Assembly (NCBI GenBank): GCA_965204865.1
Contig: OZ242027.1
Coordinates: forward strand, 935,550 to 999,549
Direction: 5' to 3'
Length of the DNA: 64,000 bases
Source: Dehalococcoidia bacterium
GTDB taxonomy: Bacteria > Chloroflexota > Dehalococcoidia > Lucifugimonadales > UBA3495
The notes beneath the pieces were generated by a model. The model had not been told where the DNA came from, ran no database searches, and saw only the letters and a program-made list of their open reading frames with translations. Below are positions 1 to 64,000 of the stretch, piece by piece. Both the position numbers and the translations under genes were made by a program. The stretch's first letter is position 1. Each line of letters starts with the position of its first letter.

Positions 1-486
1 CGCTCTCTTGGAAGCCTTGGGCCAACACCGGGGCGGTGTGGGCCATAAGATTGTCCGGGTCGGGGTTGAAACCCATGATGCTGTAGGCCATGGGCGCGAT
101 GCCCCCAATTACGCCCTCGTCGTGCAGTTCCCGCAGGCGGTCCAAGGGGAACATACAGTTGACGTCGCGGTCGGCGTCCACGTGGCTGTAATGGGAGTGG
201 GTGACGGCTAGACTGCGGGTGTCAACGTCCGTGGGAATCTGGCGGTGCGTCCAGTCGCCATGGGCGCTGTCTATGTCGAAGGGAGTGTCGTCGCGCAGGT
301 GAACTCCGCCGGTGGTGAACAGGGAGACCACACACTCCGACAGCGGCTTGCGGAGCGGGGTCCAGTTGACGGTATCGTTGCGAACATCGGCCGTTCCCGT
401 ATGGCCGACCATGATTCGCTCCATCCACTGGTCGAACTTGCGCCGCTCGTCGTCGGTAAAGGGCCACTGGCGGTATTCGGTAGTCA
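1..486 (-). CDS. GrdB-family protein (glycine/sarcosine/betaine reductase component B-like), N-terminal 162 aa; 3' end outside window
   Basis: My own minus-strand translation from ATG 486-484; it is absent from the ORF track because it runs off the edge. Sequence: MTTEYRQWPFTDDERRKF...SLFTTGGVHLRDD...THSHYSHVDADRDVNCMFPLDRLRELHDEGVIGGIAPMAYSIMG. This resembles the GRDB family core as I remember it. No in-frame stop in the visible part. Confidence 0.5.
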
Positions 487-506
487 TTTCAATATGCTCC
501 TCTCGG

Positions 507-529
507 CCATTCCGCGCAAGCGGGAATCC
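507..529. repeat. REP-C copy 1 (palindromic GTCATTCCCGC-N-GCGGGAATGAC type)
   Basis: CCATTCCGCGCAAGCGGGAATCC, intergenic. Confidence 0.7.
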
Positions 530-538
530 ACACCAGGC

Positions 539-1432
539 TCAGACCTGCCTTTGCCGGGGGTCAAGGGCCTCGCGCAGCCAGTCGCCCAGCAGGTTGAAGG
601 ACACCACGATTAACGCCAGCGCGACGCCCGGAATCACGGATACCCACCAGGCGGTGGTGGTGTACTCGCGCCCTTCGGCAATCATCGAACCCCAGGCCGG
701 CGTCGGCGGCGGCACCCCGGCCCCCAGGAAGCTGAGGGATGACTCGATGATGATGACGAATCCTATCTGCAACGTGAGTAGCACCACCATGGTGTTGACG
801 ATGTTGGGGAACAGGTGCACCACAATGATGCGAACACTGGAGCAGCCGGAAACCCGCGCTCTGGCGATGAAGTCCCGCTCCATAAGAATCAGCACCTCGC
901 CGCGAATCACCCGGGCGAATCGCGCCCACAGCACCACCCCGACGGCTATCACCAGGTTGATAATTCCCGCCCCCAATATAACCACCAACATTATGGCGAA
1001 CAGAATGATGGGGAAGGCGATGGTAATGTCCGCCGCCCGCATGATGATTGTATCTATGATCCCCCGGTTGTAGCCGGCGATTAGGCCGAAAATCACCCCG
1101 ATTGCGGCTGAGAGCAGGACAGTAGCGGCAGCCACCATGAGCGACGTACGCGCTCCATAGGCAATGCGGGTTGCCAGGTCCCGGCCCAGCGGATCGGTGC
1201 CCAGCGGATGGCTCCAACTGCCCTCGGCGCTCCATAAGGGTGGAATAAGCCGGTCCCGCAGGCTGACTTCCGTGGATGAATAGGGGGAAATGACGTCGGC
1301 GAAGATGGCCAGCACAACGAAAAAGAGCAGTATGACCAAGGGTATCAGCGGAGCGCGCTTCAGCGCGTCCACCAGCCTGCTCGCCCGTGTGGGTTCCAAC
1401 ACCAGAATTGGCGCTGCTTCTGCCTGAGCCAC
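539..1432 (-). CDS. ABC transporter permease, peptide/opine type (DppC/OppC-like)
   Basis: 297 aa. N-terminal OppC-type segment (ISPY...HPLGTDPLGRD), multiple TM segments, SLSFLGAGVPPPTPAWG loop, C-terminal LGDWLREALDPRQ. Same strand as the upstream permease and SBP. Confidence 0.9.
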   Translation of the reverse strand: MAQAEAAPILVLEPTRASRLVDALKRAPLIPLVILLFFVVLAIFADVISPYSSTEVSLRDRLIPPLWSAEGSWSHPLGTDPLGRDLATRIAYGARTSLMVAAATVLLSAAIGVIFGLIAGYNRGIIDTIIMRAADITIAFPIILFAIMLVVILGAGIINLVIAVGVVLWARFARVIRGEVLILMERDFIARARVSGCSSVRIIVVHLFPNIVNTMVVLLTLQIGFVIIIESSLSFLGAGVPPPTPAWGSMIAEGREYTTTAWWVSVIPGVALALIVVSFNLLGDWLREALDPRQRQV

Positions 1433-1457
1433 TGTCTAGCCGTCCAATCCTCGAAGG

Positions 1458-2375
1458 TTACTCAAACCTGACCCTCGGGTCCAGGTATGCGTACAAAATG
1501 TCCACCAGCAGGTTGACGAAAATCACCAGCGCACCGGTCAAGATGACAAGGGTCTGCACCAAGGGGAAGTCGCGGTTGATTATGCCGTTGAAGACCAGCC
1601 TCCCCAGGCCAGGCCAAGCGAACACCACCTCGACCAGGATTGCCAGGGTTATCAGGGCGGCAATGTAGGTGCCGCCGAAGGTCACGACCGCGATGAGTGA
1701 GTTGCGTAGGGCGTGTTTCCAGATGACCCAGGATTCGGAAAGACCCTTGACCCTGGCGAGCTTGATGTATTCGCTGTCCAGAACGTCCAGCATACTGGAG
1801 CGGAGGAGGCGCATCACCCCGGCAATCAGGAAGAGACTCAGGGTGAAGGCGGGCAGGATGTAGTGGCTAATCCCGCCCATACCCTGGGTAGGCAGCAGGT
1901 CAAGTTGAACGGCGAAAATCTCAATCAGGATTATTCCCAGCCAGAAGGACGGAAGCGACTGCCCCAACACCGCTATTAACTTCGCGCTGGAGTCAATGAT
2001 GGTTCCCTTCTTGACCGCGGCAATAACTCCCAGCGGCACGGCGGTAACCAGTATGAATACTATGGCGGCCCCGGCCAGCTTGACCGAGGGCATTATGCGT
2101 TCAACCACCTGGTCTTTAACGGGTGTGCGGCCTCTTACCGAGCGTCCAAAGTCTCCCTGAAGGAAGTTGCCGACGAATATCCCGTATTGGATTACGACGT
2201 GGCGGTCAAGGCCCAAGGCGCGGCGGATTTCCAGCCGCTGCTCCTCGGTGTTCTGCTCGTCAATGAGCAGATAGGTAGGATCGCCGGTCAGCCGGACAAC
2301 CCCGAACACGATGACCGACAGCAGAAACAGAGCAATTACGGACTGCCCGGTTCGCCTCAGAATGTACTGCTGCAC
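1458..2375 (-). CDS. ABC transporter permease, peptide/opine type (DppB/OppB-like)
   Basis: 305 aa. MQQYILRR start and DILYAYLDPRVRFE end are typical of DppB-type permeases. Hydrophobic throughout. Confidence 0.9.
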   Translation of the reverse strand: MQQYILRRTGQSVIALFLLSVIVFGVVRLTGDPTYLLIDEQNTEEQRLEIRRALGLDRHVVIQYGIFVGNFLQGDFGRSVRGRTPVKDQVVERIMPSVKLAGAAIVFILVTAVPLGVIAAVKKGTIIDSSAKLIAVLGQSLPSFWLGIILIEIFAVQLDLLPTQGMGGISHYILPAFTLSLFLIAGVMRLLRSSMLDVLDSEYIKLARVKGLSESWVIWKHALRNSLIAVVTFGGTYIAALITLAILVEVVFAWPGLGRLVFNGIINRDFPLVQTLVILTGALVIFVNLLVDILYAYLDPRVRFE

Positions 2376-2404
2376 TGCTTCCTCGCATCAAGGCGCGGAA
2401 ATAG

Positions 2405-2463
2405 GTGGACGAAATTTCCACCAAGAAAATAAGCCAGACCTCCGGGGGAAATCCCCGGAGGTC
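2405..2463 (-). terminator. Two tandem intercistronic hairpins between the SBP and permease genes (attenuator/partial terminator)
   Basis: GACCTCCGGGG-GAAAT-CCCCGGAGGTC (2437-2463) and GGTGGA-CGAAATT-TCCACC (2405-2423). On the minus strand each is followed by a T-rich run. Confidence 0.45.
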
Positions 2464-2483
2464 ATAAATCCGTGCCCGCTATA

Positions 2484-4238
2484 CTAGCGGCGGCGAACCA
2501 GATCGAGGTAGTTGGCCTCCCATGAGCGCCAAGCTCGATCCCAGTCAGCGTGAATCCGGTCGCTGCCGGCGTAGGACACGTCCAGGTTGGCCACCGGCAG
2601 GTGGATGTAATTGTCATAGATGTAGTCGTACACGGCCAGGAAGCGCCGTTCCGCCTCCACCGGGTCCAGGGTTTCCTGCATCGCCTCGATGGTGGCGTCG
2701 AAAGCCGGGTCCTCGGCGCTGCGCCCCTGTCCTTCTGAATGCTCCAGGCCGAACATCAGCCCGGCGAACCCGGGGAATGGACGGTTGGGGGCGTCCAGAT
2801 AGGTCATGGTGTTGGACAAATTGAAGGCCAGTCGCTCGGCGATAGACGTGGCTGAGTCAATTGGCTGAATGGTCACGTCTATGCCTATTGCCTCGAAGTA
2901 TCCGGCCATTGCCTCCACCATTCGCGGGCCTTCGGGCGCGTCCGGTCGCGGGTATGAGTGCATCGTTATGGAGAACCCGTCTCCGTAGCCCGCCTCTTCC
3001 AACAGGGCGCGCGCTCCGTCTGGGTCATAGGGGTACGGGTCTTTCTTGGGTCCCCACCGGTCCCAGCCGCCATATACCTCACCCGACAGCGGCATTGGGT
3101 AAACGATACCGGGGCTGCCCCGCCCGGCGAATATGAACTCCACCATCTCGTCGCGGTCGATGGCTATGTTCATAGCCTTACGAACGCGAATATCCGCCCA
3201 GGGTACGTCTTCCCACATCTGGTGGAAGTAGAACCCGATAATCGCCTGCCCTGGTCGCGGGTACACCCGGAATCCTGCTTCCTCGATTTCCGTGACCCGT
3301 TCCCGGGAAAGGTTGATGACGTCTACCTCCCCCGCCTTCAGAGCCGCTATGCGGGTGCTCTCTTCGGGGATGGTCTTGATTAGCACCGACTCCCACAGCG
3401 GCACTCCTTCCCGCCAGTGTTCGCCCCAATACGTCATTTCAATGAAGTCGCCTTTCAGGTGGTCAGTCCACTGGTAGACGCCGGTGTGTATTGGGTTGCG
3501 GACGTACTCGTCCTCTCCCACTGCCTCGTAGTGGCTCTTGTCCACCGGCACGCCCAAGTTGCCCTGCGCGTCGGTCAGGTCCCAGTCCAGGAATATCTGC
3601 GGCTTGCTCATGTGAACCATGAACTCGTAGTCATTGAGCAACTCGAGACCGTCTTCCTTGATGCAGCAAAGGAGCTGATTTTTGTAGGAAGCGGGCGCCT
3701 CCGGGATGATCATCGACTGGTCTAAGGCGAACTTGATGTCCTCGGCAAGAAACTCTTCCCCATTCTGGAAGGGAATGTCTTCCTTGACGCGGAACGTCCA
3801 AGTCATGCCGTCGGCAGCCATCTCCCACGACTCGGCCAGCCCGGTTTCGGTGGAAAGCTGGGCGTCGTCGGTGGTGCCTATCAGGTAGTCCCAGATGAAG
3901 CGTCCGTAGTTCTTGGCGAAGGCGATTTCCTGCCAGGGTATCGGCACCTCATTGCCATAGCTGGTCAGGCCCAGCACCAGTTGGCCTTCCGGCTCTTCCG
4001 CCATCATGGCCGGGGGCGCTTCGGTCGGCTCAGCCGCCGCCGTCGGTACGGCGGTAGGCTGGGCGGGAGCGGCAGTAGGCGCCGCCGTTGCCGCTGGCGC
4101 CTGCGCCGCAGCGGTAGTTGCCGTCGGTTCCGGGGCATCGGTGGCCGCTCCGCCGCAGGCCGCCAGCAGGGCCAGCGCAAATATGGCCGCTATTGGCAGC
4201 AACAGTCGCCAGTTGGAGATTTTAGCGATAGTTGTCAT
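2484..4238 (-). CDS. ABC transporter substrate-binding lipoprotein, family 5 (peptide/nickel/opine type)
   Basis: 584 aa. Signal peptide with lipobox LLAACGG, then a P/A/T-rich linker, then a family-5 SBP core (LAESWEMAADGMTWTFRVKEDIPFQNGEEF...). Confidence 0.9.
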   Translation of the reverse strand: MTTIAKISNWRLLLPIAAIFALALLAACGGAATDAPEPTATTAAAQAPAATAAPTAAPAQPTAVPTAAAEPTEAPPAMMAEEPEGQLVLGLTSYGNEVPIPWQEIAFAKNYGRFIWDYLIGTTDDAQLSTETGLAESWEMAADGMTWTFRVKEDIPFQNGEEFLAEDIKFALDQSMIIPEAPASYKNQLLCCIKEDGLELLNDYEFMVHMSKPQIFLDWDLTDAQGNLGVPVDKSHYEAVGEDEYVRNPIHTGVYQWTDHLKGDFIEMTYWGEHWREGVPLWESVLIKTIPEESTRIAALKAGEVDVINLSRERVTEIEEAGFRVYPRPGQAIIGFYFHQMWEDVPWADIRVRKAMNIAIDRDEMVEFIFAGRGSPGIVYPMPLSGEVYGGWDRWGPKKDPYPYDPDGARALLEEAGYGDGFSITMHSYPRPDAPEGPRMVEAMAGYFEAIGIDVTIQPIDSATSIAERLAFNLSNTMTYLDAPNRPFPGFAGLMFGLEHSEGQGRSAEDPAFDATIEAMQETLDPVEAERRFLAVYDYIYDNYIHLPVANLDVSYAGSDRIHADWDRAWRSWEANYLDLVRRR

Positions 4239-4282
4239 GTATCCCCTCTGAGCGCTCCTTCAGTGTCTGAATGATGCCGACA

Positions 4283-4310
4283 ATGATAATCTTGCGAGTC
4301 CGGTTGTCAA
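4283..4310 (-). promoter_or_regulatory. Putative sigma70-type promoter of the SBP-permease-permease operon
   Basis: On the minus strand: TTGACA (4310-4305), 16-nt spacer, TATCAT (4288-4283). About 40 nt upstream of the SBP start. Confidence 0.4.
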
Positions 4311-4436
4311 TACCTAGTTGTCAAATGGTTGTAATTCGTCACAAGGCGAACATTGAGTGCCGTTTTTGCCGCTCAGTTACAGTAGGTCAGGATATACTTT
4401 AAAGTGGAGTGGACATCAGAGCAGGAGGGCCTATCA

Positions 4437-4832
4437 ATGCAATACCACATAAATCACGTTCACGTGCGGGCGCAGGACCCCCACGCTTCGGCGGAGTGGT
4501 ACGAAAAGTATTTCAACGCCAGGAAGTTGTGGGCCCGCGAAATCATGCCCGGCACCGTTACCGTCAGCATGGAAGTGGGCGGCCCGGTGCGGCTCAACAT
4601 TTCCTCCAAGCCGGCCGGAACCTCCGATGAGCGCAGCGTCGCCGAGCTGAACCGGCTGGGGCTGGAGCATTTCGGGTTTGACGTGGAAGACCTGGAGTCG
4701 GAACTGGCGCGTTTGGAGGCAGACGGCATCCGGGTGGTGCTGCCCCTGACCAAGACGCCCACCGGTTCGCAACTAGCCTACATCGAAGGCCCGGACGACG
4801 TGCTGATCGAGTTGGTGCAGCCCGTGCGCTGA
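4437..4832 (+). CDS. VOC/glyoxalase-family protein
   Basis: MQYHINHVHVRAQD...LGLEHFGFDVEDLE...GPDDVLIELVQ is a glyoxalase/bleomycin-resistance-type fold signature. ATG 4437 follows GCAGGAGGG at good spacing; the track's GTG 4404 is less likely. Confidence 0.75.
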   Translation: MQYHINHVHVRAQDPHASAEWYEKYFNARKLWAREIMPGTVTVSMEVGGPVRLNISSKPAGTSDERSVAELNRLGLEHFGFDVEDLESELARLEADGIRVVLPLTKTPTGSQLAYIEGPDDVLIELVQPVR

Positions 4833-4840
4833 GGGGGACG

Positions 4841-4874
4841 CCCCACCCTAACCCTCCCCCAGAGGGAGAGGGAA
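4841..4874 (+). repeat. REP-A copy 1 (consensus CCCTCACCCTAACCCTCTCCCAGAGGGAGAGGGAA)
   Basis: CCCCACCCTAACCCTCCCCCAGAGGGAGAGGGAA, between the convergent VOC and LLM genes. Confidence 0.8.
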
Positions 4875-4887
4875 CAAATGGAAGAGG

Positions 4888-5970
4888 CTAATCCGCGAAC
4901 TGCGGCATAACTTCAGTGGCGAAAAGCTCCAAAGAGTCCAGCACCTTCTGATGCTCGATGCCGCCGAAGTTTACGAAGAATATCAGGTTCTCTACGCCTG
5001 AATCGCGTAGCCGCCCGATACGCTCGGCGATGTCGTCGGGGCTGCCAAAGAGCATCACGTTGTCGCACATGGCGCCGTAGTCGAACCTGGCATCCGGCGA
5101 GTAGCGGCTGCGATAGGCCGCGTATTCCTCGGGCAGCAGGTCAACCCGCTGGTCGGGCGGGGCACTGACCTCCTGCCCAGTCTGCTTGAACCACATGAAA
5201 GGGACTTCAGCCTCGCGCCGCGCCTGCTCCGTGGTTGGCGCGGCGTACATGGCCCGCGCCACTACCACCCGCTGCGTGCCAGCCCCACGGCCTGAGTGAT
5301 AAGGAAGTTCCGCCTCGGCCTCGGCCAGAGCGTCTTGATAGAATTCTATCTGCCCGGCCACCTGCCCGTAGGTCTCGCCCTGTCCGATGAGCAGGTTCCA
5401 GTCGTTGCGCACCACCCGGGCCACGCTGTCGGCCCCCGAGGCCGCCACGTACACCGGCGGATGCGGCTGTTGCACCGGGCGGGGCAGCACCGTCAGGTCG
5501 TTGAAGCTCCAGAACTCGCCCCGGTGGTCGAAAGGCTCGACCGAGGTCCAGGCGCGGGTCAGCACATCCATTGATTCCTCGAACCGGCGGCTGGCCTCGT
5601 CCATCGGTATTCCCATCCGATGGAACTCACCCCACTGGTAGCCGCGCCCCACACCCAGGTCCAAACGTCCGTTGCTGAGCACGTCCACGGTGGCTGTCTC
5701 TTCAGCCAGCCTTACCGGATTGTGAAAGGGCAGCACGGTCACCGCAGTCCCCAACCGGATGGTGTCGGTGATGCCGGCTAGGTAAGCCAATACGGACGTG
5801 GTGGCCGACACGATGCCGTGGCGGGTGAAGTGGTGCTCGGTGAACCAGACGGAACTATAACCCAGCCGCTCGGCGTGGAGAACCTGCTCCAGGGCCTCGC
5901 GGTAGTAGCGGGCCTGCTCGGAAGGGTCGGGGAGTTGCACTGAGTGAAAGAGGCCGAACTTCATTGACAA
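4888..5970 (-). CDS. LLM-class (luciferase-like) flavin-dependent oxidoreductase
   Basis: 360 aa. MKFGLFHSVQ...AERLGYSSVWFTEHHF... is a typical LLM N-terminus, and the length fits. Confidence 0.9.
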   Translation of the reverse strand: MSMKFGLFHSVQLPDPSEQARYYREALEQVLHAERLGYSSVWFTEHHFTRHGIVSATTSVLAYLAGITDTIRLGTAVTVLPFHNPVRLAEETATVDVLSNGRLDLGVGRGYQWGEFHRMGIPMDEASRRFEESMDVLTRAWTSVEPFDHRGEFWSFNDLTVLPRPVQQPHPPVYVAASGADSVARVVRNDWNLLIGQGETYGQVAGQIEFYQDALAEAEAELPYHSGRGAGTQRVVVARAMYAAPTTEQARREAEVPFMWFKQTGQEVSAPPDQRVDLLPEEYAAYRSRYSPDARFDYGAMCDNVMLFGSPDDIAERIGRLRDSGVENLIFFVNFGGIEHQKVLDSLELFATEVMPQFAD

Positions 5971-6056
5971 TCTCTACCTAGTTCAAGGGATAGACGTCGG
6001 CTCAAGCTGCGTTGGTGAAGATAGTTAAATCGCCTGTCCTGCCGCTCTAATTCGGG

Positions 6057-6416
6057 CTACAGAGGTATGCTGTCCAGAGGGATCAGCCGCCGCTCCACCG
6101 GGTCAACGGCCAGCCGCAGGGTTTCCAGGGCCAAAGAACCCAGAAGCGGGGTGGTATAGTCGTCGTTGAAGGCCACGAGTGTAATGACCTCACGTCCGTT
6201 CAGCCTGAGCCAGACATGGCCGACGTCCATAGTTATTGTTCTGCCGTCGGCCATCCGCACGTTCTCGGTGAAGCTGGGCTCTACTCCTATGGCTCGCAAA
6301 AGGGACCCAGGCACAGACATCATGAAAGCGCCGGTGTCCACTGTAACCGACAAATCTTCCCCTTGCCGCCGCTCGATATTGACAATCGAGACCCCAACAT
6401 TGAAAACACCCATCAA
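6057..6416 (-). CDS. Small retropepsin-like (clan AA) aspartic protease-fold protein
   Basis: 119 aa single domain with a VDTGA catalytic-type motif. Paralogue of 8745..9116; both share the C-terminus LLG.LALE...LAVDPV...LIP. Confidence 0.65.
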   Translation of the reverse strand: MMGVFNVGVSIVNIERRQGEDLSVTVDTGAFMMSVPGSLLRAIGVEPSFTENVRMADGRTITMDVGHVWLRLNGREVITLVAFNDDYTTPLLGSLALETLRLAVDPVERRLIPLDSIPL

Positions 6417-6469
6417 CGAATCCTCATTCCTGAGCTATTGACCACTTTTCCAGCCAATGTCATTCCCGT

Positions 6470-8023
6470 CTAACTCCCGGCCACCCAATCCGCCACCCGC
6501 TCGCCAATCATTATGGCGGTGGCGTTGGTGTTGGCGCGGGTCACCTGGGGCATGATGGACGAGTCGGCCACCCACAGGCCGCTGACGCCCCGGACGCGGC
6601 ACTGCTGGTCGGTGACCGCCATGCCATCGCCGTCCGGCCCGATGCGACAGGTGCCGGAAACGTGGCGGGAGCTGCCCAGGGTCTGGCGAATCCAGCTATC
6701 CAGCTCGCCGTCATTGGCTAGAATCTCGTCGGTAGGAGCGATGCGGCCCTCTGAGATGCCCTGGTATGCGTCGGATTCCAGGATGCTGCACGCCAGCTTC
6801 ACCGCGTCGCGCATCCGGCGCATATCGTTCTCGTTGTGCAGGTAGCGGTAGTTGATGGACGGCTGAACGGCCGGATCGGAAGACTGCAACCGCACCCAGC
6901 CCGAGCCGTCGGGCAGTTCCAGGGCGCAGGCGATGCGGGCCGTTCCCGACGGCACCATTTCGCCGGTCATAATGTTCCAGACGGCCAGTGTGTGCAGCAT
7001 CACGTCGTTGGGGTGGGATGGCGGCTCCGAGGTGACTCGCAAACCGAAGCGCAGGGCCTCGGCGTTGGCTGTCAACTTGACGTCTTCATTCACCTGGAAG
7101 GTCACGGACCCCATGGGGTGGTTGAACAGGTTTTGCCCCACGCCGGGCGATTCCACCAGCACCGGGACGCCGTGCTCTTCCAACTGATCGCGGGGCCCGA
7201 CCCCTGAAAGCATCAGGATATGGGGCGACTTGAGGGCGCCGGCACACAGCACTACCCGGTCGCACGTCACGGTGAATATCTCACCACCGCTCTCCGCCTC
7301 GACGCCCATCACCTGCCATTCCCGCTCATCCTGAGCTTGTCGAAGGATGACGCGGCGGACGAAGACGTTCCCGCGTATCGTCAGGTTCAACCTGTGCCGG
7401 ACTGGTGTGAGGTGGGTGATGTTGGTGCTCATCCGCCAGCCGCTGCGGTTGTTCATGGGGATGGCGCCGATGCCGCCGGAGTTGGGGCCGTTGAGGTCGT
7501 GGTTGGGCGGGTAGCCGCGCTCCATGCACGCTTGGTAGAAGGCCCGCTGTACTTCCGGCCATTCTTCGTTTTCCCGGCGCACTATGGGCAGCGGGCCGTC
7601 GGTACCGTGGAAGTCGTCCTGGATATCCATGTCGGTCTCGGACCTGCGGTAGTAGGGCAACACCTTCAGGTAGCCCCATTCGTCGTTGCCGAAGGACTCC
7701 CATCGCTCGAAGTCCTCGGGCAGTCCGCGCAGGAACACCTGCCCGTTGATGGAACCCGAACCGCCGATGACCTTGCCCTGCGCGATGTTGATTTCGCCCT
7801 GCTGGTCGTTGATGACGCCGCGCAGGTTCCAGGATATGTCTGAACCGATGGCCTCCCCCTCGGAGGAGTGACCATTACGCACCGGCTCCGGTAAGAATTC
7901 AGGGTCCGGGTAGTCGGACCCTGCCTCCAGCAGCAGCACCGAACGCTGCGGGTCTTCCGAGAGCCGGCTGGCAATCACCGACCCTGCCGAACCGCCGCCA
8001 ACTACGATAACGTCGTACTTCAT
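6470..8023 (-). CDS. GMC-family oxidoreductase (choline/alcohol dehydrogenase-like)
   Basis: 517 aa. MKYDVIVVGGGSAGS FAD-binding start and a C-terminal GTCRIG...VADSSIMP...NTNATAIMIGER signature. Carries the REP-B element in-frame (VILRQAQDERE). Confidence 0.9.
   Translation of the reverse strand: MKYDVIVVGGGSAGSVIASRLSEDPQRSVLLLEAGSDYPDPEFLPEPVRNGHSSEGEAIGSDISWNLRGVINDQQGEINIAQGKVIGGSGSINGQVFLRGLPEDFERWESFGNDEWGYLKVLPYYRRSETDMDIQDDFHGTDGPLPIVRRENEEWPEVQRAFYQACMERGYPPNHDLNGPNSGGIGAIPMNNRSGWRMSTNITHLTPVRHRLNLTIRGNVFVRRVILRQAQDEREWQVMGVEAESGGEIFTVTCDRVVLCAGALKSPHILMLSGVGPRDQLEEHGVPVLVESPGVGQNLFNHPMGSVTFQVNEDVKLTANAEALRFGLRVTSEPPSHPNDVMLHTLAVWNIMTGEMVPSGTARIACALELPDGSGWVRLQSSDPAVQPSINYRYLHNENDMRRMRDAVKLACSILESDAYQGISEGRIAPTDEILANDGELDSWIRQTLGSSRHVSGTCRIGPDGDGMAVTDQQCRVRGVSGLWVADSSIMPQVTRANTNATAIMIGERVADWVAGS
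7326..7350 (+). repeat. REP-B copy 1 (consensus GTCATYCTGAGCTTGTCGAAGRATG), inside the GMC CDS
   Basis: TCATCCTGAGCTTGTCGAAGGATGA, read on the coding (minus) strand as ILRQAQDE. Confidence 0.85.
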
Positions 8024-8203
8024 AGCTGTTCCTCAATAATGCAACAATGTCGCGCCGATTCTACACCCTTCCGCCGTTCCGGGCTATGCGGGCCGGGAGC
8101 GCTAGCGAGTCGACATCCCGTTGACGATGTTCTGCCCGCTGACTATGATTGCCCGCACTGGCACCCTAGATATATCGGGAAGACTTTCCCGCGAGGTTGC
8201 AAG

Positions 8204-8737
8204 ATGATTACCGACCTGCCGACGCTGCTTCGTTACTTCGACCGCTTCCACCAGCGCACGGTGCGGGACATCCTGGCGCTGCCCCCGGAGGCCGACGGCT
8301 GGCGGCCGCCCCGGGGAGAGGGGGAGAAGGCTTGGAACATCAATGAAATCGTGCATCACATCGCCGAGTCCCGCCTCTACTTCGCCAGCGCCTACTGCGA
8401 CCGGGGCTGGCTCTACGACTGGCCCGTTCCCAGCACCGAGCGGCAATCGGACTGGATTCCGGCTATCGAGGCCTCCTTTGAGGAGTTCCACCGCCGCCTC
8501 GACGACAGCCCCCCGGAGTGGCTGCAACGCCGGGTCAAGATGATAGACACCGATGGGATGCTGAGCGGGTGGCGCATAATGATGATGCTGTTCGAGCACG
8601 AGGTGCATCACCGGAGCCAGATAGACACCTATGCGGGGTTGGAAGGGTGGGACGTGCCGCACATCTACGGCCGGTCACGCGAGAGCATAGACGATTTGCA
8701 GGAGGAGCAGCGCAAGCGGGCGGGGTTGGAAACTTAG
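8204..8737 (+). CDS. DinB-family (DinB/YfiT-like metal-dependent) protein
   Basis: MITDLPTLLRYFDRFHQRT...IVHHIAESRLYF...FEHEVHHRSQ has His-rich helix-bundle motifs typical of DinB-like proteins. ATG 8204 chosen over the upstream track start. Confidence 0.7.
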   Translation: MITDLPTLLRYFDRFHQRTVRDILALPPEADGWRPPRGEGEKAWNINEIVHHIAESRLYFASAYCDRGWLYDWPVPSTERQSDWIPAIEASFEEFHRRLDDSPPEWLQRRVKMIDTDGMLSGWRIMMMLFEHEVHHRSQIDTYAGLEGWDVPHIYGRSRESIDDLQEEQRKRAGLET

Positions 8738-8744
8738 CAGAAGT

Positions 8745-9116
8745 TTAGAGAGGGAAGCCGGTCATTAGAAGACCTTCGACCGGGATTAGCTTCTGTCCGA
8801 CCGGATCAACAGCCAGGAACGCGCCTTCGAGTGCCAAGGCGCCCAACAGCGCTGGAGTTCCCTCTTCGTTGAATACGAACTGAGTAGTGAACTCCTTTCC
8901 TGCGAGCCTGATACGGGTCTCTCCGAAAGGCATTTCCCGTACTTCCCCCTGAGCGAACCGAAACCGCTCCGTATACAGCGGCCTCACGCCCAAGTCTTGC
9001 AGGACGCTGGCCGCGACGGAAGTTAGGGATGCGCCAGTGTCCACCAACGCCTCTATCTGCTGCCAACGCTGACCTTGCGCATCCCCTACGCTGATTTCGA
9101 CGTAGAACGTTCCCAT
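8745..9116 (-). CDS. Small retropepsin-like (clan AA) aspartic protease-fold protein
   Basis: 123 aa with a VDTGAS motif. Paralogue of 6057..6416. Lies 27 nt downstream of 9144..9620 on the same strand. Confidence 0.65.
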   Translation of the reverse strand: MGTFYVEISVGDAQGQRWQQIEALVDTGASLTSVAASVLQDLGVRPLYTERFRFAQGEVREMPFGETRIRLAGKEFTTQFVFNEEGTPALLGALALEGAFLAVDPVGQKLIPVEGLLMTGFPL

Positions 9117-9143
9117 AGTTCCGGCAACCTGCTATTCGGGATG

Positions 9144-9620
9144 CTAGGCGTCGATAATCCCCGCGCTGATGGCCTGGCCGCGCAGGTCTCCCTGCTGTTC
9201 CAGGTGGCTGCGAATCTGGCCGATGGCGGACTGAACCATCTCGGCGTCCAGCGACTCGGCTGCTTCGCCGTGTTCCGCCTCGGTGAGCAACTCGGCGGTG
9301 CGCTCGCTCAACTGTTGCAGGGACCAGTCAACCTGGTCGGCCACTGCGACGATGTCCCGGGGAAAGTCGCGGTGAGAGGCGCCGGGGGAGCCGGAGCGGT
9401 CGTAGCCGCCGCCGTGCCAGTGGCCGGGCCTGTCGTGGCAGTCGAAGCGGATGATTTCTTCGTTGCCCACGTCAACCCCGATGGTCGGCCCGCCGCACCA
9501 GGAGCCGCGCACGTTCAGCGCCCGCACCGGCCACACGTAGGCCGTTACCTGACCGTCCTGAGACAGCGGCACGTGGAGTTCATGCCCCAGATACTTCTCG
9601 CCATTTCTCTTTGTTGCCAT
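9144..9620 (-). CDS. Hypothetical protein (158 aa), family not recognised
   Basis: Clean ORF in the coding direction of its neighbours. His/Gly-rich centre (CHDRPGHWHGGGYDRSG) and an acidic helical C-terminus. I can assign no family. Confidence 0.5.
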   Translation of the reverse strand: MATKRNGEKYLGHELHVPLSQDGQVTAYVWPVRALNVRGSWCGGPTIGVDVGNEEIIRFDCHDRPGHWHGGGYDRSGSPGASHRDFPRDIVAVADQVDWSLQQLSERTAELLTEAEHGEAAESLDAEMVQSAIGQIRSHLEQQGDLRGQAISAGIIDA

Positions 9621-9728
9621 CTAAATCTATCCTCCGATAATCAGTTTGGAATGAAGATGAATTGGATTTAACCCGAAACTACCACAGGCGGGCGGTGAAT
9701 ACAATCGCGGCCCCTGCCGTCCCTGTCC

Positions 9729-10484
9729 TTACGGGTTTATGAGGCTGCTACGGTTTTCGACGATGAACGTCTCGCGCCGCTCCACAAAGTCCATAATCAC
9801 GTTGACCAGCGCGTCGGGCCGGTCTACTGCGACGGCGTGGCCCGCATCGTAGACGTAGCAGACGTTGCAGTTGGGCGCCCGCTCTTTCCACACTCCACCG
9901 GCTTCCCGGGAAACCAGCCGGTCCTCCTGCCCGAACACCGCCAGGATGGCGCATGACAGGCCCGGCAGCAAATCGGCGGCGTCGCTATTCGCTGCGTCCC
10001 AACGCTCTGACATCGCGGCCAACGCTTCCGTCCGACTTGGGGTCTGCGGAATTTGAGTGTTGTCTCCGGGGTGAGCCAGCATCACATTCATGGCCAGCTC
10101 CGGCGTGTTCCATGACAGTGGTTTCCCGGACCCGATGCAGGTCGGAGAGACCAGCGCCAGTGCGGATACGGACGCAGGGCGTAGCAGTCCCAGGCGCATG
10201 GCAACATCCGCGCCCAGTGAAGTACCGATTAGCGCATAAGCATTCAGCCCACAGGCTTCGACGACCGCGGCAACGGCTTCGGACGCATCCCGCGCCGAAC
10301 CCGGCATCCTGCTGGCATCGGGTGGTTCGATGCTGATGACCCGGTATCGGGAGGCCAGTACGTCGGCCAGCGCCGATGTTTCCCACGGCGTCCAGTCCAG
10401 CAGCACCACCGGTTCCCCGGCGCCGGATTCTGAGAAGCGCAGTCCTTCGACAAGCTCAGGCTGACTATCTTTTGCTGATGCCAT
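9729..10484 (-). CDS. Alpha/beta hydrolase
   Basis: 251 aa. Nucleophile elbow GTSLG and C-terminal DAGHAV. Starts 4 nt after the stop of the upstream LLM gene. The N-terminus contains a reverse-oriented REP-B copy (QPELVEGL). Confidence 0.8.
   Translation of the reverse strand: MASAKDSQPELVEGLRFSESGAGEPVVLLDWTPWETSALADVLASRYRVISIEPPDASRMPGSARDASEAVAAVVEACGLNAYALIGTSLGADVAMRLGLLRPASVSALALVSPTCIGSGKPLSWNTPELAMNVMLAHPGDNTQIPQTPSRTEALAAMSERWDAANSDAADLLPGLSCAILAVFGQEDRLVSREAGGVWKERAPNCNVCYVYDAGHAVAVDRPDALVNVIMDFVERRETFIVENRSSLINP
10442..10461 (-). repeat. REP-B copy 2 (weaker), inside the alpha/beta hydrolase CDS, reverse orientation relative to the transcript
   Basis: GTCCTTCGACAAGCTCAGGC on the plus strand. 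The gene is on the minus strand, so it is read as QPELVEGL. Confidence 0.65.
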
Positions 10485-10487
10485 CGC

Positions 10488-11591
10488 CTAGAACTCTTTG
10501 ATTCGGGGCAGGACTTCCCGCCCGAACAGCTCGATTTCCGCCATGATGTCGCGGTGGTCGAGGCTGGGCTGCTGGAAGAACAGGTCTATGACCCCCGTGC
10601 CGCATCGGTCGTAGTAGGCCCGTATCTGCTCCGTGACGGAGTCCGGGCCGCCGACGAAGGTCAGCCCCGGCGCGCCGCCCACGATGTCGCCCGAGGCGCT
10701 GCCGGCGAAGACGTGGCTGTAATCTATGTCTTGGCCCGTTCTCTGCGCCTGGATTACCTGGGCCACCGACGAGCGCATGGCCATGCCACGGGCGCGCCCC
10801 TGGTCCTCCTGCCTGTGGAACCAGTCCCAGGCCTTCTCGTCGGTCTCCGCCAGGTAGATGCTGCCACGGAAGACTACCTCGTCGGGTTGGGGCGTCCAAC
10901 CCGCCTCCCGGCACCACTGGAAATACTTGCCGGTGATGGTTGCCACGTCGTCCACCGGCAGAAAGGAGACGCCCAGTCCCAGCCGGTGAGTGGCGGCGAA
11001 ATGGACCGCATCGTCGCTGCGGGTGGCGACAATTGCCGGGGGTAGCGGCTGTTGTACAGGACGAGGCCAGACCGACACGGTGCGGTACTGGTAATAGCGG
11101 CCCTCCCAGGCGAAGGGCTGCGGCTCGGTCAGAGCGCGGAGGATGAGGTCCATGCTCTCCAGCATCCGCTCTCGTCCCTCTGCGGGGTTGACATTGTAGA
11201 CCTGGTCCTCGTTGGGAGTGCCGCGCAGGAAACCCATCACCAGCCGGCCGTTGGTCAGGTTATCCAGCAAGGCCAGCTCCTCGGCGATGCGCACCGGGTT
11301 GTTCAGCGGCAGCAGGTGTCCGAGCATGGCCATGCGGGCCTTCTTGCATCGCTCGGCGACGGCGGCGGCCATCACCGAGGGCGTGCCGGTGGCGATGCGT
11401 CCGGAGTAGTGGTGTTCCGAGAAGCTAATCCACTCGAAACCCATCTCCTCGGCGAACTCGCACTCCTCGATGCCGTCCTGGTAGCTCTGCACCGACAGCT
11501 CCGGGTCGTTGTAGGCTGGCGGCGTGGGCCAAGTGGCCGGGAAATCCCGCCGCAGCGCATAGCCCATCGCGCCCAAGTAGGATGCTTTCAT
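10488..11591 (-). CDS. LLM-class flavin-dependent oxidoreductase
   Basis: 367 aa. EEMGFEWISFSEHHYS and the overall LLM layout. Confidence 0.85.
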   Translation of the reverse strand: MKASYLGAMGYALRRDFPATWPTPPAYNDPELSVQSYQDGIEECEFAEEMGFEWISFSEHHYSGRIATGTPSVMAAAVAERCKKARMAMLGHLLPLNNPVRIAEELALLDNLTNGRLVMGFLRGTPNEDQVYNVNPAEGRERMLESMDLILRALTEPQPFAWEGRYYQYRTVSVWPRPVQQPLPPAIVATRSDDAVHFAATHRLGLGVSFLPVDDVATITGKYFQWCREAGWTPQPDEVVFRGSIYLAETDEKAWDWFHRQEDQGRARGMAMRSSVAQVIQAQRTGQDIDYSHVFAGSASGDIVGGAPGLTFVGGPDSVTEQIRAYYDRCGTGVIDLFFQQPSLDHRDIMAEIELFGREVLPRIKEF

Positions 11592-11657
11592 GTCTGCTCC
11601 CGTCCCTGAATCAAGGCAATCTTTGAATCACGCGAATCACAGTTCAGACTTCGTAAT

Positions 11658-12872
11658 CTACAACTCCACCAGTTCGTAGGACAGGGTGTTGAAATTCTCG
11701 TGGCCGGTTTCGGTTATGAGGATCATGTCCTCAATCTGGTAGGAGCCTAGGCTGGCGGAATAGTAGGGCGTTTCCAGGCAGAGCAGCATCCCTGGCTGGA
11801 GCTCGCTGTGCTCGGTGGCGCTGATAAAGGGCGGCTCCTCAACGAAAGTGTCCAGTCCAATGGAATGCCCGTAATGGCCGCGGCTGTATCCGGGGAATCC
11901 GCGGGCTTGCATGATTTCGTCCGCTACACGGTATACCGCCGAAATGGGCGTTCCCGGGCGTATCAGCTCACGGGCGGCGGCGTGGGCTTCGGCCAGCGCG
12001 TCGTGTACCCGGCGCTGCTCGCCGGAGGCGCGTCCGAAGGAGAAAGTGCGCCCGCAGTCGCTGTAAAAGCCGCCGACGGCAACGCCGCAGTCGAACTTTA
12101 TCAGGTCGCCGGAGCCCAGCCCGCTTCTGTCGCCGAAACTGCTGCCGGTCCCGGCGCTGATGAAACCGTAGGCCGACTGGAACTCCCCTAGCGACGGGTC
12201 GGCAATGGCCGCTTCCAGTGCCCCCGCCTGGTACTGATACTTGATGTCCTGTGCGCTCTGGCCTTCCCGCGCCTCGTTGATGGCCCGCCGCAGGCCAGCC
12301 TCAAATAGCCTTGCCGCGTTGCGGTGCATCTCGATTTCCTGCGGATGCTTGATGGCCCGCAGGCCGTAGAGCATTCCGGTCACATCCACAAACTGGCATT
12401 CGGGATTGTTCTGTTGCAGACGGAACAGGAAATCGGCGTAGACATAACGCAGGTCTATGCCCACGGTTGCGGCGGACAACCCCCGTTCTTCCAGCATCGA
12501 GGTAAGCGTTTCGTCCAACTCGTCCGGGTTCCACTGGGGCGGACGGGAGATGCGCGCGTCGCCGCCCGAAGGCCCGGTGATGACGTCCAGGTCGCGGTTC
12601 TCCACCCACATCTGGTAGGTGCGAATATCCTCGATCGAGGTTACTGCTCTGGCGGCCGGGGCCGCGAAATCGCTGGTCATAAGCGCTGCGGGCAGGGACG
12701 GATCGGCGGGAATCAGGGCCATGTCCGTGCCCATCAGGCGGAAAGACAGGTTAACCACCGGGCTGAAGAAGCCGGTGGTATAGAAGATGTTGGCTGGCGT
12801 GGTGACCAGGCAGGCGTCGATTTCCAGGCGCTGCAACTCTTCCTGTACCCGGCGGCGGGCGTCGTCGAACAT
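11658..12872 (-). CDS. M24-family metallopeptidase (Xaa-Pro peptidase/creatinase-like)
   Basis: Creatinase-type N-domain (IDACLVTTPANIFYTTGF) and a pita-bread C-domain (HYGHSIGLDTFVEEPPF...YQIEDMILIT). Start set at ATG 12872 (MFDDARRR); the track ORF extends further upstream. Confidence 0.8.
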   Translation of the reverse strand: MFDDARRRVQEELQRLEIDACLVTTPANIFYTTGFFSPVVNLSFRLMGTDMALIPADPSLPAALMTSDFAAPAARAVTSIEDIRTYQMWVENRDLDVITGPSGGDARISRPPQWNPDELDETLTSMLEERGLSAATVGIDLRYVYADFLFRLQQNNPECQFVDVTGMLYGLRAIKHPQEIEMHRNAARLFEAGLRRAINEAREGQSAQDIKYQYQAGALEAAIADPSLGEFQSAYGFISAGTGSSFGDRSGLGSGDLIKFDCGVAVGGFYSDCGRTFSFGRASGEQRRVHDALAEAHAAARELIRPGTPISAVYRVADEIMQARGFPGYSRGHYGHSIGLDTFVEEPPFISATEHSELQPGMLLCLETPYYSASLGSYQIEDMILITETGHENFNTLSYELVEL

Positions 12873-13042
12873 GAAATAGACCTCCAGTTGTGCCAGCCCA
12901 ATTCTACACGCCGTTGCAAACCGGCGCACCAGCATCCCAGGTCCCTTTGGTTTCCGGTTCCCGTTCCTATATGCCGTGGACAAAGAATACCTGCGGGATT
13001 AGTATTTCCCCATCAAGCTAGGGTGGCTCGGAGACAGGGAAT

Positions 13043-14341
13043 ATGGATCTGTTCAGGCACAAGGTCTTCTATGGCTGGTGGGTCACCATTGGCTGCTCCC
13101 TGGTTGTGTTCGGCGTGGCTGGCGGTCAGTTTTCTTTTGGCGTCTTTATGAGGCCCATGACGGAGGAGTTTGACTGGAGCCGGGGAACCCTGTCGGCGGC
13201 TTTTGGAGTCACTTACCTGATATCCGGCCTGCTGCGTCCCTTGGCCGGCTATCTTGCCGACCGCTACAGCCCCAAGTGGGTGGCCCTGGCAGGGGTGCTG
13301 ATCATGGGCTGGATGCTGGCCCTGATTTCTGCTGTCCAGTCGCTCTGGCAACTGTATGTGCTGTTTGCCATTATGAGCTTTGGCGTGACCCTGGGAACCG
13401 GGCCGATCCTTACCAAGATAGTCAGCCAGTGGTTCCTGGCAAGACGCGGGCTGACCTTGGGACTGGTAAGTGGAGCAGGTTCCTTCGGCGCCATGATCCT
13501 GGTGCCGGCCACGTCCGCATTCCTGGTGCTGCTTTCCTGGCGGGAGGCGTATCTCTTTCTTGCGATACTCCTGTTGTTGGTGATTCTGCCCGTGGGGGTA
13601 TTGCTGATTCGGGACCGTCCCGAGGACAAAGGGCTTGAACCTTACCGCGCCGATGACCAATCAGCGGGCCCCGGCAGCCGTCGGGGGGGAGACGTAAACT
13701 TCTCCTTTATGGAGGCAATCCGTACCCCGATGTTCCAGAAGCTGACTTTTGGGTACTTCGTTTGAGGGTACTCGATGAGCTTCGTGAATGCTCATTTTGT
13801 CACCTACGCTCAGGACCTTGGCTATTCCCCGCTTACTGCGGCTTTCATGTTCAGCATCATCGGGGCTACGGCCATAATCGGAGCTCTGTGGCTGGGGCAT
13901 TTTTCCGATAAGTACGGCCGCCGCGTTTGGCTGGCGATTTCCTATCAACTACGGGCGTTGGGCTTCGTCGTGGTTCTCCTCTCCATGGGAATCCCCTTCC
14001 TCGGCGTACCGTCGCTGGGCATAGTGGCCCTGGTAGCAGGGGTGTTGCTGGTGGGACTTTCGTGGAACGCGGTGGTGGGGATAACCGCCGCCTACACTGC
14101 CGATGGGTTCGGCACCGCCCACATGGGGAAAATATACGGAACCATGTTCGCCGTTATGCCCATAGGATCGGGTCTGGGATCCTTCCTCGGCGGCTACCTG
14201 TTCGACATTCGCAGCACATACGACTTGGCCATCTGGTCCAACATTGCCCTGCTGATCGCCTCCGCCCTGCTGGTGCTTTCCATTGGCGGCAAGAGGCCGC
14301 AGCCGCTGGGCGGGCCGGCCACCGCCGCCGGGGGCGACTAA
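13043..14341 (+). CDS. MFS transporter interrupted by one in-frame TGA (13763-13765)
   Basis: Track ORFs 13043..13765 and 13775..14341 are in the same frame, separated only by TGA plus 3 codons. Read-through gives one contiguous multi-TM MFS protein (FYGWWV...GYLADRY...GHFSDKYGRR). Confidence 0.7.
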
Positions 14342-14366
14342 CCCCGCCTTCCATCAGCGAAATGGT

Positions 14367-14398
14367 AAAGGCCCCGGCACTGAAAGCCGGGGCCTTTT
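14367..14398. terminator. Bidirectional rho-independent terminator between the convergent MFS and TRAP-SBP1 genes
   Basis: AAAGGCCCCGGC-loop-GCCGGGGCCTTTT. A/T runs on both sides. Confidence 0.6.
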
Positions 14399-14414
14399 CG
14401 CGGGCTTGGAACTT

Positions 14415-14450
14415 CACCCTCACCCGGCCCTCTCCCTCGAAGGAGAGGGA
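14415..14450 (+). repeat. REP-A copy 2 (variant)
   Basis: CACCCTCACCCGGCCCTCTCCCTCGAAGGAGAGGGA, between the terminator and the TRAP-SBP1 stop. Confidence 0.7.
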
Positions 14451-14464
14451 TGATGTAAACGGCG

Positions 14465-15937
14465 CTATTCGGTTATTGGCACGGCCTCAGTCGAGCCGTC
14501 GGAATTGATGCGCAGGCCGACGATGTGGGCCACCTTCTCATTGAACAGTTGGATGATGTCGGCGTCGCCACCGCCCACGCGGTTGACGAAGCCGGGTATG
14601 ACGTGCTCCATCACGGCGACGTTCTTCATGTGGGTCATCAGCTCTTCGTTGAAGGGCTGGAAGGTCAGCCCTTCCGCGACGTTCCGGTCAACCCAGACTT
14701 CGTTCCAGGCCGGGGTAACCCGCATGGCCTCCAGTTCGTGCCTGGCCCCTTCTTCCAGGAGAATCTGCTGGATGTCGGGGGGCAAGCCGTCCCAGACCTG
14801 CTTGTTGATAATGGCATTGGTCAGCAGCTGGCTGGACAGCGGCCCCACCATATAGTCGGTGACCTCATACCAGCGCTGGGCGTGGGCGGCGAAAGCGACA
14901 GTGACGCCGCAGTCCAGAATGCCGCGCTCCAGGGCAGTGTAGACCTCGGCGAAGGCCACGAACTGGGCGTCGGCTCCCATTCCTTCAATCCAGTCGGACA
15001 GCGCCGCGCCGTGGCTGCGGGTCTTCTTGCCCTCGAAGTCCGCAAGGCTGGTGATGCTGTCCTTGCAGAAGAAGAACTGGTCGCCGCCGGAAATCCACTT
15101 GTGGAAAACCACCTGGCCGCCGCCGGTGGCGTCGGAATACATCCGGTCAATGTCGGGCTGGATTGCCTGGGTGACCTTGAACTCGACCTCGTGGTCGGGA
15201 TACAGGCCATAGAGCAGGGCGATTTCAGCATCCGGCAGATGCCCGGCGATGTAGCCGCCGTAGATTTCGGCGAAGGACAAGGTTCCGCTGTCAACCAGGT
15301 CCAGCGAGTCGGGGCCGGCCAGCCCCAGCTCGGGGAAGGAGGTGATGACTATCTTGAACTGCCCGTTGGTGCGTTCTTCTATCTGGGGACGGAAGAAGGC
15401 GTCCACCAGCTCGCAGGTCGCCACCGTCCGGTTGATGCAGGCGTACTGGAGCTCAATGGGTTCTCCGTCGTAGACCAGTTCCGTCGGGTTGGTGAAGTTG
15501 GCCCTTTCCACCAAGTTCTTGTAGTACTCCGAATCGAAAAGGTAACGCTCGCGCTCCAGCGCGGCCAGGTTGACCATGTCGTCGGCGTCGCCCAGGCCCT
15601 CCTCGGGGGCCGGGCCAACCAGTTGCGAGAGGTCTCCGATGTAGAACGCTCCCGGCTTGCCGGCCCGCTCAGCGGCGGCGGCGGCCAGTGCGGGGTCAAC
15701 GTCGGGCATTTCCGGCTCTTCTTCCATAGCCGCTTCCGTGGGTTCTGCCATAGCGGCTTCCGTGGGTGTGGGAACCGCCGGAGCGGGTGTTGCCGTCGGT
15801 ACGGCCGTTGGCGCGACGGTCGGGGCCTGCGTTGCGGCAGGGGCCGCCGTAGGTTCAGGATCTGCGGCGCCTCCACAGGCCAGCGCCAGGGACATGAGCA
15901 AAACCAGAGAAATAGCTGTCAGGAATGTTTTGGTCAT
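14465..15937 (-). CDS. TRAP-type (DctP-family) solute-binding lipoprotein, array copy 1
   Basis: Start ATG 15937 (MTKTFL...LALACGG lipobox) preceded by GGAGG. P/A/T linker. DctP-like core (ERTNGQFKIVITSFPELG...LADFEGKKTRSHG...FAEVYTALERGILDCG...RWYEV). Confidence 0.8.
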   Translation of the reverse strand: MTKTFLTAISLVLLMSLALACGGAADPEPTAAPAATQAPTVAPTAVPTATPAPAVPTPTEAAMAEPTEAAMEEEPEMPDVDPALAAAAAERAGKPGAFYIGDLSQLVGPAPEEGLGDADDMVNLAALERERYLFDSEYYKNLVERANFTNPTELVYDGEPIELQYACINRTVATCELVDAFFRPQIEERTNGQFKIVITSFPELGLAGPDSLDLVDSGTLSFAEIYGGYIAGHLPDAEIALLYGLYPDHEVEFKVTQAIQPDIDRMYSDATGGGQVVFHKWISGGDQFFFCKDSITSLADFEGKKTRSHGAALSDWIEGMGADAQFVAFAEVYTALERGILDCGVTVAFAAHAQRWYEVTDYMVGPLSSQLLTNAIINKQVWDGLPPDIQQILLEEGARHELEAMRVTPAWNEVWVDRNVAEGLTFQPFNEELMTHMKNVAVMEHVIPGFVNRVGGGDADIIQLFNEKVAHIVGLRINSDGSTEAVPITE

Positions 15938-16043
15938 GGAACAACCTCCTGAAACTGTGTGGAATCCCTGCGTATGCGCCGCGCCCGCCGGTTTTGTGGC
16001 AGCCAATCCTTCGGTTCCACTCAGGGCAGGCATAGCCCGGCGG

Positions 16044-16072
16044 AATATACCAAAACGATTCTTACAGCGCAA
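16044..16072 (-). promoter_or_regulatory. Putative promoter of TRAP-SBP copy 1
   Basis: Minus strand TTGCGC-17 nt-TATATT. Same architecture upstream of all five array genes. Confidence 0.5.
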
Positions 16073-16217
16073 GGATAAAATACGAATAGAATGGAAATAA
16101 ATGTAATAATAACTTATAGTAAGTTGATATACTGCTATAATACTACGATATTCGTAGGAATTATTCATAATTATCGCTGAATGATTTTGGGAGAGCAGTT
16201 GCTCGTTTCCCATGTAT

Positions 16218-16248
16218 AAAGGCCCCGGCATTCGACGCCGGGGCCTTT
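16218..16248 (-). terminator. Terminator of TRAP-SBP copy 2
   Basis: AAAGGCCCCGGC-ATTCGAC-GCCGGGGCCTTT. T-run on the minus strand. Confidence 0.6.
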
Positions 16249-16285
16249 CGCTGCTCCGGATGGATGGCCTACGGAGCGCTGAGGG

Positions 16286-17713
16286 TCACTGGATTCGCTC
16301 CCCAGTGCCGTCAGGCAATATCTTGATGCCCACGATCGGGGAAATCTTCTCATTGAACAGGTCAATCATGTTGGCCCTGTTGTTCTCGTCCTGGCGATTA
16401 ACAAAGCCAGGTATGACAAAATCAGTGGCCACCACGTTCCTCTGGTGTTCCAGCAGTTCGGGGGTGAACTCCTGGTAGATCATCCCGGCCTCGATGTTGC
16501 GCGGGATCCAGACCTCGTTCCACGCCGGGGTCACCCGCAGGCCCTCAAGCTCGTGCCGGGCGCCCTCCTCAAGCAGAATCTGCTGGATGTCGGTGGGGAG
16601 GTCCTTCCATACCTGGGGGCTAATCATGACGGTGTTCACCGCCTGGGTTGCAAGGGGGCCGACCATGTATTGGGTCACCTCGTACCAGCGCTGGGCGACC
16701 GACGCGAAAGCCACGGTCACGCCGCAGTCTAGGACGCCACGCTCCAGGGCCGTGTAGACCTCGGCGAAGGCTACGAACTGGGCGGCGGCGCCGAAACCGT
16801 TGATCCAGTCGGAAAGGGCCGAGCCATGGCTGCGGACCTTGCGTCCCTCAAAGTCGGCCAGTTTTTCTATGGGTTCCTGGCAGAAGAAGAACTGGTCGGC
16901 GCCGGATATCCACATATGGGTGATAACCTTGCCCCCTTCGCTGTTCTCCTCGAACAGGCTGTCGACCAACGGCCCTATGGCTTCCTGGACTTTGAGATAG
17001 TGTTCATGGTTTTCGTACACGCCGAACAGGATTTGCAGCTCGGCCTCGGGCATGGCTCCTGAGACGTAACTGCTGGAAATCTCGGCAAAGGACAGGGCGC
17101 CGTTGGCCAGCAGGTTCAGGGAGTCCGGCCCGGCAATGCCCAGCTCCGGGAACGAGGTGATTTCGATCAGCACCTTGCCGTTGGTGCGCTCCTCCACCTG
17201 TTTTCTGAAGAAGTGGTCAAACAGCTCGCAGGGAGCAACGGTGCGGTTGATGCAGGCGAACTGGATTTCTATGGGCTCGCCGTCGTAGGTCATCTCGGTG
17301 GGGTTGGTGAAGTTGGCCTTGTCCACCAGGTCCCTGTAGTACTGGAGTTCGAAGATATACTTTTCACGTTCCAGGCCGGCTAGGTTGACCATATTATTTT
17401 CGTCGCCCAGGTTTTCGCCGGGCGCCGGGCCCACCAACTGATTGAGGTCTCCGATGTAGAACGCGCCGGGCCCGCCGGCCCGCTCGGCGGCGGCCGCGGC
17501 CAGGGCCGGGTCAACGTCGGACATCGCCGAGTCCTCTTCCTCCATCGCAGCCTCGGTGGCCGTGGGGGGAGGCGCGGGCGTGTTCGTTGGCGCGGCCGTC
17601 AGGGCCGCGGTCGCGGGCGCCGCCGTAGGCTCAGGTTCTGCGGCGCCTCCGCAGGCCAGCATCAGGGCCATCAACAGGATCAATGTTCCAACTGTCAGGA
17701 AAGCCTTAATCAT
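16286..17713 (-). CDS. TRAP-type (DctP-family) solute-binding lipoprotein, array copy 2
   Basis: Start ATG 17713 (MIKAFL...LMLACGG). Same architecture as copy 1 and closely similar to it. Confidence 0.8.
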   Translation of the reverse strand: MIKAFLTVGTLILLMALMLACGGAAEPEPTAAPATAALTAAPTNTPAPPPTATEAAMEEEDSAMSDVDPALAAAAAERAGGPGAFYIGDLNQLVGPAPGENLGDENNMVNLAGLEREKYIFELQYYRDLVDKANFTNPTEMTYDGEPIEIQFACINRTVAPCELFDHFFRKQVEERTNGKVLIEITSFPELGIAGPDSLNLLANGALSFAEISSSYVSGAMPEAELQILFGVYENHEHYLKVQEAIGPLVDSLFEENSEGGKVITHMWISGADQFFFCQEPIEKLADFEGRKVRSHGSALSDWINGFGAAAQFVAFAEVYTALERGVLDCGVTVAFASVAQRWYEVTQYMVGPLATQAVNTVMISPQVWKDLPTDIQQILLEEGARHELEGLRVTPAWNEVWIPRNIEAGMIYQEFTPELLEHQRNVVATDFVIPGFVNRQDENNRANMIDLFNEKISPIVGIKILPDGTGERIQ

Positions 17714-17797
17714 CGGACACCCCCCTGAAAATCTGAGTGGTACAGGCCCTGTGCTCCGCGTCCGCTGCGTTGGTGTACGCCCGGCAAAGCCGTGCGA

Positions 17798-17826
17798 AAT
17801 ATAGCAAATGGAAAACCTCAAAGCAA
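17798..17826 (-). promoter_or_regulatory. Putative promoter of TRAP-SBP copy 2
   Basis: Minus strand TTGCTT-17 nt-TATATT. Confidence 0.5.
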
Positions 17827-17972
17827 GAATATGAGACGGAGTACAGTTTTCATAAGTCAATATAAGTCATCCTTTAGTAGAAATACCAGTCATAATTACG
17901 AATTAGAGCTATCATAAGCGTATGATAAGTCCAAAACAATCTCAGAAACCGGCGGCTTCCGTTCATAAATAA

Positions 17973-17998
17973 GGGCCCCGGCACAAATGCCGGGGCCC
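17973..17998 (-). terminator. Terminator of TRAP-SBP copy 3
   Basis: GGGCCCCGGC-ACAAAT-GCCGGGGCCC, followed on the minus strand by TTATTTAT. Confidence 0.6.
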
Positions 17999-18035
17999 TC
18001 GTTGTGAGGTTTGGTTACATCAATTGACGACTGTG

Positions 18036-19493
18036 CTACTGGGTAATCGGAACCCGCTCCGTGGTGCCGTCGGGCAGAACTTTCAGGCCCACGATGGGAG
18101 CGATTTTCTCGTTGAACAGGGCAATGATGTTGTCCCGGTTGTCCTCGTCCTGTCGGCTGATGAACCCGGGCACCACGTGCTGGGTGGCTACCACGTTTCT
18201 CATGTGGTCCATAAGCGCGTCGGAGAACTCCTGGTATTCCAGGCCAGCGTCAATGTTGCGCTGAATCCATACTTCGTTCCACGCCGGGGTTACGCGGATG
18301 GCCTCCAGCTCGTGGCGCGCACCTTCCTCCTCCAGGATTTTCTGGATGTCTTCGGGCAGGCCGTTCCAAACGTCGGCATTGACAATGACGGTATTGAGCA
18401 GTTGGCTGGACAGCGGCCCGACCATGTAGTTGGTCACTTCGTACCAGCGCTGGGCGTGGGCGGCGAAAGCCACGGTCACGCCGCAGTCCAAGATGCCGCG
18501 CTCCAGGGCTGTGTATACCTCGGCGAAGGCCACGAACTGGGCGTTGGCGCCGAAGCCCTCGATCCAGTCGGAAAGGGCTGAGCCGTGGCTGCGCACCTTC
18601 CGTCCCTCAAAGTCCGCCAGTTCCGTGATGCCTTCCTTGCAGAAGAAGAACTGGTCGCCGCCGGAAACCCACATATGCGAGATCACCTTGCCGCCGTCGG
18701 TGTTTTCCGAGAACAGGCGGTCCAGCTCGGGCCCGATGGCCTGCGTCACCTTGAACTCGACTTCATGGTCAGGGTAGACGCCGTACATGATGGCCAGCTC
18801 GGCTTCCGGCATATGGCCGGAGACGTAGCCGCTGGTGATTTCCGCCCAGGACAGAGTTCCGTTGGTTACCTGCTCGAGGGAGTCCGGGCCGGCGATGCCC
18901 AGCTCCGGGAATGAAGTGATGGGAACCAGCACCTTCCCGTTGGTGCGGGCCTCAACCTGGGGCTTGAAGAAGTTGGCCCAGAGTTCACAGGGGGCCACGG
19001 TGCGGTTGATGCAGGCGAACTGGATTTCGATGGGTTCGCCGTCGTAGGTCATTTCCGTAGGATTGGTGAAGTTGGCCTTATCCACCAAGTCCTTGTAGTA
19101 GTCGGAATCGAAGAGATAGCTCTCCCGCTCCAGCCCGGCCAGGTTGACCATATCGTCGGCGTCGCCCAAGCCCTCGGCCGGGGCCGGACCCACCAGGGAG
19201 CTGAAGTCGCCGTCGCCCAGGTAGAAGGCGCCGGGGCCGCCGGCCCGTGCTTCGGCGGCAGCCAACAGGGCTGGGTCAACATCCGAGTCGGTCATCGCCG
19301 GGGCTTCGGTGGGTTCCTCTTGCATTGCCGCTTCCGTGGGGGTGGGGGCTGCGGTGGGCGCGACAGTTGGGGCCTCTGTTGGAACTGCGGTGGGCGGAGG
19401 TTCCGTGGGAACCGGGGTAGCCGCCTCGCCACAGGCCAGCACAAGGGCCATCAGCAAAATCAGTAGTCCAGCCAGCAGGGATGCCTTTATCAA
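18036..19493 (-). CDS. TRAP-type (DctP-family) solute-binding lipoprotein, array copy 3
   Basis: MIKASLLAG...LVLACGE lipobox, linker and DctP-like core. Closest to copies 1 and 2. Confidence 0.8.
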   Translation of the reverse strand: MIKASLLAGLLILLMALVLACGEAATPVPTEPPPTAVPTEAPTVAPTAAPTPTEAAMQEEPTEAPAMTDSDVDPALLAAAEARAGGPGAFYLGDGDFSSLVGPAPAEGLGDADDMVNLAGLERESYLFDSDYYKDLVDKANFTNPTEMTYDGEPIEIQFACINRTVAPCELWANFFKPQVEARTNGKVLVPITSFPELGIAGPDSLEQVTNGTLSWAEITSGYVSGHMPEAELAIMYGVYPDHEVEFKVTQAIGPELDRLFSENTDGGKVISHMWVSGGDQFFFCKEGITELADFEGRKVRSHGSALSDWIEGFGANAQFVAFAEVYTALERGILDCGVTVAFAAHAQRWYEVTNYMVGPLSSQLLNTVIVNADVWNGLPEDIQKILEEEGARHELEAIRVTPAWNEVWIQRNIDAGLEYQEFSDALMDHMRNVVATQHVVPGFISRQDEDNRDNIIALFNEKIAPIVGLKVLPDGTTERVPITQ

Positions 19494-19543
19494 AACAAAC
19501 TCTCCTTTAACTCCCGATGGATTTCCAGGCCTGCGCCCCGCCG

Positions 19544-19568
19544 CCCATCCTGAGCTTGTCGAAGGACG
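19544..19568 (+). repeat. REP-B copy 3, in the 5' leader of TRAP-SBP3
   Basis: CCATCCTGAGCTTGTCGAAGGACGG, between the putative -10 box and the start codon. Confidence 0.8.
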
Positions 19569-19585
19569 GCCCGCGCAGCCCGGCG

Positions 19586-19614
19586 GAATATAGCAAAATG
19601 GAATCTTCCACGCA
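19586..19614 (-). promoter_or_regulatory. Putative promoter of TRAP-SBP copy 3
   Basis: Minus strand TTGCGT-17 nt-TATATT. Confidence 0.5.
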
Positions 19615-19730
19615 ACCCGGTTTATGCCAGCTATCTTGCGATATTCGACACAATATCAACGAAACAGTAATTTCTTTAGATATGACATATTATCGAAAAG
19701 TTGACCCCGCATAACGCACTTTCGCTGCAA

Positions 19731-19760
19731 AGGAAAAGGCCCCGGCGGGTGGCCGGGGCC
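19731..19760 (-). terminator. Terminator of TRAP-SBP copy 4
   Basis: GGCCCCGGC-GGGTG-GCCGGGGCC with TTTTCCT after it on the minus strand. Confidence 0.55.
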
Positions 19761-19837
19761 CGAGTCTGCAACCCGTCTCTTATACCAATGCCTGGGCCGG
19801 GGGCGGGCCGTCCCCGAACCTGCTGGGATTCGCTGGG

Positions 19838-21271
19838 TTACTCGATGAACGTAAGAGAGCCGTCGCCCTCGATTCGCACCTTGGCCCAGGGAGCGACGAT
19901 GTCGTTCCAGATGGCGATTTCCTCCGGCCCGACGCGAGCTATCCAGTTGGGCAGGACGCGGCCCAGCGCCACTTCCTCATAGACAAAGTCTTTCATCTCG
20001 TCGGACCAAGGGATGAAGGTCATTCCTGCATCGACGTTGACCTTGACGCCGGTCTCGTTCCAGACGGCGGCCAGGCGGAGGTTTTCCAGCTCCATCTTGG
20101 CGCCTTCTTCGATGATGATGGCCTGGAGGTCGGCCGGGATGCGGTTCCAGGTGTCCACGTTCATGGTCTCGAATCCCATGGGCATGGAGATGAACGGGCC
20201 GATGAGATTGTCGGTGACCTCGTACCAGCGCTGGCCGTGGCCGGCGTGGGCGCCGGTTACGCCGGCGTCGAGGATGCCGCGCTCCAGGGCGGTGTAGACC
20301 TCGGCGAAGGCCATGAACTGGCCCTCCCCGCCCAGGCCGTTGATGGCGTCGGTCATGGTGGTGCCGTGGCTGCGGGTCTTCAGGCCCTCGAAGTCCTCTT
20401 TCTCCGCGCCGCGCCTGGAGAAGAAGTATTGGTCGTTGCCGCCGTACCAGATATGGTAAATCAGCTTGCCGCCGCCGGTGTTGTCATAGATTCCCTGGTC
20501 CAGCGTTTCCAGCAAGGCGGTGTTGGCTTCGTGTTCCGACGTGAAGTCTTTCCACAGCCCCCAGATGTAGATGATGTCTATCAGGGGCCAGGTGCCGCCG
20601 ACGTAGGCCGGCTGAATCTGGGCGAACTCGATGGTGCCCTGCTCCACCAGTTGCAGCATATCGGAACCGGCCAGGCCCAGCTCGGGGTAGCTGGAGACCT
20701 CGAAGTCCACCTGCCCGTTGGTGCGCTCCTTGACGTTCTCGGCAAAGTAGATGGTCTGGAGAACGCATGGGAGCAGGGCGCGGTTGATGCAGGCGTACTG
20801 GATGTCGAAGTCCTCACCGCTGGAGGTTAGCGGTGTGGGGTCGGTCAGTTTGGCCTTTTCCAGCAGGGAGCGGTAGTAGTCGGTCTCGAAGATGTGCCGG
20901 TTCTTTTCCACAAACTCCAGGGGAACCATGCCGGTGCCGTCCCCCAGGGCTTCCTCCACGCCGCCGGGCGAGGGGCCGACCAGACGGCTGAAATCGCCGT
21001 CGCCGATGTATATCGCGCCCGGCCCGCCGGCCAGTTCTTCGGCCACGGCTTTCAAGGCGGCGTCGGCGTCCATCATTGCCGGCGCCTCGGTGGCTTCCTC
21101 CATCATCGCTTCCGTAGGAGTGGGGGCGGCAGTGGGAGCCGCCGTCGGGGCCGCGGTGGGAGCGGCGGTTGGCGGAGCCTTCGTTGGCACTGGCGTGGCC
21201 GCCTCGCCGCAGGCCAGCGCGAAAGCCATTATCAGGATCAATGCTGCGCCCAACAGTATAGGTTTGACCAT
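19838..21271 (-). CDS. TRAP-type (DctP-family) solute-binding lipoprotein, array copy 4
   Basis: MVKPILLG...FALACGE lipobox. More divergent core (ERTNGQVDFEVSSYPELG...FAEVYTALERGILDAG...RWYEV). Confidence 0.8.
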   Translation of the reverse strand: MVKPILLGAALILIMAFALACGEAATPVPTKAPPTAAPTAAPTAAPTAAPTPTEAMMEEATEAPAMMDADAALKAVAEELAGGPGAIYIGDGDFSRLVGPSPGGVEEALGDGTGMVPLEFVEKNRHIFETDYYRSLLEKAKLTDPTPLTSSGEDFDIQYACINRALLPCVLQTIYFAENVKERTNGQVDFEVSSYPELGLAGSDMLQLVEQGTIEFAQIQPAYVGGTWPLIDIIYIWGLWKDFTSEHEANTALLETLDQGIYDNTGGGKLIYHIWYGGNDQYFFSRRGAEKEDFEGLKTRSHGTTMTDAINGLGGEGQFMAFAEVYTALERGILDAGVTGAHAGHGQRWYEVTDNLIGPFISMPMGFETMNVDTWNRIPADLQAIIIEEGAKMELENLRLAAVWNETGVKVNVDAGMTFIPWSDEMKDFVYEEVALGRVLPNWIARVGPEEIAIWNDIVAPWAKVRIEGDGSLTFIE

Positions 21272-21382
21272 TTAGACACTCTCCTCGTTGATTTCCCTAT
21301 TCATGCTTCCCTCCCCCGCTCTTGTACAAAGGTCGGGCGGTTAACGACTGCGCGGGAACAGGGGCGTCGCACGATTCGGCGG

Positions 21383-21411
21383 AATATACCAAAAGGAAAA
21401 TCAGCACGCAA
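21383..21411 (-). promoter_or_regulatory. Putative promoter of TRAP-SBP copy 4
   Basis: Minus strand TTGCGT-17 nt-TATATT. Confidence 0.5.
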
Positions 21412-21540
21412 GGCATATTGCAATATGTATCTTGAGAGAAAAACCCACTATATGCGGATAGCGACCAATAGTCTACGAATTGATACATATTTTGGAGAAT
21501 ATATGTCTTGATAGTTGAATTTCTGACAATCGGTTTTCTC

Positions 21541-21572
21541 AACAAGCAGGGCCTCGGAATTTTCCGAGGCCC
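21541..21572 (-). terminator. Terminator of TRAP-SBP copy 5
   Basis: GGGCCTCGGA-ATTT-TCCGAGGCCC with a weak T-rich tail (TGCTTGTT) on the minus strand. Confidence 0.5.
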
Positions 21573-21618
21573 CTGCCCGTCTCTTGTACAAGCACCGGCG
21601 ACCTGATTCCCGAGGCAG

Positions 21619-23106
21619 CTAGTTGCCCGCAAGCGATGCTGTGCCGTCGGGATTGATCTTGATACCGGCGGCCGGGCCGACGTTCTTGTTGAACAGTTCG
21701 ACCGCCTCTCGGCCCGCCGGGTTGTCCGGGTAGCCGACCCGGTTCACCCATTGAGGAATCACGTACTTCAGGGCCACTTCCTCAAACAGGAAGGTGCGTA
21801 TCTCCTCGTTGAAGGGTGTGTAAATCATCCCTTCGTCCAGCAGCTTGGGAATGCCCAGGGAAGACAGCACGGGGGTAAACCGGAAGAACTCAAGCTCGTA
21901 TATGGCCCCTTCCTCAATCAGGATCTGCCGGAAGTCCTCGGGTATCTCCTGCCAAACGTCGTAGTTGAAGGTAGCGTTCTCGACGGTAAAGAGGGGTAGG
22001 GGGCCGGCCATGTAGTCGGCCACCTCATACCAGCGCTGGCCGTAGGCTGCGTTGGCGCCGGTGACCCCGCCGTCCAGAATGCCCCGCTCCAAGGCGGTGT
22101 AAACTTCGGTGAAGGCCACCCACTGGGCCTCGGAACCCATGCCGTCAATCATGTCCGACAGGGCGCCGCCGAAGCTGCGGACCTTCAACCCCTGAAAGTC
22201 TTCCAATTCCTCGATGGGTTCCTTGCTGAAGAAGAAAATCTCGTTTTCCGGTACGCGCCAGAGCTGGAAGATGGTGATGCCGCCCTCGGTGCGCCGCTCG
22301 ATCAGCTTGTCCAGGTCGGGGATGGAGGCCACTGTGGCGTTGTAGAAGGTCTCATTGTCCGGGTACATGCCCCATAGGTACTTCATGTCCATTGCGGGCA
22401 GGTCGCCTGCGGTGTAGGCCGCCGGGAGTTCCGCGAAGGACAGCGTGCCGTTGGTCAGCAGTTCCAGGATATCCGGCCCGGCGATGCCCAGTTCCGGGTA
22501 GCCGATGATTTCTATCACCAGTTGTCCGTTGGTTCGTTCTTCCACCCTTTCGGCAAACCACTCGGCCAGTTTGCAGTGAGTGAGGGCCCGGTTGATGCAG
22601 GCAAACTGGTAGGACAGTTCCAGTCCGGTTGAAGTGGCCTGAGTCGGGTTGGTCAGGTTGGCCCTTTCAACCATTTCCCGGTAGTAGTCGGAGTCGAAGA
22701 CGTACAGGTAGTCTTCCAGGCCCTCATAGGGAACGCCGTCGTAGTCACCGATGTCGTCCTCGATGGGTTCGGGAACCGGGCCCACCAACTGGTTGAGATC
22801 GCCGACGTAGATGGCTCCTGGCCCGCCGGCCAATCGGGCGGCGACAGCCTTGAGGTCATCATCGCCGGACATCATGGCTGCTTCGGTGGGTTCCGCCTCG
22901 GGAGCTTCCGTAGGAGCTTCGGTGGGCGCCGCCGCGGCGGTTGTTGCGGTGGGCGCGGCCGGGGCGGTTGTCGCCGTGGGCGCTGCTGTTGGCTCTGGGG
23001 CTTCCGTTGGCTCTGGCGTAGCCGCCTCACCGCAGGCGAGAATCACCGCCATCAAGAGGGCCAGCACCCCGGCTAATGCAAGTTTCCTTGACAGTTGAGA
23101 GAGCAT
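21619..23106 (-). CDS. TRAP-type (DctP-family) solute-binding lipoprotein, array copy 5
   Basis: MLSQLSRK...VILACGE lipobox. Divergent core (ERTNGQLVIEIIGYPELG...FTEVYTALERGILDGG...RWYEV). Confidence 0.8.
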   Translation of the reverse strand: MLSQLSRKLALAGVLALLMAVILACGEAATPEPTEAPEPTAAPTATTAPAAPTATTAAAAPTEAPTEAPEAEPTEAAMMSGDDDLKAVAARLAGGPGAIYVGDLNQLVGPVPEPIEDDIGDYDGVPYEGLEDYLYVFDSDYYREMVERANLTNPTQATSTGLELSYQFACINRALTHCKLAEWFAERVEERTNGQLVIEIIGYPELGIAGPDILELLTNGTLSFAELPAAYTAGDLPAMDMKYLWGMYPDNETFYNATVASIPDLDKLIERRTEGGITIFQLWRVPENEIFFFSKEPIEELEDFQGLKVRSFGGALSDMIDGMGSEAQWVAFTEVYTALERGILDGGVTGANAAYGQRWYEVADYMAGPLPLFTVENATFNYDVWQEIPEDFRQILIEEGAIYELEFFRFTPVLSSLGIPKLLDEGMIYTPFNEEIRTFLFEEVALKYVIPQWVNRVGYPDNPAGREAVELFNKNVGPAAGIKINPDGTASLAGN

Positions 23107-23174
23107 ATTGACACTCCTGAGATAGTTTTACCCAATCGACGGCGGGATTCTGCACTCCTCGCCGATTGCGCGGC

Positions 23175-23203
23175 AATATAGCAAAGGCAATTTCACCGCG
23201 CAA
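23175..23203 (-). promoter_or_regulatory. Putative promoter of TRAP-SBP copy 5
   Basis: Minus strand TTGCGC-17 nt-TATATT. Confidence 0.5.
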
Positions 23204-23347
23204 CCCTTATTCACGAGCAAATCTTTGTGAAAATAATTACAAATAGACTAAACTAGTACAATAATCAACGAATATCGCAATAGAAATTCCTTTGATGTTC
23301 GATAAACTATTGAGGCAAGGCCGGGAGAAGGACCGAGGGTCGAAAGT

Positions 23348-23950
23348 TCAGCGGGCGGCAAGAGGCGAGGGGCCGGAAAGTCCGCCGCCGGTTATGGCCC
23401 GGTGCAGGGCCACCACCGAGCGGGCCAGCGATTGCAGGTCGGCCACGGCCTGCGGGTCGGCAAGCTGGCCGTCCTGGAAGTGGCGGGATTGCAAGTACAC
23501 CATCCCCGGAACGACATGAGCGCCGAACCAGGCCAGCACGGGACGCAGTTGGGCGTCAATGCTCAGGTAGTGGTGGTCGGTGGCGCCCATGCCGATAAGC
23601 CCGCAGGCTTTTCCTTGCAGCCCCTCAGCCGGCACATGGTCCAGCAGGTTCTTCAGCGCGCCAGTGAAAGAGGCCCGGAAGACGGGGGTGGCGATGAGGT
23701 ACATATCGGCGGCAATCACCCGCTCCACCGCTGTCTGGGTGTCGTCATCGTAGCCGGAAAGGGGCCGCCCGTCGGCGAAAGATATGCGGTGGTCGCCCAG
23801 ATGCAGCGTATCCGCTATCGTTCCCTCTCCCTCTGGGAGAGTGTTAGGGTGAGGGAACCCTTCCAGCCCGGACAGCGCTGCTTGTATCGCCTGATACAGC
23901 CGCCCCGGCCGGGTCACGGTTCCGTGGATGGCGAGCAGGGTTGCGGGCAT
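23348..23950 (-). CDS. NAD(P)H-dependent FMN reductase-like flavoprotein
   Basis: MPATLLAIHGT...IATPVFRASFTGALKNLLDHV matches the FMN_red-type motif. Start ATG 23950. Contains an in-frame REP-A copy (GFPHPNTLPEGEG). Confidence 0.75.
   Translation of the reverse strand: MPATLLAIHGTVTRPGRLYQAIQAALSGLEGFPHPNTLPEGEGTIADTLHLGDHRISFADGRPLSGYDDDTQTAVERVIAADMYLIATPVFRASFTGALKNLLDHVPAEGLQGKACGLIGMGATDHHYLSIDAQLRPVLAWFGAHVVPGMVYLQSRHFQDGQLADPQAVADLQSLARSVVALHRAITGGGLSGPSPLAAR
23821..23855 (-). repeat. REP-A copy 3, inside the FMN reductase CDS
   Basis: TTCCCTCTCCCTCTGGGAGAGTGTTAGGGTGAGGG, translated in-frame as PHPNTLPEGEG. Confidence 0.8.
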
Positions 23951-23990
23951 ACTGCCTCTCCTTGAAACGCCTCTCAATCGCTGGGGACGC

Positions 23991-24024
23991 CCTCACCCTA
24001 ACCCTCTCCCAGAGGGGGAGGGAA
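23991..24024 (+). repeat. REP-A copy 4
   Basis: CCTCACCCTAACCCTCTCCCAGAGGGGGAGGGAA, abutting the stop of the NtaA-like gene. Confidence 0.85.
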
Positions 24025-24025
24025 T

Positions 24026-25366
24026 TTAACGGGATGCGCCCGCCTTCCGTGCCGCGGTGTAGCGGTTTTCGGGCTTGGGCAGGCCCAGGTTGCCGCGCAG
24101 GGTTTCGGATTCGTACTCGGTACGGAAGAGGCCGCGCTCCTTCAGGATGGGCAGCACGTGGTCAACAAAGTCGTCAAAGCCTTGGGGCAGCACTGCGCCG
24201 CTGAGCATGAAGCCGTCGGCTGCGCCCGACTCGAACCATTCCTGCATCGTGTCGGCCACCTGTTCCGCCGTTCCGATGAACTCGTGGCGTGGCGTGGTGA
24301 CCTGCTGGGCCATCTCCCTCAGTGTCAGTTCCTTCTCGCGGGCGGTCTTCTTTATGCTGTCGGTGGAGCTTTCCCAGCCGTTGCGTCCGAAGTCGCCCAG
24401 CTCCGGGAAGGGCGCGTCGAGGTTGTATTGGGTGAAGTCCAGGTCGTTGAAGTAGCGGCCCAGGTAGTTGAGGGCCTGGTTGACTTCCACCAGCCCGGCG
24501 ATTTCGAGGTACTTTTCCTCGGCCTCCTCGGCTGTGCGGCCCACGATGGGAGAGCAGCCAGGCAGTATCAGGACTTCGCCGGGGTTGCGACCAGCGGCCG
24601 CGGCACGGCCTTTCACGTCGCTGCTGAACTCCTCGGCGCTGGCCCGGTTGGCCTGGCCGGTGAAGACCGCGTCCGCAATCTTGGCCGCGAAGCCACGACC
24701 GGCCTCCGATGAGCCAGCCTGAATCAGCACCGGCCTTCCCTGCGGTGAGCGGGATATGTTCAGAGGGCCCTGCACCGAGAAAAATTCCCCTTGATGGTTC
24801 AGCCGGTGCATCTTGTCGGGGTCAATGAACTCGCCGCTGGCCCGGTCTCGGATGAAGGCGTCATCTTCCCACGAGTCCCACAGGCCCTTGGCAATCTCGA
24901 TATACTCGGCGGCCATCCGGTAGCGCAGGTCGTGAGCCGGATGCTCCGGTTTATTGTAGTTCAGCGCCGAGCCTTCCAGCGGCGAGGTTACGACGTTCCA
25001 ACCAGCGCGCCCGTTGGAAATGTGGTCAATGGACATAAACTGCCGCGCCACGGTGTAAGGGTCGCTGTAAGTGGTGGACAGGGTGGCCGCCAGGCCGATG
25101 TGGGTGGTGTCCATTGCCAGGGCTGCCAGAAGGGTAAGGGGCTCGAAGCGGTTGAGGAAGTTGGGATGCGACTTTTCGCTGATGTACAGCCCGTCGCCAA
25201 AGAAGGCGAAGTCCAGCTTGGCGTTTTCGGCCTTCCTGGTAAGCCGCCGGTAGTAATCGAGGTTGATGGCGGCGTCCGGCACGGCGGTGGGGTGCCGCCA
25301 CGACGCCATGTTGGAGCCCGTGCCGGCCAGGAAGGTCCCGATGCGCATCATTCGCCGTTCAGCCAT
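24026..25366 (-). CDS. LLM-class monooxygenase, NtaA/SnaA/DszA subfamily
   Basis: 446 aa. [20 protein letters not shown] start and length are typical of the NtaA/DszA group. Directly upstream of the FMN reductase gene. Confidence 0.85.
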
Positions 25367-25378
25367 TGTCCTAACCCC

Positions 25379-25403
25379 GTCATTCTGAGCTTGTCGAAGA
25401 ATC
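25379..25403 (+). repeat. REP-B copy 4, intercistronic
   Basis: GTCATTCTGAGCTTGTCGAAGAATC, between the LLM stop and the NtaA-like start. Confidence 0.85.
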
Positions 25404-25433
25404 CCACGGTAGAGGTAGGGGTGAAAGCGTCTC

Positions 25434-26468
25434 CTAATCTATCAGCCCGCCCAGCAGCTCGAAGGAGCGCAGCCGCTTCTCGAAGCTGTCTATAGCGGTC
25501 ACTGCGATTATCTCATCAGCGCCGTACTTTTGGCGCACTTCCAACAACTGCCGCCGCACCGATTCGGGCGCGCCGTGAACCACGCCCGCCTGACGCACGG
25601 TGATTTGGTAGCCCTCTCCCGACTGTTTCCCGAACTCTTCGCCCGCCTCAACGCTGCCGACGGTAAGGGTGCGCCCGCTATCCAGCGTTATGCGGACGAC
25701 CTGTATCTTGGCGGCGTGTTCCGCTGCTTCCTCGTCGGTGTCGGACACAATGATGGGCAAGGCCAGCATCGTATAAGGCCAACCCACTCTCCCACAGGGA
25801 GAGGGTTGGGGTGAGGGTGTTCTTGCAGCGTCGGAACCGGCCTGGTAGCGGCGCACGGCTTCGGCCATCTCGTCCTCGTCGTTGTTGAGGAACAGTGCGA
25901 AGACGTAGGGCATTGCCAGTTCCGCCGCCATGTCGCCGCTGGAGCGGGTCGTCCCCAGCAGGAACAGGTCGGGCGGCCGCGGCGGCAGGGGACTGGCCTG
26001 CAACCCGTACAGGGGATGCTCCGGCTCCAGTTCGTCGTGCAGGAACCGCCGTAGCTCCCCCAGCTTCTCGGCCAGGTTCATGGCAGGTTCGCCATCCCCG
26101 CGCCGCAGAGCCGCCGTGGAGCGGGGCAGCCCGCCCGGCCCGCGCCCGATGCCCAGGTCAACCCGCCCCGGAGCCAACGACGCCAGCACGTTGAAATTCT
26201 CGGCCACCTTGTAGGGGCTGTAATGCTGCAACATCACTCCGCCGGAGCCGACCCGGATGCGCGAGGTATGGGCCAGCAGGTGCGAGACCAGCACCTCCGG
26301 CGACGACCCCATCACCCGCCCGGAGCCGTGATGCTCCGCTACCCAGAAGCGGTGATAACCCCACTCTTCGGCCTTCTGCGCCAGCTCTATGGTATGGCGC
26401 AGGGCGTCAACAGGGCTGTCCGATTCATGGACCGGGCTTTGATCGAGGATGCTCAGCTTGAGGCTCAT
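25434..26468 (-). CDS. LLM-class flavin-dependent oxidoreductase (group-1 luciferase-family type)
   Basis: [13 protein letters not shown]...[17 protein letters not shown]. Contains an in-frame REP-A-like copy ([14 protein letters not shown]). Confidence 0.8.
25779..25817 (-). repeat. REP-A copy 5 (variant), inside an LLM CDS
   Basis: CCAACCCACTCTCCCACAGGGAGAGGGTTGGGGTGAGGG, translated in-frame as [14 protein letters not shown]. Confidence 0.7.
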
Positions 26469-26629
26469 TGCTCCCTTTCTCTATGGGGGAGGGCCGGGCG
26501 TATTGCCGTAGTTTAACCGATTATTTCCCACGCTGGGCTACCCTTCTATATTCCTGTGCTATCATTCGCCCAAGCACCGCCCCCGGCTCTTGTACGGGTG
26601 CGGAAACTCAGGGCGAGCGGGGGTGAATT

Positions 26630-27643
26630 ATGGCTCCGACCGGCAACGAATGGCTGGCACTGACCAGCGAGGAAACCCTGGAACCCGAAATACCCATCTG
26701 CGATCCTCACCACCATTTCTGGGTACAACGGCCCGAGCCGCTGGACTACCAGCAATACCTTCTTGAACACCTGGCTGCCGACATCAACAGCGGACATAAT
26801 GTGCGCTCCACCGTGTTCGTCGAGGCCCGCTCCAGCTACCGCACCGAAGGCCCCGAGGAGCTGCGCTCGGTGGGGGAGGTGGAGTTCGTTCAGGCCATCG
26901 CAGACGCCAGCGCCACCGGGCAGTACGGCCCCGGCCGAGCGGCCCACGGTATCGTCGGCCGCGCCGACCTGAAGCTGGGGGACGCCGTGCGCCCGGTGTT
27001 GGAGGCGTTGCAGGAAGCCAGCCCCAACCGCTTTCGGGGCATCCGTCATTCCGTCGGCTGGGACCCCAGCCCGGAGCTGGACAACCGCGAGGTCGAGGGC
27101 TGCCTGCTGCGCGACGACTATCGCGCCGGCGCCCGCGTGCTGGCGGATATGGGGCATGTATTGGAAAACTCGCTCTACTTCCCGCAGCTCGATGACCTGG
27201 CGTCTTTCGCCAACGCCGTACCTGAAGTGACCATAGTCCTGAACCACCTCGGCGGATTCTGCCGCATCGGGCCGTACTCCGGACGGGACGAGGAAGTGAT
27301 GGCGGAGTGGCGCCGGGGCATTGCGGCCGTGGCCGCCTGCCCCAATATCGTAATGAAGCTGGGCGGCATCGGAATGCCGCGCATCGGCTTCGACTGGCAC
27401 GAACGCGCGACGCCCGTAGGCTCAGAAGAGATTGCCGACTCCATCGCCCCTATCATGCACTATCTCATCGAGCAGTTCGGGCCTTCGCGGTGTATGTTCG
27501 AGAGCAACTTCCCGGTGGACAAAGTGTCCTTCTCCTACCACGTGCTGTTCAACGCCTTCAAGCGGGTCTCGGCGGGCTACTCGGCTTTGGAACGGGCCGA
27601 TATGTTCCACGACACCGCCGCCCGCGTCTACCGCCTGGATTAG
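26630..27643 (+). CDS. Amidohydrolase-2 family (TIM-barrel metal-dependent hydrolase)
   Basis: 337 aa. ICDPHHHFW metal motif near the N-terminus, and ...LNHLGG...FESNFPVDK. Confidence 0.85.
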   Translation: MAPTGNEWLALTSEETLEPEIPICDPHHHFWVQRPEPLDYQQYLLEHLAADINSGHNVRSTVFVEARSSYRTEGPEELRSVGEVEFVQAIADASATGQYGPGRAAHGIVGRADLKLGDAVRPVLEALQEASPNRFRGIRHSVGWDPSPELDNREVEGCLLRDDYRAGARVLADMGHVLENSLYFPQLDDLASFANAVPEVTIVLNHLGGFCRIGPYSGRDEEVMAEWRRGIAAVAACPNIVMKLGGIGMPRIGFDWHERATPVGSEEIADSIAPIMHYLIEQFGPSRCMFESNFPVDKVSFSYHVLFNAFKRVSAGYSALERADMFHDTAARVYRLD

Positions 27644-27646
27644 TAG

Positions 27647-27682
27647 TCCCCTCTCCATTGAGGGAGAGGGCTAGGGTGAGGG
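27647..27682 (-). repeat. REP-A copy 6
   Basis: TCCCCTCTCCATTGAGGGAGAGGGCTAGGGTGAGGG, intercistronic. Confidence 0.8.
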
Positions 27683-27722
27683 TGAAAACCTAGAAACCAG
27701 GAAACGACAAGGAGCAAGCAAT

Positions 27723-28877
27723 ATGGAAGTCAGACCCTTCGAGATAGCAGTAGACGATGCCACTCTGGACGACCTGCGCCAGCGGCTGGCCGATACCCGC
27801 TGGCCCGACGAAATCCCCGGCTCCGAGTGGGACTACGGAAGCAACCTCGACTACATCAAGGAACTGTGCGAATACTGGCGTACCGGCTTCGACTGGCGGG
27901 CACAGGAAAGGAAGCTCAACGCCTTCAATCACTGTAAGTCCGAGGTTGACGGGCTGGACATCCACTTCATCCACGAAAAGGGGCAAGGCCCCAACCCCAT
28001 TCCACTGGTCATCACCCACGGCTGGCCCAGCACCTTCTTCGAGATGAGCAAGATAATCCCCCTGCTGGCCGACCCCGGCAGCCACGGCGGCGACCCGGCC
28101 GACGCCTTCGACGTGGTGGCGCCATCCCTGCCCGGTTTCGGCTTCTCGCAAGCCTCCCGCGAGCGGGGCATGGAGATAGGCAAGGTCGCCGACCTGTGGG
28201 CCAAGCTGATGACCGAGAATCTGGGTTATGGGAAGTTCGTCGCCGTGGGCGGCGACATCGGCGCAGGCGTGACCTCGCGGTTAGGCTACTCGCACGCTGA
28301 CAAGCTGCACGGCATCCACCTCACCTCCGTCACGCGCCCCACGCCGTATCTCGGCCCTGACTCGCGCGCCCTGACTGCCGCTGAGGAAGCCCATAGCGCC
28401 CAGCGAGAGCGCTGGTTTGCTGACGAGGGCGGCTACAACCACATCCAAGGCACCAAGCCGCAGACGCTGTCCTACGGCCTCAACGACTCGCCCGCTGGCG
28501 TGTGCGCTTGGATCGTAGAGAAGTGGCGCACTTGGAGCGACTGCAACGGCGACGTGGAGAGCATCTACACCAAGGACGAACTGCTGACTACCGTGACGAT
28601 TTACTGGGTCACCCAGACCATCGGCTCCTCAGTGCGGATGTACCGGGAGAACCAGACTCACGTGTGGGAGATGGAGCAGGAGGAGCGGGTGCCGGCCCCG
28701 GCGGGCATGGCGATGTTCCCGCAGGAGATTGCCCGACCGCCCCGCGAGTGGGCCGAGCGCTCCTACGACGTGCGCCGCTGGCAGGAGATGCCCCGGGGCG
28801 GACACTTCGCCGCCTTCGAGGAGCCGGGCCTGCTGGCCCATGAAGTGCGCGAGTTCTTCCGCCAGTTCCGGGGGTGA
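27723..28877 (+). CDS. Epoxide hydrolase (microsomal/EHN type, alpha/beta fold)
   Basis: FEIAVDDATLDDLRQRLADTRWPDE...IHFIHEKG...PLVITHGWPSTFFEM (HGWP oxyanion motif), and C-terminal GGHFAAFEEP. Confidence 0.9.
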   Translation: MEVRPFEIAVDDATLDDLRQRLADTRWPDEIPGSEWDYGSNLDYIKELCEYWRTGFDWRAQERKLNAFNHCKSEVDGLDIHFIHEKGQGPNPIPLVITHGWPSTFFEMSKIIPLLADPGSHGGDPADAFDVVAPSLPGFGFSQASRERGMEIGKVADLWAKLMTENLGYGKFVAVGGDIGAGVTSRLGYSHADKLHGIHLTSVTRPTPYLGPDSRALTAAEEAHSAQRERWFADEGGYNHIQGTKPQTLSYGLNDSPAGVCAWIVEKWRTWSDCNGDVESIYTKDELLTTVTIYWVTQTIGSSVRMYRENQTHVWEMEQEERVPAPAGMAMFPQEIARPPREWAERSYDVRRWQEMPRGGHFAAFEEPGLLAHEVREFFRQFRG

Positions 28878-28926
28878 GGTTAGACGCAAAGACGCAATGA
28901 AATTGGATTAGGTTAAGGAGTGAACC

Positions 28927-30915
28927 ATGCCGGTTACGGGGCTTGAAATCACTTCGGAGCGTCCCTTTGCCGACGGGGAATCCTTCGGCGACGTGGGTTC
29001 ATACACCCAGATTGACGGGACGGCGCACTTCGCCGTTGACCCGCTGCATCCGGCCAACGAGACTATCGCTGACATAAAGCTGGCTCCGCGCAACGGGCAA
29101 GGCCAGGTCGAGTTCAGCGCCGACTTCCGTATCCTGCGGCCCGTGGATCCGAGTAAGAGCAACGGGCGGCTGCTGCTGGACGTGCTGAACCGGGGAAAGG
29201 CGTTCGCCCTGCGCAACATCAACAGCGCGCCGGACATCGCACCCGACGCGCCGCTGCATCCAGGCAATGGTTTCCTGATGCGCCAGGGCTACACCATCGT
29301 CTGGTGCGGGTGGCAGCACGATGTTCCCAATACGCCGGGGCTGCTCCGAATCCATGTGCCGGAAGCGATGGAGGATGGCAAGGCGGTGTCCGGCAGGATA
29401 GTAGTCACCTTCCAGCCCAACGCTGTTGTAGAGTCTCAGTACCTTTCCGACCGGATGCACCGGGCCTACCCGGCCAACAAGCTGGAGGACTGGGAATCGG
29501 TTATGACGGTGCAGGAGGATGAAGACGCCCGTGAGCAGGTCATCCCGCGTAAGCAGTGGTGGTTCGCGCGTGTGGAAGACGGGCGGCGCATACCCGATCC
29601 TTGCTACGTGCATCTGGAAGGGGGATTCCAGCCCGGCAAGGTATACCAGGTCATCTACACCACTACCGGCGCGCCCATTGCCGGGTTGGGGCTGGCGGCT
29701 ACGCGGGATATTGCGTCGCACCTGCGCTTCGACGCCGGTGACCAACTGGAACGCGCCTATGCCTTCGGGGTTTCCCAGAGCGGGCGGTTCCTGCGTTCCT
29801 TCCTGTACCACGGGCTGAATTACGACGAAAGCGGCCGGGCCGTGTTCGACGGTTTCATGCCCCACGTGGCCGGCGGCAAGCGGGGCGAATTCAACCAGCG
29901 CTTTGCCCAGCCGTCCAGCCAGGCCACCCGCAGCGTCAACAGCCTGTTCCCCTTCGCCGATGCGCCCCAGACCGATCCTGATACAGGGCTGACCGACGGG
30001 CTGCTCTCCCGCCTTGCGACGCAGGGTGAGCTGCCCAAGGTGATGTACACCTACACCTCGTCGGAATACTGGGCCGGCCACGGGGCGCTGGTCCACACCG
30101 ACACCGAGGGGCGGCAGGACGTGGAGCCGCCGGATGCGGTGCGCGTCTATGCCTTTGCCGGAACCCAGCACGCCCTAGGCGGGCTGCCCCTCACTGACAC
30201 CGACCCGGCGGACGGCTACCGGGGAGCGCACGCCTTCAATTGTTTGGATTATCGTTGCCTGTTGCGGGCGGCGTTGGTGAACCTTGACCGTTGGGTCTCC
30301 AATGATGAACCCGCTCCGCCCAGCCAGTACCCCCGTATCGCCGATGCCACGGCAACACCCCCTGCTGGCGCCGCGCCGCGCCTCGAGGCGGTTCCGGGTG
30401 TGAAGCTGCCCCGGCCATTGCGGAAATTCACTCGGCTGGATTTTGGCCCAGACCCCTTGGTGCCGACGGTTGTACCGGTGACGGTGGGACGTGACTACCC
30501 GTGCCTGGTGTCGCAGGTGGATGCCGACGGCAACGAGGCAGCCGGCATACGGCTGCCGCTGGTGTCCGTCCCGCTGGCGACGCATCTCGGCTGGAACCGC
30601 CGCCATGCCGACATAGGCGGCGAGGGGCAGACGCTGTCCACCGGCGGGGCGTCCGGCGGCACCCTGCGCGGCTCGTCCATACCCTTCGCCGCCACCCGTG
30701 CCGAGCGCGAGGAAACCGGCGATCCGCGCGAGTCTATCGAAGAGCGCTATGCCTCCCGGCAGGACTTCCTGGAGCAGATAGAGAACGCCGCCCGGCAGCT
30801 TGTAGCCGACGGTTATCTGCTGGCTGAGGACGTTGAGCCGCTGGTCGCGCAAGCGTCTGAACATTACGAAGCTATGGCCGGGCGGCTTCAAGAGGTCCAA
30901 CCAGTCGGGGATTAA
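28927..30915 (+). CDS. Large conserved hypothetical protein, possibly an alpha/beta-hydrolase-domain protein
   Basis: 662-aa uninterrupted ORF in an operon-like run. The N-terminus (FADGESFGDVGSYTQIDGTAHFAVDPLHPANE...FRILRPVDPSKSNGRLLLDVLNRGKA) resembles a family I recall being annotated as alpha/beta hydrolase domain-containing. Not verified. Confidence 0.5.
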   Translation: MPVTGLEITSERPFADGESFGDVGSYTQIDGTAHFAVDPLHPANETIADIKLAPRNGQGQVEFSADFRILRPVDPSKSNGRLLLDVLNRGKAFALRNINSAPDIAPDAPLHPGNGFLMRQGYTIVWCGWQHDVPNTPGLLRIHVPEAMEDGKAVSGRIVVTFQPNAVVESQYLSDRMHRAYPANKLEDWESVMTVQEDEDAREQVIPRKQWWFARVEDGRRIPDPCYVHLEGGFQPGKVYQVIYTTTGAPIAGLGLAATRDIASHLRFDAGDQLERAYAFGVSQSGRFLRSFLYHGLNYDESGRAVFDGFMPHVAGGKRGEFNQRFAQPSSQATRSVNSLFPFADAPQTDPDTGLTDGLLSRLATQGELPKVMYTYTSSEYWAGHGALVHTDTEGRQDVEPPDAVRVYAFAGTQHALGGLPLTDTDPADGYRGAHAFNCLDYRCLLRAALVNLDRWVSNDEPAPPSQYPRIADATATPPAGAAPRLEAVPGVKLPRPLRKFTRLDFGPDPLVPTVVPVTVGRDYPCLVSQVDADGNEAAGIRLPLVSVPLATHLGWNRRHADIGGEGQTLSTGGASGGTLRGSSIPFAATRAEREETGDPRESIEERYASRQDFLEQIENAARQLVADGYLLAEDVEPLVAQASEHYEAMAGRLQEVQPVGD

Positions 30916-30947
30916 CCCCGAATCATTATTCCCGTCGGCTCACTCCT

Positions 30948-30972
30948 GTCATTCCCGTGAAGGCGGGAATCC
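30948..30972. repeat. REP-C copy 2
   Basis: GTCATTCCCGTGAAGGCGGGAATCC, intercistronic. Confidence 0.75.
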
Positions 30973-30997
30973 ATAATTCTCAAAATCGGAGGATGCG

Positions 30998-32557
30998 ATG
31001 AAATACGACGTAATCGTAATCGGAGCCGGTTCCGGCGGCGGCGCCCTCGCCACCCGGCTGGCCGAAGACCCCAACCGCTCGGTGCTGCTCTTGGAGGCCG
31101 GGCCGGACTACGTTGACCTGGAGCAGACGCCGGACGACCTGAAGTTCGGGTACGCTCCGCGGGCGTCGGAGATGGGGGCGCCGCACAACTGGTCGTTCAC
31201 CGGCAAGGGCAGCGCGACCCGCTCCGAGGACGTGGTGGTGCCGCGCGGCAAGGTGGTCGGTGGCACCAGCGCCATCAACGGGCAGGTGTTCCTGCGCGGC
31301 GTCCCGGAGGACTACGACAGTTGGGCCGAGTGGGGCAATGACGAGTGGTCTTTCGTGAAGTGTCTGCCCTATTTCCGCAAACTGGAAACCGATACGGACA
31401 TCGTGGACGACTTCCACGGGTTCGACGGCCCGGTGCCGGTGCGCCGCCACAGGCGTGAGGCTTGGCTGCCTCTGGCGGAGGCGTTCCACGTGTCGGCTAT
31501 GGCGTCGGGCTATGCCGAGGTCTATGACCACAACCACCCGGATTCCAGTGGCGTCGGCCCGTTGCCCATGAACAACCCCAACGGCGTGCGGATGAGTACC
31601 GCGCTCACTTACATCACCAACAACCGGCACCGGCTCAACTTCACCATCCGCGGCAACGTGCTGGTGCGCCGCATCCTGTTCGATGATGGTTCGACAGGCT
31701 CACCACGAGCGGTTGGCGTAGAGGTCGAGAGCGGCGGCGAGACCTTCACCGTCGAGAGCGAGCAGGTGGTTCTCTGCGCCGGGGCCGTCGCCTCCCCGCA
31801 GATACTGATGCTCTCGGGTGTCGGCCCGGCGGGCCATTTGCAGGATATGGGGGTGCCGGTGGTCAAGGACCTGCCGGGCGTGGGCCAGAACCTCCGCGAT
31901 CATCCCCTGTGCGCTGTCCGCGTCAAGACCAAGCCGGATTTCCCGCTGGACCCCGACGCGCCGCGTATCCAGACGGTGCTGAGGTATACGGCGACGGGTT
32001 CCGACCTGCGTAATGATATGCAGATTCTGCCCTCGTCCTTCTCCACGCCCCTGGGTGGTGACCCCTATGCCGAGGAGGGCATTCGCTTCACCTGCATCCT
32101 GGAGCTGGCCAAGAGTTCTGGGGAAATCAGGCTGCGCTCCACGACGCCAGGTGACAACCCGGACATCAACTGTCGCCACCTGGAGGAGGAATTCGACCGC
32201 GAGCGGATGCGCGAGGCGATTCGGATGTCCTTCCAGTTCATGGAGCATGATTCCTTCGGGGACATCGTGGAGGAGCCCATCTCCCCTACCCGCGAGGAAA
32301 TCGAGTCTGACGACGCCCTGGACGCCTGGATGCTGGAAACGGTGGACATAGGTCAGCACCTCTCCGGCACCTGCAAGATGGGCCCGGCCAGCGACCCCAT
32401 GGCGGTGGTGGACCAGTTCGGCGGCGTCCACGGCATCGAGAACCTGCGCGTTGCAGACGCCTCGGTGATGCCGGATGTGATCCGGGCGAACACCAACCTG
32501 ACCACCATAATGATTGGCGAGCGGGTGGCCGACTGGATTGTCCAGCAGACGGGGTAA
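30998..32557 (+). CDS. GMC-family oxidoreductase
   Basis: 519 aa. MKYDVIVIGAGSGGG start and GTCKMG...VADASVMP...NTNLTTIMIGER end. Paralogue of 6470..8023. Confidence 0.9.
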   Translation: MKYDVIVIGAGSGGGALATRLAEDPNRSVLLLEAGPDYVDLEQTPDDLKFGYAPRASEMGAPHNWSFTGKGSATRSEDVVVPRGKVVGGTSAINGQVFLRGVPEDYDSWAEWGNDEWSFVKCLPYFRKLETDTDIVDDFHGFDGPVPVRRHRREAWLPLAEAFHVSAMASGYAEVYDHNHPDSSGVGPLPMNNPNGVRMSTALTYITNNRHRLNFTIRGNVLVRRILFDDGSTGSPRAVGVEVESGGETFTVESEQVVLCAGAVASPQILMLSGVGPAGHLQDMGVPVVKDLPGVGQNLRDHPLCAVRVKTKPDFPLDPDAPRIQTVLRYTATGSDLRNDMQILPSSFSTPLGGDPYAEEGIRFTCILELAKSSGEIRLRSTTPGDNPDINCRHLEEEFDRERMREAIRMSFQFMEHDSFGDIVEEPISPTREEIESDDALDAWMLETVDIGQHLSGTCKMGPASDPMAVVDQFGGVHGIENLRVADASVMPDVIRANTNLTTIMIGERVADWIVQQTG

Positions 32558-32585
32558 TTACATTCCTTGATTACAATCCAGCAAA

Positions 32586-32620
32586 AAGGAGAGCGCCCCA
32601 CGAATTGGGGCGTTCTCCTT
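32586..32620. terminator. Bidirectional terminator between the convergent GMC and VOC genes
   Basis: AAGGAGAGCGCCCCA-CGAAT-TGGGGCGTTCTCCTT (15-bp stem with one G-T pair). Confidence 0.6.
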
Positions 32621-32652
32621 GATTCTCGGGGCCTACCTGTGCAGGCAGGGGC

Positions 32653-33090
32653 TTAGTAGTGTCGCAGTTCAACCACGTTGTCGTCGGGATCGTAGATGTA
32701 CAGAGAGATGCCGTCCCCGTGGGAACCCCAGCGCTTGCCGGGCCCGGCCTGGATCTCCACGCCGATAGCCTCGAAATGGGACTTCAACTCTTCCATGTCG
32801 GTGTAATCGATGACCATGCAGAAGTGGTCCTGGTTCTTCACGTCATCCCTGCCGTCCGGAATGCTGTCGGACGCGAAGAAGTCGATGATGGTGTCAGCGT
32901 TCAGCCGCGCCGATGGGAAGCGCACCTCGCCGGCCCGCCACTGCTCCACCCGCTCCGCTTGCAGTCCCAGCACCTCGGTGTAGAAGCGCAGCGATTCCTC
33001 CACGTCCCGGGTGCGGAGAACGATGTGGTCCATTTCGGTTATCTTGACCAGGGGTTGGGTCACGACTTCGAACTTCGTCTGGGTAGCCAT
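32653..33090 (-). CDS. VOC/glyoxalase-family protein
   Basis: MDHIVLRTRDVEESLRFY...QDHFCMVID...DPDDNVVELR. ATG 33090 is preceded by GAGGAGG; the track's TTG 33105 would include the RBS. Confidence 0.75.
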   Translation of the reverse strand: MATQTKFEVVTQPLVKITEMDHIVLRTRDVEESLRFYTEVLGLQAERVEQWRAGEVRFPSARLNADTIIDFFASDSIPDGRDDVKNQDHFCMVIDYTDMEELKSHFEAIGVEIQAGPGKRWGSHGDGISLYIYDPDDNVVELRHY

Positions 33091-33241
33091 ATTCGGCCTC
33101 CTCAATTGTGGCCCTTTGACCGACTGGGAGCGGCTCCCCGGTTAACTCAGGGCGCCCACCTGCTTTACTGGCATTATATGGCCCATCCTCTCTCTTGTCA
33201 TCCGGGTGCAAGCGTATTTCAATCTGACGACGGCCAGACGC

Positions 33242-33270
33242 TTGACATGGATTCCCGCCTTGTGTTAACT
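33242..33270 (+). promoter_or_regulatory. Putative promoter of the stand-alone ABC ATPase pair
   Basis: TTGACA (33242-33247), 17-nt spacer, TTAACT (33265-33270). Confidence 0.35.
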
Positions 33271-33360
33271 AATTCGCAATCGGTAAGGCAAACGCCTTAA
33301 CGGTCCAAAATACAGGCGTATTGTTGGGAACCAAGACGCGACAAGGCAAGAGGTGATGTC

Positions 33361-34377
33361 ATCGCTTCTAACTTTGGCGACACGGTTCTGGAGGTAAAGG
33401 ACCTCCACACCTATTTCTTCAACCGCTGGGGGACTACGAAAGCGGTTGACGGCGTGAGCTTCTCGCTTCGCGAAGGCGAGACTCTGGGCATCGTCGGAGA
33501 GTCCGGCTGCGGCAAGACGATGACCGCGCTGTCCCTGCTCCGCCTCATACCCCGCCCGGCTGCGCGCATCGTTTCCGGCGAGATTATTCTTGACGGCGAG
33601 AACCTGGTCGAGAAGACCGACAAGGAAATGCGGCAGATTCGGGGACGCCAAATCTCGATGATTTTGCAGGATCCCCAGACCTCCCTGAACCCGGTGTTTA
33701 CCATCGGCAACCAGATTCTGGAAGCCCTGGGCATCCACCAGTCCGGCGGACGCAAGGAACTGGTGGGCCGCGCCATTGACGCCCTCCGCGGCGTGCGGGT
33801 GGCGGCCCCGGAGCGGCGGATGGAAGACTTTCCGCACCAGATGAGCGGGGGGATGAAGCAGCGGGTTATCGGCGCCATCGCCATATCCTGCGCCCCCAAG
33901 GTCATCATCGCCGACGAACCGACCACCGCTCTTGACGTTACCATCCAGCTCCAATATCTCCGCTTGTTGAAGGAAATTCAGGCTGAGACCGGGCTGGCCA
34001 TCATCTTTATTACCCACGACTTCGGTATCGTAGCCCGAATGTGCGACCGGGTTGCGGTGATGTATGCCGGCCGGGTGGTGGAGGATGCCGAAGTAAGGGA
34101 CCTTTTCAATAACCCGCAACACCCCTATACTCAGACGTTGATGGCCTCGGTGCCCCAGATGGAGAGGACCGACCGGCTCTTCGCCATCGAAGGACAGCCC
34201 CCGGCTCTCTACGACCTGCCCGATGGATGCCGGTTCGCCGAGCGCTGCCAGTACGCCCAGGACATCTGCCGACGGGAGTATCCTGACACCACCCAGGTGC
34301 GGTCGAACCACACCGCCAACTGCTGGATGCTCGACCCTTCATGGTCCGAACCAGCCCTGGCCGGACAGAGGGAGTAA
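33361..34377 (+). CDS. ABC transporter ATP-binding protein (DppD/OppD-like); 5' end unresolved
   Basis: Walker A GESGCGKT, signature MSGGMKQR, Walker [12 protein letters not shown], and an oligopeptide-type C-terminal extension. Conserved N-terminal strand VLEVKDLHTYF...KAVDGVSF lies upstream of the track's GTG 33454, but no canonical start is in frame (see finding). Confidence 0.8.
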   Translation: MASNFGDTVLEVKDLHTYFFNRWGTTKAVDGVSFSLREGETLGIVGESGCGKTMTALSLLRLIPRPAARIVSGEIILDGENLVEKTDKEMRQIRGRQISMILQDPQTSLNPVFTIGNQILEALGIHQSGGRKELVGRAIDALRGVRVAAPERRMEDFPHQMSGGMKQRVIGAIAISCAPKVIIADEPTTALDVTIQLQYLRLLKEIQAETGLAIIFITHDFGIVARMCDRVAVMYAGRVVEDAEVRDLFNNPQHPYTQTLMASVPQMERTDRLFAIEGQPPALYDLPDGCRFAERCQYAQDICRREYPDTTQVRSNHTANCWMLDPSWSEPALAGQRE

Positions 34378-34381
34378 ACCA

Positions 34382-35350
34382 ATGCCCACAGAACTGTTGC
34401 GGGCAGAAAACCTGACAAAGTATTTCCCGGTTACCAAGGGGCTGATACTGATGAAGACCGTCGGCCACGTGCAGGCGGTGGACGGTATTAGCTTCTCCAT
34501 CAACGAAGGGGAAACCTTGGGACTGGTAGGGGAATCGGGCTGCGGCAAGACCACCACCTCCAAGCTGGTGTTGCGGCTGGAAGAGCCTACCGAGGGCGAC
34601 ATTTTCCTGGACGGTAAGAACATCAAGGACTTTCGCGGGCCGGAACTCAAGGACTTCCGCACCCAGGTTCAGGCTGTGTTCCAGGATCCGTGGTCGTCCC
34701 TCAGCCCTCGGATGCGAGTCCGCGACATAGTGTCGGAGGCCCTGGTGGTCAACCGCGACGTCACCAACCAGGAACGCGACGACCGGGTAGAAGAGGTAAT
34801 GAATCAGGTGGGCCTGCGCAAGGCCCAGGCCGACCTCTACCCCCACGAGTTCAGCGGCGGCCAGCGCCAGAGGGTTGCTGTCGCCAGCGCGCTGGCTTCC
34901 TATCCCAAGTTGATAATCCTCGATGAGCCGGTATCGGCTCTCGACGTGTCCATTCGCGCCCAGGTGATGAACCTGCTGGTTGACCTGCAACAGGAAACGG
35001 GGGTGGCCTACCTGCTGGTGGCGCACAACCTAGCCACCGTGCGCTATATGTCGCATCAGACGGCGGTGATGTACCTGGGGCAGATTGTGGAGTACAGCCC
35101 CACCGAGGAACTGTACGAGAATCCCCTGCACCCCTACACCAAGGCGCTGTTCTCTGCGGCGCTGCCCTCGCACCCCGATGTGGAGCGGGAGGAAATCGTG
35201 TTGCAGGGGGAGGTTCCGTCGCCCATCAACCCGCCCACCGGGTGCAGGTTCCATCCAAGATGTCCCTTCGCCATGGACCGCTGCTCCGTGGAGGAGCCGG
35301 TCCAAAAGGATGTTGGCAGCGGTCACATAGTGAGCTGCCACCTGTACTAG
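34382..35350 (+). CDS. ABC transporter ATP-binding protein (DppF/OppF-like)
   Basis: MPTELLRAENLTKYFPV..., [29 protein letters not shown], and C-terminal [20 protein letters not shown] 34382 is 4 nt after the upstream stop. Confidence 0.9.
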   Translation: MPTELLRAENLTKYFPVTKGLILMKTVGHVQAVDGISFSINEGETLGLVGESGCGKTTTSKLVLRLEEPTEGDIFLDGKNIKDFRGPELKDFRTQVQAVFQDPWSSLSPRMRVRDIVSEALVVNRDVTNQERDDRVEEVMNQVGLRKAQADLYPHEFSGGQRQRVAVASALASYPKLIILDEPVSALDVSIRAQVMNLLVDLQQETGVAYLLVAHNLATVRYMSHQTAVMYLGQIVEYSPTEELYENPLHPYTKALFSAALPSHPDVEREEIVLQGEVPSPINPPTGCRFHPRCPFAMDRCSVEEPVQKDVGSGHIVSCHLY

Positions 35351-35384
35351 GGAAGTAACAGCCTTGATATACTTGAACAGAAAG

Positions 35385-35413
35385 AAGCCTCTATTGATTA
35401 GAGGCTTTATTTT
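35385..35413 (+). terminator. Rho-independent terminator 1 after the ATPase pair
   Basis: AAGCCTCTA-TTGAT-TAGAGGCTT followed by TATTTT. Confidence 0.6.
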
Positions 35414-35465
35414 CGCCCAAGTGCCGATTTCTCTAATCTTTCCGGCATTCCAATTTCACCAGTCA

Positions 35466-35494
35466 AGCCCCGATTTATTCGGGGCTTTATTTTT
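35466..35494 (+). terminator. Rho-independent terminator 2 (tandem)
   Basis: AGCCCCGA-TTTAT-TCGGGGCT followed by TTATTTTT. Both terminators are followed by the shared tail (C)GCCCAAG. Confidence 0.6.
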
Positions 35495-35712
35495 GCCCAA
35501 GCCAGGAGTCGGCGCGTCCCGGATTCCTGGCAACCAAATTTGGGGGTTACGCCCAGAGAGGCCCCGCTAATTGGCCGCGGCACTATCAGGCAGCCAAATT
35601 TGACCTGGCTTAACTGGCGGTTTGGTCTTCCGGCGCAGGGAGATCCCGGTCAATTGCCTTACTGGGCAGAACCGGCAATAGCACAACAGTTTCATCGGAG
35701 GATGGAAGATAG

Positions 35713-37878
<2,166 letters not shown>

Positions 37879-37900
37879 CAGTCCAGTAGTTCCGAATAAG

Positions 37901-37945
37901 AGGCGGCCACGGCCTTAGCGGGGAGCCGTGGCCGCCTTGCTTTTG
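37901..37945 (+). terminator. Terminator of the double PstS-like gene
   Basis: AGGCGGCCACGG-13 nt-CCGTGGCCGCCT followed by TGCTTTT. Confidence 0.6.
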
Positions 37946-38022
37946 ACGCCCGGCCCCGGTGCGGCTACACTGGCGAAAATTCGTTGGGATTACAATACTC
38001 TGAGATTGCGTTGGAGAGGGAA

Positions 38023-38361
38023 ATGAGCATCATCCGACTTTACACCGGCGATGATGGGCAGACTCACATAGAAGAGATGAGCCCGGAATCCCACCCCGAG
38101 CTGGCGTCTCTGCAATCCACTACCGGGATAGTGTTCCGCACCGTCGAGCCCGGCTACTTCAGCGACTGGCACAACGCGCCGCGCCGCCAGTTCGTCATCA
38201 CGGTACAGGGCGAGGTGGAGATTGGTTTGGGCGACGGAACAGTGCACCGCTTCGGCCCGGGGCACGCCACGCTGGCCGAGGACCTTACCGGCCAGGGCCA
38301 CACCACCCGCGCCGTGGGCGACAAGCCGAGGGTCACCGCGACCATTCCGCTGTCGGACTAA
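38023..38361 (+). CDS. Small cupin-like protein
   Basis: 112 aa, MSIIRLYTGDDGQTHIEE...WHNAPRRQFVITVQGEVEIGLGDGTVHRFGPGH is beta-rich and cupin-like. ATG 38023 follows GGAGAGGG. Confidence 0.55.
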   Translation: MSIIRLYTGDDGQTHIEEMSPESHPELASLQSTTGIVFRTVEPGYFSDWHNAPRRQFVITVQGEVEIGLGDGTVHRFGPGHATLAEDLTGQGHTTRAVGDKPRVTATIPLSD

Positions 38362-38369
38362 ACGAAGAG

Positions 38370-38404
38370 TTCCCTCTCCCAGAAGGAGAGGGTTAGGGTG
38401 AGGG
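38370..38404 (-). repeat. REP-A copy 7
   Basis: TTCCCTCTCCCAGAAGGAGAGGGTTAGGGTGAGGG, intercistronic. Confidence 0.85.
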
Positions 38405-38435
38405 CGTGCATTTCGGAATAGAGCCGGAGGTAACT

Positions 38436-39347
38436 ATGCCCATAGTAGCGCATGACGACGCGCTGGAGCGGATAATCTCGACCTCTCAGCCTATCAATGA
38501 GCTGGCTGGCGGGTTCGGCGGTGAGCAGGGGCCGGCGGAGGGGCCGGTGTGGTGGCAGGAGGGGAACTACCTGCTGTTCAGCGACATCCACAACAACCGG
38601 CGGATGAAGTGGGCCGAGGGCGAGGGCGTGTCGGTGTTCAGCGAACCCACCAACCGCGCCAACGGCCTGACCCGCGACCCGCAGGGCCGCCTCATAGCCG
38701 CCGAGCATGATGGCCGCCGCGTCTCGCGCGTGGAGCCCGACGGCAGTATCACCGTCGTCGCCAACAGTTTCCAGGGGCGTCCGCTGAACCGGCCCAACGA
38801 CGTGGTGGCGAAGTCCGACGGCGCAATATACTTCACCGATCCCAACGCCGGTATGCCGGTGCAGACACAGTCCGACCTCAACTTCCCCGGCGTATACCGC
38901 GTATCGCCGGACTTGGGGACGATTACGCTGCTGGTGCGCGATTATATCGGCCCCAACGGGCTGGCGTTCAACCCGGACGAGAGCGTGCTGTACGTTATTG
39001 ACTCGCGGCGCGGTCACCTGCGGGCCTTTGATATGCAGCCCAACGGGACACTGGCGCTGGCTACCAGCCGCATATTCAGCCACAATCTGGGCGAGCGTCC
39101 CGGCATCCCCGATGGAATGAAGGTGGATGTCGAAGGCAACGTCTACGTGGGTGGCTCCGGCGGTATCTGGATAATCGACCCGTCGGGCAAGCACTTGGGC
39201 AGCATCGAAACGGGAGCGCCGCTGCACACCAACATGGCCTTCGGTGGCGGCGACTGGAAGACGCTGTACTTCACAAGCTGGGACAAGCTCTGGTCGGTGC
39301 GGGTCAACATTCCAGGCATCCCGGTGCCGACGCCCAAGCCCGCCTAA
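38436..39347 (+). CDS. SMP-30/gluconolactonase/LRE-family protein (lactonase-like)
   Basis: GPVWW...LLFSDI...NGL...RPNDVV...GAIYFTDP...PNGLAFNPDES.LYV.DS...PDGMKVD.EGNVYV is the classic six-blade lactonase pattern. ATG 38436 follows GGAGG. Confidence 0.85.
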   Translation: MPIVAHDDALERIISTSQPINELAGGFGGEQGPAEGPVWWQEGNYLLFSDIHNNRRMKWAEGEGVSVFSEPTNRANGLTRDPQGRLIAAEHDGRRVSRVEPDGSITVVANSFQGRPLNRPNDVVAKSDGAIYFTDPNAGMPVQTQSDLNFPGVYRVSPDLGTITLLVRDYIGPNGLAFNPDESVLYVIDSRRGHLRAFDMQPNGTLALATSRIFSHNLGERPGIPDGMKVDVEGNVYVGGSGGIWIIDPSGKHLGSIETGAPLHTNMAFGGGDWKTLYFTSWDKLWSVRVNIPGIPVPTPKPA

Positions 39348-39394
39348 TCCCATACGTAAATGACTGGTTTCCTCTTGCGTAAGAGAGCAATTAG

Positions 39395-39430
39395 TTCCCT
39401 CCCCCTTGAGGGGGAGGGTTAGGGTGGGGG
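39395..39430 (-). repeat. REP-A copy 8
   Basis: TTCCCTCCCCCTTGAGGGGGAGGGTTAGGGTGGGGG, intercistronic. Confidence 0.8.
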
Positions 39431-39492
39431 TGAAATCTTAAACTGCGAAACCCATAGCAGGAAACACAACCAGACAAACGGGAGGAAACCCA

Positions 39493-40575
39493 ATGGAATT
39501 TGGACTGTTTATGATGCCGCTGCATCCCCCGCGCCGGTCGCCGTCGGACTCGTATGACCGCGACGTTGAGCTGATTGTCCAGGCCGACAAGCTGGGAGTG
39601 CGGGAGGCATGGGTCGGTGAGCACATCACCGAGACTTGGGAGAACGCTCCGGTGCCGGAGCTGATTATCGCGCAGGCGCTGGCCCTTACGGAGAACATCA
39701 TTCTGGCGACGGGCGTCACGATGCTGCCCCTGCACCATCCGGTGGACACCGCCCACCGGATAGCGATGCTGGATCACATGGCGCGAGGGCGGTTCTACTG
39801 GGGCATCGGGCTGCGGTCGCTGCCCACGGACCTGCAACTGTACGGCGTGGAATACGACAGCATGGACGACGTGCGCGAGCGTGGGCGGGAGGCGTTGGAG
39901 GTGGTCCTGGGCCTGTGGGAGAACGCCGATAGCGGCAAGTTCGGATACGAAGGCAAGCACTACCAGGTCCACGCGCCGGAGGAGATGGCCGAGCTGGGGC
40001 GCCGCCTCTACTTCAAGCCCTACCAGCAGCCGCACCCGCCCATCGGCGTGGCGGCATCGTCTCCCAACACGGAGACCATTCGCATGGCCGGGGAGCGCGG
40101 CTGGATTCCCATGACCAACCTGCCCAACCGCTTCATCCCCGACCTGTGGCATACCTGCGAGCAGGGCGCCCTGAGCGCAGGCCGCGTCGCGGACCGGAGC
40201 GAGCTGAGGCTGGGACGGGACATTTATGTGGGCGCGACGCCACAGGAAGCTCGCGAGGAGGCCCGCATCGTCCTCGGCAGGCCCTTCGAGGAACACCAGT
40301 GGAAGAACCGCCAGGCCGGCGGCATCCTCGGTCACCTCAAGAACGACCCGGGCATGGCCGACGAAGATGTCACGGTTGATTACATGATGGAGAACATCTG
40401 GATAGTCGGTGATCCGTCGGAAGTGGTGGAGAAAATCGAACAGACCTACGAGGAGACCGGCGGATTCGGAACCCTGCTGGGCATCACCATGGATCCTGAC
40501 GACCATACGCTGGTGCAACGCTCGCAGCAGCTCCTGATGGAGCAGGTGGCGCCCAAGGTGTCCCATCTCAACTAG
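39493..40575 (+). CDS. LLM-class flavin-dependent oxidoreductase
   Basis: MEFGLFMMPLHPP...ADKLGVREAWVGEHIT. 360 aa. Confidence 0.85.
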   Translation: MEFGLFMMPLHPPRRSPSDSYDRDVELIVQADKLGVREAWVGEHITETWENAPVPELIIAQALALTENIILATGVTMLPLHHPVDTAHRIAMLDHMARGRFYWGIGLRSLPTDLQLYGVEYDSMDDVRERGREALEVVLGLWENADSGKFGYEGKHYQVHAPEEMAELGRRLYFKPYQQPHPPIGVAASSPNTETIRMAGERGWIPMTNLPNRFIPDLWHTCEQGALSAGRVADRSELRLGRDIYVGATPQEAREEARIVLGRPFEEHQWKNRQAGGILGHLKNDPGMADEDVTVDYMMENIWIVGDPSEVVEKIEQTYEETGGFGTLLGITMDPDDHTLVQRSQQLLMEQVAPKVSHLN

Positions 40576-40586
40576 CCGCTCCATAA

Positions 40587-40614
40587 TCCCCTCTCCCTTG
40601 AGGGAGAGGGTGAG
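40587..40614 (-). repeat. REP-A copy 9 (truncated, hairpin only)
   Basis: TCCCCTCTCCCTTGAGGGAGAGGGTGAG. Confidence 0.65.
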
Positions 40615-40684
40615 ATTCTCGCTCAGACGAAACTGTCCTTACTCCAACCATATCCCTGTCTGAGAGGGGGAAGAGGAAATTGAA

Positions 40685-41482
40685 ATGACGACCCTGAACG
40701 AAAGGTTCCAGAAAGGGCTGGAAATCAGGTCGAAATTTGTGGGCGGCGGGCCTATCGGGAGCGGCTCGGTGCCTGCGTCCCAAGAGGTGGCCCCCGACCT
40801 GCACCGCATCGCCGGGGAAGCTCTGTTCGGGACCATCTGGCAGCGGTCTGGCCTGCCCATCCATCGGCGGGAGATGATTACTCTCTCGGCCCTCACCGTG
40901 CTGCAACGAGAGAACCAGTTGACCCGGCACGTTAGCAACGCGCTGAACCTGGGTTTGACGCCGCAACAGGTCATTGAGGTGATGATTCACGCATCCTGGT
41001 ATGGCGGCGTTCCCACAGCTTTCAATGCCATGGGCGTGGCCAAAGACGTGTTCGACGGATTGGGCATCAACTTCGAGCCGCAACTCGTCTTCGACCCGTC
41101 GGAAACGCCGGACGACCTGTACCAGCGTGGGGCCGCCCGGCGTGAGGAGCTGATGGGACCGCCCGCTGAGGGCCGCCCCGGCCCGGTGACGCAGGCGGAG
41201 CGCGACTTCAACCGCCTCAGCACCGAATACTACTGGGGTTCGGTCTGGAACCGCCCTGGGTTGGAGCTGGCCGACCGCTCCATCTGCACCCTGGCCTGCC
41301 TGACCGTGCTGGGCCGCGAGGGGCCGCTGCGCAGCCATATCAACGGCGCCCTTCACATCGGACTGACGCCGGAGGAAATCGTGGAGGTGTTCATACACGC
41401 CTGCTTCTACGGCGGCATCCCCTTCACCCGAGCCGCCATTGACGCGGCCAACGAGATATTCCGCGCAAGAGGGCTGGGCTGA
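40685..41482 (+). CDS. Carboxymuconolactone decarboxylase (CMD)-family protein, two tandem CMD halves
   Basis: Two internally similar halves: ...REMITLSALTVLQRENQLTRHVSNALNLGLTPQQVIEVMIHASWYGGVP and ...DRSICTLACLTVLGREGPLRSHINGALHIGLTPEEIVEVFIHACFYGGIP. Confidence 0.8.
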   Translation: MTTLNERFQKGLEIRSKFVGGGPIGSGSVPASQEVAPDLHRIAGEALFGTIWQRSGLPIHRREMITLSALTVLQRENQLTRHVSNALNLGLTPQQVIEVMIHASWYGGVPTAFNAMGVAKDVFDGLGINFEPQLVFDPSETPDDLYQRGAARREELMGPPAEGRPGPVTQAERDFNRLSTEYYWGSVWNRPGLELADRSICTLACLTVLGREGPLRSHINGALHIGLTPEEIVEVFIHACFYGGIPFTRAAIDAANEIFRARGLG

Positions 41483-41543
41483 TTGCCGGGATTTTTCCAG
41501 CGCATAAAGTGGGGGCGGGCCTGAAACCTGCCCCTGCTGGATT

Positions 41544-42656
41544 ATGGGAATGACCTTCCAAAGCACATCGGAAATCATCGCCTCGTCGCCGGAGCTTGAA
41601 GACTTCCGGTTTGACTGGTCGGCGCTGCCCGCGATTACCGAAGGGCTGGCCGGAACCGGAGGACGAATCTTCGCCTGTCTCGACGACTTTGTAGTATCCG
41701 AAGTGCCGCGCGATATGCCCAGCGGCGAGGGCGAATACGCCTACGCTTACGTCGAAAAACGCGGCCTGAACACCCACGACCTGGTGGCTGCGCTGCGTGA
41801 GCGAGGCATTCCGTACAACGACGTCGGCGTAGCGGGACTCAAGGACAGGAAGGCCGTGACCCGGCAGTGGCTCAGCGTTCCCGTCCGCTACTCACTGCAC
41901 TTGGAGGCGCTGGATGAGCTGGACGGCGTGCGGGTGCTGGAAACGTCGCGCCACGGCAGCCGGCTGCGGCGGGGCAATCTGCGCGGCAACCGATTCGAGG
42001 CGCGAGTGCGCGACCCTGAACCTGGCTGGCAAGACCTCGCGCAGACCATCGTCGAGCAGTTGGCGAGTGCCGGGTTGCCCAACTATTTCGGCCCACAGCG
42101 GTTCGGGCGCTACAACAGCAACGCCATTGACGCCATGCGAATGCTGCGGGGCGAGAGGGTTCCGGGAGGGAGACGGTTGAACGAACTCTTCATATCCGCC
42201 CTTCAAGCCCACCTGTTCAACTGGAACCTCAAGGGGCGTATCGAGGCGAGGGTGTATGACCGGGTTCTGACAGGAGACCGGGCGCGGCGGCACGACACCG
42301 GTGGGATGTTCCTGGTAGGCGACGGCGCGTTGGAGTCGGAGCGGGCGCGGCGGCTGGAGATTAGCGCCGTGCTCCCGCTGTATGGCCGCAAGGTTTCCGG
42401 GGCGCTGGAAGCTGCGGCCAAGCACGAGGATGCAGTTTTGAGCCGCTTCGGGCTGCGGCGCAGCGACTTTCGCCCACATACCCGCGGGGCGTGGCGCATC
42501 AGCCGCGTCCTCCCGGAAGACATCGGGCTCCACGCCTGCTCGGACGGCTACGTGGCGGAGTTCACCCTGCTCAGCGGGGCCTACGCCACTACCTTGCTGC
42601 GGGAACTTACGAAATCCGTGCCAACCACTGATATTGCATCTGTCGAATACTTGTGA
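41544..42656 (+). CDS. truD: tRNA pseudouridine(13) synthase TruD
   Basis: Colinear by eye with E. coli TruD as I remember it. DFVVSEVP..GEGEY.., catalytic-Asp motif GLKDRKAVTRQW, LRRGNLRGNRF, PNYFGPQRFG, and C-terminal SGAYATTLLREL. Confidence 0.85.
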   Translation: MGMTFQSTSEIIASSPELEDFRFDWSALPAITEGLAGTGGRIFACLDDFVVSEVPRDMPSGEGEYAYAYVEKRGLNTHDLVAALRERGIPYNDVGVAGLKDRKAVTRQWLSVPVRYSLHLEALDELDGVRVLETSRHGSRLRRGNLRGNRFEARVRDPEPGWQDLAQTIVEQLASAGLPNYFGPQRFGRYNSNAIDAMRMLRGERVPGGRRLNELFISALQAHLFNWNLKGRIEARVYDRVLTGDRARRHDTGGMFLVGDGALESERARRLEISAVLPLYGRKVSGALEAAAKHEDAVLSRFGLRRSDFRPHTRGAWRISRVLPEDIGLHACSDGYVAEFTLLSGAYATTLLRELTKSVPTTDIASVEYL

Positions 42657-42780
42657 GGGGACATTCGCCATCGCCGGTTTTTGTTGACACCGCATAGGGG
42701 GTAATCTATTCTAAGTCATTCTGCGAAGGGAGCGACGGCCTGCGCGGCCAAGCGCGTCAGGCAACCTCCCAGTGGATGAT

Positions 42781-43707
42781 ATGCAACGTTTCATCATCGT
42801 CCGTTGTTTTTACGCCATCTTAGTGCTGTTCGCGGTATCCATCATCGTCTTTGTGCTGGCGCGGGCTTCCGGCAATCCAATAGACACGATGCTTCCCCTG
42901 GACGCTACGCCGGAGCAGCAGGAGACGTTCAAGGAACTGTGGGGGCTGAACAAGTCCTACCCCGAACAGTATTTCGACTTCCTCGCCAACGCATTCCAGG
43001 GTGACTTTGGCGATTCGGTCAAGTGGGCGGACCGTACGGCCATGGGGCTGGTTATCGAGCGTTTCCCGCTCACTCTGAAGCTGGGCGCGGTGGCTATCGG
43101 CATCAGTATGCTTATCGCGGTACCCATCGGGGTGCTGTCGGCGGTCAAGAAAGACACCCCCTTTGACCTGGGCGGCAAGGTCTTCGCCCTCTTGGGGCAG
43201 GCGACGCCGCCCTTCTGGCTCGGCATCATGCTCATCTGGCTGTTTGCGGTGGAGGTTGACTGGTTCCCCACGGGCGGGGATGAAGGCATTGTCTGGATTA
43301 TCCTGCCGGCCATCACCCTGGGCTGGTTCCAGGTAGCGGCCCTGATGCGGCTGGTACGCTCCGCCATGCTGGAGGTGCTGGAAACCGAGTACGTGACCCT
43401 GGCCCGCGTCAAGGGTATCCAGGAATGGAAGGTTATCTGGAAACACTGCCTTAGAAACGCTTCCATACCGCCACTGACGCTGTTCGGCATCCTGGCCGCT
43501 CAGGTGATGACTGGCGCCATCGTGACCGAGACGGTGTTCAGCCTGCCAGGCACCGGGAACCTGGCGATTGAGGCCATTCGGGGCCGGGACTACCCGGTAA
43601 TCCAGGCTGTGGTGGTCCTTTTCGCAGTCATCTACATCGCAATGAACCTGGTCGTGGACATCCTGTACGCATATATTGACCCCCGCATCCGTTACGACCG
43701 GGCGTAG
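42781..43707 (+). CDS. ABC transporter permease (DppB/OppB-like)
   Basis: MQRFIIVR start and DILYAYIDPRIRYD end. Multi-TM. Confidence 0.9.
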   Translation: MQRFIIVRCFYAILVLFAVSIIVFVLARASGNPIDTMLPLDATPEQQETFKELWGLNKSYPEQYFDFLANAFQGDFGDSVKWADRTAMGLVIERFPLTLKLGAVAIGISMLIAVPIGVLSAVKKDTPFDLGGKVFALLGQATPPFWLGIMLIWLFAVEVDWFPTGGDEGIVWIILPAITLGWFQVAALMRLVRSAMLEVLETEYVTLARVKGIQEWKVIWKHCLRNASIPPLTLFGILAAQVMTGAIVTETVFSLPGTGNLAIEAIRGRDYPVIQAVVVLFAVIYIAMNLVVDILYAYIDPRIRYDRA

Positions 43708-43784
43708 TCCTTAATGCCAGTCTGCCAGACGTAGCTGGGACGCCACTCGGTGCAGTTACAGACTCCATGATTGAGTGACAATGT

Positions 43785-44693
43785 ATGGAAGTATCACTGC
43801 CAACTCCGGCACAAGCTGAGCCGCAATCCGGCAAAGCCACGCGCTTTATCAGGGAAGTGCGCCGCTACCCGCTGATTCCGATTTTGATTTTGATTGTCAT
43901 TCTGATAATCCCGGCCATTTTCGCGCCGTGGATCGCTCCCTATCACCCCATTGATGACGGGTCGCTGCCCAACCGCCTCAAGCCGCCGGTATGGGCCGAG
44001 GGAGGCACTTGGGATCACGTACTGGGGACCGACAAACAGGGCCGGGACATACTGAGCCGCATCATTCACGGGGCGAAATACGTGCTGTTGGTCTCCCTCA
44101 GCGTCATCTTTGTCAGTGGCATTATTGGCGTGTCGCTGGGGTTGATGGCCGGGTACTTCGGGGGCTGGATTGACAACCTGATAATGCGGGGGGTGGACGT
44201 CTTCCTCGCAATACCCGCAATACTGCTGGCCCTCGCGCTGGTGACATCGCGGGGGCCCAGCTTCGGTGTGGTGATTTTCGTCATCTGCTTCATACTGTGG
44301 TCTCGCTATGCCCGCCAGGTTCGTGGCGAAGTGCTGACCATCAAGAACCAGGACTTCGTGGCGCGGGCCCGCGTGATTGGCGCATCCCATTTCCGCGTCA
44401 TCTTGCGGCATATCCTGCCCAACGTGTTCAACACCATCATTGTGCTGGCGACGCTGCAAGTCGGGTTCGTGATTCTGCTGGAGGCCATCCTGAGTTTCCT
44501 GGGGGCTGGTATTCCACGCCCGACCCCGGCATGGGGATTGCTGGTCTCCGAGGGGCGGGAACTGGTGATTTCCGGCAAGGGCTGGCAGCTCTCCCTGTTC
44601 CCCGGTATCGCTATCGTTTTGGTGGTGCTGTCCTTCAACCTGCTGGGCGACTGGCTCCGCGACCGCTTGGACCCGAAACAGAGGAACGTATGA
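43785..44693 (+). CDS. ABC transporter permease (DppC/OppC-like)
   Basis: IAPYHP...[43 protein letters not shown]. Confidence 0.9.
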
Positions 44694-45736
44694 CGACCAG
44701 GATTCTTCGACAAGCTCAGAATGACAACGAGAACGCCCGTCCGGTCAGAAAGGAACCAGGGGAGATAATCCTGCAAGTCCGGGATCTCCGCACCTGGTTC
44801 TACACCCGCGCCGGCATCGTCAAGGCAGTTGACGGGATAGACTTCGAGCTGCGTCAGGGCGAGACCCTGGGCATAGTCGGCGAGTCCGGCTGCGGCAAGA
44901 GCATGACCGCTCGCTCGTTGCTGCGGCTGGTGCCGAAGCCCGCCGGGCGCATTGTTAGCGGCCAGATACTGCTGGAAGGCGAGGACCTGGTCCAGAAGAG
45001 CGAAGAGGAAATGCGCCAGGTTCGCGGGAAGCGCATTTCCATGATTCTGCAAGACCCGCAGACCTCCCTGAACCCGCTGTACACCATCGGCAACCAGTTG
45101 CGGGAAGCCTTGGGCCAGGCCCACAGGGAAAACAGCAGGAACATGGTGCGGCGGGCCATAGACGCTCTGCGCAGCGTCAACGTGGCCGCGCCGGAGCGCC
45201 GCCTGCACGACTACCCTCACCAGATGAGCGGCGGTATGAAGCAGCGGGTGGTGGGGGCCATCTCTATATCCTGCGAGCCATCGGTTATCATCGCGGATGA
45301 GCCTACCACGGCGTTGGACGTCACCATTCAGCTTCAATACCTGCGTCTGCTCAAGGAAATCCAGGAAGAAACCGGCCTGGCGATTATCTTCATCACCCAC
45401 GACTTTGGCGTGGTGGCCCGGATGTGCGACCGGGTGGCAGTGATGTACGCCGGACGCATCGTGGAACAGGGGCCGGTGCGGGACATATTCAACAATCCGT
45501 CCCACCCCTATACCGAGGCGTTGATAGCGTCGGTTCCCAAGCTGGAGGAGAGGGTGGAGTGGCTGTATTCCATCGAAGGCCAGCCGCCCCTGCTGCGCGA
45601 CCTGCCGCCCGGATGCCGGTTCGCGCCGCGCTGCCCCGAGGCCCGGGAGCAGTGCCTGGCCGAGTACCCGACGTCGTACCAGGTCGGCGCCGGACACACC
45701 GCCGATTGCTGGAGGTTGGATACCTCATGGCAGTAG
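44690..45736 (+). CDS. ABC transporter ATP-binding protein (DppD/OppD-like)
   Basis: ATG 44690 overlaps the upstream TGA (ATGA). [27 protein letters not shown]. The N-terminal tail carries REP-B ([12 protein letters not shown]). Confidence 0.9.
44701..44725 (-). repeat. REP-B copy 5, inside the ABC ATPase CDS (N-terminal tail)
   Basis: GATTCTTCGACAAGCTCAGAATGAC, read as ILRQAQND. Confidence 0.85.
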
Positions 45737-46746
45737 CTAACCAGGACGCAGAGATTCTCCGATCGGCTCAGAATGACGGCGAGCCGCTAATCAGGGTCGA
45801 GAACCTGCAAAAGCACTTCCCGGTTACCCAGGGTCTCATACTGATGAAGACCATCGGCCACGTTCAGGCGGTTGATGGCATCAGTTTCACCATTGATGAA
45901 GGCAAGACCTTGGGGCTGGTTGGGGAGTCGGGCTGCGGCAAGACGACGACCAGCAAGCTGCTGCTTCGCATAGAACGGCCCACCGGCGGGCAGATTAAGC
46001 TCTATGGCGAGGACATTCAGGACTTCCGGGGCGAAAAACTGAAGGAGTACCGCACCACTGTCGGAGCGGTTTTCCAGGACCCCTGGTCGTCTCTCAGTCC
46101 CAGGATGCGGGTGCGCGACATTGTGGCCGAATCGCTGGTCGTGAACCGGGGCGAGATGTCCCGGGAAGAGATGGACGACCGGGTTGCCGAGGTGTTGGAA
46201 CAGGTGGGGCTGCACAAGGAGCAGGCGCACCAGTACCCCCACGAGTTCAGCGGCGGCCAGCGCCAGCGCATCGCCGTCGCCAGCGCGCTGGTGTCTCACC
46301 CCAAACTGATTGTCTTGGATGAGCCGGTATCGGCGCTGGACGTTTCCATTCGCGCCCAGGTGATGAACCTGCTGAAGGTGTTGCAGAACGAATTCAATGT
46401 TGCCTTCCTGCTCATCGCCCACAACCTGGCTACAGTGCGCTACATGGCCCAAGACACCGCCGTGATGTACCTGGGACAGATTGTGGAGTACGGGGACACC
46501 GAGGAAATCTATCAGAACCCGCTGCATCCCTACACCCGGGCGTTGTTCTCAGCAGCTTTGCCCTCTCATCCCGACCTGATACGCGAGGACATCGTGCTGA
46601 CCGGCGAGGTGCCTTCGCCCATCAACCCGCCCAGCGGCTGCCGGTTCCACCCCCGCTGCCCCTTTGCCATGGACCGCTGCTCGGTGGAAGTGCCGGAATA
46701 CAAGGAAGTAGCGCCGGGCCACATGACGAGCTGTCACCTGTATTAG
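45727..46746 (+). CDS. ABC transporter ATP-binding protein (DppF/OppF-like)
   Basis: ATG 45727 overlaps the upstream gene end by 10 nt. [29 protein letters not shown]. The N-terminal tail carries a REP-B variant ([12 protein letters not shown]). Confidence 0.9.
45753..45777 (-). repeat. REP-B copy 6 (variant), inside the ABC ATPase CDS (N-terminal tail)
   Basis: GATTCTCCGATCGGCTCAGAATGAC, read as ILRSAQND. Confidence 0.7.
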
Positions 46747-46780
46747 ACGCATAGATGGGGATTGGGTTATCAAGCCAAGT

Positions 46781-46813
46781 AAGAATCGGGAGGTTTCAAA
46801 CCTCCCGATTCTT
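46781..46813 (+). terminator. Terminator of the permease-ATPase operon 42781..46746
   Basis: Perfect 13-bp stem AAGAATCGGGAGG-TTTCAAA-CCTCCCGATTCTT. Confidence 0.6.
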
Positions 46814-47065
46814 ATCTTGATTCCTATCTTGCTCGGACGGTGGCGGCTCGTCAAACGGCAGATTATTGGCTTCAGCCTCAGTGCGCCGCCTCAGCCATGC
46901 TTCCCATCTGGCGCGTTCTTCAGCCCGTCCCTCAGCCTTTCCTTCATTCTTCAATTTCTTGACTGCTGCCGGAATCAGTAGCACGATGCGCCCCCCGACT
47001 TCAATGATGATGGCGAATGCTGAGGCTGACCCTGCTGCTACGCCGTATATGGTCGCCAATTGCAA
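46796..47065 (-). CDS. Hypothetical small protein (one predicted TM helix plus charged tail)
   Basis: 89-aa ORF in a low-GC patch. Hydrophobic N-terminus and Lys/Glu/Arg-rich C-terminus. Its 3' end overlaps the terminator hairpin at 46781..46813, so coding status is doubtful. Confidence 0.3.
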   Translation of the reverse strand: MQLATIYGVAAGSASAFAIIIEVGGRIVLLIPAAVKKLKNEGKAEGRAEERARWEAWLRRRTEAEANNLPFDEPPPSEQDRNQDKNREV

Positions 47066-47232
47066 GAGAGGATTGTCTTGGTGTAGCAGATCATCCCATT
47101 GAAGCTAAAGCCTAATGGCAACGGCTACGAGGCAACCAATGAAGTAGATGACCCAATATAAGTCCAAAAACCGTTGCATCTGTCATTATGCTAGGCCGGT
47201 ATTCTGCCTCTGTCAATCAGTCTCTATCAGTG

Positions 47233-47265
47233 AAAGGGGCGCCCCGATGGCCGGGGCACCCCTTT
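47233..47265. terminator. Hairpin terminator downstream of SBP gene 47295..49250
   Basis: AAAGGGGCGCCCCG-ATGGC-CGGGGCACCCCTTT (one mismatch). T-rich on both sides. Confidence 0.5.
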
Positions 47266-47294
47266 CTGTTTGCTGACGATGGCGCTGAGTGGCG

Positions 47295-49250
47295 TTAGTT
47301 CGGGTTGTCTGCGGCCTTGGCGTAGGCGGCGCAGCAGAGGCGCGGCACGGTGTTGCCGGGGTAGACCCAGTCGGCCACCACGTTGGGGTTCACCGTAATG
47401 GTGTGCGGGAACCAGAACAGCGGCATCGACACGTGGTTGTCGTACATGTAGTTGCCGATGTCGCGGGCGATGTCGTCCCGGTCCGCCGTGTCATAGGTGA
47501 CCTGGAGGTCCTTGATCCTGGAGTTGAGCCAGTCGTCTTCGTAGTGCTTGGTCACTCCGTGGCTGGTGTACGCGATGTTGATGTAGTACTCGATGGGGAA
47601 GTAGATGATGATGTTGGGCCATACCTGGTTCTGCATGGTGCGGCCGCGATAGCGGTTGGCTACCTCGGAGCCGTCCAGGTCAACCAGCTTGGCCTCGATG
47701 CCAATCCTGTTCCAGTACTGGGTGATGGACTCGATGATTTGTGGCAACTCCGACTCGCCGGGCGAGACGTAGGAGTTGGCCGTTACCTTGATGGGCCCCT
47801 TCGGGCCTTCCTTGCGGTCGGTGGAGTAGCCGGCAGCCTCAATCAGGTCGCGGGCCGCGTCGGGGTCGTAGCCGTACTCCTCATCGTACCGAGTCACCCA
47901 TTCTTCGTTCCAGCCTTCCAGCGTGGGGTGGAAGCCGTCAATGTACATCGGCTGCCAGTAGCCGGCGTAGAGGAAGTCGCCCAGTTCCACGCGGTTGATG
48001 GCCTTGTTCATTGCCCGGCGGATGTTGAGGTCGTTCCAGGGCTGGTCGGGGTCGTGGGCCTCCTCTGACGCCTTTCCGTGTTCCCCGGAACCGGCTTCGG
48101 TAGCGAAATAGGACCCGCCGAAGAAGATGGACACGTCGTTGGAGGTGAAGCGGGACTTGATGAGCGCCATCCCCTCGCTCACGGCGTCCTGTTGCAGGTC
48201 GATGGGCAGGTCGGCGACATGAATCTCACCAGCCAGCAGGCCAGCATAGCGGGATGCGTCTTCGGGGACCCAGGTTATCTCCAGTTCCTGGAACTCGGGA
48301 TCTTCACCGCTCCAGTGTTCGTAGTCGAGCTTCTCCATGAAGATGGAGGTTCCCTGGTTGCGGCCCAAGTACTGGTAGGTGTTGGTGCCGACTAGGCCCT
48401 TTTCGTCCAGGCCAGCCTCGCCTTCGGCTTCCCAGAAATCGACGCTCCAAGGAGACATCTCGCCGGACTGGGCGCCGAGGTAGAACAGCATATTGGAGTT
48501 GGTGCGGGTGCCGTGGAAGGTCATCCTGTAATCGTCGTGGATTTCCAGCACTTCATCGTAGGGCAGGGCGTCGCCACGCGCGGTGAGGGTTGTGATGCCG
48601 CCGCAGGTTGACAGCCGGCTGTCCTCGCGGCAGAGAATCTTGAGAGTGTGCATCATGTCGGCGGTGGTTAACTCGCCCCATCCGTCGTGGAACTGGACGC
48701 CCTCACGGAGCTTGATGTCCCAGGTGCTCAGGTCTTCGCTAGCTTCCCAAGACTCGGCCAAGCGAGGAACGATCTGGCCCGTCTCGACGTCCTTGGCCAG
48801 CAGGTTCTCCAGCATCGGCTCGTACTGGACGTAAGCCTGACGGCTGCCGGCCCAGGTGCGGTTGGTCTCGTTGGCTACCGCGCCGATGGCGTAGACCAGG
48901 CGGGTGGTCTCAGAGACGAATCCGGTGGACGGCACCGGAGTGGGCTGCGGCATGGCCGTTGGAGTCGCAGCGGCTGCCGGGGCCGCACTGGTTGGTGTGG
49001 GGCGGTCCTCCTGCGGGGGCGCGCCAGCCGGAGCCGCGCTGGTGGCCGTGGGGCGGTCCTCCTGGGGCGGGGCACCGGCGGGTGTCGCTACCGGCGCGGC
49101 CGCTTGAGTGGGCGCAGCCGCGGGCGCAGTAGTAGGCGCAGGCGCATCCGTAGGCTCCTCTGCCGCACCGCCGCAGGCGATGACGAAGACCAGCGCCGCG
49201 ATTAGACCAAACGCTAAGAATTTACCATTCAATAGAAATCTGGTTAACAT
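47295..49250 (-). CDS. ABC transporter substrate-binding lipoprotein, family 5
   Basis: 651 aa. Lipobox FVIACGG, a long P/A/T linker with an internal 17-aa duplication, and a family-5 SBP core. Confidence 0.9.
   Translation of the reverse strand: MLTRFLLNGKFLAFGLIAALVFVIACGGAAEEPTDAPAPTTAPAAAPTQAAAPVATPAGAPPQEDRPTATSAAPAGAPPQEDRPTPTSAAPAAAATPTAMPQPTPVPSTGFVSETTRLVYAIGAVANETNRTWAGSRQAYVQYEPMLENLLAKDVETGQIVPRLAESWEASEDLSTWDIKLREGVQFHDGWGELTTADMMHTLKILCREDSRLSTCGGITTLTARGDALPYDEVLEIHDDYRMTFHGTRTNSNMLFYLGAQSGEMSPWSVDFWEAEGEAGLDEKGLVGTNTYQYLGRNQGTSIFMEKLDYEHWSGEDPEFQELEITWVPEDASRYAGLLAGEIHVADLPIDLQQDAVSEGMALIKSRFTSNDVSIFFGGSYFATEAGSGEHGKASEEAHDPDQPWNDLNIRRAMNKAINRVELGDFLYAGYWQPMYIDGFHPTLEGWNEEWVTRYDEEYGYDPDAARDLIEAAGYSTDRKEGPKGPIKVTANSYVSPGESELPQIIESITQYWNRIGIEAKLVDLDGSEVANRYRGRTMQNQVWPNIIIYFPIEYYINIAYTSHGVTKHYEDDWLNSRIKDLQVTYDTADRDDIARDIGNYMYDNHVSMPLFWFPHTITVNPNVVADWVYPGNTVPRLCCAAYAKAADNPN
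48979..49080 (-). repeat. 2 x 51-bp tandem repeat inside the SBP linker (PAGAPPQEDRPT(A/P)TSAA x2)
   Basis: Units 48979-49029 and 49030-49080 align by eye with a few mismatches. Confidence 0.6.
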
Positions 49251-49367
49251 CTATACCTCGTATCCGAAAATGTCGGTTAGTCGCCCCTTTCCCGCTGGTA
49301 CAACGCCTGTCTCTCTGGGCGAAAAATAGGGCAAAGGCTATTGCGGTAGATACCGCAATAAGCGGGA

Positions 49368-49396
49368 ATTATAGCTTTCGGCTAAATCCGCGTCAA
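49368..49396 (-). promoter_or_regulatory. Putative promoter of the family-5 SBP gene 47295..49250
   Basis: Minus strand TTGACG-17 nt-TATAAT. A perfect 22-bp palindrome (49339-49360) follows immediately downstream. Confidence 0.5.
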
Positions 49397-49422
49397 TTGG
49401 GAGACTGCGAATTTTGAGTCGG

Positions 49423-50652
49423 TCAGGGTTCGCGCTGGAACGGGTCGGTCAACTCCAACTCTTCGCCCATTTCCCGGACGGCGGGCATTACTTCCTTACC
49501 GAACAACTCCAGGCAACGCATGGTGTCCTGGTGGGTGATTGAGCCGTCGTTGGTCCATACGCCGAGGATGCCGGGACGCACTCGCGCCAGCACCTCTCGC
49601 AGCTTGCGAATTACCGTGTCGGGGCTTCCTATCACCAAGCGGTTGGCGTCAATCATGCCCTGGTAGGCTTCGTCCGTGATGGGCCCGGTGCGGAAGGGGT
49701 CGTTCAGCCGGGCCGCCCGGGCCTGGGCTGACAGGGCGACAGCGGACTCCGATGTCCGCATGATGGGCCGGCTGTAGCCGGGCGGGAAGGAATACTCCCT
49801 CGGCATTGGAATGCGCCCGACGCCGACCAACGCTTCGAGGAACCCGCGGCCCGCCTTGTACGCCTTTTCGTCGGTGTCCTGCACGTGGATAGGGAGCATA
49901 TAGCCGAAATGCTCCGGCCCGGCCTCATAACCAAACTCTTGGGCGGCCTCGCGGTAAATCTGCTGCATCTGCCCGAAGGAATCAGGGACGATGCCCAAGT
50001 AGAAGTAGGGATAATGCCGCTCGGCGCACCACACCACCGTGTCCGCGCTGCCGGAGCCGGGAATCCACACCGGCGGGTGAGGTTTTTGCAACGGCACCTG
50101 GAAGGGATTGACCACCCTGAAGTGGTAGTGCTTCCCTTCCCAGCGGAAGGGACCCGGAGTAGTCCAGGCCTTGAGAATCAGGTCGTGGGCTTCCTCGAAT
50201 CGCTCCCGGTTGTGCACCGGGTTTGCGTTGGTGGCCCAGGTCTCGGTGCCGCCACCGCGCACGAAGCCGGAGACCAGCCGCCCGCCGGAAATCATGTCAA
50301 TTTCGGCCAGTTCCTCGGCCAGGCGGAGGGGGTTGTCGTGGATGGGCAGGGGGTTGCCCATCAGTACAATCTTGGGCTTCTTGGTGATGCGGGCCAGGAT
50401 TGCAGCTTCGAGGTTCATCGCGGCGCCGAGGCTGGTGGGGGTGTTGTGATGCTCGTTGAGCATCATACCCTCGAAACCCAGCTCCTCGACGTACTCCCAT
50501 TCGTCCAGGGATTCGTTGTACTGCCGCGACGCAACGTCAGGATCGAAATGGGAGTTGGAAAAGGTGACGCGCACCGCCTTGTTGGGGCTGCGCAGCACAT
50601 CCTCCTCGGTGTAGTTGGTGTAGGCCCGCTCGGTGAAGCGCATCAGGAACAA
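49423..50652 (-). CDS. LLM-class flavin-dependent oxidoreductase
   Basis: 409 aa. VEELGFEGMMLNEHHNT. Start is either TTG 50652 (9 nt after GGAGG) or ATG 50643. Confidence 0.85.
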   Translation of the reverse strand: MFLMRFTERAYTNYTEEDVLRSPNKAVRVTFSNSHFDPDVASRQYNESLDEWEYVEELGFEGMMLNEHHNTPTSLGAAMNLEAAILARITKKPKIVLMGNPLPIHDNPLRLAEELAEIDMISGGRLVSGFVRGGGTETWATNANPVHNRERFEEAHDLILKAWTTPGPFRWEGKHYHFRVVNPFQVPLQKPHPPVWIPGSGSADTVVWCAERHYPYFYLGIVPDSFGQMQQIYREAAQEFGYEAGPEHFGYMLPIHVQDTDEKAYKAGRGFLEALVGVGRIPMPREYSFPPGYSRPIMRTSESAVALSAQARAARLNDPFRTGPITDEAYQGMIDANRLVIGSPDTVIRKLREVLARVRPGILGVWTNDGSITHQDTMRCLELFGKEVMPAVREMGEELELTDPFQREP

Positions 50653-50672
50653 GGGAGAGAACCTCCAAAATT

Positions 50673-50698
50673 TTCTCTCCCACTGAGGGAGAGGGTGA
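50673..50698 (-). repeat. REP-A copy 10 (truncated)
   Basis: TTCTCTCCCACTGAGGGAGAGGGTGA. Confidence 0.6.
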
Positions 50699-50719
50699 AA
50701 AGTTAGGAAAGGAAACTGC

Positions 50720-51712
50720 CTAAATCCCCAGCAACCGCTCCGCGTTCTTCCAGAGGATTGCCTCTTTTTCTTCGGTGGTCAGGCTTTCCTGTCGCAGCAC
50801 CCAGGACACGGGCCAGTCAATGGCCATGTCGGCGGGCCAGTCGGTGCCGAAGACGATGCGGTCGACGCCTACGGTGTCAATGAGGTAGCGCAGAGCGGCC
50901 TCGCTGTGAGTCAGGCAGTCGTAGTAGAACCTGTTGAGATAGGCGCTGGGCGGCTGCTGGATGTGGACCCGGGCCTCGCGGCGCACCTGCCAGCCGCGAT
51001 CCATACGCCCTATTCCGAAGCAGGTGTAGCCGCCGCCGTGGGCCAGCACCACCTTGAGATCGGGGCAGGCGTCCATCACGCCGCCGAAAACGAAGGAGGC
51101 GAAGGTGACGGCGCGGTCGGCCAGGTTGCCGATGCTGTTGGGCAGGTGGTAGCGGTCGCTGCGCGGAGTCACTACGGTGTCGCCAACCTGATGTATGAAG
51201 ATGGCTGCGCCCAGAGCCTCGGCCGCCTTCCACAGGGGCAGAAAGGAGGGATCATCGTAGGTGACGCCGTTCACGTGGTCGCCAATCATGGCGCCCTTGA
51301 GTCCGAGGTCGCGCACTCCCCGCTCCAGCTCGGCTACGGCGGCGTTGATGTCCTGCATCGGCAGGGTGCAGAAGCCGGAGAAGCGGTCGGGGTGTTGCCG
51401 CATCATGCCCGCCACTTCCTCGTTGGCCTCGCGGCAGGCGGCAACGGCGTCGTCAGTAGTGGGGAAAGTGTAGTAACCGACGAAGGTGGAGACTACGTGA
51501 ACGTCCACCCCCAGGGAGTTCATGTCGGCCAGGCGCTCCTCGGTGTTCCAGCCGAAGGCCGGGGTAAGCGGCTGGGTCAATTCGCCGAGGCCGTAGATCA
51601 ATTGGCCTTCGGCGTTGCGACGGGCGGTTACGCCGTGCCATGACTCGCCGCGATAGAGCGTATCGAGCATACAGTGGGGCATCAGGTGGGCATGGATGTC
51701 TATGCTTCGCAT
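50720..51712 (-). CDS. Amidohydrolase-2 protein, ACMSD/LigW-like (non-oxidative decarboxylase/hydrolase family)
   Basis: MRSIDIHAHLMP (HxH), LPMQD, FIHQ, LAHGGGY, GTDWP; colinear by eye with ACMSD as I remember it. Start ATG 51712; the track's longer ORF overlaps the upstream gene. Confidence 0.85.
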   Translation of the reverse strand: MRSIDIHAHLMPHCMLDTLYRGESWHGVTARRNAEGQLIYGLGELTQPLTPAFGWNTEERLADMNSLGVDVHVVSTFVGYYTFPTTDDAVAACREANEEVAGMMRQHPDRFSGFCTLPMQDINAAVAELERGVRDLGLKGAMIGDHVNGVTYDDPSFLPLWKAAEALGAAIFIHQVGDTVVTPRSDRYHLPNSIGNLADRAVTFASFVFGGVMDACPDLKVVLAHGGGYTCFGIGRMDRGWQVRREARVHIQQPPSAYLNRFYYDCLTHSEAALRYLIDTVGVDRIVFGTDWPADMAIDWPVSWVLRQESLTTEEKEAILWKNAERLLGI

Positions 51713-51723
51713 TCTTCGTCTCC

Positions 51724-52692
51724 CTAGCTCAGGCCCAGCAGGCTTTCGATGTTGCCGCCCAGGATGGCGCCTTTTTCCACGTCGGTGAGCTTGGTCATGT
51801 TCCGCACCCACGAAACCGGCTCGTCTATCGCCATGTCGAAGGGCCAGTCGGTGCCGAACACCACGCGGTCCAGGCCCACGGTGTCTATCAGCATCCGCAG
51901 GGCGTCCTCGCTGTGGGTGAGGCAGTCGTACCAGAAGCGGTCGAGGTATCGGCTGGGGGGCTGCTGGATGTGGACGCGGGCCTCGGAGCGGACCTGCCAG
52001 CCCCGGTCCATCCGGCCTGCGCCGAAGCAGGTGTAGCCGCCGCCGTGGGCAAGGCAGACTTTCAGGCCGGGGCAGGCGTCCATCACGCCGCCGAACACGA
52101 AGGACGCGAAAGTGACGGCGCGGTCGGCCAGGTTGCCGATGGTGTTGGGCAGGTGGTAGTTGTCGCTGCGAGGGCTGACCACGGTGTCGCCGGCCTGGTG
52201 GATGAAGATGACGGCGCCTGACGCTTCTGCCGCTTTCCACAGCGGGAGAAAGGAGGGATCGTCGTAGGTTACGCCATTTACGTGGTCGCCGATCATTGCG
52301 CCTTTCAGTCCGAGGGTCTGCATCCCGCGCTCGAGCTCGGCGACGGAGGCGCTCACGTCCTGCATCGGCAGGGTGGCGAATCCGGCGAAGCGGTCGGGGT
52401 GGTCCTTGGTGAGCTGGGAGACGTAGTCGTTACACTCTCGGGCCATGGCCGTGATGGCGGCGGCGTCCCGCTCGTAGAAGTAAAAGAAGGAGTTGGTGGA
52501 CAGGACGTGAACGTCAACGCCTAATTCGTCCATTTCCTGCAAGCGTTGCTCCGGTGTCCACATGGTGCGCGGGGTGTATTCGTGGATGGGCAGCATCTCG
52601 GCGGAGGCGATGCCGTGCCAGTCCCGGCCTTCCGACATGGCCTTGACCATGCCTTCCGGGCTGATGTGGGCGTGAATATCGATGGTTCGCAT
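51724..52692 (-). CDS. Amidohydrolase-2 protein, ACMSD/LigW-like
   Basis: MRTIDIHAHISP..., LPMQD, LAHGGGY, GTDWP. Tandem paralogue of 50720..51712, 11-nt gap. Confidence 0.85.
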   Translation of the reverse strand: MRTIDIHAHISPEGMVKAMSEGRDWHGIASAEMLPIHEYTPRTMWTPEQRLQEMDELGVDVHVLSTNSFFYFYERDAAAITAMARECNDYVSQLTKDHPDRFAGFATLPMQDVSASVAELERGMQTLGLKGAMIGDHVNGVTYDDPSFLPLWKAAEASGAVIFIHQAGDTVVSPRSDNYHLPNTIGNLADRAVTFASFVFGGVMDACPGLKVCLAHGGGYTCFGAGRMDRGWQVRSEARVHIQQPPSRYLDRFWYDCLTHSEDALRMLIDTVGLDRVVFGTDWPFDMAIDEPVSWVRNMTKLTDVEKGAILGGNIESLLGLS

Positions 52693-52844
52693 ATAGCGGG
52701 AAAGCTCCTGAGTTGTTGATATAGGAGTGAGGAAATTGAGACTAGGGGATTATAGCCGAAATTCGTATCAACTGCTCCGCTTTCCCGCAGACAAATTGAT
52801 TCTGCGCCCCAGCTTGCTATTCCCTATGGTAAACTTCCATAGCT

Positions 52845-54014
52845 ATGAAACGAAGCACGGAACGGATACTTACTACCCACACCGGGAGCTTGCCCCGTCC
52901 TCAGCCTATGCTCGACTTGCTGCTCCGGCAGCAGCAGGGGAAACTGGATGACGAGGCACAACTCCACCAGTCGGTGCGTGGTGCCGTGGCCGATGCTGTG
53001 TCGTGGCAGGTGGAATGCGGACTCGACGTCATTAACGACGGGGAGATGGGGCGGGTGGACTATACCGTCTTCGTCAAAGACCTGCTGACCGGGTTCGAGG
53101 GCGAGAGTATGCCGCCCATCGGGGCGGGAGACGATGAGTTCCCAGAGTTGGGGGAGTTGCTGCGTCCCTTTGCTTCGCCCTTCCAGGTACGCCCCGCTTG
53201 TGTCGGGCCGGTGGACTGGAAGGACTGGCCGTCGTTCCGGCGCGACCTGGACAATCTGGCCGCCGCCCTTCGACAAGCTCAGGATGATCGGGGCGGCGCG
53301 GTGTGCGAGGAAATGTTTATGACCTCGCCTTCGCCGGGGCAGATAGCGCGTTTCCTGCACAACCGGTATTACGATGACGATGAGACTTACCTGTATGCGC
53401 TGGGCGACGTGATGAAGCGGGCGTATGAGGCCATCGTCAACGCCGGGTTCCTGCTGCAACTGGACTGCCCCGACCTGGCCCTGAGCCGCAGCACCGTCTT
53501 CGCTCACCTTACGCTGGAGGAGTTTCGGCGGGTCATTCGGATGCACGTGGAAGCGCTGAATCACGCCGTCGCCGCCATCCCCGAAGACCGGATGCGGATG
53601 CACCTGTGCTGGAGCAGCACCATGGGGCCGCATCACACCGACGTGCCGTTGCGCGACATCGTGGACATTGTGCTGGAAGCCAAGCCCGCCGCCTTTTCCT
53701 TCCCGGCGGCCAACCCACGCCACGGCCACGAGTGGAAGATATGGCAGGACATCAAGCTGCCGGAGGGCAAGACGGTTATCCCCGGAATGATAGATTCCAC
53801 ATCCAACTTCGTGGAGCATCCCGAATACGTCGCCGAGCGCATTGTGCGCTACGCCGGGGTCGTGGGCCGGGAGAACCTGCTGGCGGGGGCCGATTGCGGC
53901 TTTGGCACTTTTGCGGGAAGGCTCCAAGTGGATTCCAAAATCGTGTGGATGAAGCTGGCCTCGCTGGTGGAGGGCGCGCGCCTGGCTTCGCAAGAGCTGT
54001 GGCCCCATCGGTAG
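52845..54014 (+). CDS. Cobalamin-independent methionine synthase (MetE C-terminal)-like family protein
   Basis: MKRSTERILTTHTGSLPRP...GLDVINDGEMGR...MHLCW... is the pattern of the MetE-like family II proteins. Carries REP-B in-frame (ALRQAQDDRG). Confidence 0.75.
   Translation: MKRSTERILTTHTGSLPRPQPMLDLLLRQQQGKLDDEAQLHQSVRGAVADAVSWQVECGLDVINDGEMGRVDYTVFVKDLLTGFEGESMPPIGAGDDEFPELGELLRPFASPFQVRPACVGPVDWKDWPSFRRDLDNLAAALRQAQDDRGGAVCEEMFMTSPSPGQIARFLHNRYYDDDETYLYALGDVMKRAYEAIVNAGFLLQLDCPDLALSRSTVFAHLTLEEFRRVIRMHVEALNHAVAAIPEDRMRMHLCWSSTMGPHHTDVPLRDIVDIVLEAKPAAFSFPAANPRHGHEWKIWQDIKLPEGKTVIPGMIDSTSNFVEHPEYVAERIVRYAGVVGRENLLAGADCGFGTFAGRLQVDSKIVWMKLASLVEGARLASQELWPHR
53266..53289 (-). repeat. REP-B copy 7, inside the MetE-like CDS
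   Basis: CCCTTCGACAAGCTCAGGATGATC, read as ALRQAQDD. Confidence 0.8.
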
Positions 54015-54124
54015 CGCTCAGGCCGCGAGGCCGTGGCCGAAGATCGCCTGGCCCGTCATCCGACAGGGGTTGGCAGGCGCAACGGCGCGCCGTAGATCGC
54101 TTCCCACCGGCGCTGCTGGCCGCC

Positions 54125-54553
54125 TTGGCCGGGGCCGGACTGGTGATTGTCGGCTCCGCCGTCGGCCCGTGGGCCAACGTTGCCGGCGAGCTGCACGTCG
54201 GCGGGCAAATCGAGCGCTTTCAGATTGACGGCATGGTCGGCGACGGGGTGTTTACTCTGTCGTTGTCCGCTGCCGCCGCATTGCTGATTCTGTGGCGCCT
54301 GTCATTTGTATGGAGACGGCGAGGTCGGGCCAGCGGTTTCCTGACCGGACTGGCGGTCGTGCTGTTGCTGGTATCGGCAGTGATAGGAATGCTCAACTGG
54401 GTGGACATAGACAATATGCCGGGCGTCTACGTACCGGGCAAGCACTTTCACAGCGACGCCCGGGCCGCGTGGGGGCTGTTGACCACCACCTTCGGGGCGG
54501 CCATCGGCACAGTGGCGATGACCTATCAGGTCTGGAAAGACGAACTGCGGTAG
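54125..54553 (+). CDS. Hypothetical small membrane protein; start uncertain
   Basis: 3-4 hydrophobic segments (LAGAGLVIVGSAV..., VFTLSLSAAAALLILW..., LTGLAVVLLLVSAVIGML..., LLTTTFGAAIGTVAM). Candidate starts are TTG 54125, GTG 54143 and ATG 54232. The upstream part of track ORF 53606.. overlaps the MetE-like gene. Confidence 0.35.
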   Translation: MAGAGLVIVGSAVGPWANVAGELHVGGQIERFQIDGMVGDGVFTLSLSAAAALLILWRLSFVWRRRGRASGFLTGLAVVLLLVSAVIGMLNWVDIDNMPGVYVPGKHFHSDARAAWGLLTTTFGAAIGTVAMTYQVWKDELR

Positions 54554-54611
54554 ACATGGCGGGGATTCCTGCTTTCCCTGGAATGACGCCCTATGTGGCA
54601 GGAGAGCGACA

Positions 54612-55592
54612 ATGGTTGCATCGCAAGGACTGGAAAGGACGCAATTCGACCCGGCGGCAGTTGACCCGGATACGGCGGCTTTCGTCGCTGACCTGGAGGC
54701 GCGGCTGGCGACGATATCGCCGCCGCAGGTTGTGGGTATACAGGCAGTGCGGGAGGCGGCCCGGTCGGGACAGTCTTTCTTCGGTCCGGTCATACACTCC
54801 GACATCGCCGCCGACCGGGTGGTAAACAGCCCGGCCCTTCGACAAGCTCAGGATGGATTGACGCTGCGGGTATTCACTCCGCCGCTGGTCAACGGGGTTT
54901 ACCTGCACTTCCACGGAGGGGGTTGGGCGCAGGGGGCGTCGGACTTGCAAGACCCGCGACTGGAGCGCGTCGCCAGGGAGTGCGAGGTGGCCGTCATCAG
55001 CGTTGACTACCGGCTGGCCCCGGAGCATCCGTATCCGGCTGGCCCAGACGACGCGGAGACCGCCGCGCTGTGGCTGGCCCGCAACGCCGCCGCTGAGTTC
55101 GGGACGGACAGGCTGGTCATCGGCGGGGAGTCCGCCGGGGCGCACCTGTCGGCGGTGGCCCTGCTACGCCTGCGCGACCGGCACGGGCTGGCCGACGCAT
55201 ACTGCGGCGCGAACCTGCTGTACGGGGCCTACGACCTGACGCTCACGCCCAGCGTCCGCGCTTGGGGCGACCGTTACGTGGTACTGAGCGAGCCATACAT
55301 CAACTGGTGCCTGGATATGTTCGTACATGCTGAGAAGCGTACAAACCCGGACGTGTCGCCTCTCTACGCCGACCTGGCAGGACTGCCTCCCGCCCTCTTT
55401 TCGGTGGGGACGATTGACCCATTGCTGGACGACACGCTGTTCATGCACGCCCGCTGGCTGGCCGCCGGAAACGAGGCTGCGATCGCAGTACACCCCGGCT
55501 TGCCTCACGCCTTTCCGTTAATGCCCATGAAGGCGTCCGAGGCAGCCAATGAGCGGTGCAACGAGTTCATCCGGCAGGTTATCAGCCGTTAG
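54612..55592 (+). CDS. Alpha/beta hydrolase, hormone-sensitive-lipase-type esterase
   Basis: HFHGGGW oxyanion motif, GGESAGAHL nucleophile elbow, and C-terminal HPGLPHAF. Carries REP-B in-frame (ALRQAQDGL). Confidence 0.85.
   Translation: MVASQGLERTQFDPAAVDPDTAAFVADLEARLATISPPQVVGIQAVREAARSGQSFFGPVIHSDIAADRVVNSPALRQAQDGLTLRVFTPPLVNGVYLHFHGGGWAQGASDLQDPRLERVARECEVAVISVDYRLAPEHPYPAGPDDAETAALWLARNAAAEFGTDRLVIGGESAGAHLSAVALLRLRDRHGLADAYCGANLLYGAYDLTLTPSVRAWGDRYVVLSEPYINWCLDMFVHAEKRTNPDVSPLYADLAGLPPALFSVGTIDPLLDDTLFMHARWLAAGNEAAIAVHPGLPHAFPLMPMKASEAANERCNEFIRQVISR
54835..54856 (-). repeat. REP-B copy 8, inside the esterase CDS
   Basis: CCCTTCGACAAGCTCAGGATGG, read as ALRQAQDG. Confidence 0.8.
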
Positions 55593-55616
55593 AGTTCCTG
55601 CGAAAGTGGGAATGAT
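55593..55616. repeat. REP-C copy 3
   Basis: AGTTCCTGCGAAAGTGGGAATGAT, directly after the esterase stop. Confidence 0.65.
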
Positions 55617-55637
55617 GGGAAATCGAGAGTTCAAATA

Positions 55638-55663
55638 GATTCCCGCTTTCGCGGGAATGACGG
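55638..55663. repeat. REP-C copy 4
   Basis: GATTCCCGCTTTCGCGGGAATGACGG, 22 nt after copy 3. Confidence 0.8.
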
Positions 55664-55676
55664 CAGGAGGAGCCAA

Positions 55677-56738
55677 ATGCCCAGCGTCAAGCCCACGGGT
55701 ATTCATCTGGACTTCGGGATTTTCGACTCGGTGGAATGGAGCGAGGAACGGGCGGCGGACATATATGAGAACCGCCTGGAACTGGCCGAGTTCGCCGACA
55801 AGAACGACTTTTACGCCTTTCATCTGGTGGAGCATCACACGACACCGCTGTGCATCGTCCCGTCGCCCGGCATCTTCCTGTCGGCCATTGCCCAGCGCAC
55901 CAGCCGCATCCGCATCGGGCCGCTGGGATTCCTGCTGCCCTTCCACAACCCGCTGCGGCTGTACCACGAAATCTGTATGCTGGACCACCTGTGCCAGGGA
56001 CGGCTGGAGCTGGGGTTCGCCCGGGGCGTGGTGCCGATGGAGGCGGAGCGGTTCGGGCTGCCCGGCGACGAGGAACGCCGCGACATGATGCGGGAGGCGC
56101 TGGAAGTCCTGCTCTACGGCTTCAACAACGAGACGCTGGACTTCGAGGGGAAGTATTACAACTATTCCGGCATCAAGCTGTGGCTGAAGCCCTACCAGAA
56201 TCCCTATCCGCCGCTGTGGTATCCGACGGCCAACATCGAGATGATTCCGTGGGTGGCGGAGGCGGGTATGAACACCTGCGGCATCATCGAGCCGTCGCGG
56301 GAATACAAGGAACACTACGACCTGTATAAGAAAATATGGGCGGAGAACAAGGACAACCCCAACCGCATCAACGGCCATGTCGCGGAACCCAAGATTGGCA
56401 TGGCCCGCCCGGTCTATGTCGCGGATACCGACGATGAGGCGCTGGATCGGGCCCGCGTCGCCCATCGTGTCTGGCGCTCCCACATCGGATTCCTGTTCGA
56501 CCAGGCAGGCATAACCATCGAACCGCTGGAGCGTCTCAGCGACTTTGACGAGCAAATCCGCGAGGAAACCTTTGTCGTCGGGTCGCCGCAGACGGTGGCC
56601 GACAAGATAGCGCGTACCGTGGAGGACTGCGGTATCAACTACTTCAACGGCCTGTTCACCTTCGGCGACCTCACGCACCAGGAAGTGATGCGCTCGGTGG
56701 AGCTGTTTGCCGGGGAAGTGATGCCGGCGTTTAAGTAA
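55677..56738 (+). CDS. LLM-class flavin-dependent oxidoreductase
   Basis: 353 aa. ADKNDFYAFHLVEHHTT. ATG preceded by GGAGGAG. Confidence 0.85.
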   Translation: MPSVKPTGIHLDFGIFDSVEWSEERAADIYENRLELAEFADKNDFYAFHLVEHHTTPLCIVPSPGIFLSAIAQRTSRIRIGPLGFLLPFHNPLRLYHEICMLDHLCQGRLELGFARGVVPMEAERFGLPGDEERRDMMREALEVLLYGFNNETLDFEGKYYNYSGIKLWLKPYQNPYPPLWYPTANIEMIPWVAEAGMNTCGIIEPSREYKEHYDLYKKIWAENKDNPNRINGHVAEPKIGMARPVYVADTDDEALDRARVAHRVWRSHIGFLFDQAGITIEPLERLSDFDEQIREETFVVGSPQTVADKIARTVEDCGINYFNGLFTFGDLTHQEVMRSVELFAGEVMPAFK

Positions 56739-56754
56739 AAGGACACTCCCCAAA

Positions 56755-56789
56755 TCCCTTCTCCCAGAGGGAGAGGGTTAGGGTGAGGG
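56755..56789 (-). repeat. REP-A copy 11
   Basis: TCCCTTCTCCCAGAGGGAGAGGGTTAGGGTGAGGG. Confidence 0.85.
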
Positions 56790-56804
56790 CTTGTCATAGG
56801 TCAC

Positions 56805-56837
56805 GCAAAAGGGGCGGGCCAAGACCCGCCCTTTTGC
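56805..56837. terminator. Bidirectional terminator between the convergent LLM and amidohydrolase genes
   Basis: GCAAAAGGGGCGGG-CCAAGA-CCCGCCCTTTTGC. Confidence 0.55.
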
Positions 56838-56862
56838 TGTGATCCACCTAGTCGGTTCAGAT

Positions 56863-57819
56863 TTACAGGCCCAGCAATGTCTCCAGGTTCTTCCAGAGTA
56901 TTGCTTCCTTCTCTTCCAGCGTGAGGCTGGATAGGCCCATCACCCATCCCACGGGCCAGTCAATCATCATGTCGGCGGGCCAGTCGGTGCCAAGCACCAC
57001 GCGGTCAATGCCCACGGTGTCTATGAGGTAGCGCAGGGCCGGTTCGCTGTGGGTGAGGCAGTCGTAGTAGAAGCGGTTGAGGTAGGCGCTGGGGGGCTGC
57101 GAGATGTTTACCCGCGCTTCCGGCCTGACTTTCCAGCCGCGATCCATGCGGCCCGCGCCGTAGCAGGTGTAGCCGCCGCCGTGGGCCAGGCAGATTCTCA
57201 GGTCGGGGCAGGCGTCCATCACGCCGCCGAACACGAAGGTGGCGAAGGTTACGGCGCGGTCGGTCAGGTTGCCGATGGTGTTGGGAAGGTGGTAGCGGTT
57301 GAGGCGGGGAGTAACGGTAGTCGGCAGGGCCTGGTGAATCAACAGCACCGCGCCCATCTGTTCCGCAGCTTTCCAGAAGGGTAGAAACTGCGGGTCGTCG
57401 AAGGTGTGGCCGTTCACATGGTCACCGATCATCGCGCCCTTGAAGCCGAGCTGCGCCACGGCGCGTTCCAGTTCAGCAATGGCCGACGGTACGTCCTGCA
57501 TCGGCAGCGTGGCCAGCCCCGCCAGCCGGTCGGGGTGGTCCATAGTCATCTGGTGCACTTCGTCGTTGCAGTCATTGGCTATAGCGACCGTGGTGGAGAC
57601 TTCAGCGTCGTACTTGTAGAAGGCAACGTTGGTCGAGACAATCTGCACGTCTACGCCGATGGAATCCATGTCCTCGATGCGCTGCTCCGGCGTCCAGGCA
57701 TTGCGGGGGTTGTGCAGCTCGCCATCGGCGGCGGTCATGCCATGCCAGGGGCGTCCCTGCAATACCTCGCGCTGGAAGCACTGGGGCGTGGAATGGGCGT
57801 GGATGTCTATGGCCCGCAT
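56863..57819 (-). CDS. Amidohydrolase-2 protein, ACMSD/LigW-like
   Basis: MRAIDIHAHSTP, LPMQD, LAHGGGY, GTDWP. Confidence 0.85.
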   Translation of the reverse strand: MRAIDIHAHSTPQCFQREVLQGRPWHGMTAADGELHNPRNAWTPEQRIEDMDSIGVDVQIVSTNVAFYKYDAEVSTTVAIANDCNDEVHQMTMDHPDRLAGLATLPMQDVPSAIAELERAVAQLGFKGAMIGDHVNGHTFDDPQFLPFWKAAEQMGAVLLIHQALPTTVTPRLNRYHLPNTIGNLTDRAVTFATFVFGGVMDACPDLRICLAHGGGYTCYGAGRMDRGWKVRPEARVNISQPPSAYLNRFYYDCLTHSEPALRYLIDTVGIDRVVLGTDWPADMMIDWPVGWVMGLSSLTLEEKEAILWKNLETLLGL

Positions 57820-57865
57820 TGATTACCTCGCTGGATGATTTTTGACGCAATGGCGCAAATGCACG

Positions 57866-57900
57866 CCCTCGCCCTAGCCCTCTCCCAGAGGGAGAGGGAA
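57866..57900 (+). repeat. REP-A copy 12
   Basis: CCCTCGCCCTAGCCCTCTCCCAGAGGGAGAGGGAA, between the tandem amidohydrolase genes. Confidence 0.85.
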
Positions 57901-57902
57901 CT

Positions 57903-58874
57903 TTATTCGATGCCCAACAGCCTCTCCATGTTCTTCCAGAGAATGGCCTCTTTCTCTTCGTCTGTCAGGCTTTCCAGACTAAGCACCCAGGAAACGGGCC
58001 AGTCTATCGCCATATCCGCTGGCCAGTCGGTGCCGAAGACCACGCGCTCTATGCCCACGGTGTCTATGAGCATCCGCAGGGCGGGTTCGCTGTGGGTCAG
58101 GCAGTCGTAGTAGAACTTGTCGAGATACGCGCTGGGGGGCTGCTGGATATTGACTCTGGCCTCGGAGCGCACCTGCCAGCCCCGGTCCATCCGGCCTGCG
58201 CCGAAGCAGGTGTAGCCGCCGCCGTGGGCCAGGCATACCTTGAGGTCGGGGCACTTGTCCATCACTCCGCCGAAGACGAAGGACGCGAAGGTGACGGCGC
58301 GGTCAACGAGGTTGCCGATGGTGTTGGCCAAGTGGTAGCGATTCAGGCGGGGCGTGACCAGGGTGTCGCCGCCCTGCTGGTGGATGAACATAACGGCGCC
58401 CATCTGCTCCGCCGCCTGCCAGAGGGGCAGGTACTCCGGTTCGTCGAAGGTGCGTCCGTTGGCGGTGTCGTTAATCATCGCGCCGACGAAACCGAGGTTG
58501 TTCATCACGTGGTCCAGTTCTTTGATGGCCGCGTTCACGTCCTGCATCGGAATCTGGGCGAACCCCTTGAACCTGTCGGGGTAGTCCATGGTCATCTGGT
58601 GGACTTCTTCGTTGCACTCCCGGTGCATGGCGGCTATGACCTGGGGGTCCTTGTCGTAGAAGTAGAAGGCGGCCCCGGTGGACACCACGTGCACGTCCAC
58701 GCCCAGGGAGTTCATATCGTTAAGGCGCTGCTCCGGGGTCCAGACGGCGCGAGGCGCAACCCGCATTGTGCCCGGCTTGACGCCATGCCATTCTTCGCCC
58801 CGGTCCATGGCGCGGATGAAGCATTGGGGTGTCAGGTGCGCGTGGATGTCTATGCTTTTCACAGGTCTCTCCAT
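57903..58874 (-). CDS. Amidohydrolase-2 protein, ACMSD/LigW-like
   Basis: KSIDIHAHLTP, IPMQD, LAHGGGY, GTDWP. Tandem with 56863..57819. Confidence 0.85.
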   Translation of the reverse strand: MERPVKSIDIHAHLTPQCFIRAMDRGEEWHGVKPGTMRVAPRAVWTPEQRLNDMNSLGVDVHVVSTGAAFYFYDKDPQVIAAMHRECNEEVHQMTMDYPDRFKGFAQIPMQDVNAAIKELDHVMNNLGFVGAMINDTANGRTFDEPEYLPLWQAAEQMGAVMFIHQQGGDTLVTPRLNRYHLANTIGNLVDRAVTFASFVFGGVMDKCPDLKVCLAHGGGYTCFGAGRMDRGWQVRSEARVNIQQPPSAYLDKFYYDCLTHSEPALRMLIDTVGIERVVFGTDWPADMAIDWPVSWVLSLESLTDEEKEAILWKNMERLLGIE

Positions 58875-58880
58875 AAAACT

Positions 58881-58930
58881 CCCTCTCCCCTCTTGTACAA
58901 ATGCCGGGAGGGAGAGGGTTGGGGTGAGGG
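58881..58930 (-). repeat. REP-A copy 13 with enlarged loop
   Basis: CCCTCTCCCC-TCTTGTACAAATGCCGG-GAGGGAGAGGGTTGGGGTGAGGG. The loop carries the CTTGTACAA motif. Confidence 0.7.
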
Positions 58931-58947
58931 GGGAAGCATTCTAGCTG

Positions 58948-59862
58948 CTACCGGCCTCGCTGCCGGGGGTCGAGGATGTCGCGCAGGGCGTCGCCGGCAA
59001 AGGCGAATCCCAATACCGTTATGCTCAGGGCCATGCCAGGGAAAACGAGCATCCAGGGAGCGGTTCTTAGGAACTGGGCCGCCTGGCCGGTGAGCATTCC
59101 GCCCCAGGACGGGGTGGGCGGCTCGATGCCCAGCCCGAGGAAAGACAGACCAGCCTCGGTGAGTATGGCCGTTCCGAACATGGACGACATAATGATGAGG
59201 AAGGGGGCCATGGAGTTAGGCGCAATGTGCCGCAGGATTACGCGCCAGTCGGATGCGCCGATGGCGCGGGCCGACAGCACGTAGTCGGACTCGCGCAACG
59301 AGATGGTGGAGGCGCGAATTACGCGGACTCCCCTGGGCAGGATGGTCGCGGCGATGGCGATGATGAGGATTTCCATGGACTGTTCGCCCAGGGCTGCCAC
59401 GATGGCCAGGGCCAGGATGAGATCGGGCAGCGCCATCCACATATCTATGAGCCGCTGCATCCCGGAATCCAGATAGCCCATAAAGTAGCCGGAAATCAGC
59501 CCCAGCAGCGCTCCCACCCCGGTGCCAAGCACCACCGAGGCGAAGCCGACCAGCAAGGACACCCGCGCCCCGTGGACCACGCGGCTGAACACGTCCCGCC
59601 CGAACTCGTCGGTGCCGAAAAGGTGGGTCGCCCCCGGCGCGACCCGGACCGCATCGTACTTCTGGGCCTGGTAGTCGAAGGGCGCTATGAGGTCGGCGAA
59701 TATGGCTACCACGGCAACTATCAGCACCACTATGAGGCCGATGGAGCCCAGCGGCTTGGAGCGCAGGTGGTGCCAGGCCATGCGGGCGAAGGTGCGTTGC
59801 CTTCGCTCCAGCCCGGCGGCCTGATCGCTGTCCCTTTCCAATATGTGGGTTGATTCGGCCAC
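58948..59862 (-). CDS. ABC transporter permease (DppC/OppC-like)
   Basis: GTG start. IAPFDY...HLFGTDEFGRD, EAGLSFLGLGIEPPTPSWG, AGDALRDILDPRQ. Confidence 0.9.
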   Translation of the reverse strand: MAESTHILERDSDQAAGLERRQRTFARMAWHHLRSKPLGSIGLIVVLIVAVVAIFADLIAPFDYQAQKYDAVRVAPGATHLFGTDEFGRDVFSRVVHGARVSLLVGFASVVLGTGVGALLGLISGYFMGYLDSGMQRLIDMWMALPDLILALAIVAALGEQSMEILIIAIAATILPRGVRVIRASTISLRESDYVLSARAIGASDWRVILRHIAPNSMAPFLIIMSSMFGTAILTEAGLSFLGLGIEPPTPSWGGMLTGQAAQFLRTAPWMLVFPGMALSITVLGFAFAGDALRDILDPRQRGR

Positions 59863-59865
59863 TCG

Positions 59866-59900
59866 CCCTCACCCTAACCCTCTCCCAGAGGGAGAGGGAA
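59866..59900 (+). repeat. REP-A copy 14
   Basis: CCCTCACCCTAACCCTCTCCCAGAGGGAGAGGGAA, between the two permease genes. Confidence 0.9.
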
Positions 59901-59937
59901 ATTATATTGGCCTTCCCGCGCTTGTATAGATACGGGC

Positions 59938-60900
59938 CTAGCCGTAGCGGATGCGCGGGTCCAGCAGGCCGTACATGAGGTCAACCACCAGGTTGGCCAG
60001 CAGCACGACCATGGCGATGAACATGATGATTGACTGGATTACCGGAGTATCCCGTCCCGCCACAGCCTGCACCAGCAGTTGGCCGATGCCGGGAATCTGA
60101 AACACCTGCTCGATGACCACCTGCCCGCCGAACAAAATCACGACCTCAAAGCCTGCGAGGGTGGTCACCGGCAGCAGGGCATTGCGCAAAACGTGTACGA
60201 ACAGAATTTTCACTTGTTGCAGTCCCTTGGCGTGGGCGGTGCGAACGTAGTCTTCCCGCAGCACCTCCAGCACCGAGGAGCGGGTCATCCGCAGCATCCC
60301 CGCCGAGCCGCGGGCGCCCACAACCAGGGCCGGGAAAAACATCACCTGAAGGTTTGTCCAGGGGTCTTCCCAAAGGTCCCTGTACGATATGGGGGGTTTC
60401 CAATCGAATATGACAGCCAGCCCGACCAGCAGCAGCAGCCCCAGCCAGAAGTTGGGCATTGACTCGAAAATCATGCTGAAGAAGCGCAGGCCGTAGTCAA
60501 TGAGCGTGTCCTGGCGCACGGCGGCAATGACGCCGAAGGGAATCGCCACGATCACCGCTATGGCCACTGCCATCACGGCCAACTGCGCGCTGACGGCGAT
60601 CCGCGGCAGCATACGGTCGGCGACGGACTGGCGGTTGGTGAGAGATTGTCCCAAGTCTCCGGTGAAGAAGTCGGCGGCCCAGTCCCGGTACTGGACAATG
60701 ATGTTTCGGTCCAGTCCCAGTTGTTCTCGAACGCGCTGGATTTCCTCCTCGGTAGCCAGGTTGGCGCGGTCTTCGCCTCCCAGCACCACAGAAGTGGCAT
60801 AGTCGCCGGGAATGACGTGAAGGAGAAAGAATATAACGATGGACACGCCGACGGCAGTCGGGACAAACAGAAGCATTCGTCGGATGATGTAGCTGGTCAT
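59938..60900 (-). CDS. ABC transporter permease (DppB/OppB-like)
   Basis: MTSYIIRRMLLF start and DLMYGLLDPRIRYG end. Confidence 0.9.
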   Translation of the reverse strand: MTSYIIRRMLLFVPTAVGVSIVIFFLLHVIPGDYATSVVLGGEDRANLATEEEIQRVREQLGLDRNIIVQYRDWAADFFTGDLGQSLTNRQSVADRMLPRIAVSAQLAVMAVAIAVIVAIPFGVIAAVRQDTLIDYGLRFFSMIFESMPNFWLGLLLLVGLAVIFDWKPPISYRDLWEDPWTNLQVMFFPALVVGARGSAGMLRMTRSSVLEVLREDYVRTAHAKGLQQVKILFVHVLRNALLPVTTLAGFEVVILFGGQVVIEQVFQIPGIGQLLVQAVAGRDTPVIQSIIMFIAMVVLLANLVVDLMYGLLDPRIRYG

Positions 60901-60964
60901 CTGCCTATCCTATTGCTGTTGGCGTGCCCTGTTGCTACTGATGAGTGAACTAATTTCCAAGCCC

Positions 60965-60994
60965 CCGTCATTCCTGCTTTCGCGGGAATGACGG
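60965..60994. repeat. REP-C copy 5
   Basis: CCGTCATTCCTGCTTTCGCGGGAATGACGG, near-perfect palindrome in the SBP-permease intercistronic gap. Confidence 0.8.
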
Positions 60995-61123
60995 TAGAGG
61001 CGCGTCAGAGTTTAGTTGTTGATACACCCGGCAGTAAGAGCGTCCCAACCGTTCATCCCATCATTTGTACAAGCGCGGAAGCTCAGGACAAACGGTTGGG
61101 GGTAGCCGAGTTACGGGCTCAGG

Positions 61124-63133
61124 CTAGACGCCGCCGGGGACGCCGGAAGTCTGGCCGCTGAAGCCGCTGTCATCCTTGTGGCTTTCATCAAGCCAGAGCT
61201 GCTCCCAGCGGACGAAGGAGCCGGACGGCTGCGGGTGATGGTAGTAGCCGCGCACCTCGGGCCAGAAAGCCACGGCTTCCTGCTCCCAGTACAGCGGGAA
61301 CTTCCAGTACTGCTCCATGGCATAGAGCTGCAACTCGTCGGACAGGGCCTTGCGAGCCGCCGCGTCTACGGTGGTGGCTACCTGGTCCAGCAGGTCCTCG
61401 GCCCTTTGGTCGCAGTCCGTGCCCGGTGTCCAGTGGTTGTTGGACGAGATGCAACGGAAGTAGTAGCCCATTCCCAGGGCTGGGTCGTCTGCTGGCATGG
61501 TGTCGTTGCGCGGCAGGATGTCGCCCCAAGAGCCTTCCGAAGTCTGCTTGCGGTAGGCGACGGTCTCCACCAGGTCGAAGTCGGTCTGAATGCCCAGCAG
61601 GCGCAACTGTTCCTGGAAGAAGGTGGCGCGGGCCTGCACCTGCTCATCCGACTCTACGGTGAAGGTGAAGGTCTCGCCGAAGGGGAATCCTTCCTCTTCG
61701 AGGATGGCCCGGGCCTCGGCGCGGCGGGCGTCCCAGTCGCCACCCTCGGGTGGACACCAGCCCGGCACGGCGCAGCCGGCGGCCTGGTCCAGAGACCAGG
61801 GGCTGCCCGGCACCATCAGGAAGCCGGTGGAGCCGTGGCCGTCTTGCAGGATGCGGATGCCGGTGTCGCGGTCAATGCCCATGGTGACGGCCTGGCGCAC
61901 CCGGACGTTGTCGAAGGGGGCGTTGCGGGCGTTCAGCCACAGGGTGTGATGGCCGCGGGTGGCGCGGATGACTGTCTGAATCTGGTCATGCTCGACGTAA
62001 GAATCGTACTGCCCCCAGTTGCGCACCCAGTGCCAGTCGGTCTGGTGAGCCAGCATGGCCGACTGCTGCGCCGACTCGTCCAGGATGCCGAAGAGCTTCA
62101 CGTGGTCAACGTAAGGCAGGCCGTCCTTGAAGTAGTTTTCGTTCTTGTAGAAGTCCTGCTCGTCAATGCCGACGCTCTGACCTTCGCCCCAAGTGAAGGG
62201 GCCGGTGCCTACGGAGACGTCGGTGAACATGGAGTCTTCGCCGTTGGCCTCGAACCAGGCCTTGTTGAAAATCAGCGCGGCGCGGTCGGTGAAGGCCAGG
62301 AGCGCGGTGGCGTTGGGCTCCACGAAATTGAGCTCCAGGGTCAGATCGTCCAGGCAGGACGAGGCAGGCATATCCAGAAAGCCCAGCTTGCCCTGCATCT
62401 CGCTGGAGGTCACCCCTTGGCCGGTGACCATGGTCTCCAGGGTGAAGCGGGCGTCTTCGCAGGTGAAAGGCTCGCCGTTGTGCCACATGATGTTGTCGTG
62501 GAAGAACAAGGTCAGGCCAGTGGCGCCTTCGTGATTGGTCCAGCCCCTGGCCAGGTCGGGGATGATTTTGCCGGCGTCGTAGGGGTCGCCCTGCACAAGG
62601 TTGTTGTGAGTGGGTGTGCGGTAGCGTATGGCGGCGCCGGTCAAGGCTCCCCAGACGTTGCCGTGTTCCAGCGGGTCTTCGTAGTTGATGCGGATGGTGC
62701 CGCCGTATACCGGATCGCCGTAGAAGTCCGTGGGCGGGTTCCAGTATTCGGCCATGGCGGGCGCGTAGTCCGGCTCCGCCATCATGCCGGGCGCCACGGC
62801 GGTGGGAGCGGCCGTGGGGACAGCAGTGGGCAGAGGAGCCCTGGTGGGTGTGGGATCCGGCGCTCCGGGCGCGGCAGTAGGAGCCGGAGCCGGAGGCTGG
62901 GTCGGCGCCGGGGCCTGTGTAGGCGCGGGCGCGCCGGGGGCGGCGGTTGGCGCCGGGGCCGCAGTGGCGGCCGGCGCTGCCGGAGCCTCGGTTGCGGCAG
63001 GAACCGGGGTGGCCGTTGCCGATTCCCCACAGGCTGCCGCCAGAACCGGAATCAGGAACAACATTGCCAACAGAGCGAATCTGGTCATTTGAAGTCTCAG
63101 GCCGACGGGCCGATTCCAGCGGAAACCTGTCAT
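61124..63133 (-). CDS. ABC transporter substrate-binding lipoprotein, family 5
   Basis: 669 aa. ATG 63133 follows GGAGGAG. Lipobox LAAACGE, long P/A/T linker, family-5 SBP core. Confidence 0.9.
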   Translation of the reverse strand: MTGFRWNRPVGLRLQMTRFALLAMLFLIPVLAAACGESATATPVPAATEAPAAPAATAAPAPTAAPGAPAPTQAPAPTQPPAPAPTAAPGAPDPTPTRAPLPTAVPTAAPTAVAPGMMAEPDYAPAMAEYWNPPTDFYGDPVYGGTIRINYEDPLEHGNVWGALTGAAIRYRTPTHNNLVQGDPYDAGKIIPDLARGWTNHEGATGLTLFFHDNIMWHNGEPFTCEDARFTLETMVTGQGVTSSEMQGKLGFLDMPASSCLDDLTLELNFVEPNATALLAFTDRAALIFNKAWFEANGEDSMFTDVSVGTGPFTWGEGQSVGIDEQDFYKNENYFKDGLPYVDHVKLFGILDESAQQSAMLAHQTDWHWVRNWGQYDSYVEHDQIQTVIRATRGHHTLWLNARNAPFDNVRVRQAVTMGIDRDTGIRILQDGHGSTGFLMVPGSPWSLDQAAGCAVPGWCPPEGGDWDARRAEARAILEEEGFPFGETFTFTVESDEQVQARATFFQEQLRLLGIQTDFDLVETVAYRKQTSEGSWGDILPRNDTMPADDPALGMGYYFRCISSNNHWTPGTDCDQRAEDLLDQVATTVDAAARKALSDELQLYAMEQYWKFPLYWEQEAVAFWPEVRGYYHHPQPSGSFVRWEQLWLDESHKDDSGFSGQTSGVPGGV

Positions 63134-63191
63134 CTATCTCTCCTCCAAGTTTAGGAAACTCCTCACCGTTGCCCGAACGGTACGGCGGGGT

Positions 63192-63220
63192 ACTCTATAT
63201 TCCGTTTGGCCCTGTGTCAA
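63192..63220 (-). promoter_or_regulatory. Putative promoter of the SBP-permease-permease operon 58948..63133
   Basis: Minus strand TTGACA (63220-63215), 17-nt spacer, TAGAGT (63197-63192). Confidence 0.35.
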
Positions 63221-63237
63221 CCAGGACGATTGCAAAG

Positions 63238-64000
63238 TCAGGAGATTTGACCATAAAGGCGTTGGATGGTCCGTTCGGGCCGGAAGGCGCAGGTTTTGGC
63301 TCGCAGGGGCATGGACATTCGGAGGGGAAACCACCCTTCCAGGCTGAGGGAGTTCAACGCTGTGTTGACCAGGATTGCGTAGACTTCGCCCAGACCGGGA
63401 CGGCGCAGCGTGTGGACGTCCTCATCCCAACTGCGGTCTTTCACGTGATGCAGGCTGTTCTCCACCTTCCAGTGGCTGCGGATCACTCCAAGCAAATCTT
63501 TCGGTGCGCACCGCCGGAAACTCAGGCTGGTCAGCAGATGCCAGCGCTCCCGGCTCACCTCCCCGGTGGCTATGTCCATCCTCTCCTTTTCCAACATCAC
63601 TCCCTGCCTGGCCCCGGGGAAGCCCAGCTCCTCCCGGATATAGTCGGCTAGCACCCCATCGGTCCAGATGCGCCGCCGCTCAATCACGCCCGCTTTTTTT
63701 CCACGGTCTCCGCCTCGGGCTCCCCCAATTCCTCCCCAGCAAACCCACCTGCCAACGCCGTAAGCACCTCGGGCCGGTTCCCTTTGATTCGCACCAGATA
63801 GTCCCGCCCGTGGCTTACTATGGCCTGGCAAAGATCCCGCTCCGCATACAGGGCGTCCATGGTCAGCAACTGCAGGCCAGGATAGCTCTCAAACAGCCAG
63901 CCCAGTTGCTCCCGCAACACCCCGGGCTCGTACCGTTTCTCCGATGCCGGCCACTGGGCCAGGCACAACCTCAGGTCGTGGGCCAGCACGTTCACCATCA
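63238..64000 (-). mobile_element. DDE transposase gene of IS4/ISAs1 type, split by a frameshift at an A7 run; 5' end outside window
   Basis: Two overlapping minus-strand ORFs (63684..63998 and 63238..63831). Their meaningful parts join at 63694-63700: ...EAETVEKK | KKAGVIERRRIW... The C-terminal IRSHWKVENSLHHVKDRSWDEDVH motif is typical of this transposase type. Confidence 0.75.

Follow-up and report, generated by a model that had tools for sequence, protein, structure and literature searches.

Why does one short repeat lie in-frame in several unrelated enzyme and transporter genes of a single stretch of bacterial DNA, mostly read as the same peptide? The repeat, REP-B, is a small hairpin-forming element of 25-35 bases in the window, that is, the whole stretch of 64,000 nucleotides analyzed here from a Dehalococcoidia bacterium. 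Its 15-mer CTGAGCTTGTCGAAG has seven exact matches (7331+, 10445-, 19550+, 25385+, 44705-, 53268-, and 54837-), and one degenerate copy occurs at 45757- (CTGAGCCGATCGGAG; chance expectation 0). In dinucleotide-preserving shuffles, the 25-mer never occurred, and the 15-mer with at most two mismatches had a mean count of 0.16 and a largest count of 2. The eight copies reported in an earlier note on this DNA comprise these seven exact copies and the degenerate one, but a ninth had been missed: the sister variant GTGAGCCTGTCGAAC with the arm CCGCTCGTG, at 31689-31703(-) inside the paralogous GMC gene. Seven of the nine window copies are genic. The six in-frame copies in unrelated enzyme and transporter genes, with the peptides and host families quoted in that note, were all recovered, as were its two non-coding copies in a TRAP leader (19550) and an intercistronic gap (25385) (Table 1). 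N-terminal tails hold three of the six coding copies, and coding status there hinges on the choice of start codon. The starts of both ABC ATPases are backed by overlap with the preceding genes (ATGA and ATG...TAG); for the OppD-like ATPase, the ATG shares bases with the stop codon of the permease gene upstream. Copy 3 is part of a longer imperfect inverted repeat.

Table 1. Copies of REP-B in the window, with their hosts or surroundings.
Copy	Position	Strand	Element	Location	Peptide
1	7322..7355	+	full hairpin CCGCTCATC / core / GATGACGCGG	GMC oxidoreductase 6470-8023(-), residues about 226-236	ILRQAQDEREW
2	10441..10465	-	forward orientation	N-terminal tail of alpha/beta hydrolase 9729-10484(-), codons 8-15	QPELVEGL
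3	19544..19568	+	non-coding	~50 nt upstream of TRAP DctP-type binding-protein gene 18036-19493(-)	
4	25379..25403	+	CGTCATT...AATCCCA form, non-coding	67-nt intercistronic spacer between luciferase-like monooxygenase genes 25434-26468(-) and 24026-25366(-)	
Sister variant	31681..31712	-	CCGCTCGTG GTGAGCCTGTCGAAC CATCATCG	second GMC oxidoreductase 30998-32557(+), at the same beta-turn as copy 1	DGSTGSPRA (GSTGSP from core + arm)
5	44701..44725	-		OppD-like ABC ATPase, codons 5-11	ILRQAQND
6	45753..45777	-	degenerate core CTGAGCCGATCGGAG	second ABC ATPase, N-terminal tail	ILRSAQNDG
7	53264..53288	-	core + one arm	MetE-like (Meth_synt_2) gene 52845-54014(+), residues 142-149	LRQAQDDR
8	54833..54857	-		HSL-type esterase 54612-55592(+)	LRQAQ

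REP-B is built from a tag (C/T/G)(G/C)TC, an 8-bp stem ATYCTGAG / CGAAGRAT, a 5-nt loop CTTGT, and copy-specific outer arms. The arms vary between copies, and the stem CATCCT/AGGATG, previously given as the consensus, is present in only one or two of them. At two of its eight positions the stem has G.A/A.G instead of a Watson-Crick pair, and its inner part would form them in tandem, closed by G-C. Covariation is seen both in the stem flanking the core (score 0.306 versus a shuffle mean of 0.159, with slid controls at or below 0.173) and at the core ends (C-G 389, G-C 34, and T-A 11). The 13-nt centre TGAGCYTGTCGAA is near-invariant between phyla, whereas the stems are variable. The GMC copy has a folding z-score of -3.4 and the 25385 copy one of -0.5. 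Tags counted over 131 genome copies include TGTC in 44, CCTC in 38, GCTC in 18, and CGTC in 6; in the window, two copies carry CGTC and one TGTC, the remainder being GCTC, GATC, or degenerate. A CC(C)A tail after the stem is a minority form (the 25385 copy and loci L129, L209, and L221), and the commonest triplets after RAT, GAG and CAG, are extended arms. In 120 genome loci, copies are paired in inverted orientation 43 times and in tandem 18 times, with 96 singletons. The core occurs at over 120 genome loci spread across at least 12 phyla, Chloroflexota, Patescibacteria, and Acidobacteriota among them. Over 120 viral contigs also carry it, as do plasmids of cultured isolates, in agreement with the earlier statement that related repeats are widespread across phyla and functionally uncharacterised. 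Identity of the 13-15 nt core across phyla is stronger than is usual for a purely selfish repeat and hints at a conserved interaction partner.

Comparison with close relatives (86-96% protein identity) reveals an "empty" version of nearly every REP-B site, and 11 sites show insertion polymorphism. In every filled/empty comparison the net gain is 15-27 nt (5-9 aa), with a few host codons sometimes replaced. The first GMC gene (GMC1, copy 1) gains 18 nt relative to its empty orthologue in L241. The second (GMC2), which carries the sister variant, gains 15 nt, and its syntenic orthologues in L247 and L248 are shorter and lack the element; a third GMC lineage also has a 15-nt insertion. One beta-turn has been hit by three independent insertions, in three GMC oxidoreductase lineages. 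The earlier note had taken the loop of the paralogous GMC gene to be unrelated in sequence and, from its equal length, had proposed that REP-B overwrites a loop rather than lengthening it. Neither point holds, and the equal length reflects a second insertion, that of the sister element. Similarly, the MetE-like gene (copy 7) gains 24 or 27 nt and the HSL esterase (copy 8) exactly 15 nt relative to empty orthologues. The tail of the first ABC ATPase (copy 5) gains 18 nt, with no copy at the site in L243 and L244, while that of the second (copy 6) has a full copy in the window, a half remnant in L243, and none in L244. Conversely, the relative L248 has two filled sites that are empty in the window, one in a monooxygenase (+15 nt) and one in the tail of an FMN-reductase (+18 nt). 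The intercistronic copy 4 is missing from the corresponding spacer of L247 and L248. Copy 2 is kept in the relative L242, with partial tandem duplications, and is absent from the distant orthologue in L246.

At nine filled/empty coding sites no target-site duplication was found, and divergence of 10-20% between the compared genomes around these sites leaves the insertion junctions ambiguous. The density of REP-B among close relatives ranges from 0 copies in 42 kb (one genome, L243 plus L247) to 1 per 5-7 kb, and it is about 1 per 7 kb in the window. Copies decay: LRQVQ, LRHAQ, and LRLAQ variants are seen, along with expansions and partial deletions. Collectively, judged by the relatives' empty sites, the window copies are recent insertions, neither ancestral motifs nor equal-length overwrites.

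Mapping of inserts onto structures, as the earlier note had proposed, covers GMC1 and the MetE-like protein. In the predicted structures, strands 221-229 and 236-245 make up a beta-hairpin whose tip is the GMC1 insert (pLDDT 83-92), and the MetE-like insert lies at a helix end, prolonging helix 128-148 into the next loop.

REP-B as written is antisense to the host transcript in seven of eight window copies, and five of the six coding copies are read as LR(Q/S)AQ, both counts as previously reported. The accompanying remark that the other sense frames are free of stops is correct for the core itself but not for the adjoining arm (GGATGA or GAATGA), which places a TGA in the third sense frame in four of the five LRQAQ copies. 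With arms included, three of the six frames are stop-free (two reverse and one forward), and the orientation bias of the coding copies arises because stops in the arms leave only these open: independent coding insertions in this lineage number 10 reverse to 3 forward, a ratio indistinguishable from 2:1 (p about 0.3). An RNA-level or insertion-mechanism constraint, as had been suggested, is not needed for the orientation. The frame LRQAQD is preferred over the other open reverse frame, FDKLRM, by 7:0 (p about 0.016), which fits, most simply, selection for a hydrophilic peptide. In this lineage, coding and non-coding copies together number 13 reverse to 3 forward relative to transcription (p about 0.02); a stop-codon filter cannot reach the non-coding part of this bias, which counts against the explanation preferred below. 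In other phyla, Pfam-verified genes contain few of the copies, and these verified intragenic copies are mostly forward; thus, there is no universal orientation rule.

Among known repeats, REP-B most resembles the CGTC-tagged REPs (Di Nocera, De Gregorio and Rocco 2013, BMC Genomics 14:522), which include Neisseria dRS3 and Rickettsia RPE-4 and RPE-6. Like REP-B, these are stem-loops of 20-40 nt whose terminal CGTC is often TGTC or CCTC; they occur in several phyla, frequently as inverted dimers, with some in-frame genic copies, often N-terminal. Their stem has 8-9 bp starting from AT and their loop 4-5 nt; REP-B has these lengths and the AT start, with G.A/A.G at two of the eight stem positions. 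In-frame intragenic copies of CGTC REPs are documented, with neither a linked transposase nor a known RAYT gene linkage (PMC3733652). By back-translation, the loop is CTTGA in the R. palustris CGTC form versus CTTGT in REP-B, and the Sulfurovum CGTC-2 intragenic peptide RHSELVSGS (PMC3733652) is compatible with the shared 5' half CGTCATTCTGAGCTTGT. REP-B differs in its non-Watson-Crick inner stem (CTGAG versus CGAAG, with the putative tandem G.A/A.G), in a 15-nt centre far more conserved than the arms, in mostly lacking the CCA tail, and in its range of at least 12 phyla versus 5 in PMC3733652. Because the text and examined supplements of PMC3733652 do not list the exact core, family membership rests on architecture, not on a published consensus. 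By that architecture, REP-B is probably of the CGTC-tagged REP type, and its insertion into genes is a known kind of event in a poorly understood family.

Other systems share fewer features. The Rickettsia palindromic elements (RPE; Ogata et al. 2000) are likewise in-frame palindromes in many unrelated genes of one lineage, adding peptide segments at the protein surface of functional host genes; however, RPE-1 spans 100-150 nt and adds 30-50 aa, compared with 5-9 aa for REP-B, and RPE are described as Rickettsia-specific, whereas the REP-B core is pan-bacterial. GTAG REPs and REPINs, mobilised by RAYT (TnpA-REP, HUH Y1 transposases), are also short hairpins occurring as singlets and inverted doublets, with covarying stems, strain-variable copy number, and expected insertion without target duplication, but REP-B copies lack GTAG at either end and are not assigned to them. 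Bacterial MITEs (Correia/NEMIS, Coxiella MITEs; PMC5896051) are non-autonomous and sometimes genic, supplying coding sequence, as REP-B does; at 70-300 nt, with terminal inverted repeats and target-site duplications, they were rejected for an element of 25-35 nt with net inserts of 15-27 nt and no duplication at the nine coding sites. DNA uptake sequences (USS/DUS) are similarly short conserved oligomers, often genic and frame-biased, favouring poorly conserved protein regions, but they are species-specific, uniformly dense, and without covarying-stem hairpins, in contrast to the zero-to-high density of REP-B in close relatives.

We therefore favour, with a probability of roughly 0.7, the reading of REP-B as a short non-autonomous CGTC-type hairpin DNA repeat whose genic copies are the survivors of a filter. 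Its recent spread through a sponge-associated, SAR202-like lineage of Chloroflexota would have brought some copies into genes. Survivors would be those whose inserted length is divisible by three, whose frame is among the three without stops, whose peptide is hydrophilic and compatible with helices and turns (LRQAQD/E...), and whose position is a surface loop, helix end, or terminal tail. Orientation and frame would therefore be survivorship effects and would not show that the coding copies have any function. Mobilisation may occur in trans through an enzyme acting on the DNA hairpin, with the tandem G.A motif as the putative recognised feature. The triple insertion at the GMC beta-turn remains an oddity that exceeds what simple tolerance readily predicts and counts against this explanation.

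A transcript hairpin acting in cis on mRNA stability, processing, or translational coupling would explain the shared orientation. The covarying stems are consistent with it, as is CUUCGACAAGCUCAG in the presumed transcript for 13 of 16 independent copies at SAR202-like loci. Operon junctions and the 5' ends of genes are recurrent locations: a 5' leader, an intercistronic spacer, and, in four independent cases, the N-terminal tail of an OppD/F-type ATPase gene. REPs generally are thought to be transcribed and lie mostly between co-directional or convergent genes (PMC3733652). However, Rfam 15 gave no window match at the gathering score, with relaxed settings returning generic hairpins far below threshold. 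Otherwise conserved operons of close relatives lack copies at these sites, coding copies accumulate substitutions and partial deletions, and several copies are nearly stemless (z = -0.5). Furthermore, the tandem G.A becomes U.C/C.U on the strand usually transcribed here, so the mRNA carries the weaker strand; the strand favoured by G.T versus A.C mismatch counts differs between subfamilies, and the mostly forward intragenic copies of other phyla also argue against an RNA role, which we regard as quite unlikely.

No more probable is a functional site at the DNA level that serves the host or another mobile element, for instance as a target of recombination or integration, as a signal of the uptake type, or as the place where a nucleoid or repair protein binds. 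The coding copies would then be tolerated by-products of keeping up the density of the site. A near-invariant TGAGCYTGTCGAA within variable stems is the pattern expected for a protein-recognised hairpin. The related Neisseria dRS3 elements (CGTC-1 repeats) are reported to serve as filamentous prophage integration sites, and the uptake sequences of Haemophilus and Neisseria are also genic with frame preferences; both speak for such a site. Nevertheless, the variable density among close relatives is unlike a maintained genomic signal, a sequence shared by at least 12 phyla is hard to reconcile with a species-specific uptake signal, and in the loci examined none of the copies coincided with a prophage or insertion-sequence junction.

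That LRQAQD is an ancestral or convergent protein motif, or that the copies are assembly artefacts, is very improbable and refuted by the empty-site comparisons: although the peptide is predicted with good model confidence to extend a helix or beta-hairpin and public-run contig graphs show repeat-induced joins between copies 7 and 8, most orthologues at 75-95% identity are shorter and lack the motif, identical nucleotides also occur in non-coding DNA and in other frames (STSS, PELVEG, LSLSK), and filled alleles recur across several independent assemblies as well as in cultured isolates, in both genomes and plasmids.

A further possibility, which we consider unlikely, is that a DNA (or RNA) processing enzyme found across phyla, with a real target preference, recognises the centre TGAGCYTGTCGAA, with its putative tandem G.A motif, as a hairpin. 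Such an enzyme would insert the element without target duplication, replacing part of the target, and the three GMC beta-turn hits and four OppD/F N-terminal-tail hits would reflect target preference and not tolerance. If this is true, comparing these filled and empty sites could help to work out how CGTC repeats are mobilised, a mechanism that has long been missing.

REP-B, rightly spotted in the earlier note, is a real element. With up to three mismatches to the 25-nt consensus, six sites were recovered in the window and none in any shuffle, and scans for the 15-nt core and for degenerate versions gave the copies listed in the table, a density of about one copy per 7 kb. The peptides quoted in that note were all reproduced on translation, and its host families agree with Pfam: the coding copies lie in a GMC oxidoreductase (GMC1), an alpha/beta hydrolase, two OppD/F-type ABC ATPases (ABC1 and ABC2), a Meth_synt_2 (MetE-like) protein and an Abhydrolase_3 (HSL-type) esterase, while the non-coding copies neighbor a DctP-type TRAP binding protein and two luciferase-like monooxygenases. 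The arms flanking the core vary copy by copy. A strong hairpin was obtained only for the GMC copy (−15.7 kcal/mol, z = −3.4); the copy at 25385 gave z = −0.5.

Positions of REP-B copies and other small repeats in the window and in other loci
Feature	Position	Host or remark
Exact core CTGAGCTTGTCGAAG	7331+	GMC1, 6470-8023(-)
Exact core	10445-	
Exact core	19550+	
Exact core	25385+	
Exact core	44705-	
Exact core (copy 7)	53268-	MetE-like gene, 52845-54014(+)
Exact core (copy 8)	54837-	HSL-type esterase
Degenerate core CTGAGCCGATCGGAG	45757-	relaxed scan
Three-mismatch site GTGAGCCTGTCGAAC	31689-	relaxed scan; GMC2, 30998-32557(+)
Second repeat family, examples	4846, 14428, 23823, 23996, 25783, 27647, 38372, 39397, 40587, 56750, 57872, 59872	consensus ~CCCTCACCCTAACCCTCTCCCAGAGGGAGAGGG
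Second family, in-frame host	23348-23977(-)	FMN reductase
Second family, in-frame host	25434-26468(-)	monooxygenase
Near-perfect palindrome CGTCATTCCTGCTTTCGCGGGAATGACG	60966-60993	intergenic
Partial tandem copies of REP-B 5' half	L242 7039-7130	alpha/beta hydrolase N-terminus
Other repeat family CCCCACCC..CCCCCGGAGGGAGAGGG	L244 ~440-500, 12600-12640	
Palindromic insert GATTGTCTGAATCAAAATCTACAGGATT...	L248 ~9880-10000	monooxygenase intercistronic spacer
REP-B upstream of tRNA-3'-end-like sequence	L128 ~4486-4540	Eremiobacterota/Vulcanimicrobiota
REP-B between tRNA-like sequences	L154 ~7918-8000	Dependentiae

The public runs containing the region are sponge metagenomes. In their contigs, word depth is roughly ten times higher across the MetE-like copy (53213-53304; 466 versus about 42 in X1) and somewhat higher across the esterase copy (54777-54868; 74 versus 44), and some contigs splice copy 7 straight to copy 8, omitting about 1.54 kb. 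These are assembly-graph features induced by the repeat. A single metatranscriptome run contains 5% of the sampled words; contigs placed over the region yielded the repeat-induced joins of copies 7 and 8 and no informative coverage by RNA.

Three homologue searches, together with the DNA of syntenic relatives, settle that the embedded peptides arose by insertion and are not an ancestral motif. By its named matches, the lineage belongs with SAR202 and Chloroflexota. Most GMC1 orthologues at 86-95% identity are empty (511-512 aa, RRVIIE-DG-KVTGVE) and shorter; a filled subclade reads RRVILRQAQD(E/D)xxWQV, six residues longer, with further expansion in some members, and at the DNA level 12 nt are replaced by 30 nt. 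For the MetE-like protein, the empty form DNLAAAT-AGTECEE stands against the filled DNLAAALRQAQDDRGGAVCEE, with a net gain of 24 or 27 nt, and its homologues include decayed versions (LRQVQ, LRHAQ, LRLAQ) as well as expansions. The HSL esterase gains exactly 15 nt and the ABC1 tail 18 nt. The ABC2 tail carries a full copy in the window, a half remnant in the related locus L243 and none in L244. Similarly, the intercistronic copy between the monooxygenase genes is missing in the relatives L247 and L248. Conversely, L248 is filled at two sites that are empty in the window, namely its second monooxygenase (VLRQAQDERD, +15 nt) and the C-terminal tail of its FMN reductase (TLSLSKGDG, forward, +18 nt), and one related genome (L243 plus L247) has no copy in the 42 kb examined.

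Across the nine coding sites, the net gain is 15 or 18 nt at seven and 24-27 nt at one, the core itself being 15 nt. Some insertions replace a few host codons; however, the proposal that the element overwrites residues rather than adding them is not supported, since filled sites gain 15-27 nt over empty ones. No target duplication was seen at the compared filled and empty sites, and a scan of 360 retrieved homologues for element-derived peptides at other positions yielded no extra independent insertion. Separately, the hydrolase N-terminus in L242 contains three partial tandem copies of the 5' half of the element (DSHPE-AK-DSHPE-SK-NSHPEPVEGL), and comparable arrays occur in L136, L138, L148, L161 and L234. 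Such arrays suggest slippage or nested insertion at CATC|CTGAG.

The GMC oxidoreductases show that one position can be hit repeatedly. The loop of the paralogue GMC2 had been described as equal in length but unrelated in sequence; in fact its DGSTGSPRA is encoded by GGTTCGACAGGCTCACCACGAGCGG, a common sister variant of the element read in a different frame from the GMC1 copy, and the syntenic GMC2 orthologues in L247 and L248 are 15 nt shorter and devoid of this variant. A third GMC lineage, 78% identical to GMC1 and 50% to GMC2, likewise has filled alleles (SGSTGSPRA) and empty ones (GT-NV) at this turn. One beta-turn has therefore been struck independently at least three times. Similarity of the target to the element fails to explain these repeated hits, which, like those at the N-termini of the ABC ATPases, deserve follow-up.

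AlphaFold models place the two inserts examined at a beta-hairpin tip and at a helix end: in GMC1 (pTM 0.84), insert residues 227-236 (pLDDT 83-92) finish strand 221-229, make the turn and begin strand 236-245, and in the MetE-like protein (pTM 0.82), LRQAQDD (residues 142-148) lengthens helix 128-148, with a loop next. The copies in the alpha/beta hydrolase, ABC1 and ABC2 lie in N-terminal tails, and the HSL esterase copy sits within the protein, near residue 75. ABC1 and ABC2 both begin at start codons that overlap the gene upstream (ATGA; ATGGCAGTAG), and this arrangement supports translation of the element in both tails.

In the copies recovered from genomes and viral contigs, the core is constant, and its flanks are complementary yet copy-specific (CCGTTCGTC...GATGAACGG, CACCCTCATG...CATGAGGGTG, GTCACA...TGT). 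Stem pairing was assessed on 126 distinct viral-contig copies picked by the core alone. In this set, the two pairs adjoining the core obey Watson-Crick rules in 80-85% of copies, with all four pair types seen, and the stem covariation score is 0.306, a value that 0 of 500 shuffles reached, compared with a shuffle mean of 0.159 and at most 0.173 in slid controls. The outermost bases of the 15-mer also covary (C-G 389, G-C 34, T-A 11), while the center TGAG-CYTGT-CGAA is near-invariant. From this pattern, we infer a stem with G.A and A.G opposed between U-A and G-C pairs. As a guide to the functional strand, stem mismatches (G.T versus A.C) gave opposing answers: the viral-contig set favors the CTGAGC strand (78 versus 48) and the TCATC...GACG subfamily the opposite one. 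No Rfam family matched at the gathering score or at relaxed thresholds. A hammerhead-like reading of the core was rejected for want of the hammerhead NGA, as was a tRNA T-loop-like reading, for which the T-stem partner is absent.

Stop codons suffice to account for the orientation bias among coding copies. The core alone leaves its three reverse frames free of stops, and the usual arm (GGATGA or GAATGA) turns the third of them into STSSG-stop. In the forward direction, the usual arm gives xxS-stop, whose TGA spans the junction, with one base from the end of the arm and two from the start of the core (e.g. CGC TCA TCC TGA), or HPELVEG-stop. Because the arm brings these stops, the complete element has just three open frames: reverse LRQAQDE, reverse FDKLRMS and forward LSLSKDE. 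Counting independent events in the SAR202-like loci (coding events from the window, L242, L246 and L248), 10 coding copies are reverse and 3 forward relative to the host transcript. This split does not depart from the 2:1 that the stop codons by themselves predict (p ~0.3), and the suggestion of an RNA-level or mechanistic constraint is left unsupported. All copies together give 13 reverse to 3 forward relative to presumed transcription, a count in which the non-coding copies mostly lie in promoter regions between divergent genes, which makes it uncertain that they are transcribed. The reverse coding copies comprise seven in the LRQAQ frame, none in FDKLR and three in STSS/STGS, all three of the last having TGA-free arms. 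The 7:0 split between LRQAQ and FDKLR (p ~0.016) is most simply read as the outcome of selection favoring a hydrophilic peptide over one with F, L and M.

REP-B is also widespread. Viral contigs were scanned with the bare 15-mer and one genome per species with CATYCTGAGCTTGTCGAAGR, giving at least 120 loci each. The genome matches listed span at least 12 phyla, with members in Alpha- and Betaproteobacteria, Bacteroidota, Verrucomicrobiota, Lentisphaerota, Eremiobacterota, Acidobacteriota, Chloroflexota including SAR202, Patescibacteria, Dependentiae, Elusimicrobiota, Nitrospirota, Marinimicrobia and an anammox planctomycete; they include 43 inverted pairs (20-150 nt apart), 18 partial tandem arrays and 96 singletons. 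Plasmids from cultured Rhizobium, Novosphingobium, Methylobacterium, Comamonas and Gloeothece carry the core as well, where it is unannotated. Of 30 ORFs that cross a copy in other phyla, nine have a Pfam domain, and about four, three of which have the copy in forward orientation, place the element convincingly within the protein: a CarA inter-domain linker, a MurB N-terminus, a DUF2341 protein and a NuoF-fusion N-terminus. The near-invariance of the center across phyla deserves follow-up. Two copies adjoin tRNA-like sequences, one directly upstream of GCGGGTTCGATTCCCGT...CCA and one in the spacer separating two such sequences. In addition, several intergenic copies in AT-rich genomes (genome and viral loci L147, L176 and L002/L064) have an A-run upstream and a T-run downstream, which, judged by the flanks, is the layout of a putative bidirectional intrinsic terminator.

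Collectively, REP-B is of a kind already known: it is a CGTC-type REP, some of whose copies lie in-frame within genes. The CGTC-tagged REPs end in CGTC, often TGTC or CCTC, and have an 8-9 bp stem starting with A-T pairs and a 4-5 nt loop; they occur in several phyla, mostly as head-to-head dimers, without transposase linkage, and some copies lie in-frame in genes, many at N-termini (Di Nocera et al. 2013, PMC3733652). The architecture of REP-B matches, and in 131 listed genome copies the tag, taken as the four bases preceding ATY, is TGTC in 44, CCTC in 38, GCTC in 18 and CGTC in 6. The supplement of that paper also contains a Sulfurovum CGTC-2 intragenic peptide, RHSELVSGS, which the 5' half of REP-B, CGTCATTCTGAGCTTGT, could encode, although back-translation is ambiguous. 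In contrast to the CGTC-tagged REPs, the inner stem of REP-B is not Watson-Crick and most copies have no CCA tail; its exact sequence is absent from the text and examined supplements of PMC3733652. A literature search for exact DNA strings and element peptides returned nothing relevant. REP-B also resembles the Rickettsia RPEs in having in-frame copies inside genes.

Other small repeats share this landscape. A second hairpin family, more abundant than REP-B with about 14 window sites, lies in-frame in an FMN reductase (PHPNTLPEGEG; present in L248, missing in L247) and in a monooxygenase (missing in both). The CGTCATTCCTGCTTTCGCGGGAATGACG palindrome, of CGTC-1 (Neisseria dRS3-like) form, would be a third family in the window, and a related copy reads RLRGNDG in-frame in an L248 monooxygenase. 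In the close relative L244, the other repeat family (CCCCACCC..CCCCCGGAGGGAGAGGG) fills the N-terminal tail of ABC1, a site taken by REP-B in the window, and directly adjoins the degenerate REP-B copy in the HSL esterase; the same spots therefore accept different repeats. Between the two monooxygenase genes, where the window carries REP-B, the L248 spacer is occupied by another palindromic insert, about 100 nt long.

As to how REP-B spreads, recent gain and loss of copies, decay following insertion, and partial tandem duplication of the 5' half (in the L242 hydrolase and several genome loci) are observed. An enzyme recognizing the conserved hairpin center would mobilize the element in trans. 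To our knowledge, the CGTC-type REPs, catalogued in 2013, have been assigned no enzyme, mechanism or function. On reading the sequences, the idea that the element enters DNA hairpin loops already present was set aside: inverted repeats of 6-7 bp surround the junction at two empty sites (HSL and GMC1), and the other four inspected lack them. Homology-guided insertion looked plausible by eye, with empty sites resembling the element arms (host CGTCATC, CAGGA, CAGAAT, TTCGAC). However, when 30-nt windows at seven empty sites were scored against the element consensus, with all windows of the same genes as background, the sites were unexceptional (0.27-0.95 of windows score as high or higher; Fisher p = 0.68), and we therefore dropped this claim.

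REP-B reveals no new biological system. For annotation, it accounts for the recurrent LRQAQD, STGSP, PELVEG and LSLSK peptides in predicted proteins as repeat-derived. The lineage offers an unusually clean natural experiment, with many recent insertions in well-understood enzymes and matched empty sites in sister genomes. These filled and empty pairs permit defining the true inserted unit, testing if structure or sequence governs the choice of target, and measuring how proteins tolerate additions of 5-9 residues at hairpin tips and helix ends, and they are ready material for working out how CGTC repeats move.

Follow-up and report, generated by a model that had tools for sequence, protein, structure and literature searches.

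Within the 64-kb stretch of DNA that we analysed (the window), five paralogous genes lie on the minus strand, encode proteins of 475-495 aa and recur with a period of 1.75-1.82 kb (Table 1). The coordinates, strand and spacing that a preliminary description of this DNA had given for them proved exact when compared with the list of ORFs, and its division of the genes into close and diverged copies holds as well: copies 1-3 share 64-74% pairwise identity with each other, whereas copies 4 and 5 share 43-49% with the remaining copies. Upstream of the array is a block of three genes for flavin-related enzymes, whose order is the same in a relative (L001), and the interval from the FMN reductase gene to copy 5 lacks a hairpin. 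At the other end an MFS transporter gene converges on the array. We note that the in-frame TGA of this MFS gene is conserved and that its product is probably a selenoprotein.

Table 1. Features of the array and its surroundings, by position in the window
Feature	Position	Strand	Details and basis
MFS transporter gene, convergent with array	13043..14341	+	in-frame TGA 13763-13765
Hairpin between copy 1 and MFS gene	14370..14394	.	T-rich both sides; motif + folding
Copy 1, long-form DctP-type binding lipoprotein, array's last gene	14465..15937	-	490 aa; ORF + HMM matches
Promoter-like box, copy 1	16044..16072	-	motif search; orthologous arrays
AT-rich tract above copy 1 promoter	16073-16172	-	GC scan
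Terminator-like hairpin after copy 2	16221..16245	-	motif + folding
Copy 2, long-form DctP-type binding lipoprotein	16286..17713	-	475 aa; ORF + HMM matches
Promoter-like box, copy 2	17798..17826	-	motif search; orthologous arrays
AT-rich tract above copy 2 promoter	17827-17926	-	GC scan
Terminator-like hairpin after copy 3	17974..17997	-	motif + folding
Copy 3, long-form DctP-type binding lipoprotein, TTG start	18036..19493	-	485 aa; copy chosen for AF2 model
Promoter-like box, copy 3	19587..19615	-	motif search; orthologous arrays
AT-rich tract above copy 3 promoter	19616-19715	-	GC scan
Terminator-like hairpin after copy 4	19738..19760	-	followed by UUUUCCUUU; motif + folding
Copy 4, long-form DctP-type binding lipoprotein	19838..21271	-	477 aa; ORF + HMM matches
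Promoter-like box, copy 4	21383..21411	-	motif search; orthologous arrays
AT-rich tract above copy 4 promoter	21412-21511	-	GC scan
GC-rich hairpin after copy 5	21550..21571	-	weak U tail; motif + folding
Copy 5, long-form DctP-type binding lipoprotein, array's first gene	21619..23106	-	495 aa; PF03480 98 bits; NF037995 61 bits
Promoter-like box, copy 5	23175..23203	-	TTGCGC-N-TGCTATATT; -35, 17-nt spacer, extended -10; motif search; orthologous arrays
AT-rich tract above copy 5 promoter	23204..23303	-	30% GC; GC scan
FMN reductase gene	23348-23977	-	directly upstream of copy 5; block 23348..26468
NtaA/DmoA-family FMN monooxygenase gene	24026-25366	-	upstream of array
MsnO8-family LLM oxidoreductase gene	25434-26468	-	upstream of array

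The promoter-gene-terminator cassettes of the preliminary description were all recovered, with five boxes, five AT-rich tracts and five hairpins. Sequences matching TTGC-N16-TGSTATATT with at most one mismatch occur exactly five times in the 64 kb, on the gene strand and once per copy, where 0.04 would be expected; the end of the -10 box lies 68-111 nt from the start codon, and in 30 related loci the box is retained ahead of most copies. GC content falls to 23-38% in the 100-nt segments that lie upstream of the -35 boxes, against 62% for the window, and these segments are the window's lowest-GC stretches. The motif GGCC[CT]CGG...CCG[AG]GGCC is likewise found exactly five times in the window, each time directly downstream of one copy, and four of the five hairpin regions fold far better than shuffled sequences. 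The hairpin between copy 1 and the MFS gene looks like a bidirectional terminator.

Tandem repeats are prone to mis-assembly, and in relative L001 one array copy is broken into two ORFs (11790-12842 and 12861-13247); nevertheless, it is extremely improbable that the window's array arose through faulty assembly or consists of duplicates in decay. The copies differ from one another at 26-57% of residues, and all five ORFs are intact, with RBS-like and promoter elements that are conserved. About 30 related genomes, many of which are complete chromosomes (long-read ones among them), carry 3-7 copies in the same order, 5-4-3-(2)-(1). Copies 1 and 2 are found in just part of the related arrays; orthologues of copy 5 are 69-89% identical, and that of copy 4 in L001 is 96% identical. 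Since about 30 genomes contain intact orthologues of the array copies, 69-96% identical to them, we read the copies as functional. Each copy groups with its orthologues from other genomes in a neighbour-joining (NJ) tree, which supports the earlier suggestion of growth by stepwise duplication, with copies 4 and 5 as the older lineages. Collapsed or expanded repeats, for which the preliminary description had proposed a test, are ruled out by the divergence of the copies, the per-copy orthologues and the NJ tree.

The proteins had been described as DctP-type TRAP binding lipoproteins, an identity on which HMM matches, predicted fold and a ligand-site arginine agree. All five copies match the Pfam DctP model PF03480 (E 1e-25 to 1e-33, 89-115 bits against a cut-off of 23.4) and the NCBIfam TRAP_S1 model NF037995 (61-96 bits against 50), and a profile search matched 98 solved TRAP binding proteins. 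None reaches the cut-off of the dctP subfamily model TIGR00787, however (62-90 against 175 bits), so that the HMM check suggested earlier came out in favour of the broader DctP models and against the narrower one; the sequences place the proteins outside TIGR00787, and the family assignment stands. An AlphaFold2 (AF2) model of copy 3 (mean pLDDT 75.5) has a predicted two-lobe Venus-flytrap fold that matches solved TRAP binding proteins, and Foldseek against the PDB returned TeaA, DctP6/7, SiaP, TarP and IseP with probability 1.0 and target TM of 0.65-0.73. R301 of copy 3, in the motif KVRSHG, aligns with the arginine of KLRVPG in the SiaP-type protein 4mnp, which we take to be R147 of SiaP, and with that of RIRT/KVRV in other TRAP binding proteins. 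This arginine is invariant in 38 of 38 family sequences, and the structural check proposed earlier thus yielded both a TRAP binding-protein fold and an arginine of the carboxylate-binding type.

A typical DctP-type binding protein is soluble, 300-350 aa long and made of two alpha/beta domains with a hinge (PMC12344293), an architecture from which the array proteins depart. In all five copies a hydrophobic signal is followed by L-A-C-G, a linker rich in P, T and A, a conserved module of about 85-90 aa and the DctP core. A20, C21 and G22 of L-A-C-G and the hydrophobic N-terminus are invariant in 38 sequences, and lipidation probably occurs at the cysteine. In the copy 3 model, the linker (residues 20-69) is disordered and the N-terminal module has a pLDDT above 90; the module is not predicted to fold by itself and appears to pack onto the two-lobe core. 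No Pfam or NCBIfam model covers it. DctP proteins with this module, which we call long-form, make up 175 clusters among 1.84 billion representatives and are confined to Dehalococcoidia (SAR202-like Chloroflexota).

The preliminary description had also reported that no DctQ or DctM is encoded in the 64 kb, and this is so: every multi-TM ORF in the window is an ABC permease or an MFS protein, and tblastn of the window with E. coli YiaM/YiaN and lineage-matched DctM1, DctQ and DctM2 gave chance-level matches only. Nor is there a dctQ or dctM gene in 37 related array loci. Its term "stand-alone" thus fits the window, but very probably does not extend to the whole genome. Among 79 marine metagenome loci that contain long-form dctP genes, from free-living relatives, 12 have dctM (499 aa), dctQ (211 aa) and dctM (497 aa) beside these genes. 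Two such members, L061_Pa and L048_Pc, which lie 1.6-6 kb from a dctM1-dctQ-dctM2 cluster, are 58-67% identical to copies 1-3 and form their sister clade. Moreover, two complete chromosomes with a syntenic array carry a dctM-dctP-dctP-dctQ-dctM locus elsewhere: OZ220473.1 (array at 2.229-2.251 Mb, locus at 1.664-1.686 Mb, 0.57 Mb apart) and OZ253565.1 (array at 3.947-3.969 Mb, locus at 1.044-1.065 Mb, 2.9 Mb apart). Both dctP genes within this locus are long-form; identity to the window copies is 33-40% for the first, P1, and 44-51% for the second, P2, the latter being comparable to the identity between copies 4 and 5 and copies 1-3. The two DctM paralogues that flank the single DctQ are about 500-560 aa long and 53% identical, and an orthologue of DctM2 is present on at least 10 further array-bearing contigs, which were recognised as such by their length. 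This linkage evidence comes from relatives (at least 12 array-bearing contigs), a set outside which the window's own genome and its closest complete relative, OZ242013.1, lie; we infer that the window's own genome carries such a locus too.

Because long-form genes adjoin dctM-dctQ-dctM in relatives and array-bearing chromosomes have a distant locus of this kind, we favour, of the two readings offered in the preliminary description, a distant shared permease over a role outside TRAP transport. We put at about 0.68 the probability that the products of the five genes, each of which is transcribed separately, are paralogous TRAP binding lipoproteins that feed one such permease. Several observations count against this reading. 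The array's promoter box is absent, at the same stringency, from the TRAP locus; residues 303-332 of the copy 3 model, beside the conserved arginine, are of low confidence; and the motif DG-EN near SiaP N187 gives way to D-C-G-V-T. In addition, the unit of module and DctP core is found elsewhere within large surface-type proteins, fused to trypsin-like protease, PPC, Big_12, LRR or ankyrin domains, which would be unexpected of a protein that serves transport alone.

Such fusions would suit surface-anchored ligand binders that act in sensing, scavenging, solute retention or host interaction, as would 64 kb without a membrane partner, a promoter for each gene in place of a transporter operon, and the many long-form members that are orphans on long contigs, those of free-living relatives included. 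We consider a non-transport role of this sort unlikely, given that the selectivity arginine is invariant, that the predicted fold is that of a standard TRAP binding protein, that family members in relatives are operonic with dctM and dctQ, and that the multi-TM ORFs checked beside the arrays include no sensor kinase or chemoreceptor.

It is also conceivable that the binding proteins serve a partner from outside the TRAP family, the candidate being the MFS transporter whose gene is the array's immediate neighbour, both in the window and in about 27 related loci. More distant family members (L029, L031, L017 and L025) also have MFS genes near them, and a precedent exists in the TAXI group of the TRAP family, where a binding protein carrying an additional N-terminal domain works with GltS and not with a TRAP membrane protein (PMC12344293). 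However, the MFS gene is transcribed towards the array and set apart from it by the bidirectional-looking terminator, its adjacency is confined to one closely related syntenic clade and is therefore not independent evidence, and the MFS genes beside the distant members are just 16-32% identical to it. MFS genes are in any case abundant in SAR202, with 129 in five SAGs (PMC5395668). Together with the direct linkage of long-form genes to dctM-dctQ-dctM in free-living relatives, this makes a binding-protein-dependent MFS system very unlikely here.

Canonical DctP-type systems, such as DctPQM of Rhodobacter capsulatus and SiaPQM of Haemophilus influenzae, share with the array proteins the Pfam/NCBIfam family, the two-lobe fold and the arginine that binds an acid group, and have dctQ and dctM beside dctP, as do relatives of the array. 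They differ in that their binding proteins lack the lipoprotein form and the added module, whereas the five array genes are detached from membrane genes and individually transcribed, and the associated membrane set has two DctM paralogues around one DctQ. A surplus of paralogous binding proteins over membrane components is also seen in the Bug/TctC (TTT family) proteins of Bordetella, where many binding-protein genes, most without a nearby partner, accompany few membrane genes and permease sharing is presumed (PMC5812351). The Bug proteins, however, belong to an unrelated family with TctA/B as membrane proteins, and their genes number about 80 and are scattered, in contrast to the conserved, ordered tandem cassettes and the scale of 5-9 genes seen here. 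BP0403 of Bordetella pertussis, a TRAP-superfamily protein of about 500 aa, resembles the array proteins in being elongated by an N-terminal addition and in having no adjoining TRAP membrane gene (PMC12344293). Yet it is TAXI-type and dimerises, and its addition consists of a long helix and a globular domain that is autonomous, unlike the short module of the array. Its partner gene gltS is operonic, whereas relatives of the array proteins have genuine DctM/DctQ genes linked to theirs.

Several binding proteins serving one permease are familiar from ABC importers, in which the paralogues HisJ and ArgT/LAO, of different specificity, share the membrane unit HisQMP. Those systems differ in being ATP-driven, and their binding-protein genes usually lie near the permease operon. 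What is new here is the elongated DctP form, the membrane gene set with two DctM proteins and the conserved array of cassettes. The preliminary description had recognised neither the elongated, lineage-restricted form nor the pair of DctM paralogues in the likely partner set.

Under the shared-permease reading, each array gene would be transcribed alone, from a near-consensus promoter with a -35 and an extended -10 element preceded by an AT-rich tract, up to its own hairpin, and expression is probably strong. The protein would be exported, lipidated at the cysteine of L-A-C-G and tethered to the cell surface through its flexible P/T/A linker, where the conserved arginine would capture an anionic organic solute, presumably a carboxylate or possibly a sulfonate. 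The solute may then be handed to the shared TRAP membrane unit, that is, the far-off dctM1-dctQ-dctM2 set with its two long-form dctP genes, on which the array proteins would have to dock. The array could in this way broaden the substrate range or the capacity of one permease, and the imported solute would probably supply the nearby oxidative catabolic genes, which include those for FMN-dependent monooxygenases and hydrolases.

We have found that the five proteins of the array are of DctP type, as the preliminary description had proposed: HMM matches, fold and key residue all place them in this family. All five score above the curated cut-offs for PF03480 (E 1e-25 to 1e-33) and NF037995 TRAP_S1, and none reaches that of TIGR00787, a narrower model. 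In each, a hydrophobic signal leads to L-A-C-G and is followed by a P/T/A-rich stretch, disordered in the AlphaFold2 model (residues 20-69), a conserved module of ~85-90 aa and the DctP core. A profile of 38 family members matches 98 solved TRAP binding proteins, with the alignment starting only at about residue 150-170, and the AlphaFold2 model of copy 3 (mean pLDDT 75.5) matches TeaA, DctP6/7, SiaP, TarP and IseP with a target TM of 0.65-0.73. The Arg of the motif K-V-R-S-H-G, invariant in 38/38 family sequences, aligns with the Arg of K-L-R-V-P-G in a SiaP-type protein, which we take to be R147, the selectivity Arg; structures of SiaP R147 mutants are among the PDB matches of the copy 3 model. 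Given this conserved Arg, an organic anion is the most probable ligand. With only ~20% identity to the array proteins, even the closest solved structures allow no specific ligand to be inferred.

The array proteins depart from two usual features of DctP, namely size and architecture, and an operonic dctQM. According to a recent paper, TRAP binding proteins measure 300-350 aa and have no parts other than two domains and a hinge (PMC12344293), whereas the array proteins are elongated by the N-terminal module (N-module). The N-module has a pLDDT above 90 in the full-length model and of 45 when predicted alone with AlphaFold2, a drop that makes it look dependent on the DctP core, like an extension packed on that core and not an autonomous domain. 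It is covered by no Pfam or NCBIfam model, and a module profile run against 1.84 billion representative proteins found 175 clusters only; every module-bearing cluster whose domains were checked also has a DctP core. Judged by these searches, the long form of DctP is rare and lineage-restricted. We note that the unit of N-module and DctP also occurs within large multidomain proteins (clusters P0153, P0176, P0142, P0152, P0151 and P0155), in the layouts Trypsin_2+PPC(+LRR)+module+DctP, Big_12+PPC+module+DctP, module+DctP+LRR and module+DctP+ankyrin repeats; P0153 is a single gene of 1341 aa on a long-read contig, and two clusters (P0121 and P0117) have tandem double units. We also note that some relatives in metagenome loci L099-L117 show no alignment with the window proteins before about residue 150 (44-46% identity from there on) and apparently either lack the N-module or differ at the N-terminus; no dctQ/M was found near them.

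The five minus-strand genes lie exactly where the preliminary description had placed them (see the table), and the anatomy of their cassettes is far beyond chance. The pattern TTGC-N16-TGSTATATT (-35 box, 17-nt spacer, extended -10), with at most one mismatch, has five matches in the 64 kb against 0.04 in shuffles, each upstream of one copy and on the gene strand, and it is kept upstream of most copies in related array genomes, which argues for function. The 100 nt upstream of each -35 box are 23-38% GC, against 62% for the window, and are its lowest-GC stretches; the leader from -10 box to start codon measures 68-111 nt, with a GGAG-type ribosome-binding site before each start. No Rfam family was found in the leaders and intergenic regions, where the scan gave a single sub-threshold chance match. 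The window has exactly five matches to the hairpin pattern GGCC[CT]CGG...CCG[AG]GGCC, each lying shortly 3' of the stop codon of one copy, and four of the five hairpin regions fold much better than shuffles. These counts rest on specific patterns, needed where generic scans failed: a generic sigma-70 scan of the window missed the array box because its -35 is TTGCG, and a generic terminator scan recovered one hairpin of the five. The hairpin that follows copy 1 has T-rich sequence on either side and also closes the convergent MFS gene. No hairpin was found between copy 5 and the FMN reductase gene upstream of it, which leaves read-through into the first cassette possible. To judge by their near-consensus promoters and their AT-rich tracts, the array genes are probably highly expressed. 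A second perfect GC-rich hairpin, which reads CCCTCTCC-TTCG-GGAGAGGG on the minus strand, sits between the copy 1 stop codon and the shared terminator hairpin.

Coordinates of the array, its neighbours and related loci
Feature	Sequence	Coordinates	Remarks
Copy 1	window	14465-15937 (-)	490 aa
Copy 2	window	16286-17713 (-)	475 aa
Copy 3	window	18036-19493 (-)	485 aa
Copy 4	window	19838-21271 (-)	477 aa
Copy 5	window	21619-23106 (-)	495 aa
MFS gene	window	13043-14341 (+)	240 + 188 aa
In-frame TGA of MFS gene	window	13763-13765
Second hairpin near copy 1	window	14424-14448
Opp/Dpp-type ABC permease pair	window	539-2375
Opp/Dpp-type ABC permease pair	window	42772-44693
Opp/Dpp-type ABC permease pair	window	58948-60900
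Array	OZ220473.1 (2.91 Mb)	2.229-2.251 Mb
dctM-dctP-dctP-dctQ-dctM locus	OZ220473.1	1.664-1.686 Mb	~0.57 Mb from array
Array	OZ253565.1 (5.00 Mb)	3.947-3.969 Mb
dctM-dctP-dctP-dctQ-dctM locus	OZ253565.1	1.044-1.065 Mb	~2.9 Mb from array
Two-DctM/one-DctQ gene set	L075	460-4292
Two-DctM/one-DctQ gene set	L118	3823-11689
Two-DctM/one-DctQ gene set	L085, L072, L086, L048, L061, L081, L059, L120
DctM2, free-living	L075	2799-4292
DctM2, array-bearing lineage	L118	10001-11689
Copy 1 orthologue	L001	11790-13247	350 + 128 aa
Full-length MFS paralogue	L025	74-1360
P0153 fusion gene	L122	1966-5991	1341 aa

Copies 1-3 are mutually 64-74% identical, and copies 4 and 5 are 43-49% identical to the rest. Among the matches listed by a genome scan are 35 loci in MAGs labelled Dehalococcoidia or Chloroflexi, about 30 of which have the same ordered array, with orthologues of copies 5, 4 and 3, then optionally 2 and 1; copy number per related locus is 3-7, and many of these arrays are part of complete chromosomes, 2.9-5.0 Mb in size. 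In a distance tree the window copies group with their orthologues from other genomes and not with their array neighbours, and copies 1-3 form a younger clade, copies 4 and 5 older lineages, so that the stepwise duplication followed by divergence that had been proposed from the sequence holds. That the array is an assembly artefact or a set of decaying duplicates has a negligible probability given the strong divergence between copies, the orthologous arrays in related genomes and the tree. We note that the array of the closest complete relative (L001) has seven copies, two additional and more distant ones standing at its head, and that its copy 1 orthologue is split between two called ORFs, suggesting that this one copy has a frameshift or is decaying.

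The preliminary description had found no membrane partner for these genes, which stands for the 64-kb window and not for related genomes, where distant or linked dctM and dctQ were found. The multi-TM ORFs of the window are six ABC permeases and otherwise MFS proteins, none of them DctQ or DctM. Searches by tblastn with E. coli YiaM and YiaN found nothing in the window or, save one weak match in L011, in 37 related loci (809 kb in all), and lineage-matched DctM1, DctQ and DctM2 queries found nothing in the window or in 36 of the 37; the L011 match to YiaM (E 0.023) was rejected, as there is no multi-TM ORF there and no lineage-matched DctQ support. A marine metagenome scan with the five paralogues gave 79 loci, 12 of which have TRAP membrane genes beside long-form dctP, in the recurring order dctM (~499 aa), dctQ (~211 aa), dctM (~497 aa), dctP. 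Pfam finds full DctM domains in both large proteins, which are paralogues of 53% identity, and DctQ in the small one. At two of these 12 loci, proteins 58-67% identical to copies 1-3, and their sister group in the tree, are encoded 1.6-6 kb from the membrane genes. A DctM query further found orthologues of 561-587 aa on chromosomes also bearing the array, two of which have a distant dctM-dctP-dctP-dctQ-dctM locus (see the table). Both dctP genes of this locus, P1 and P2, encode the long form with N-module (33-40% and 44-51% identical to the window copies, respectively), and at least 10 further array-bearing contigs have a DctM2 orthologue, as found by comparing both match lists and listing cluster members; the multi-contig DctM cluster P0356, examined for more array-bearing chromosomes, yielded short contigs only.

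Given these genomes, the puzzle of the missing partner largely dissolves, and the five receptors most likely share a distant DctM-DctQ-DctM permease of the kind seen in relatives. The array would then comprise five separately transcribed, surface-tethered TRAP receptors for one such permease. The array promoter box lends no support to co-regulation of the two loci: at the stringency used for the array it was not found in the TRAP locus, whose dctQ promoter only resembles it (TTGCG...TGTGTAnnAT). The orphan status of the array proteins, together with the fusion of module+DctP to trypsin-like, PPC, Big_12, LRR or ankyrin domains elsewhere, might instead speak for a role other than transport, which for these five genes is quite unlikely in view of the invariant Arg and the operonic relatives. 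As to the membrane genes themselves, the order is M-Q-M-P in free-living relatives and M-P-P-Q-M in array-bearing genomes, and the DctM paralogues of the set are ~500-560 aa long, against ~425 aa for YiaN of E. coli. In the array-bearing lineage DctM2 has, relative to the free-living form, an insertion of ~64 aa after residue 288, with 77% identity before the insertion and 71% after. To our knowledge, a TRAP system with two large subunits has not been described before.

The MFS gene next to copy 1 encodes another conceivable partner, a putatively selenocysteine-containing transporter that the array proteins could serve in a binding-protein-dependent MFS system. The gene invariably adjoins the array and TAXI-GltS offers a precedent (PMC12344293), but it is convergent with the array with a terminator in between, the two are neighbours within a single syntenic clade only, and the MFS genes found near distant family members are unrelated (16-32% identity), so that we regard this partnership as very improbable. 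The MFS gene itself is read as two ORFs separated by an in-frame TGA (FGYFV-TGA-GYSMSFVNAHF), the in-frame stop being TGA in 27/27 related loci. In the three codons (9 nt) that separate the TGA from the next ATG, all variation is synonymous (GGN TAC TCR). A conserved hairpin, ATGAGC-TTCGTGAAT-GCTCAT (N9 between the arms), starts 10 nt downstream of the TGA, and a full-length MFS paralogue has Cys at the TGA column. Taken together, these features are those classically expected of a selenocysteine codon, and the gene is probably that of a selenocysteine-containing transporter and not a pseudogene or split gene. No tRNA gene was found in the window.

Genes for an MsnO8-family LLM oxidoreductase, an NtaA/DmoA-family FMN monooxygenase (562 bits against a 280-bit cut-off) and an FMN reductase lie directly upstream of the array on the same strand. 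The window is rich in luciferase-like monooxygenases, Amidohydro_2 amidohydrolases, alpha/beta and epoxide hydrolases and GMC oxidoreductases, and it encodes peptide-type ABC systems and SBP_bac_5 lipoproteins; by its predicted gene content it is a dense catabolic and transport island. The lineage of the window, SAR202-like Dehalococcoidia, is regarded as an oxidiser of recalcitrant dissolved organic matter. The gene content of the window fits descriptions of SAR202 genomes (PMC5395668), and this catabolic setting suggests that the array receptors may gather acidic substrates for the nearby oxidative metabolism. For TRAP counts in SAR202 or sponge Chloroflexi, the literature searched offered no more than a single line, which mentions 14 TRAP proteins in five SAGs.

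TRAP binding proteins without a neighbouring membrane partner have been described, though as exceptions (PMC12344293); usual dctP genes are nearly always operonic with their membrane genes, whereas those of the array are detached from theirs. As orphan binding proteins with a probable distant permease, the array receptors are similar to the Bug proteins of the TTT family (PMC5812351). The elongated form of DctP, its link to a two-DctM membrane gene set and the conserved, ordered array of autonomous cassettes each appear to be new. It is possible, if unlikely, that long-form DctPs and dctM1-dctQ-dctM2 constitute a distinct TRAP architecture, in which the N-module would be an adaptor docking many tethered receptors (array, locus-encoded, even protease-, LRR- or ankyrin-fused) on a two-DctM unit; if so, SAR202-like bacteria would take up oxidised organic acids through a hub of multiple receptors and multiple channels.

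The array is a solid and testable case. It departs from the usual TRAP system in its elongated receptor, in the ordered array of separately transcribed and probably strongly expressed genes, and in a permease set of two DctM and one DctQ, and it would provide a clean test case for the number of receptors per TRAP permease. The proteins are soluble without their anchor, so ligand screening and crystallography should be straightforward, and the ligands of the five receptors would directly show which compounds these cells collect.
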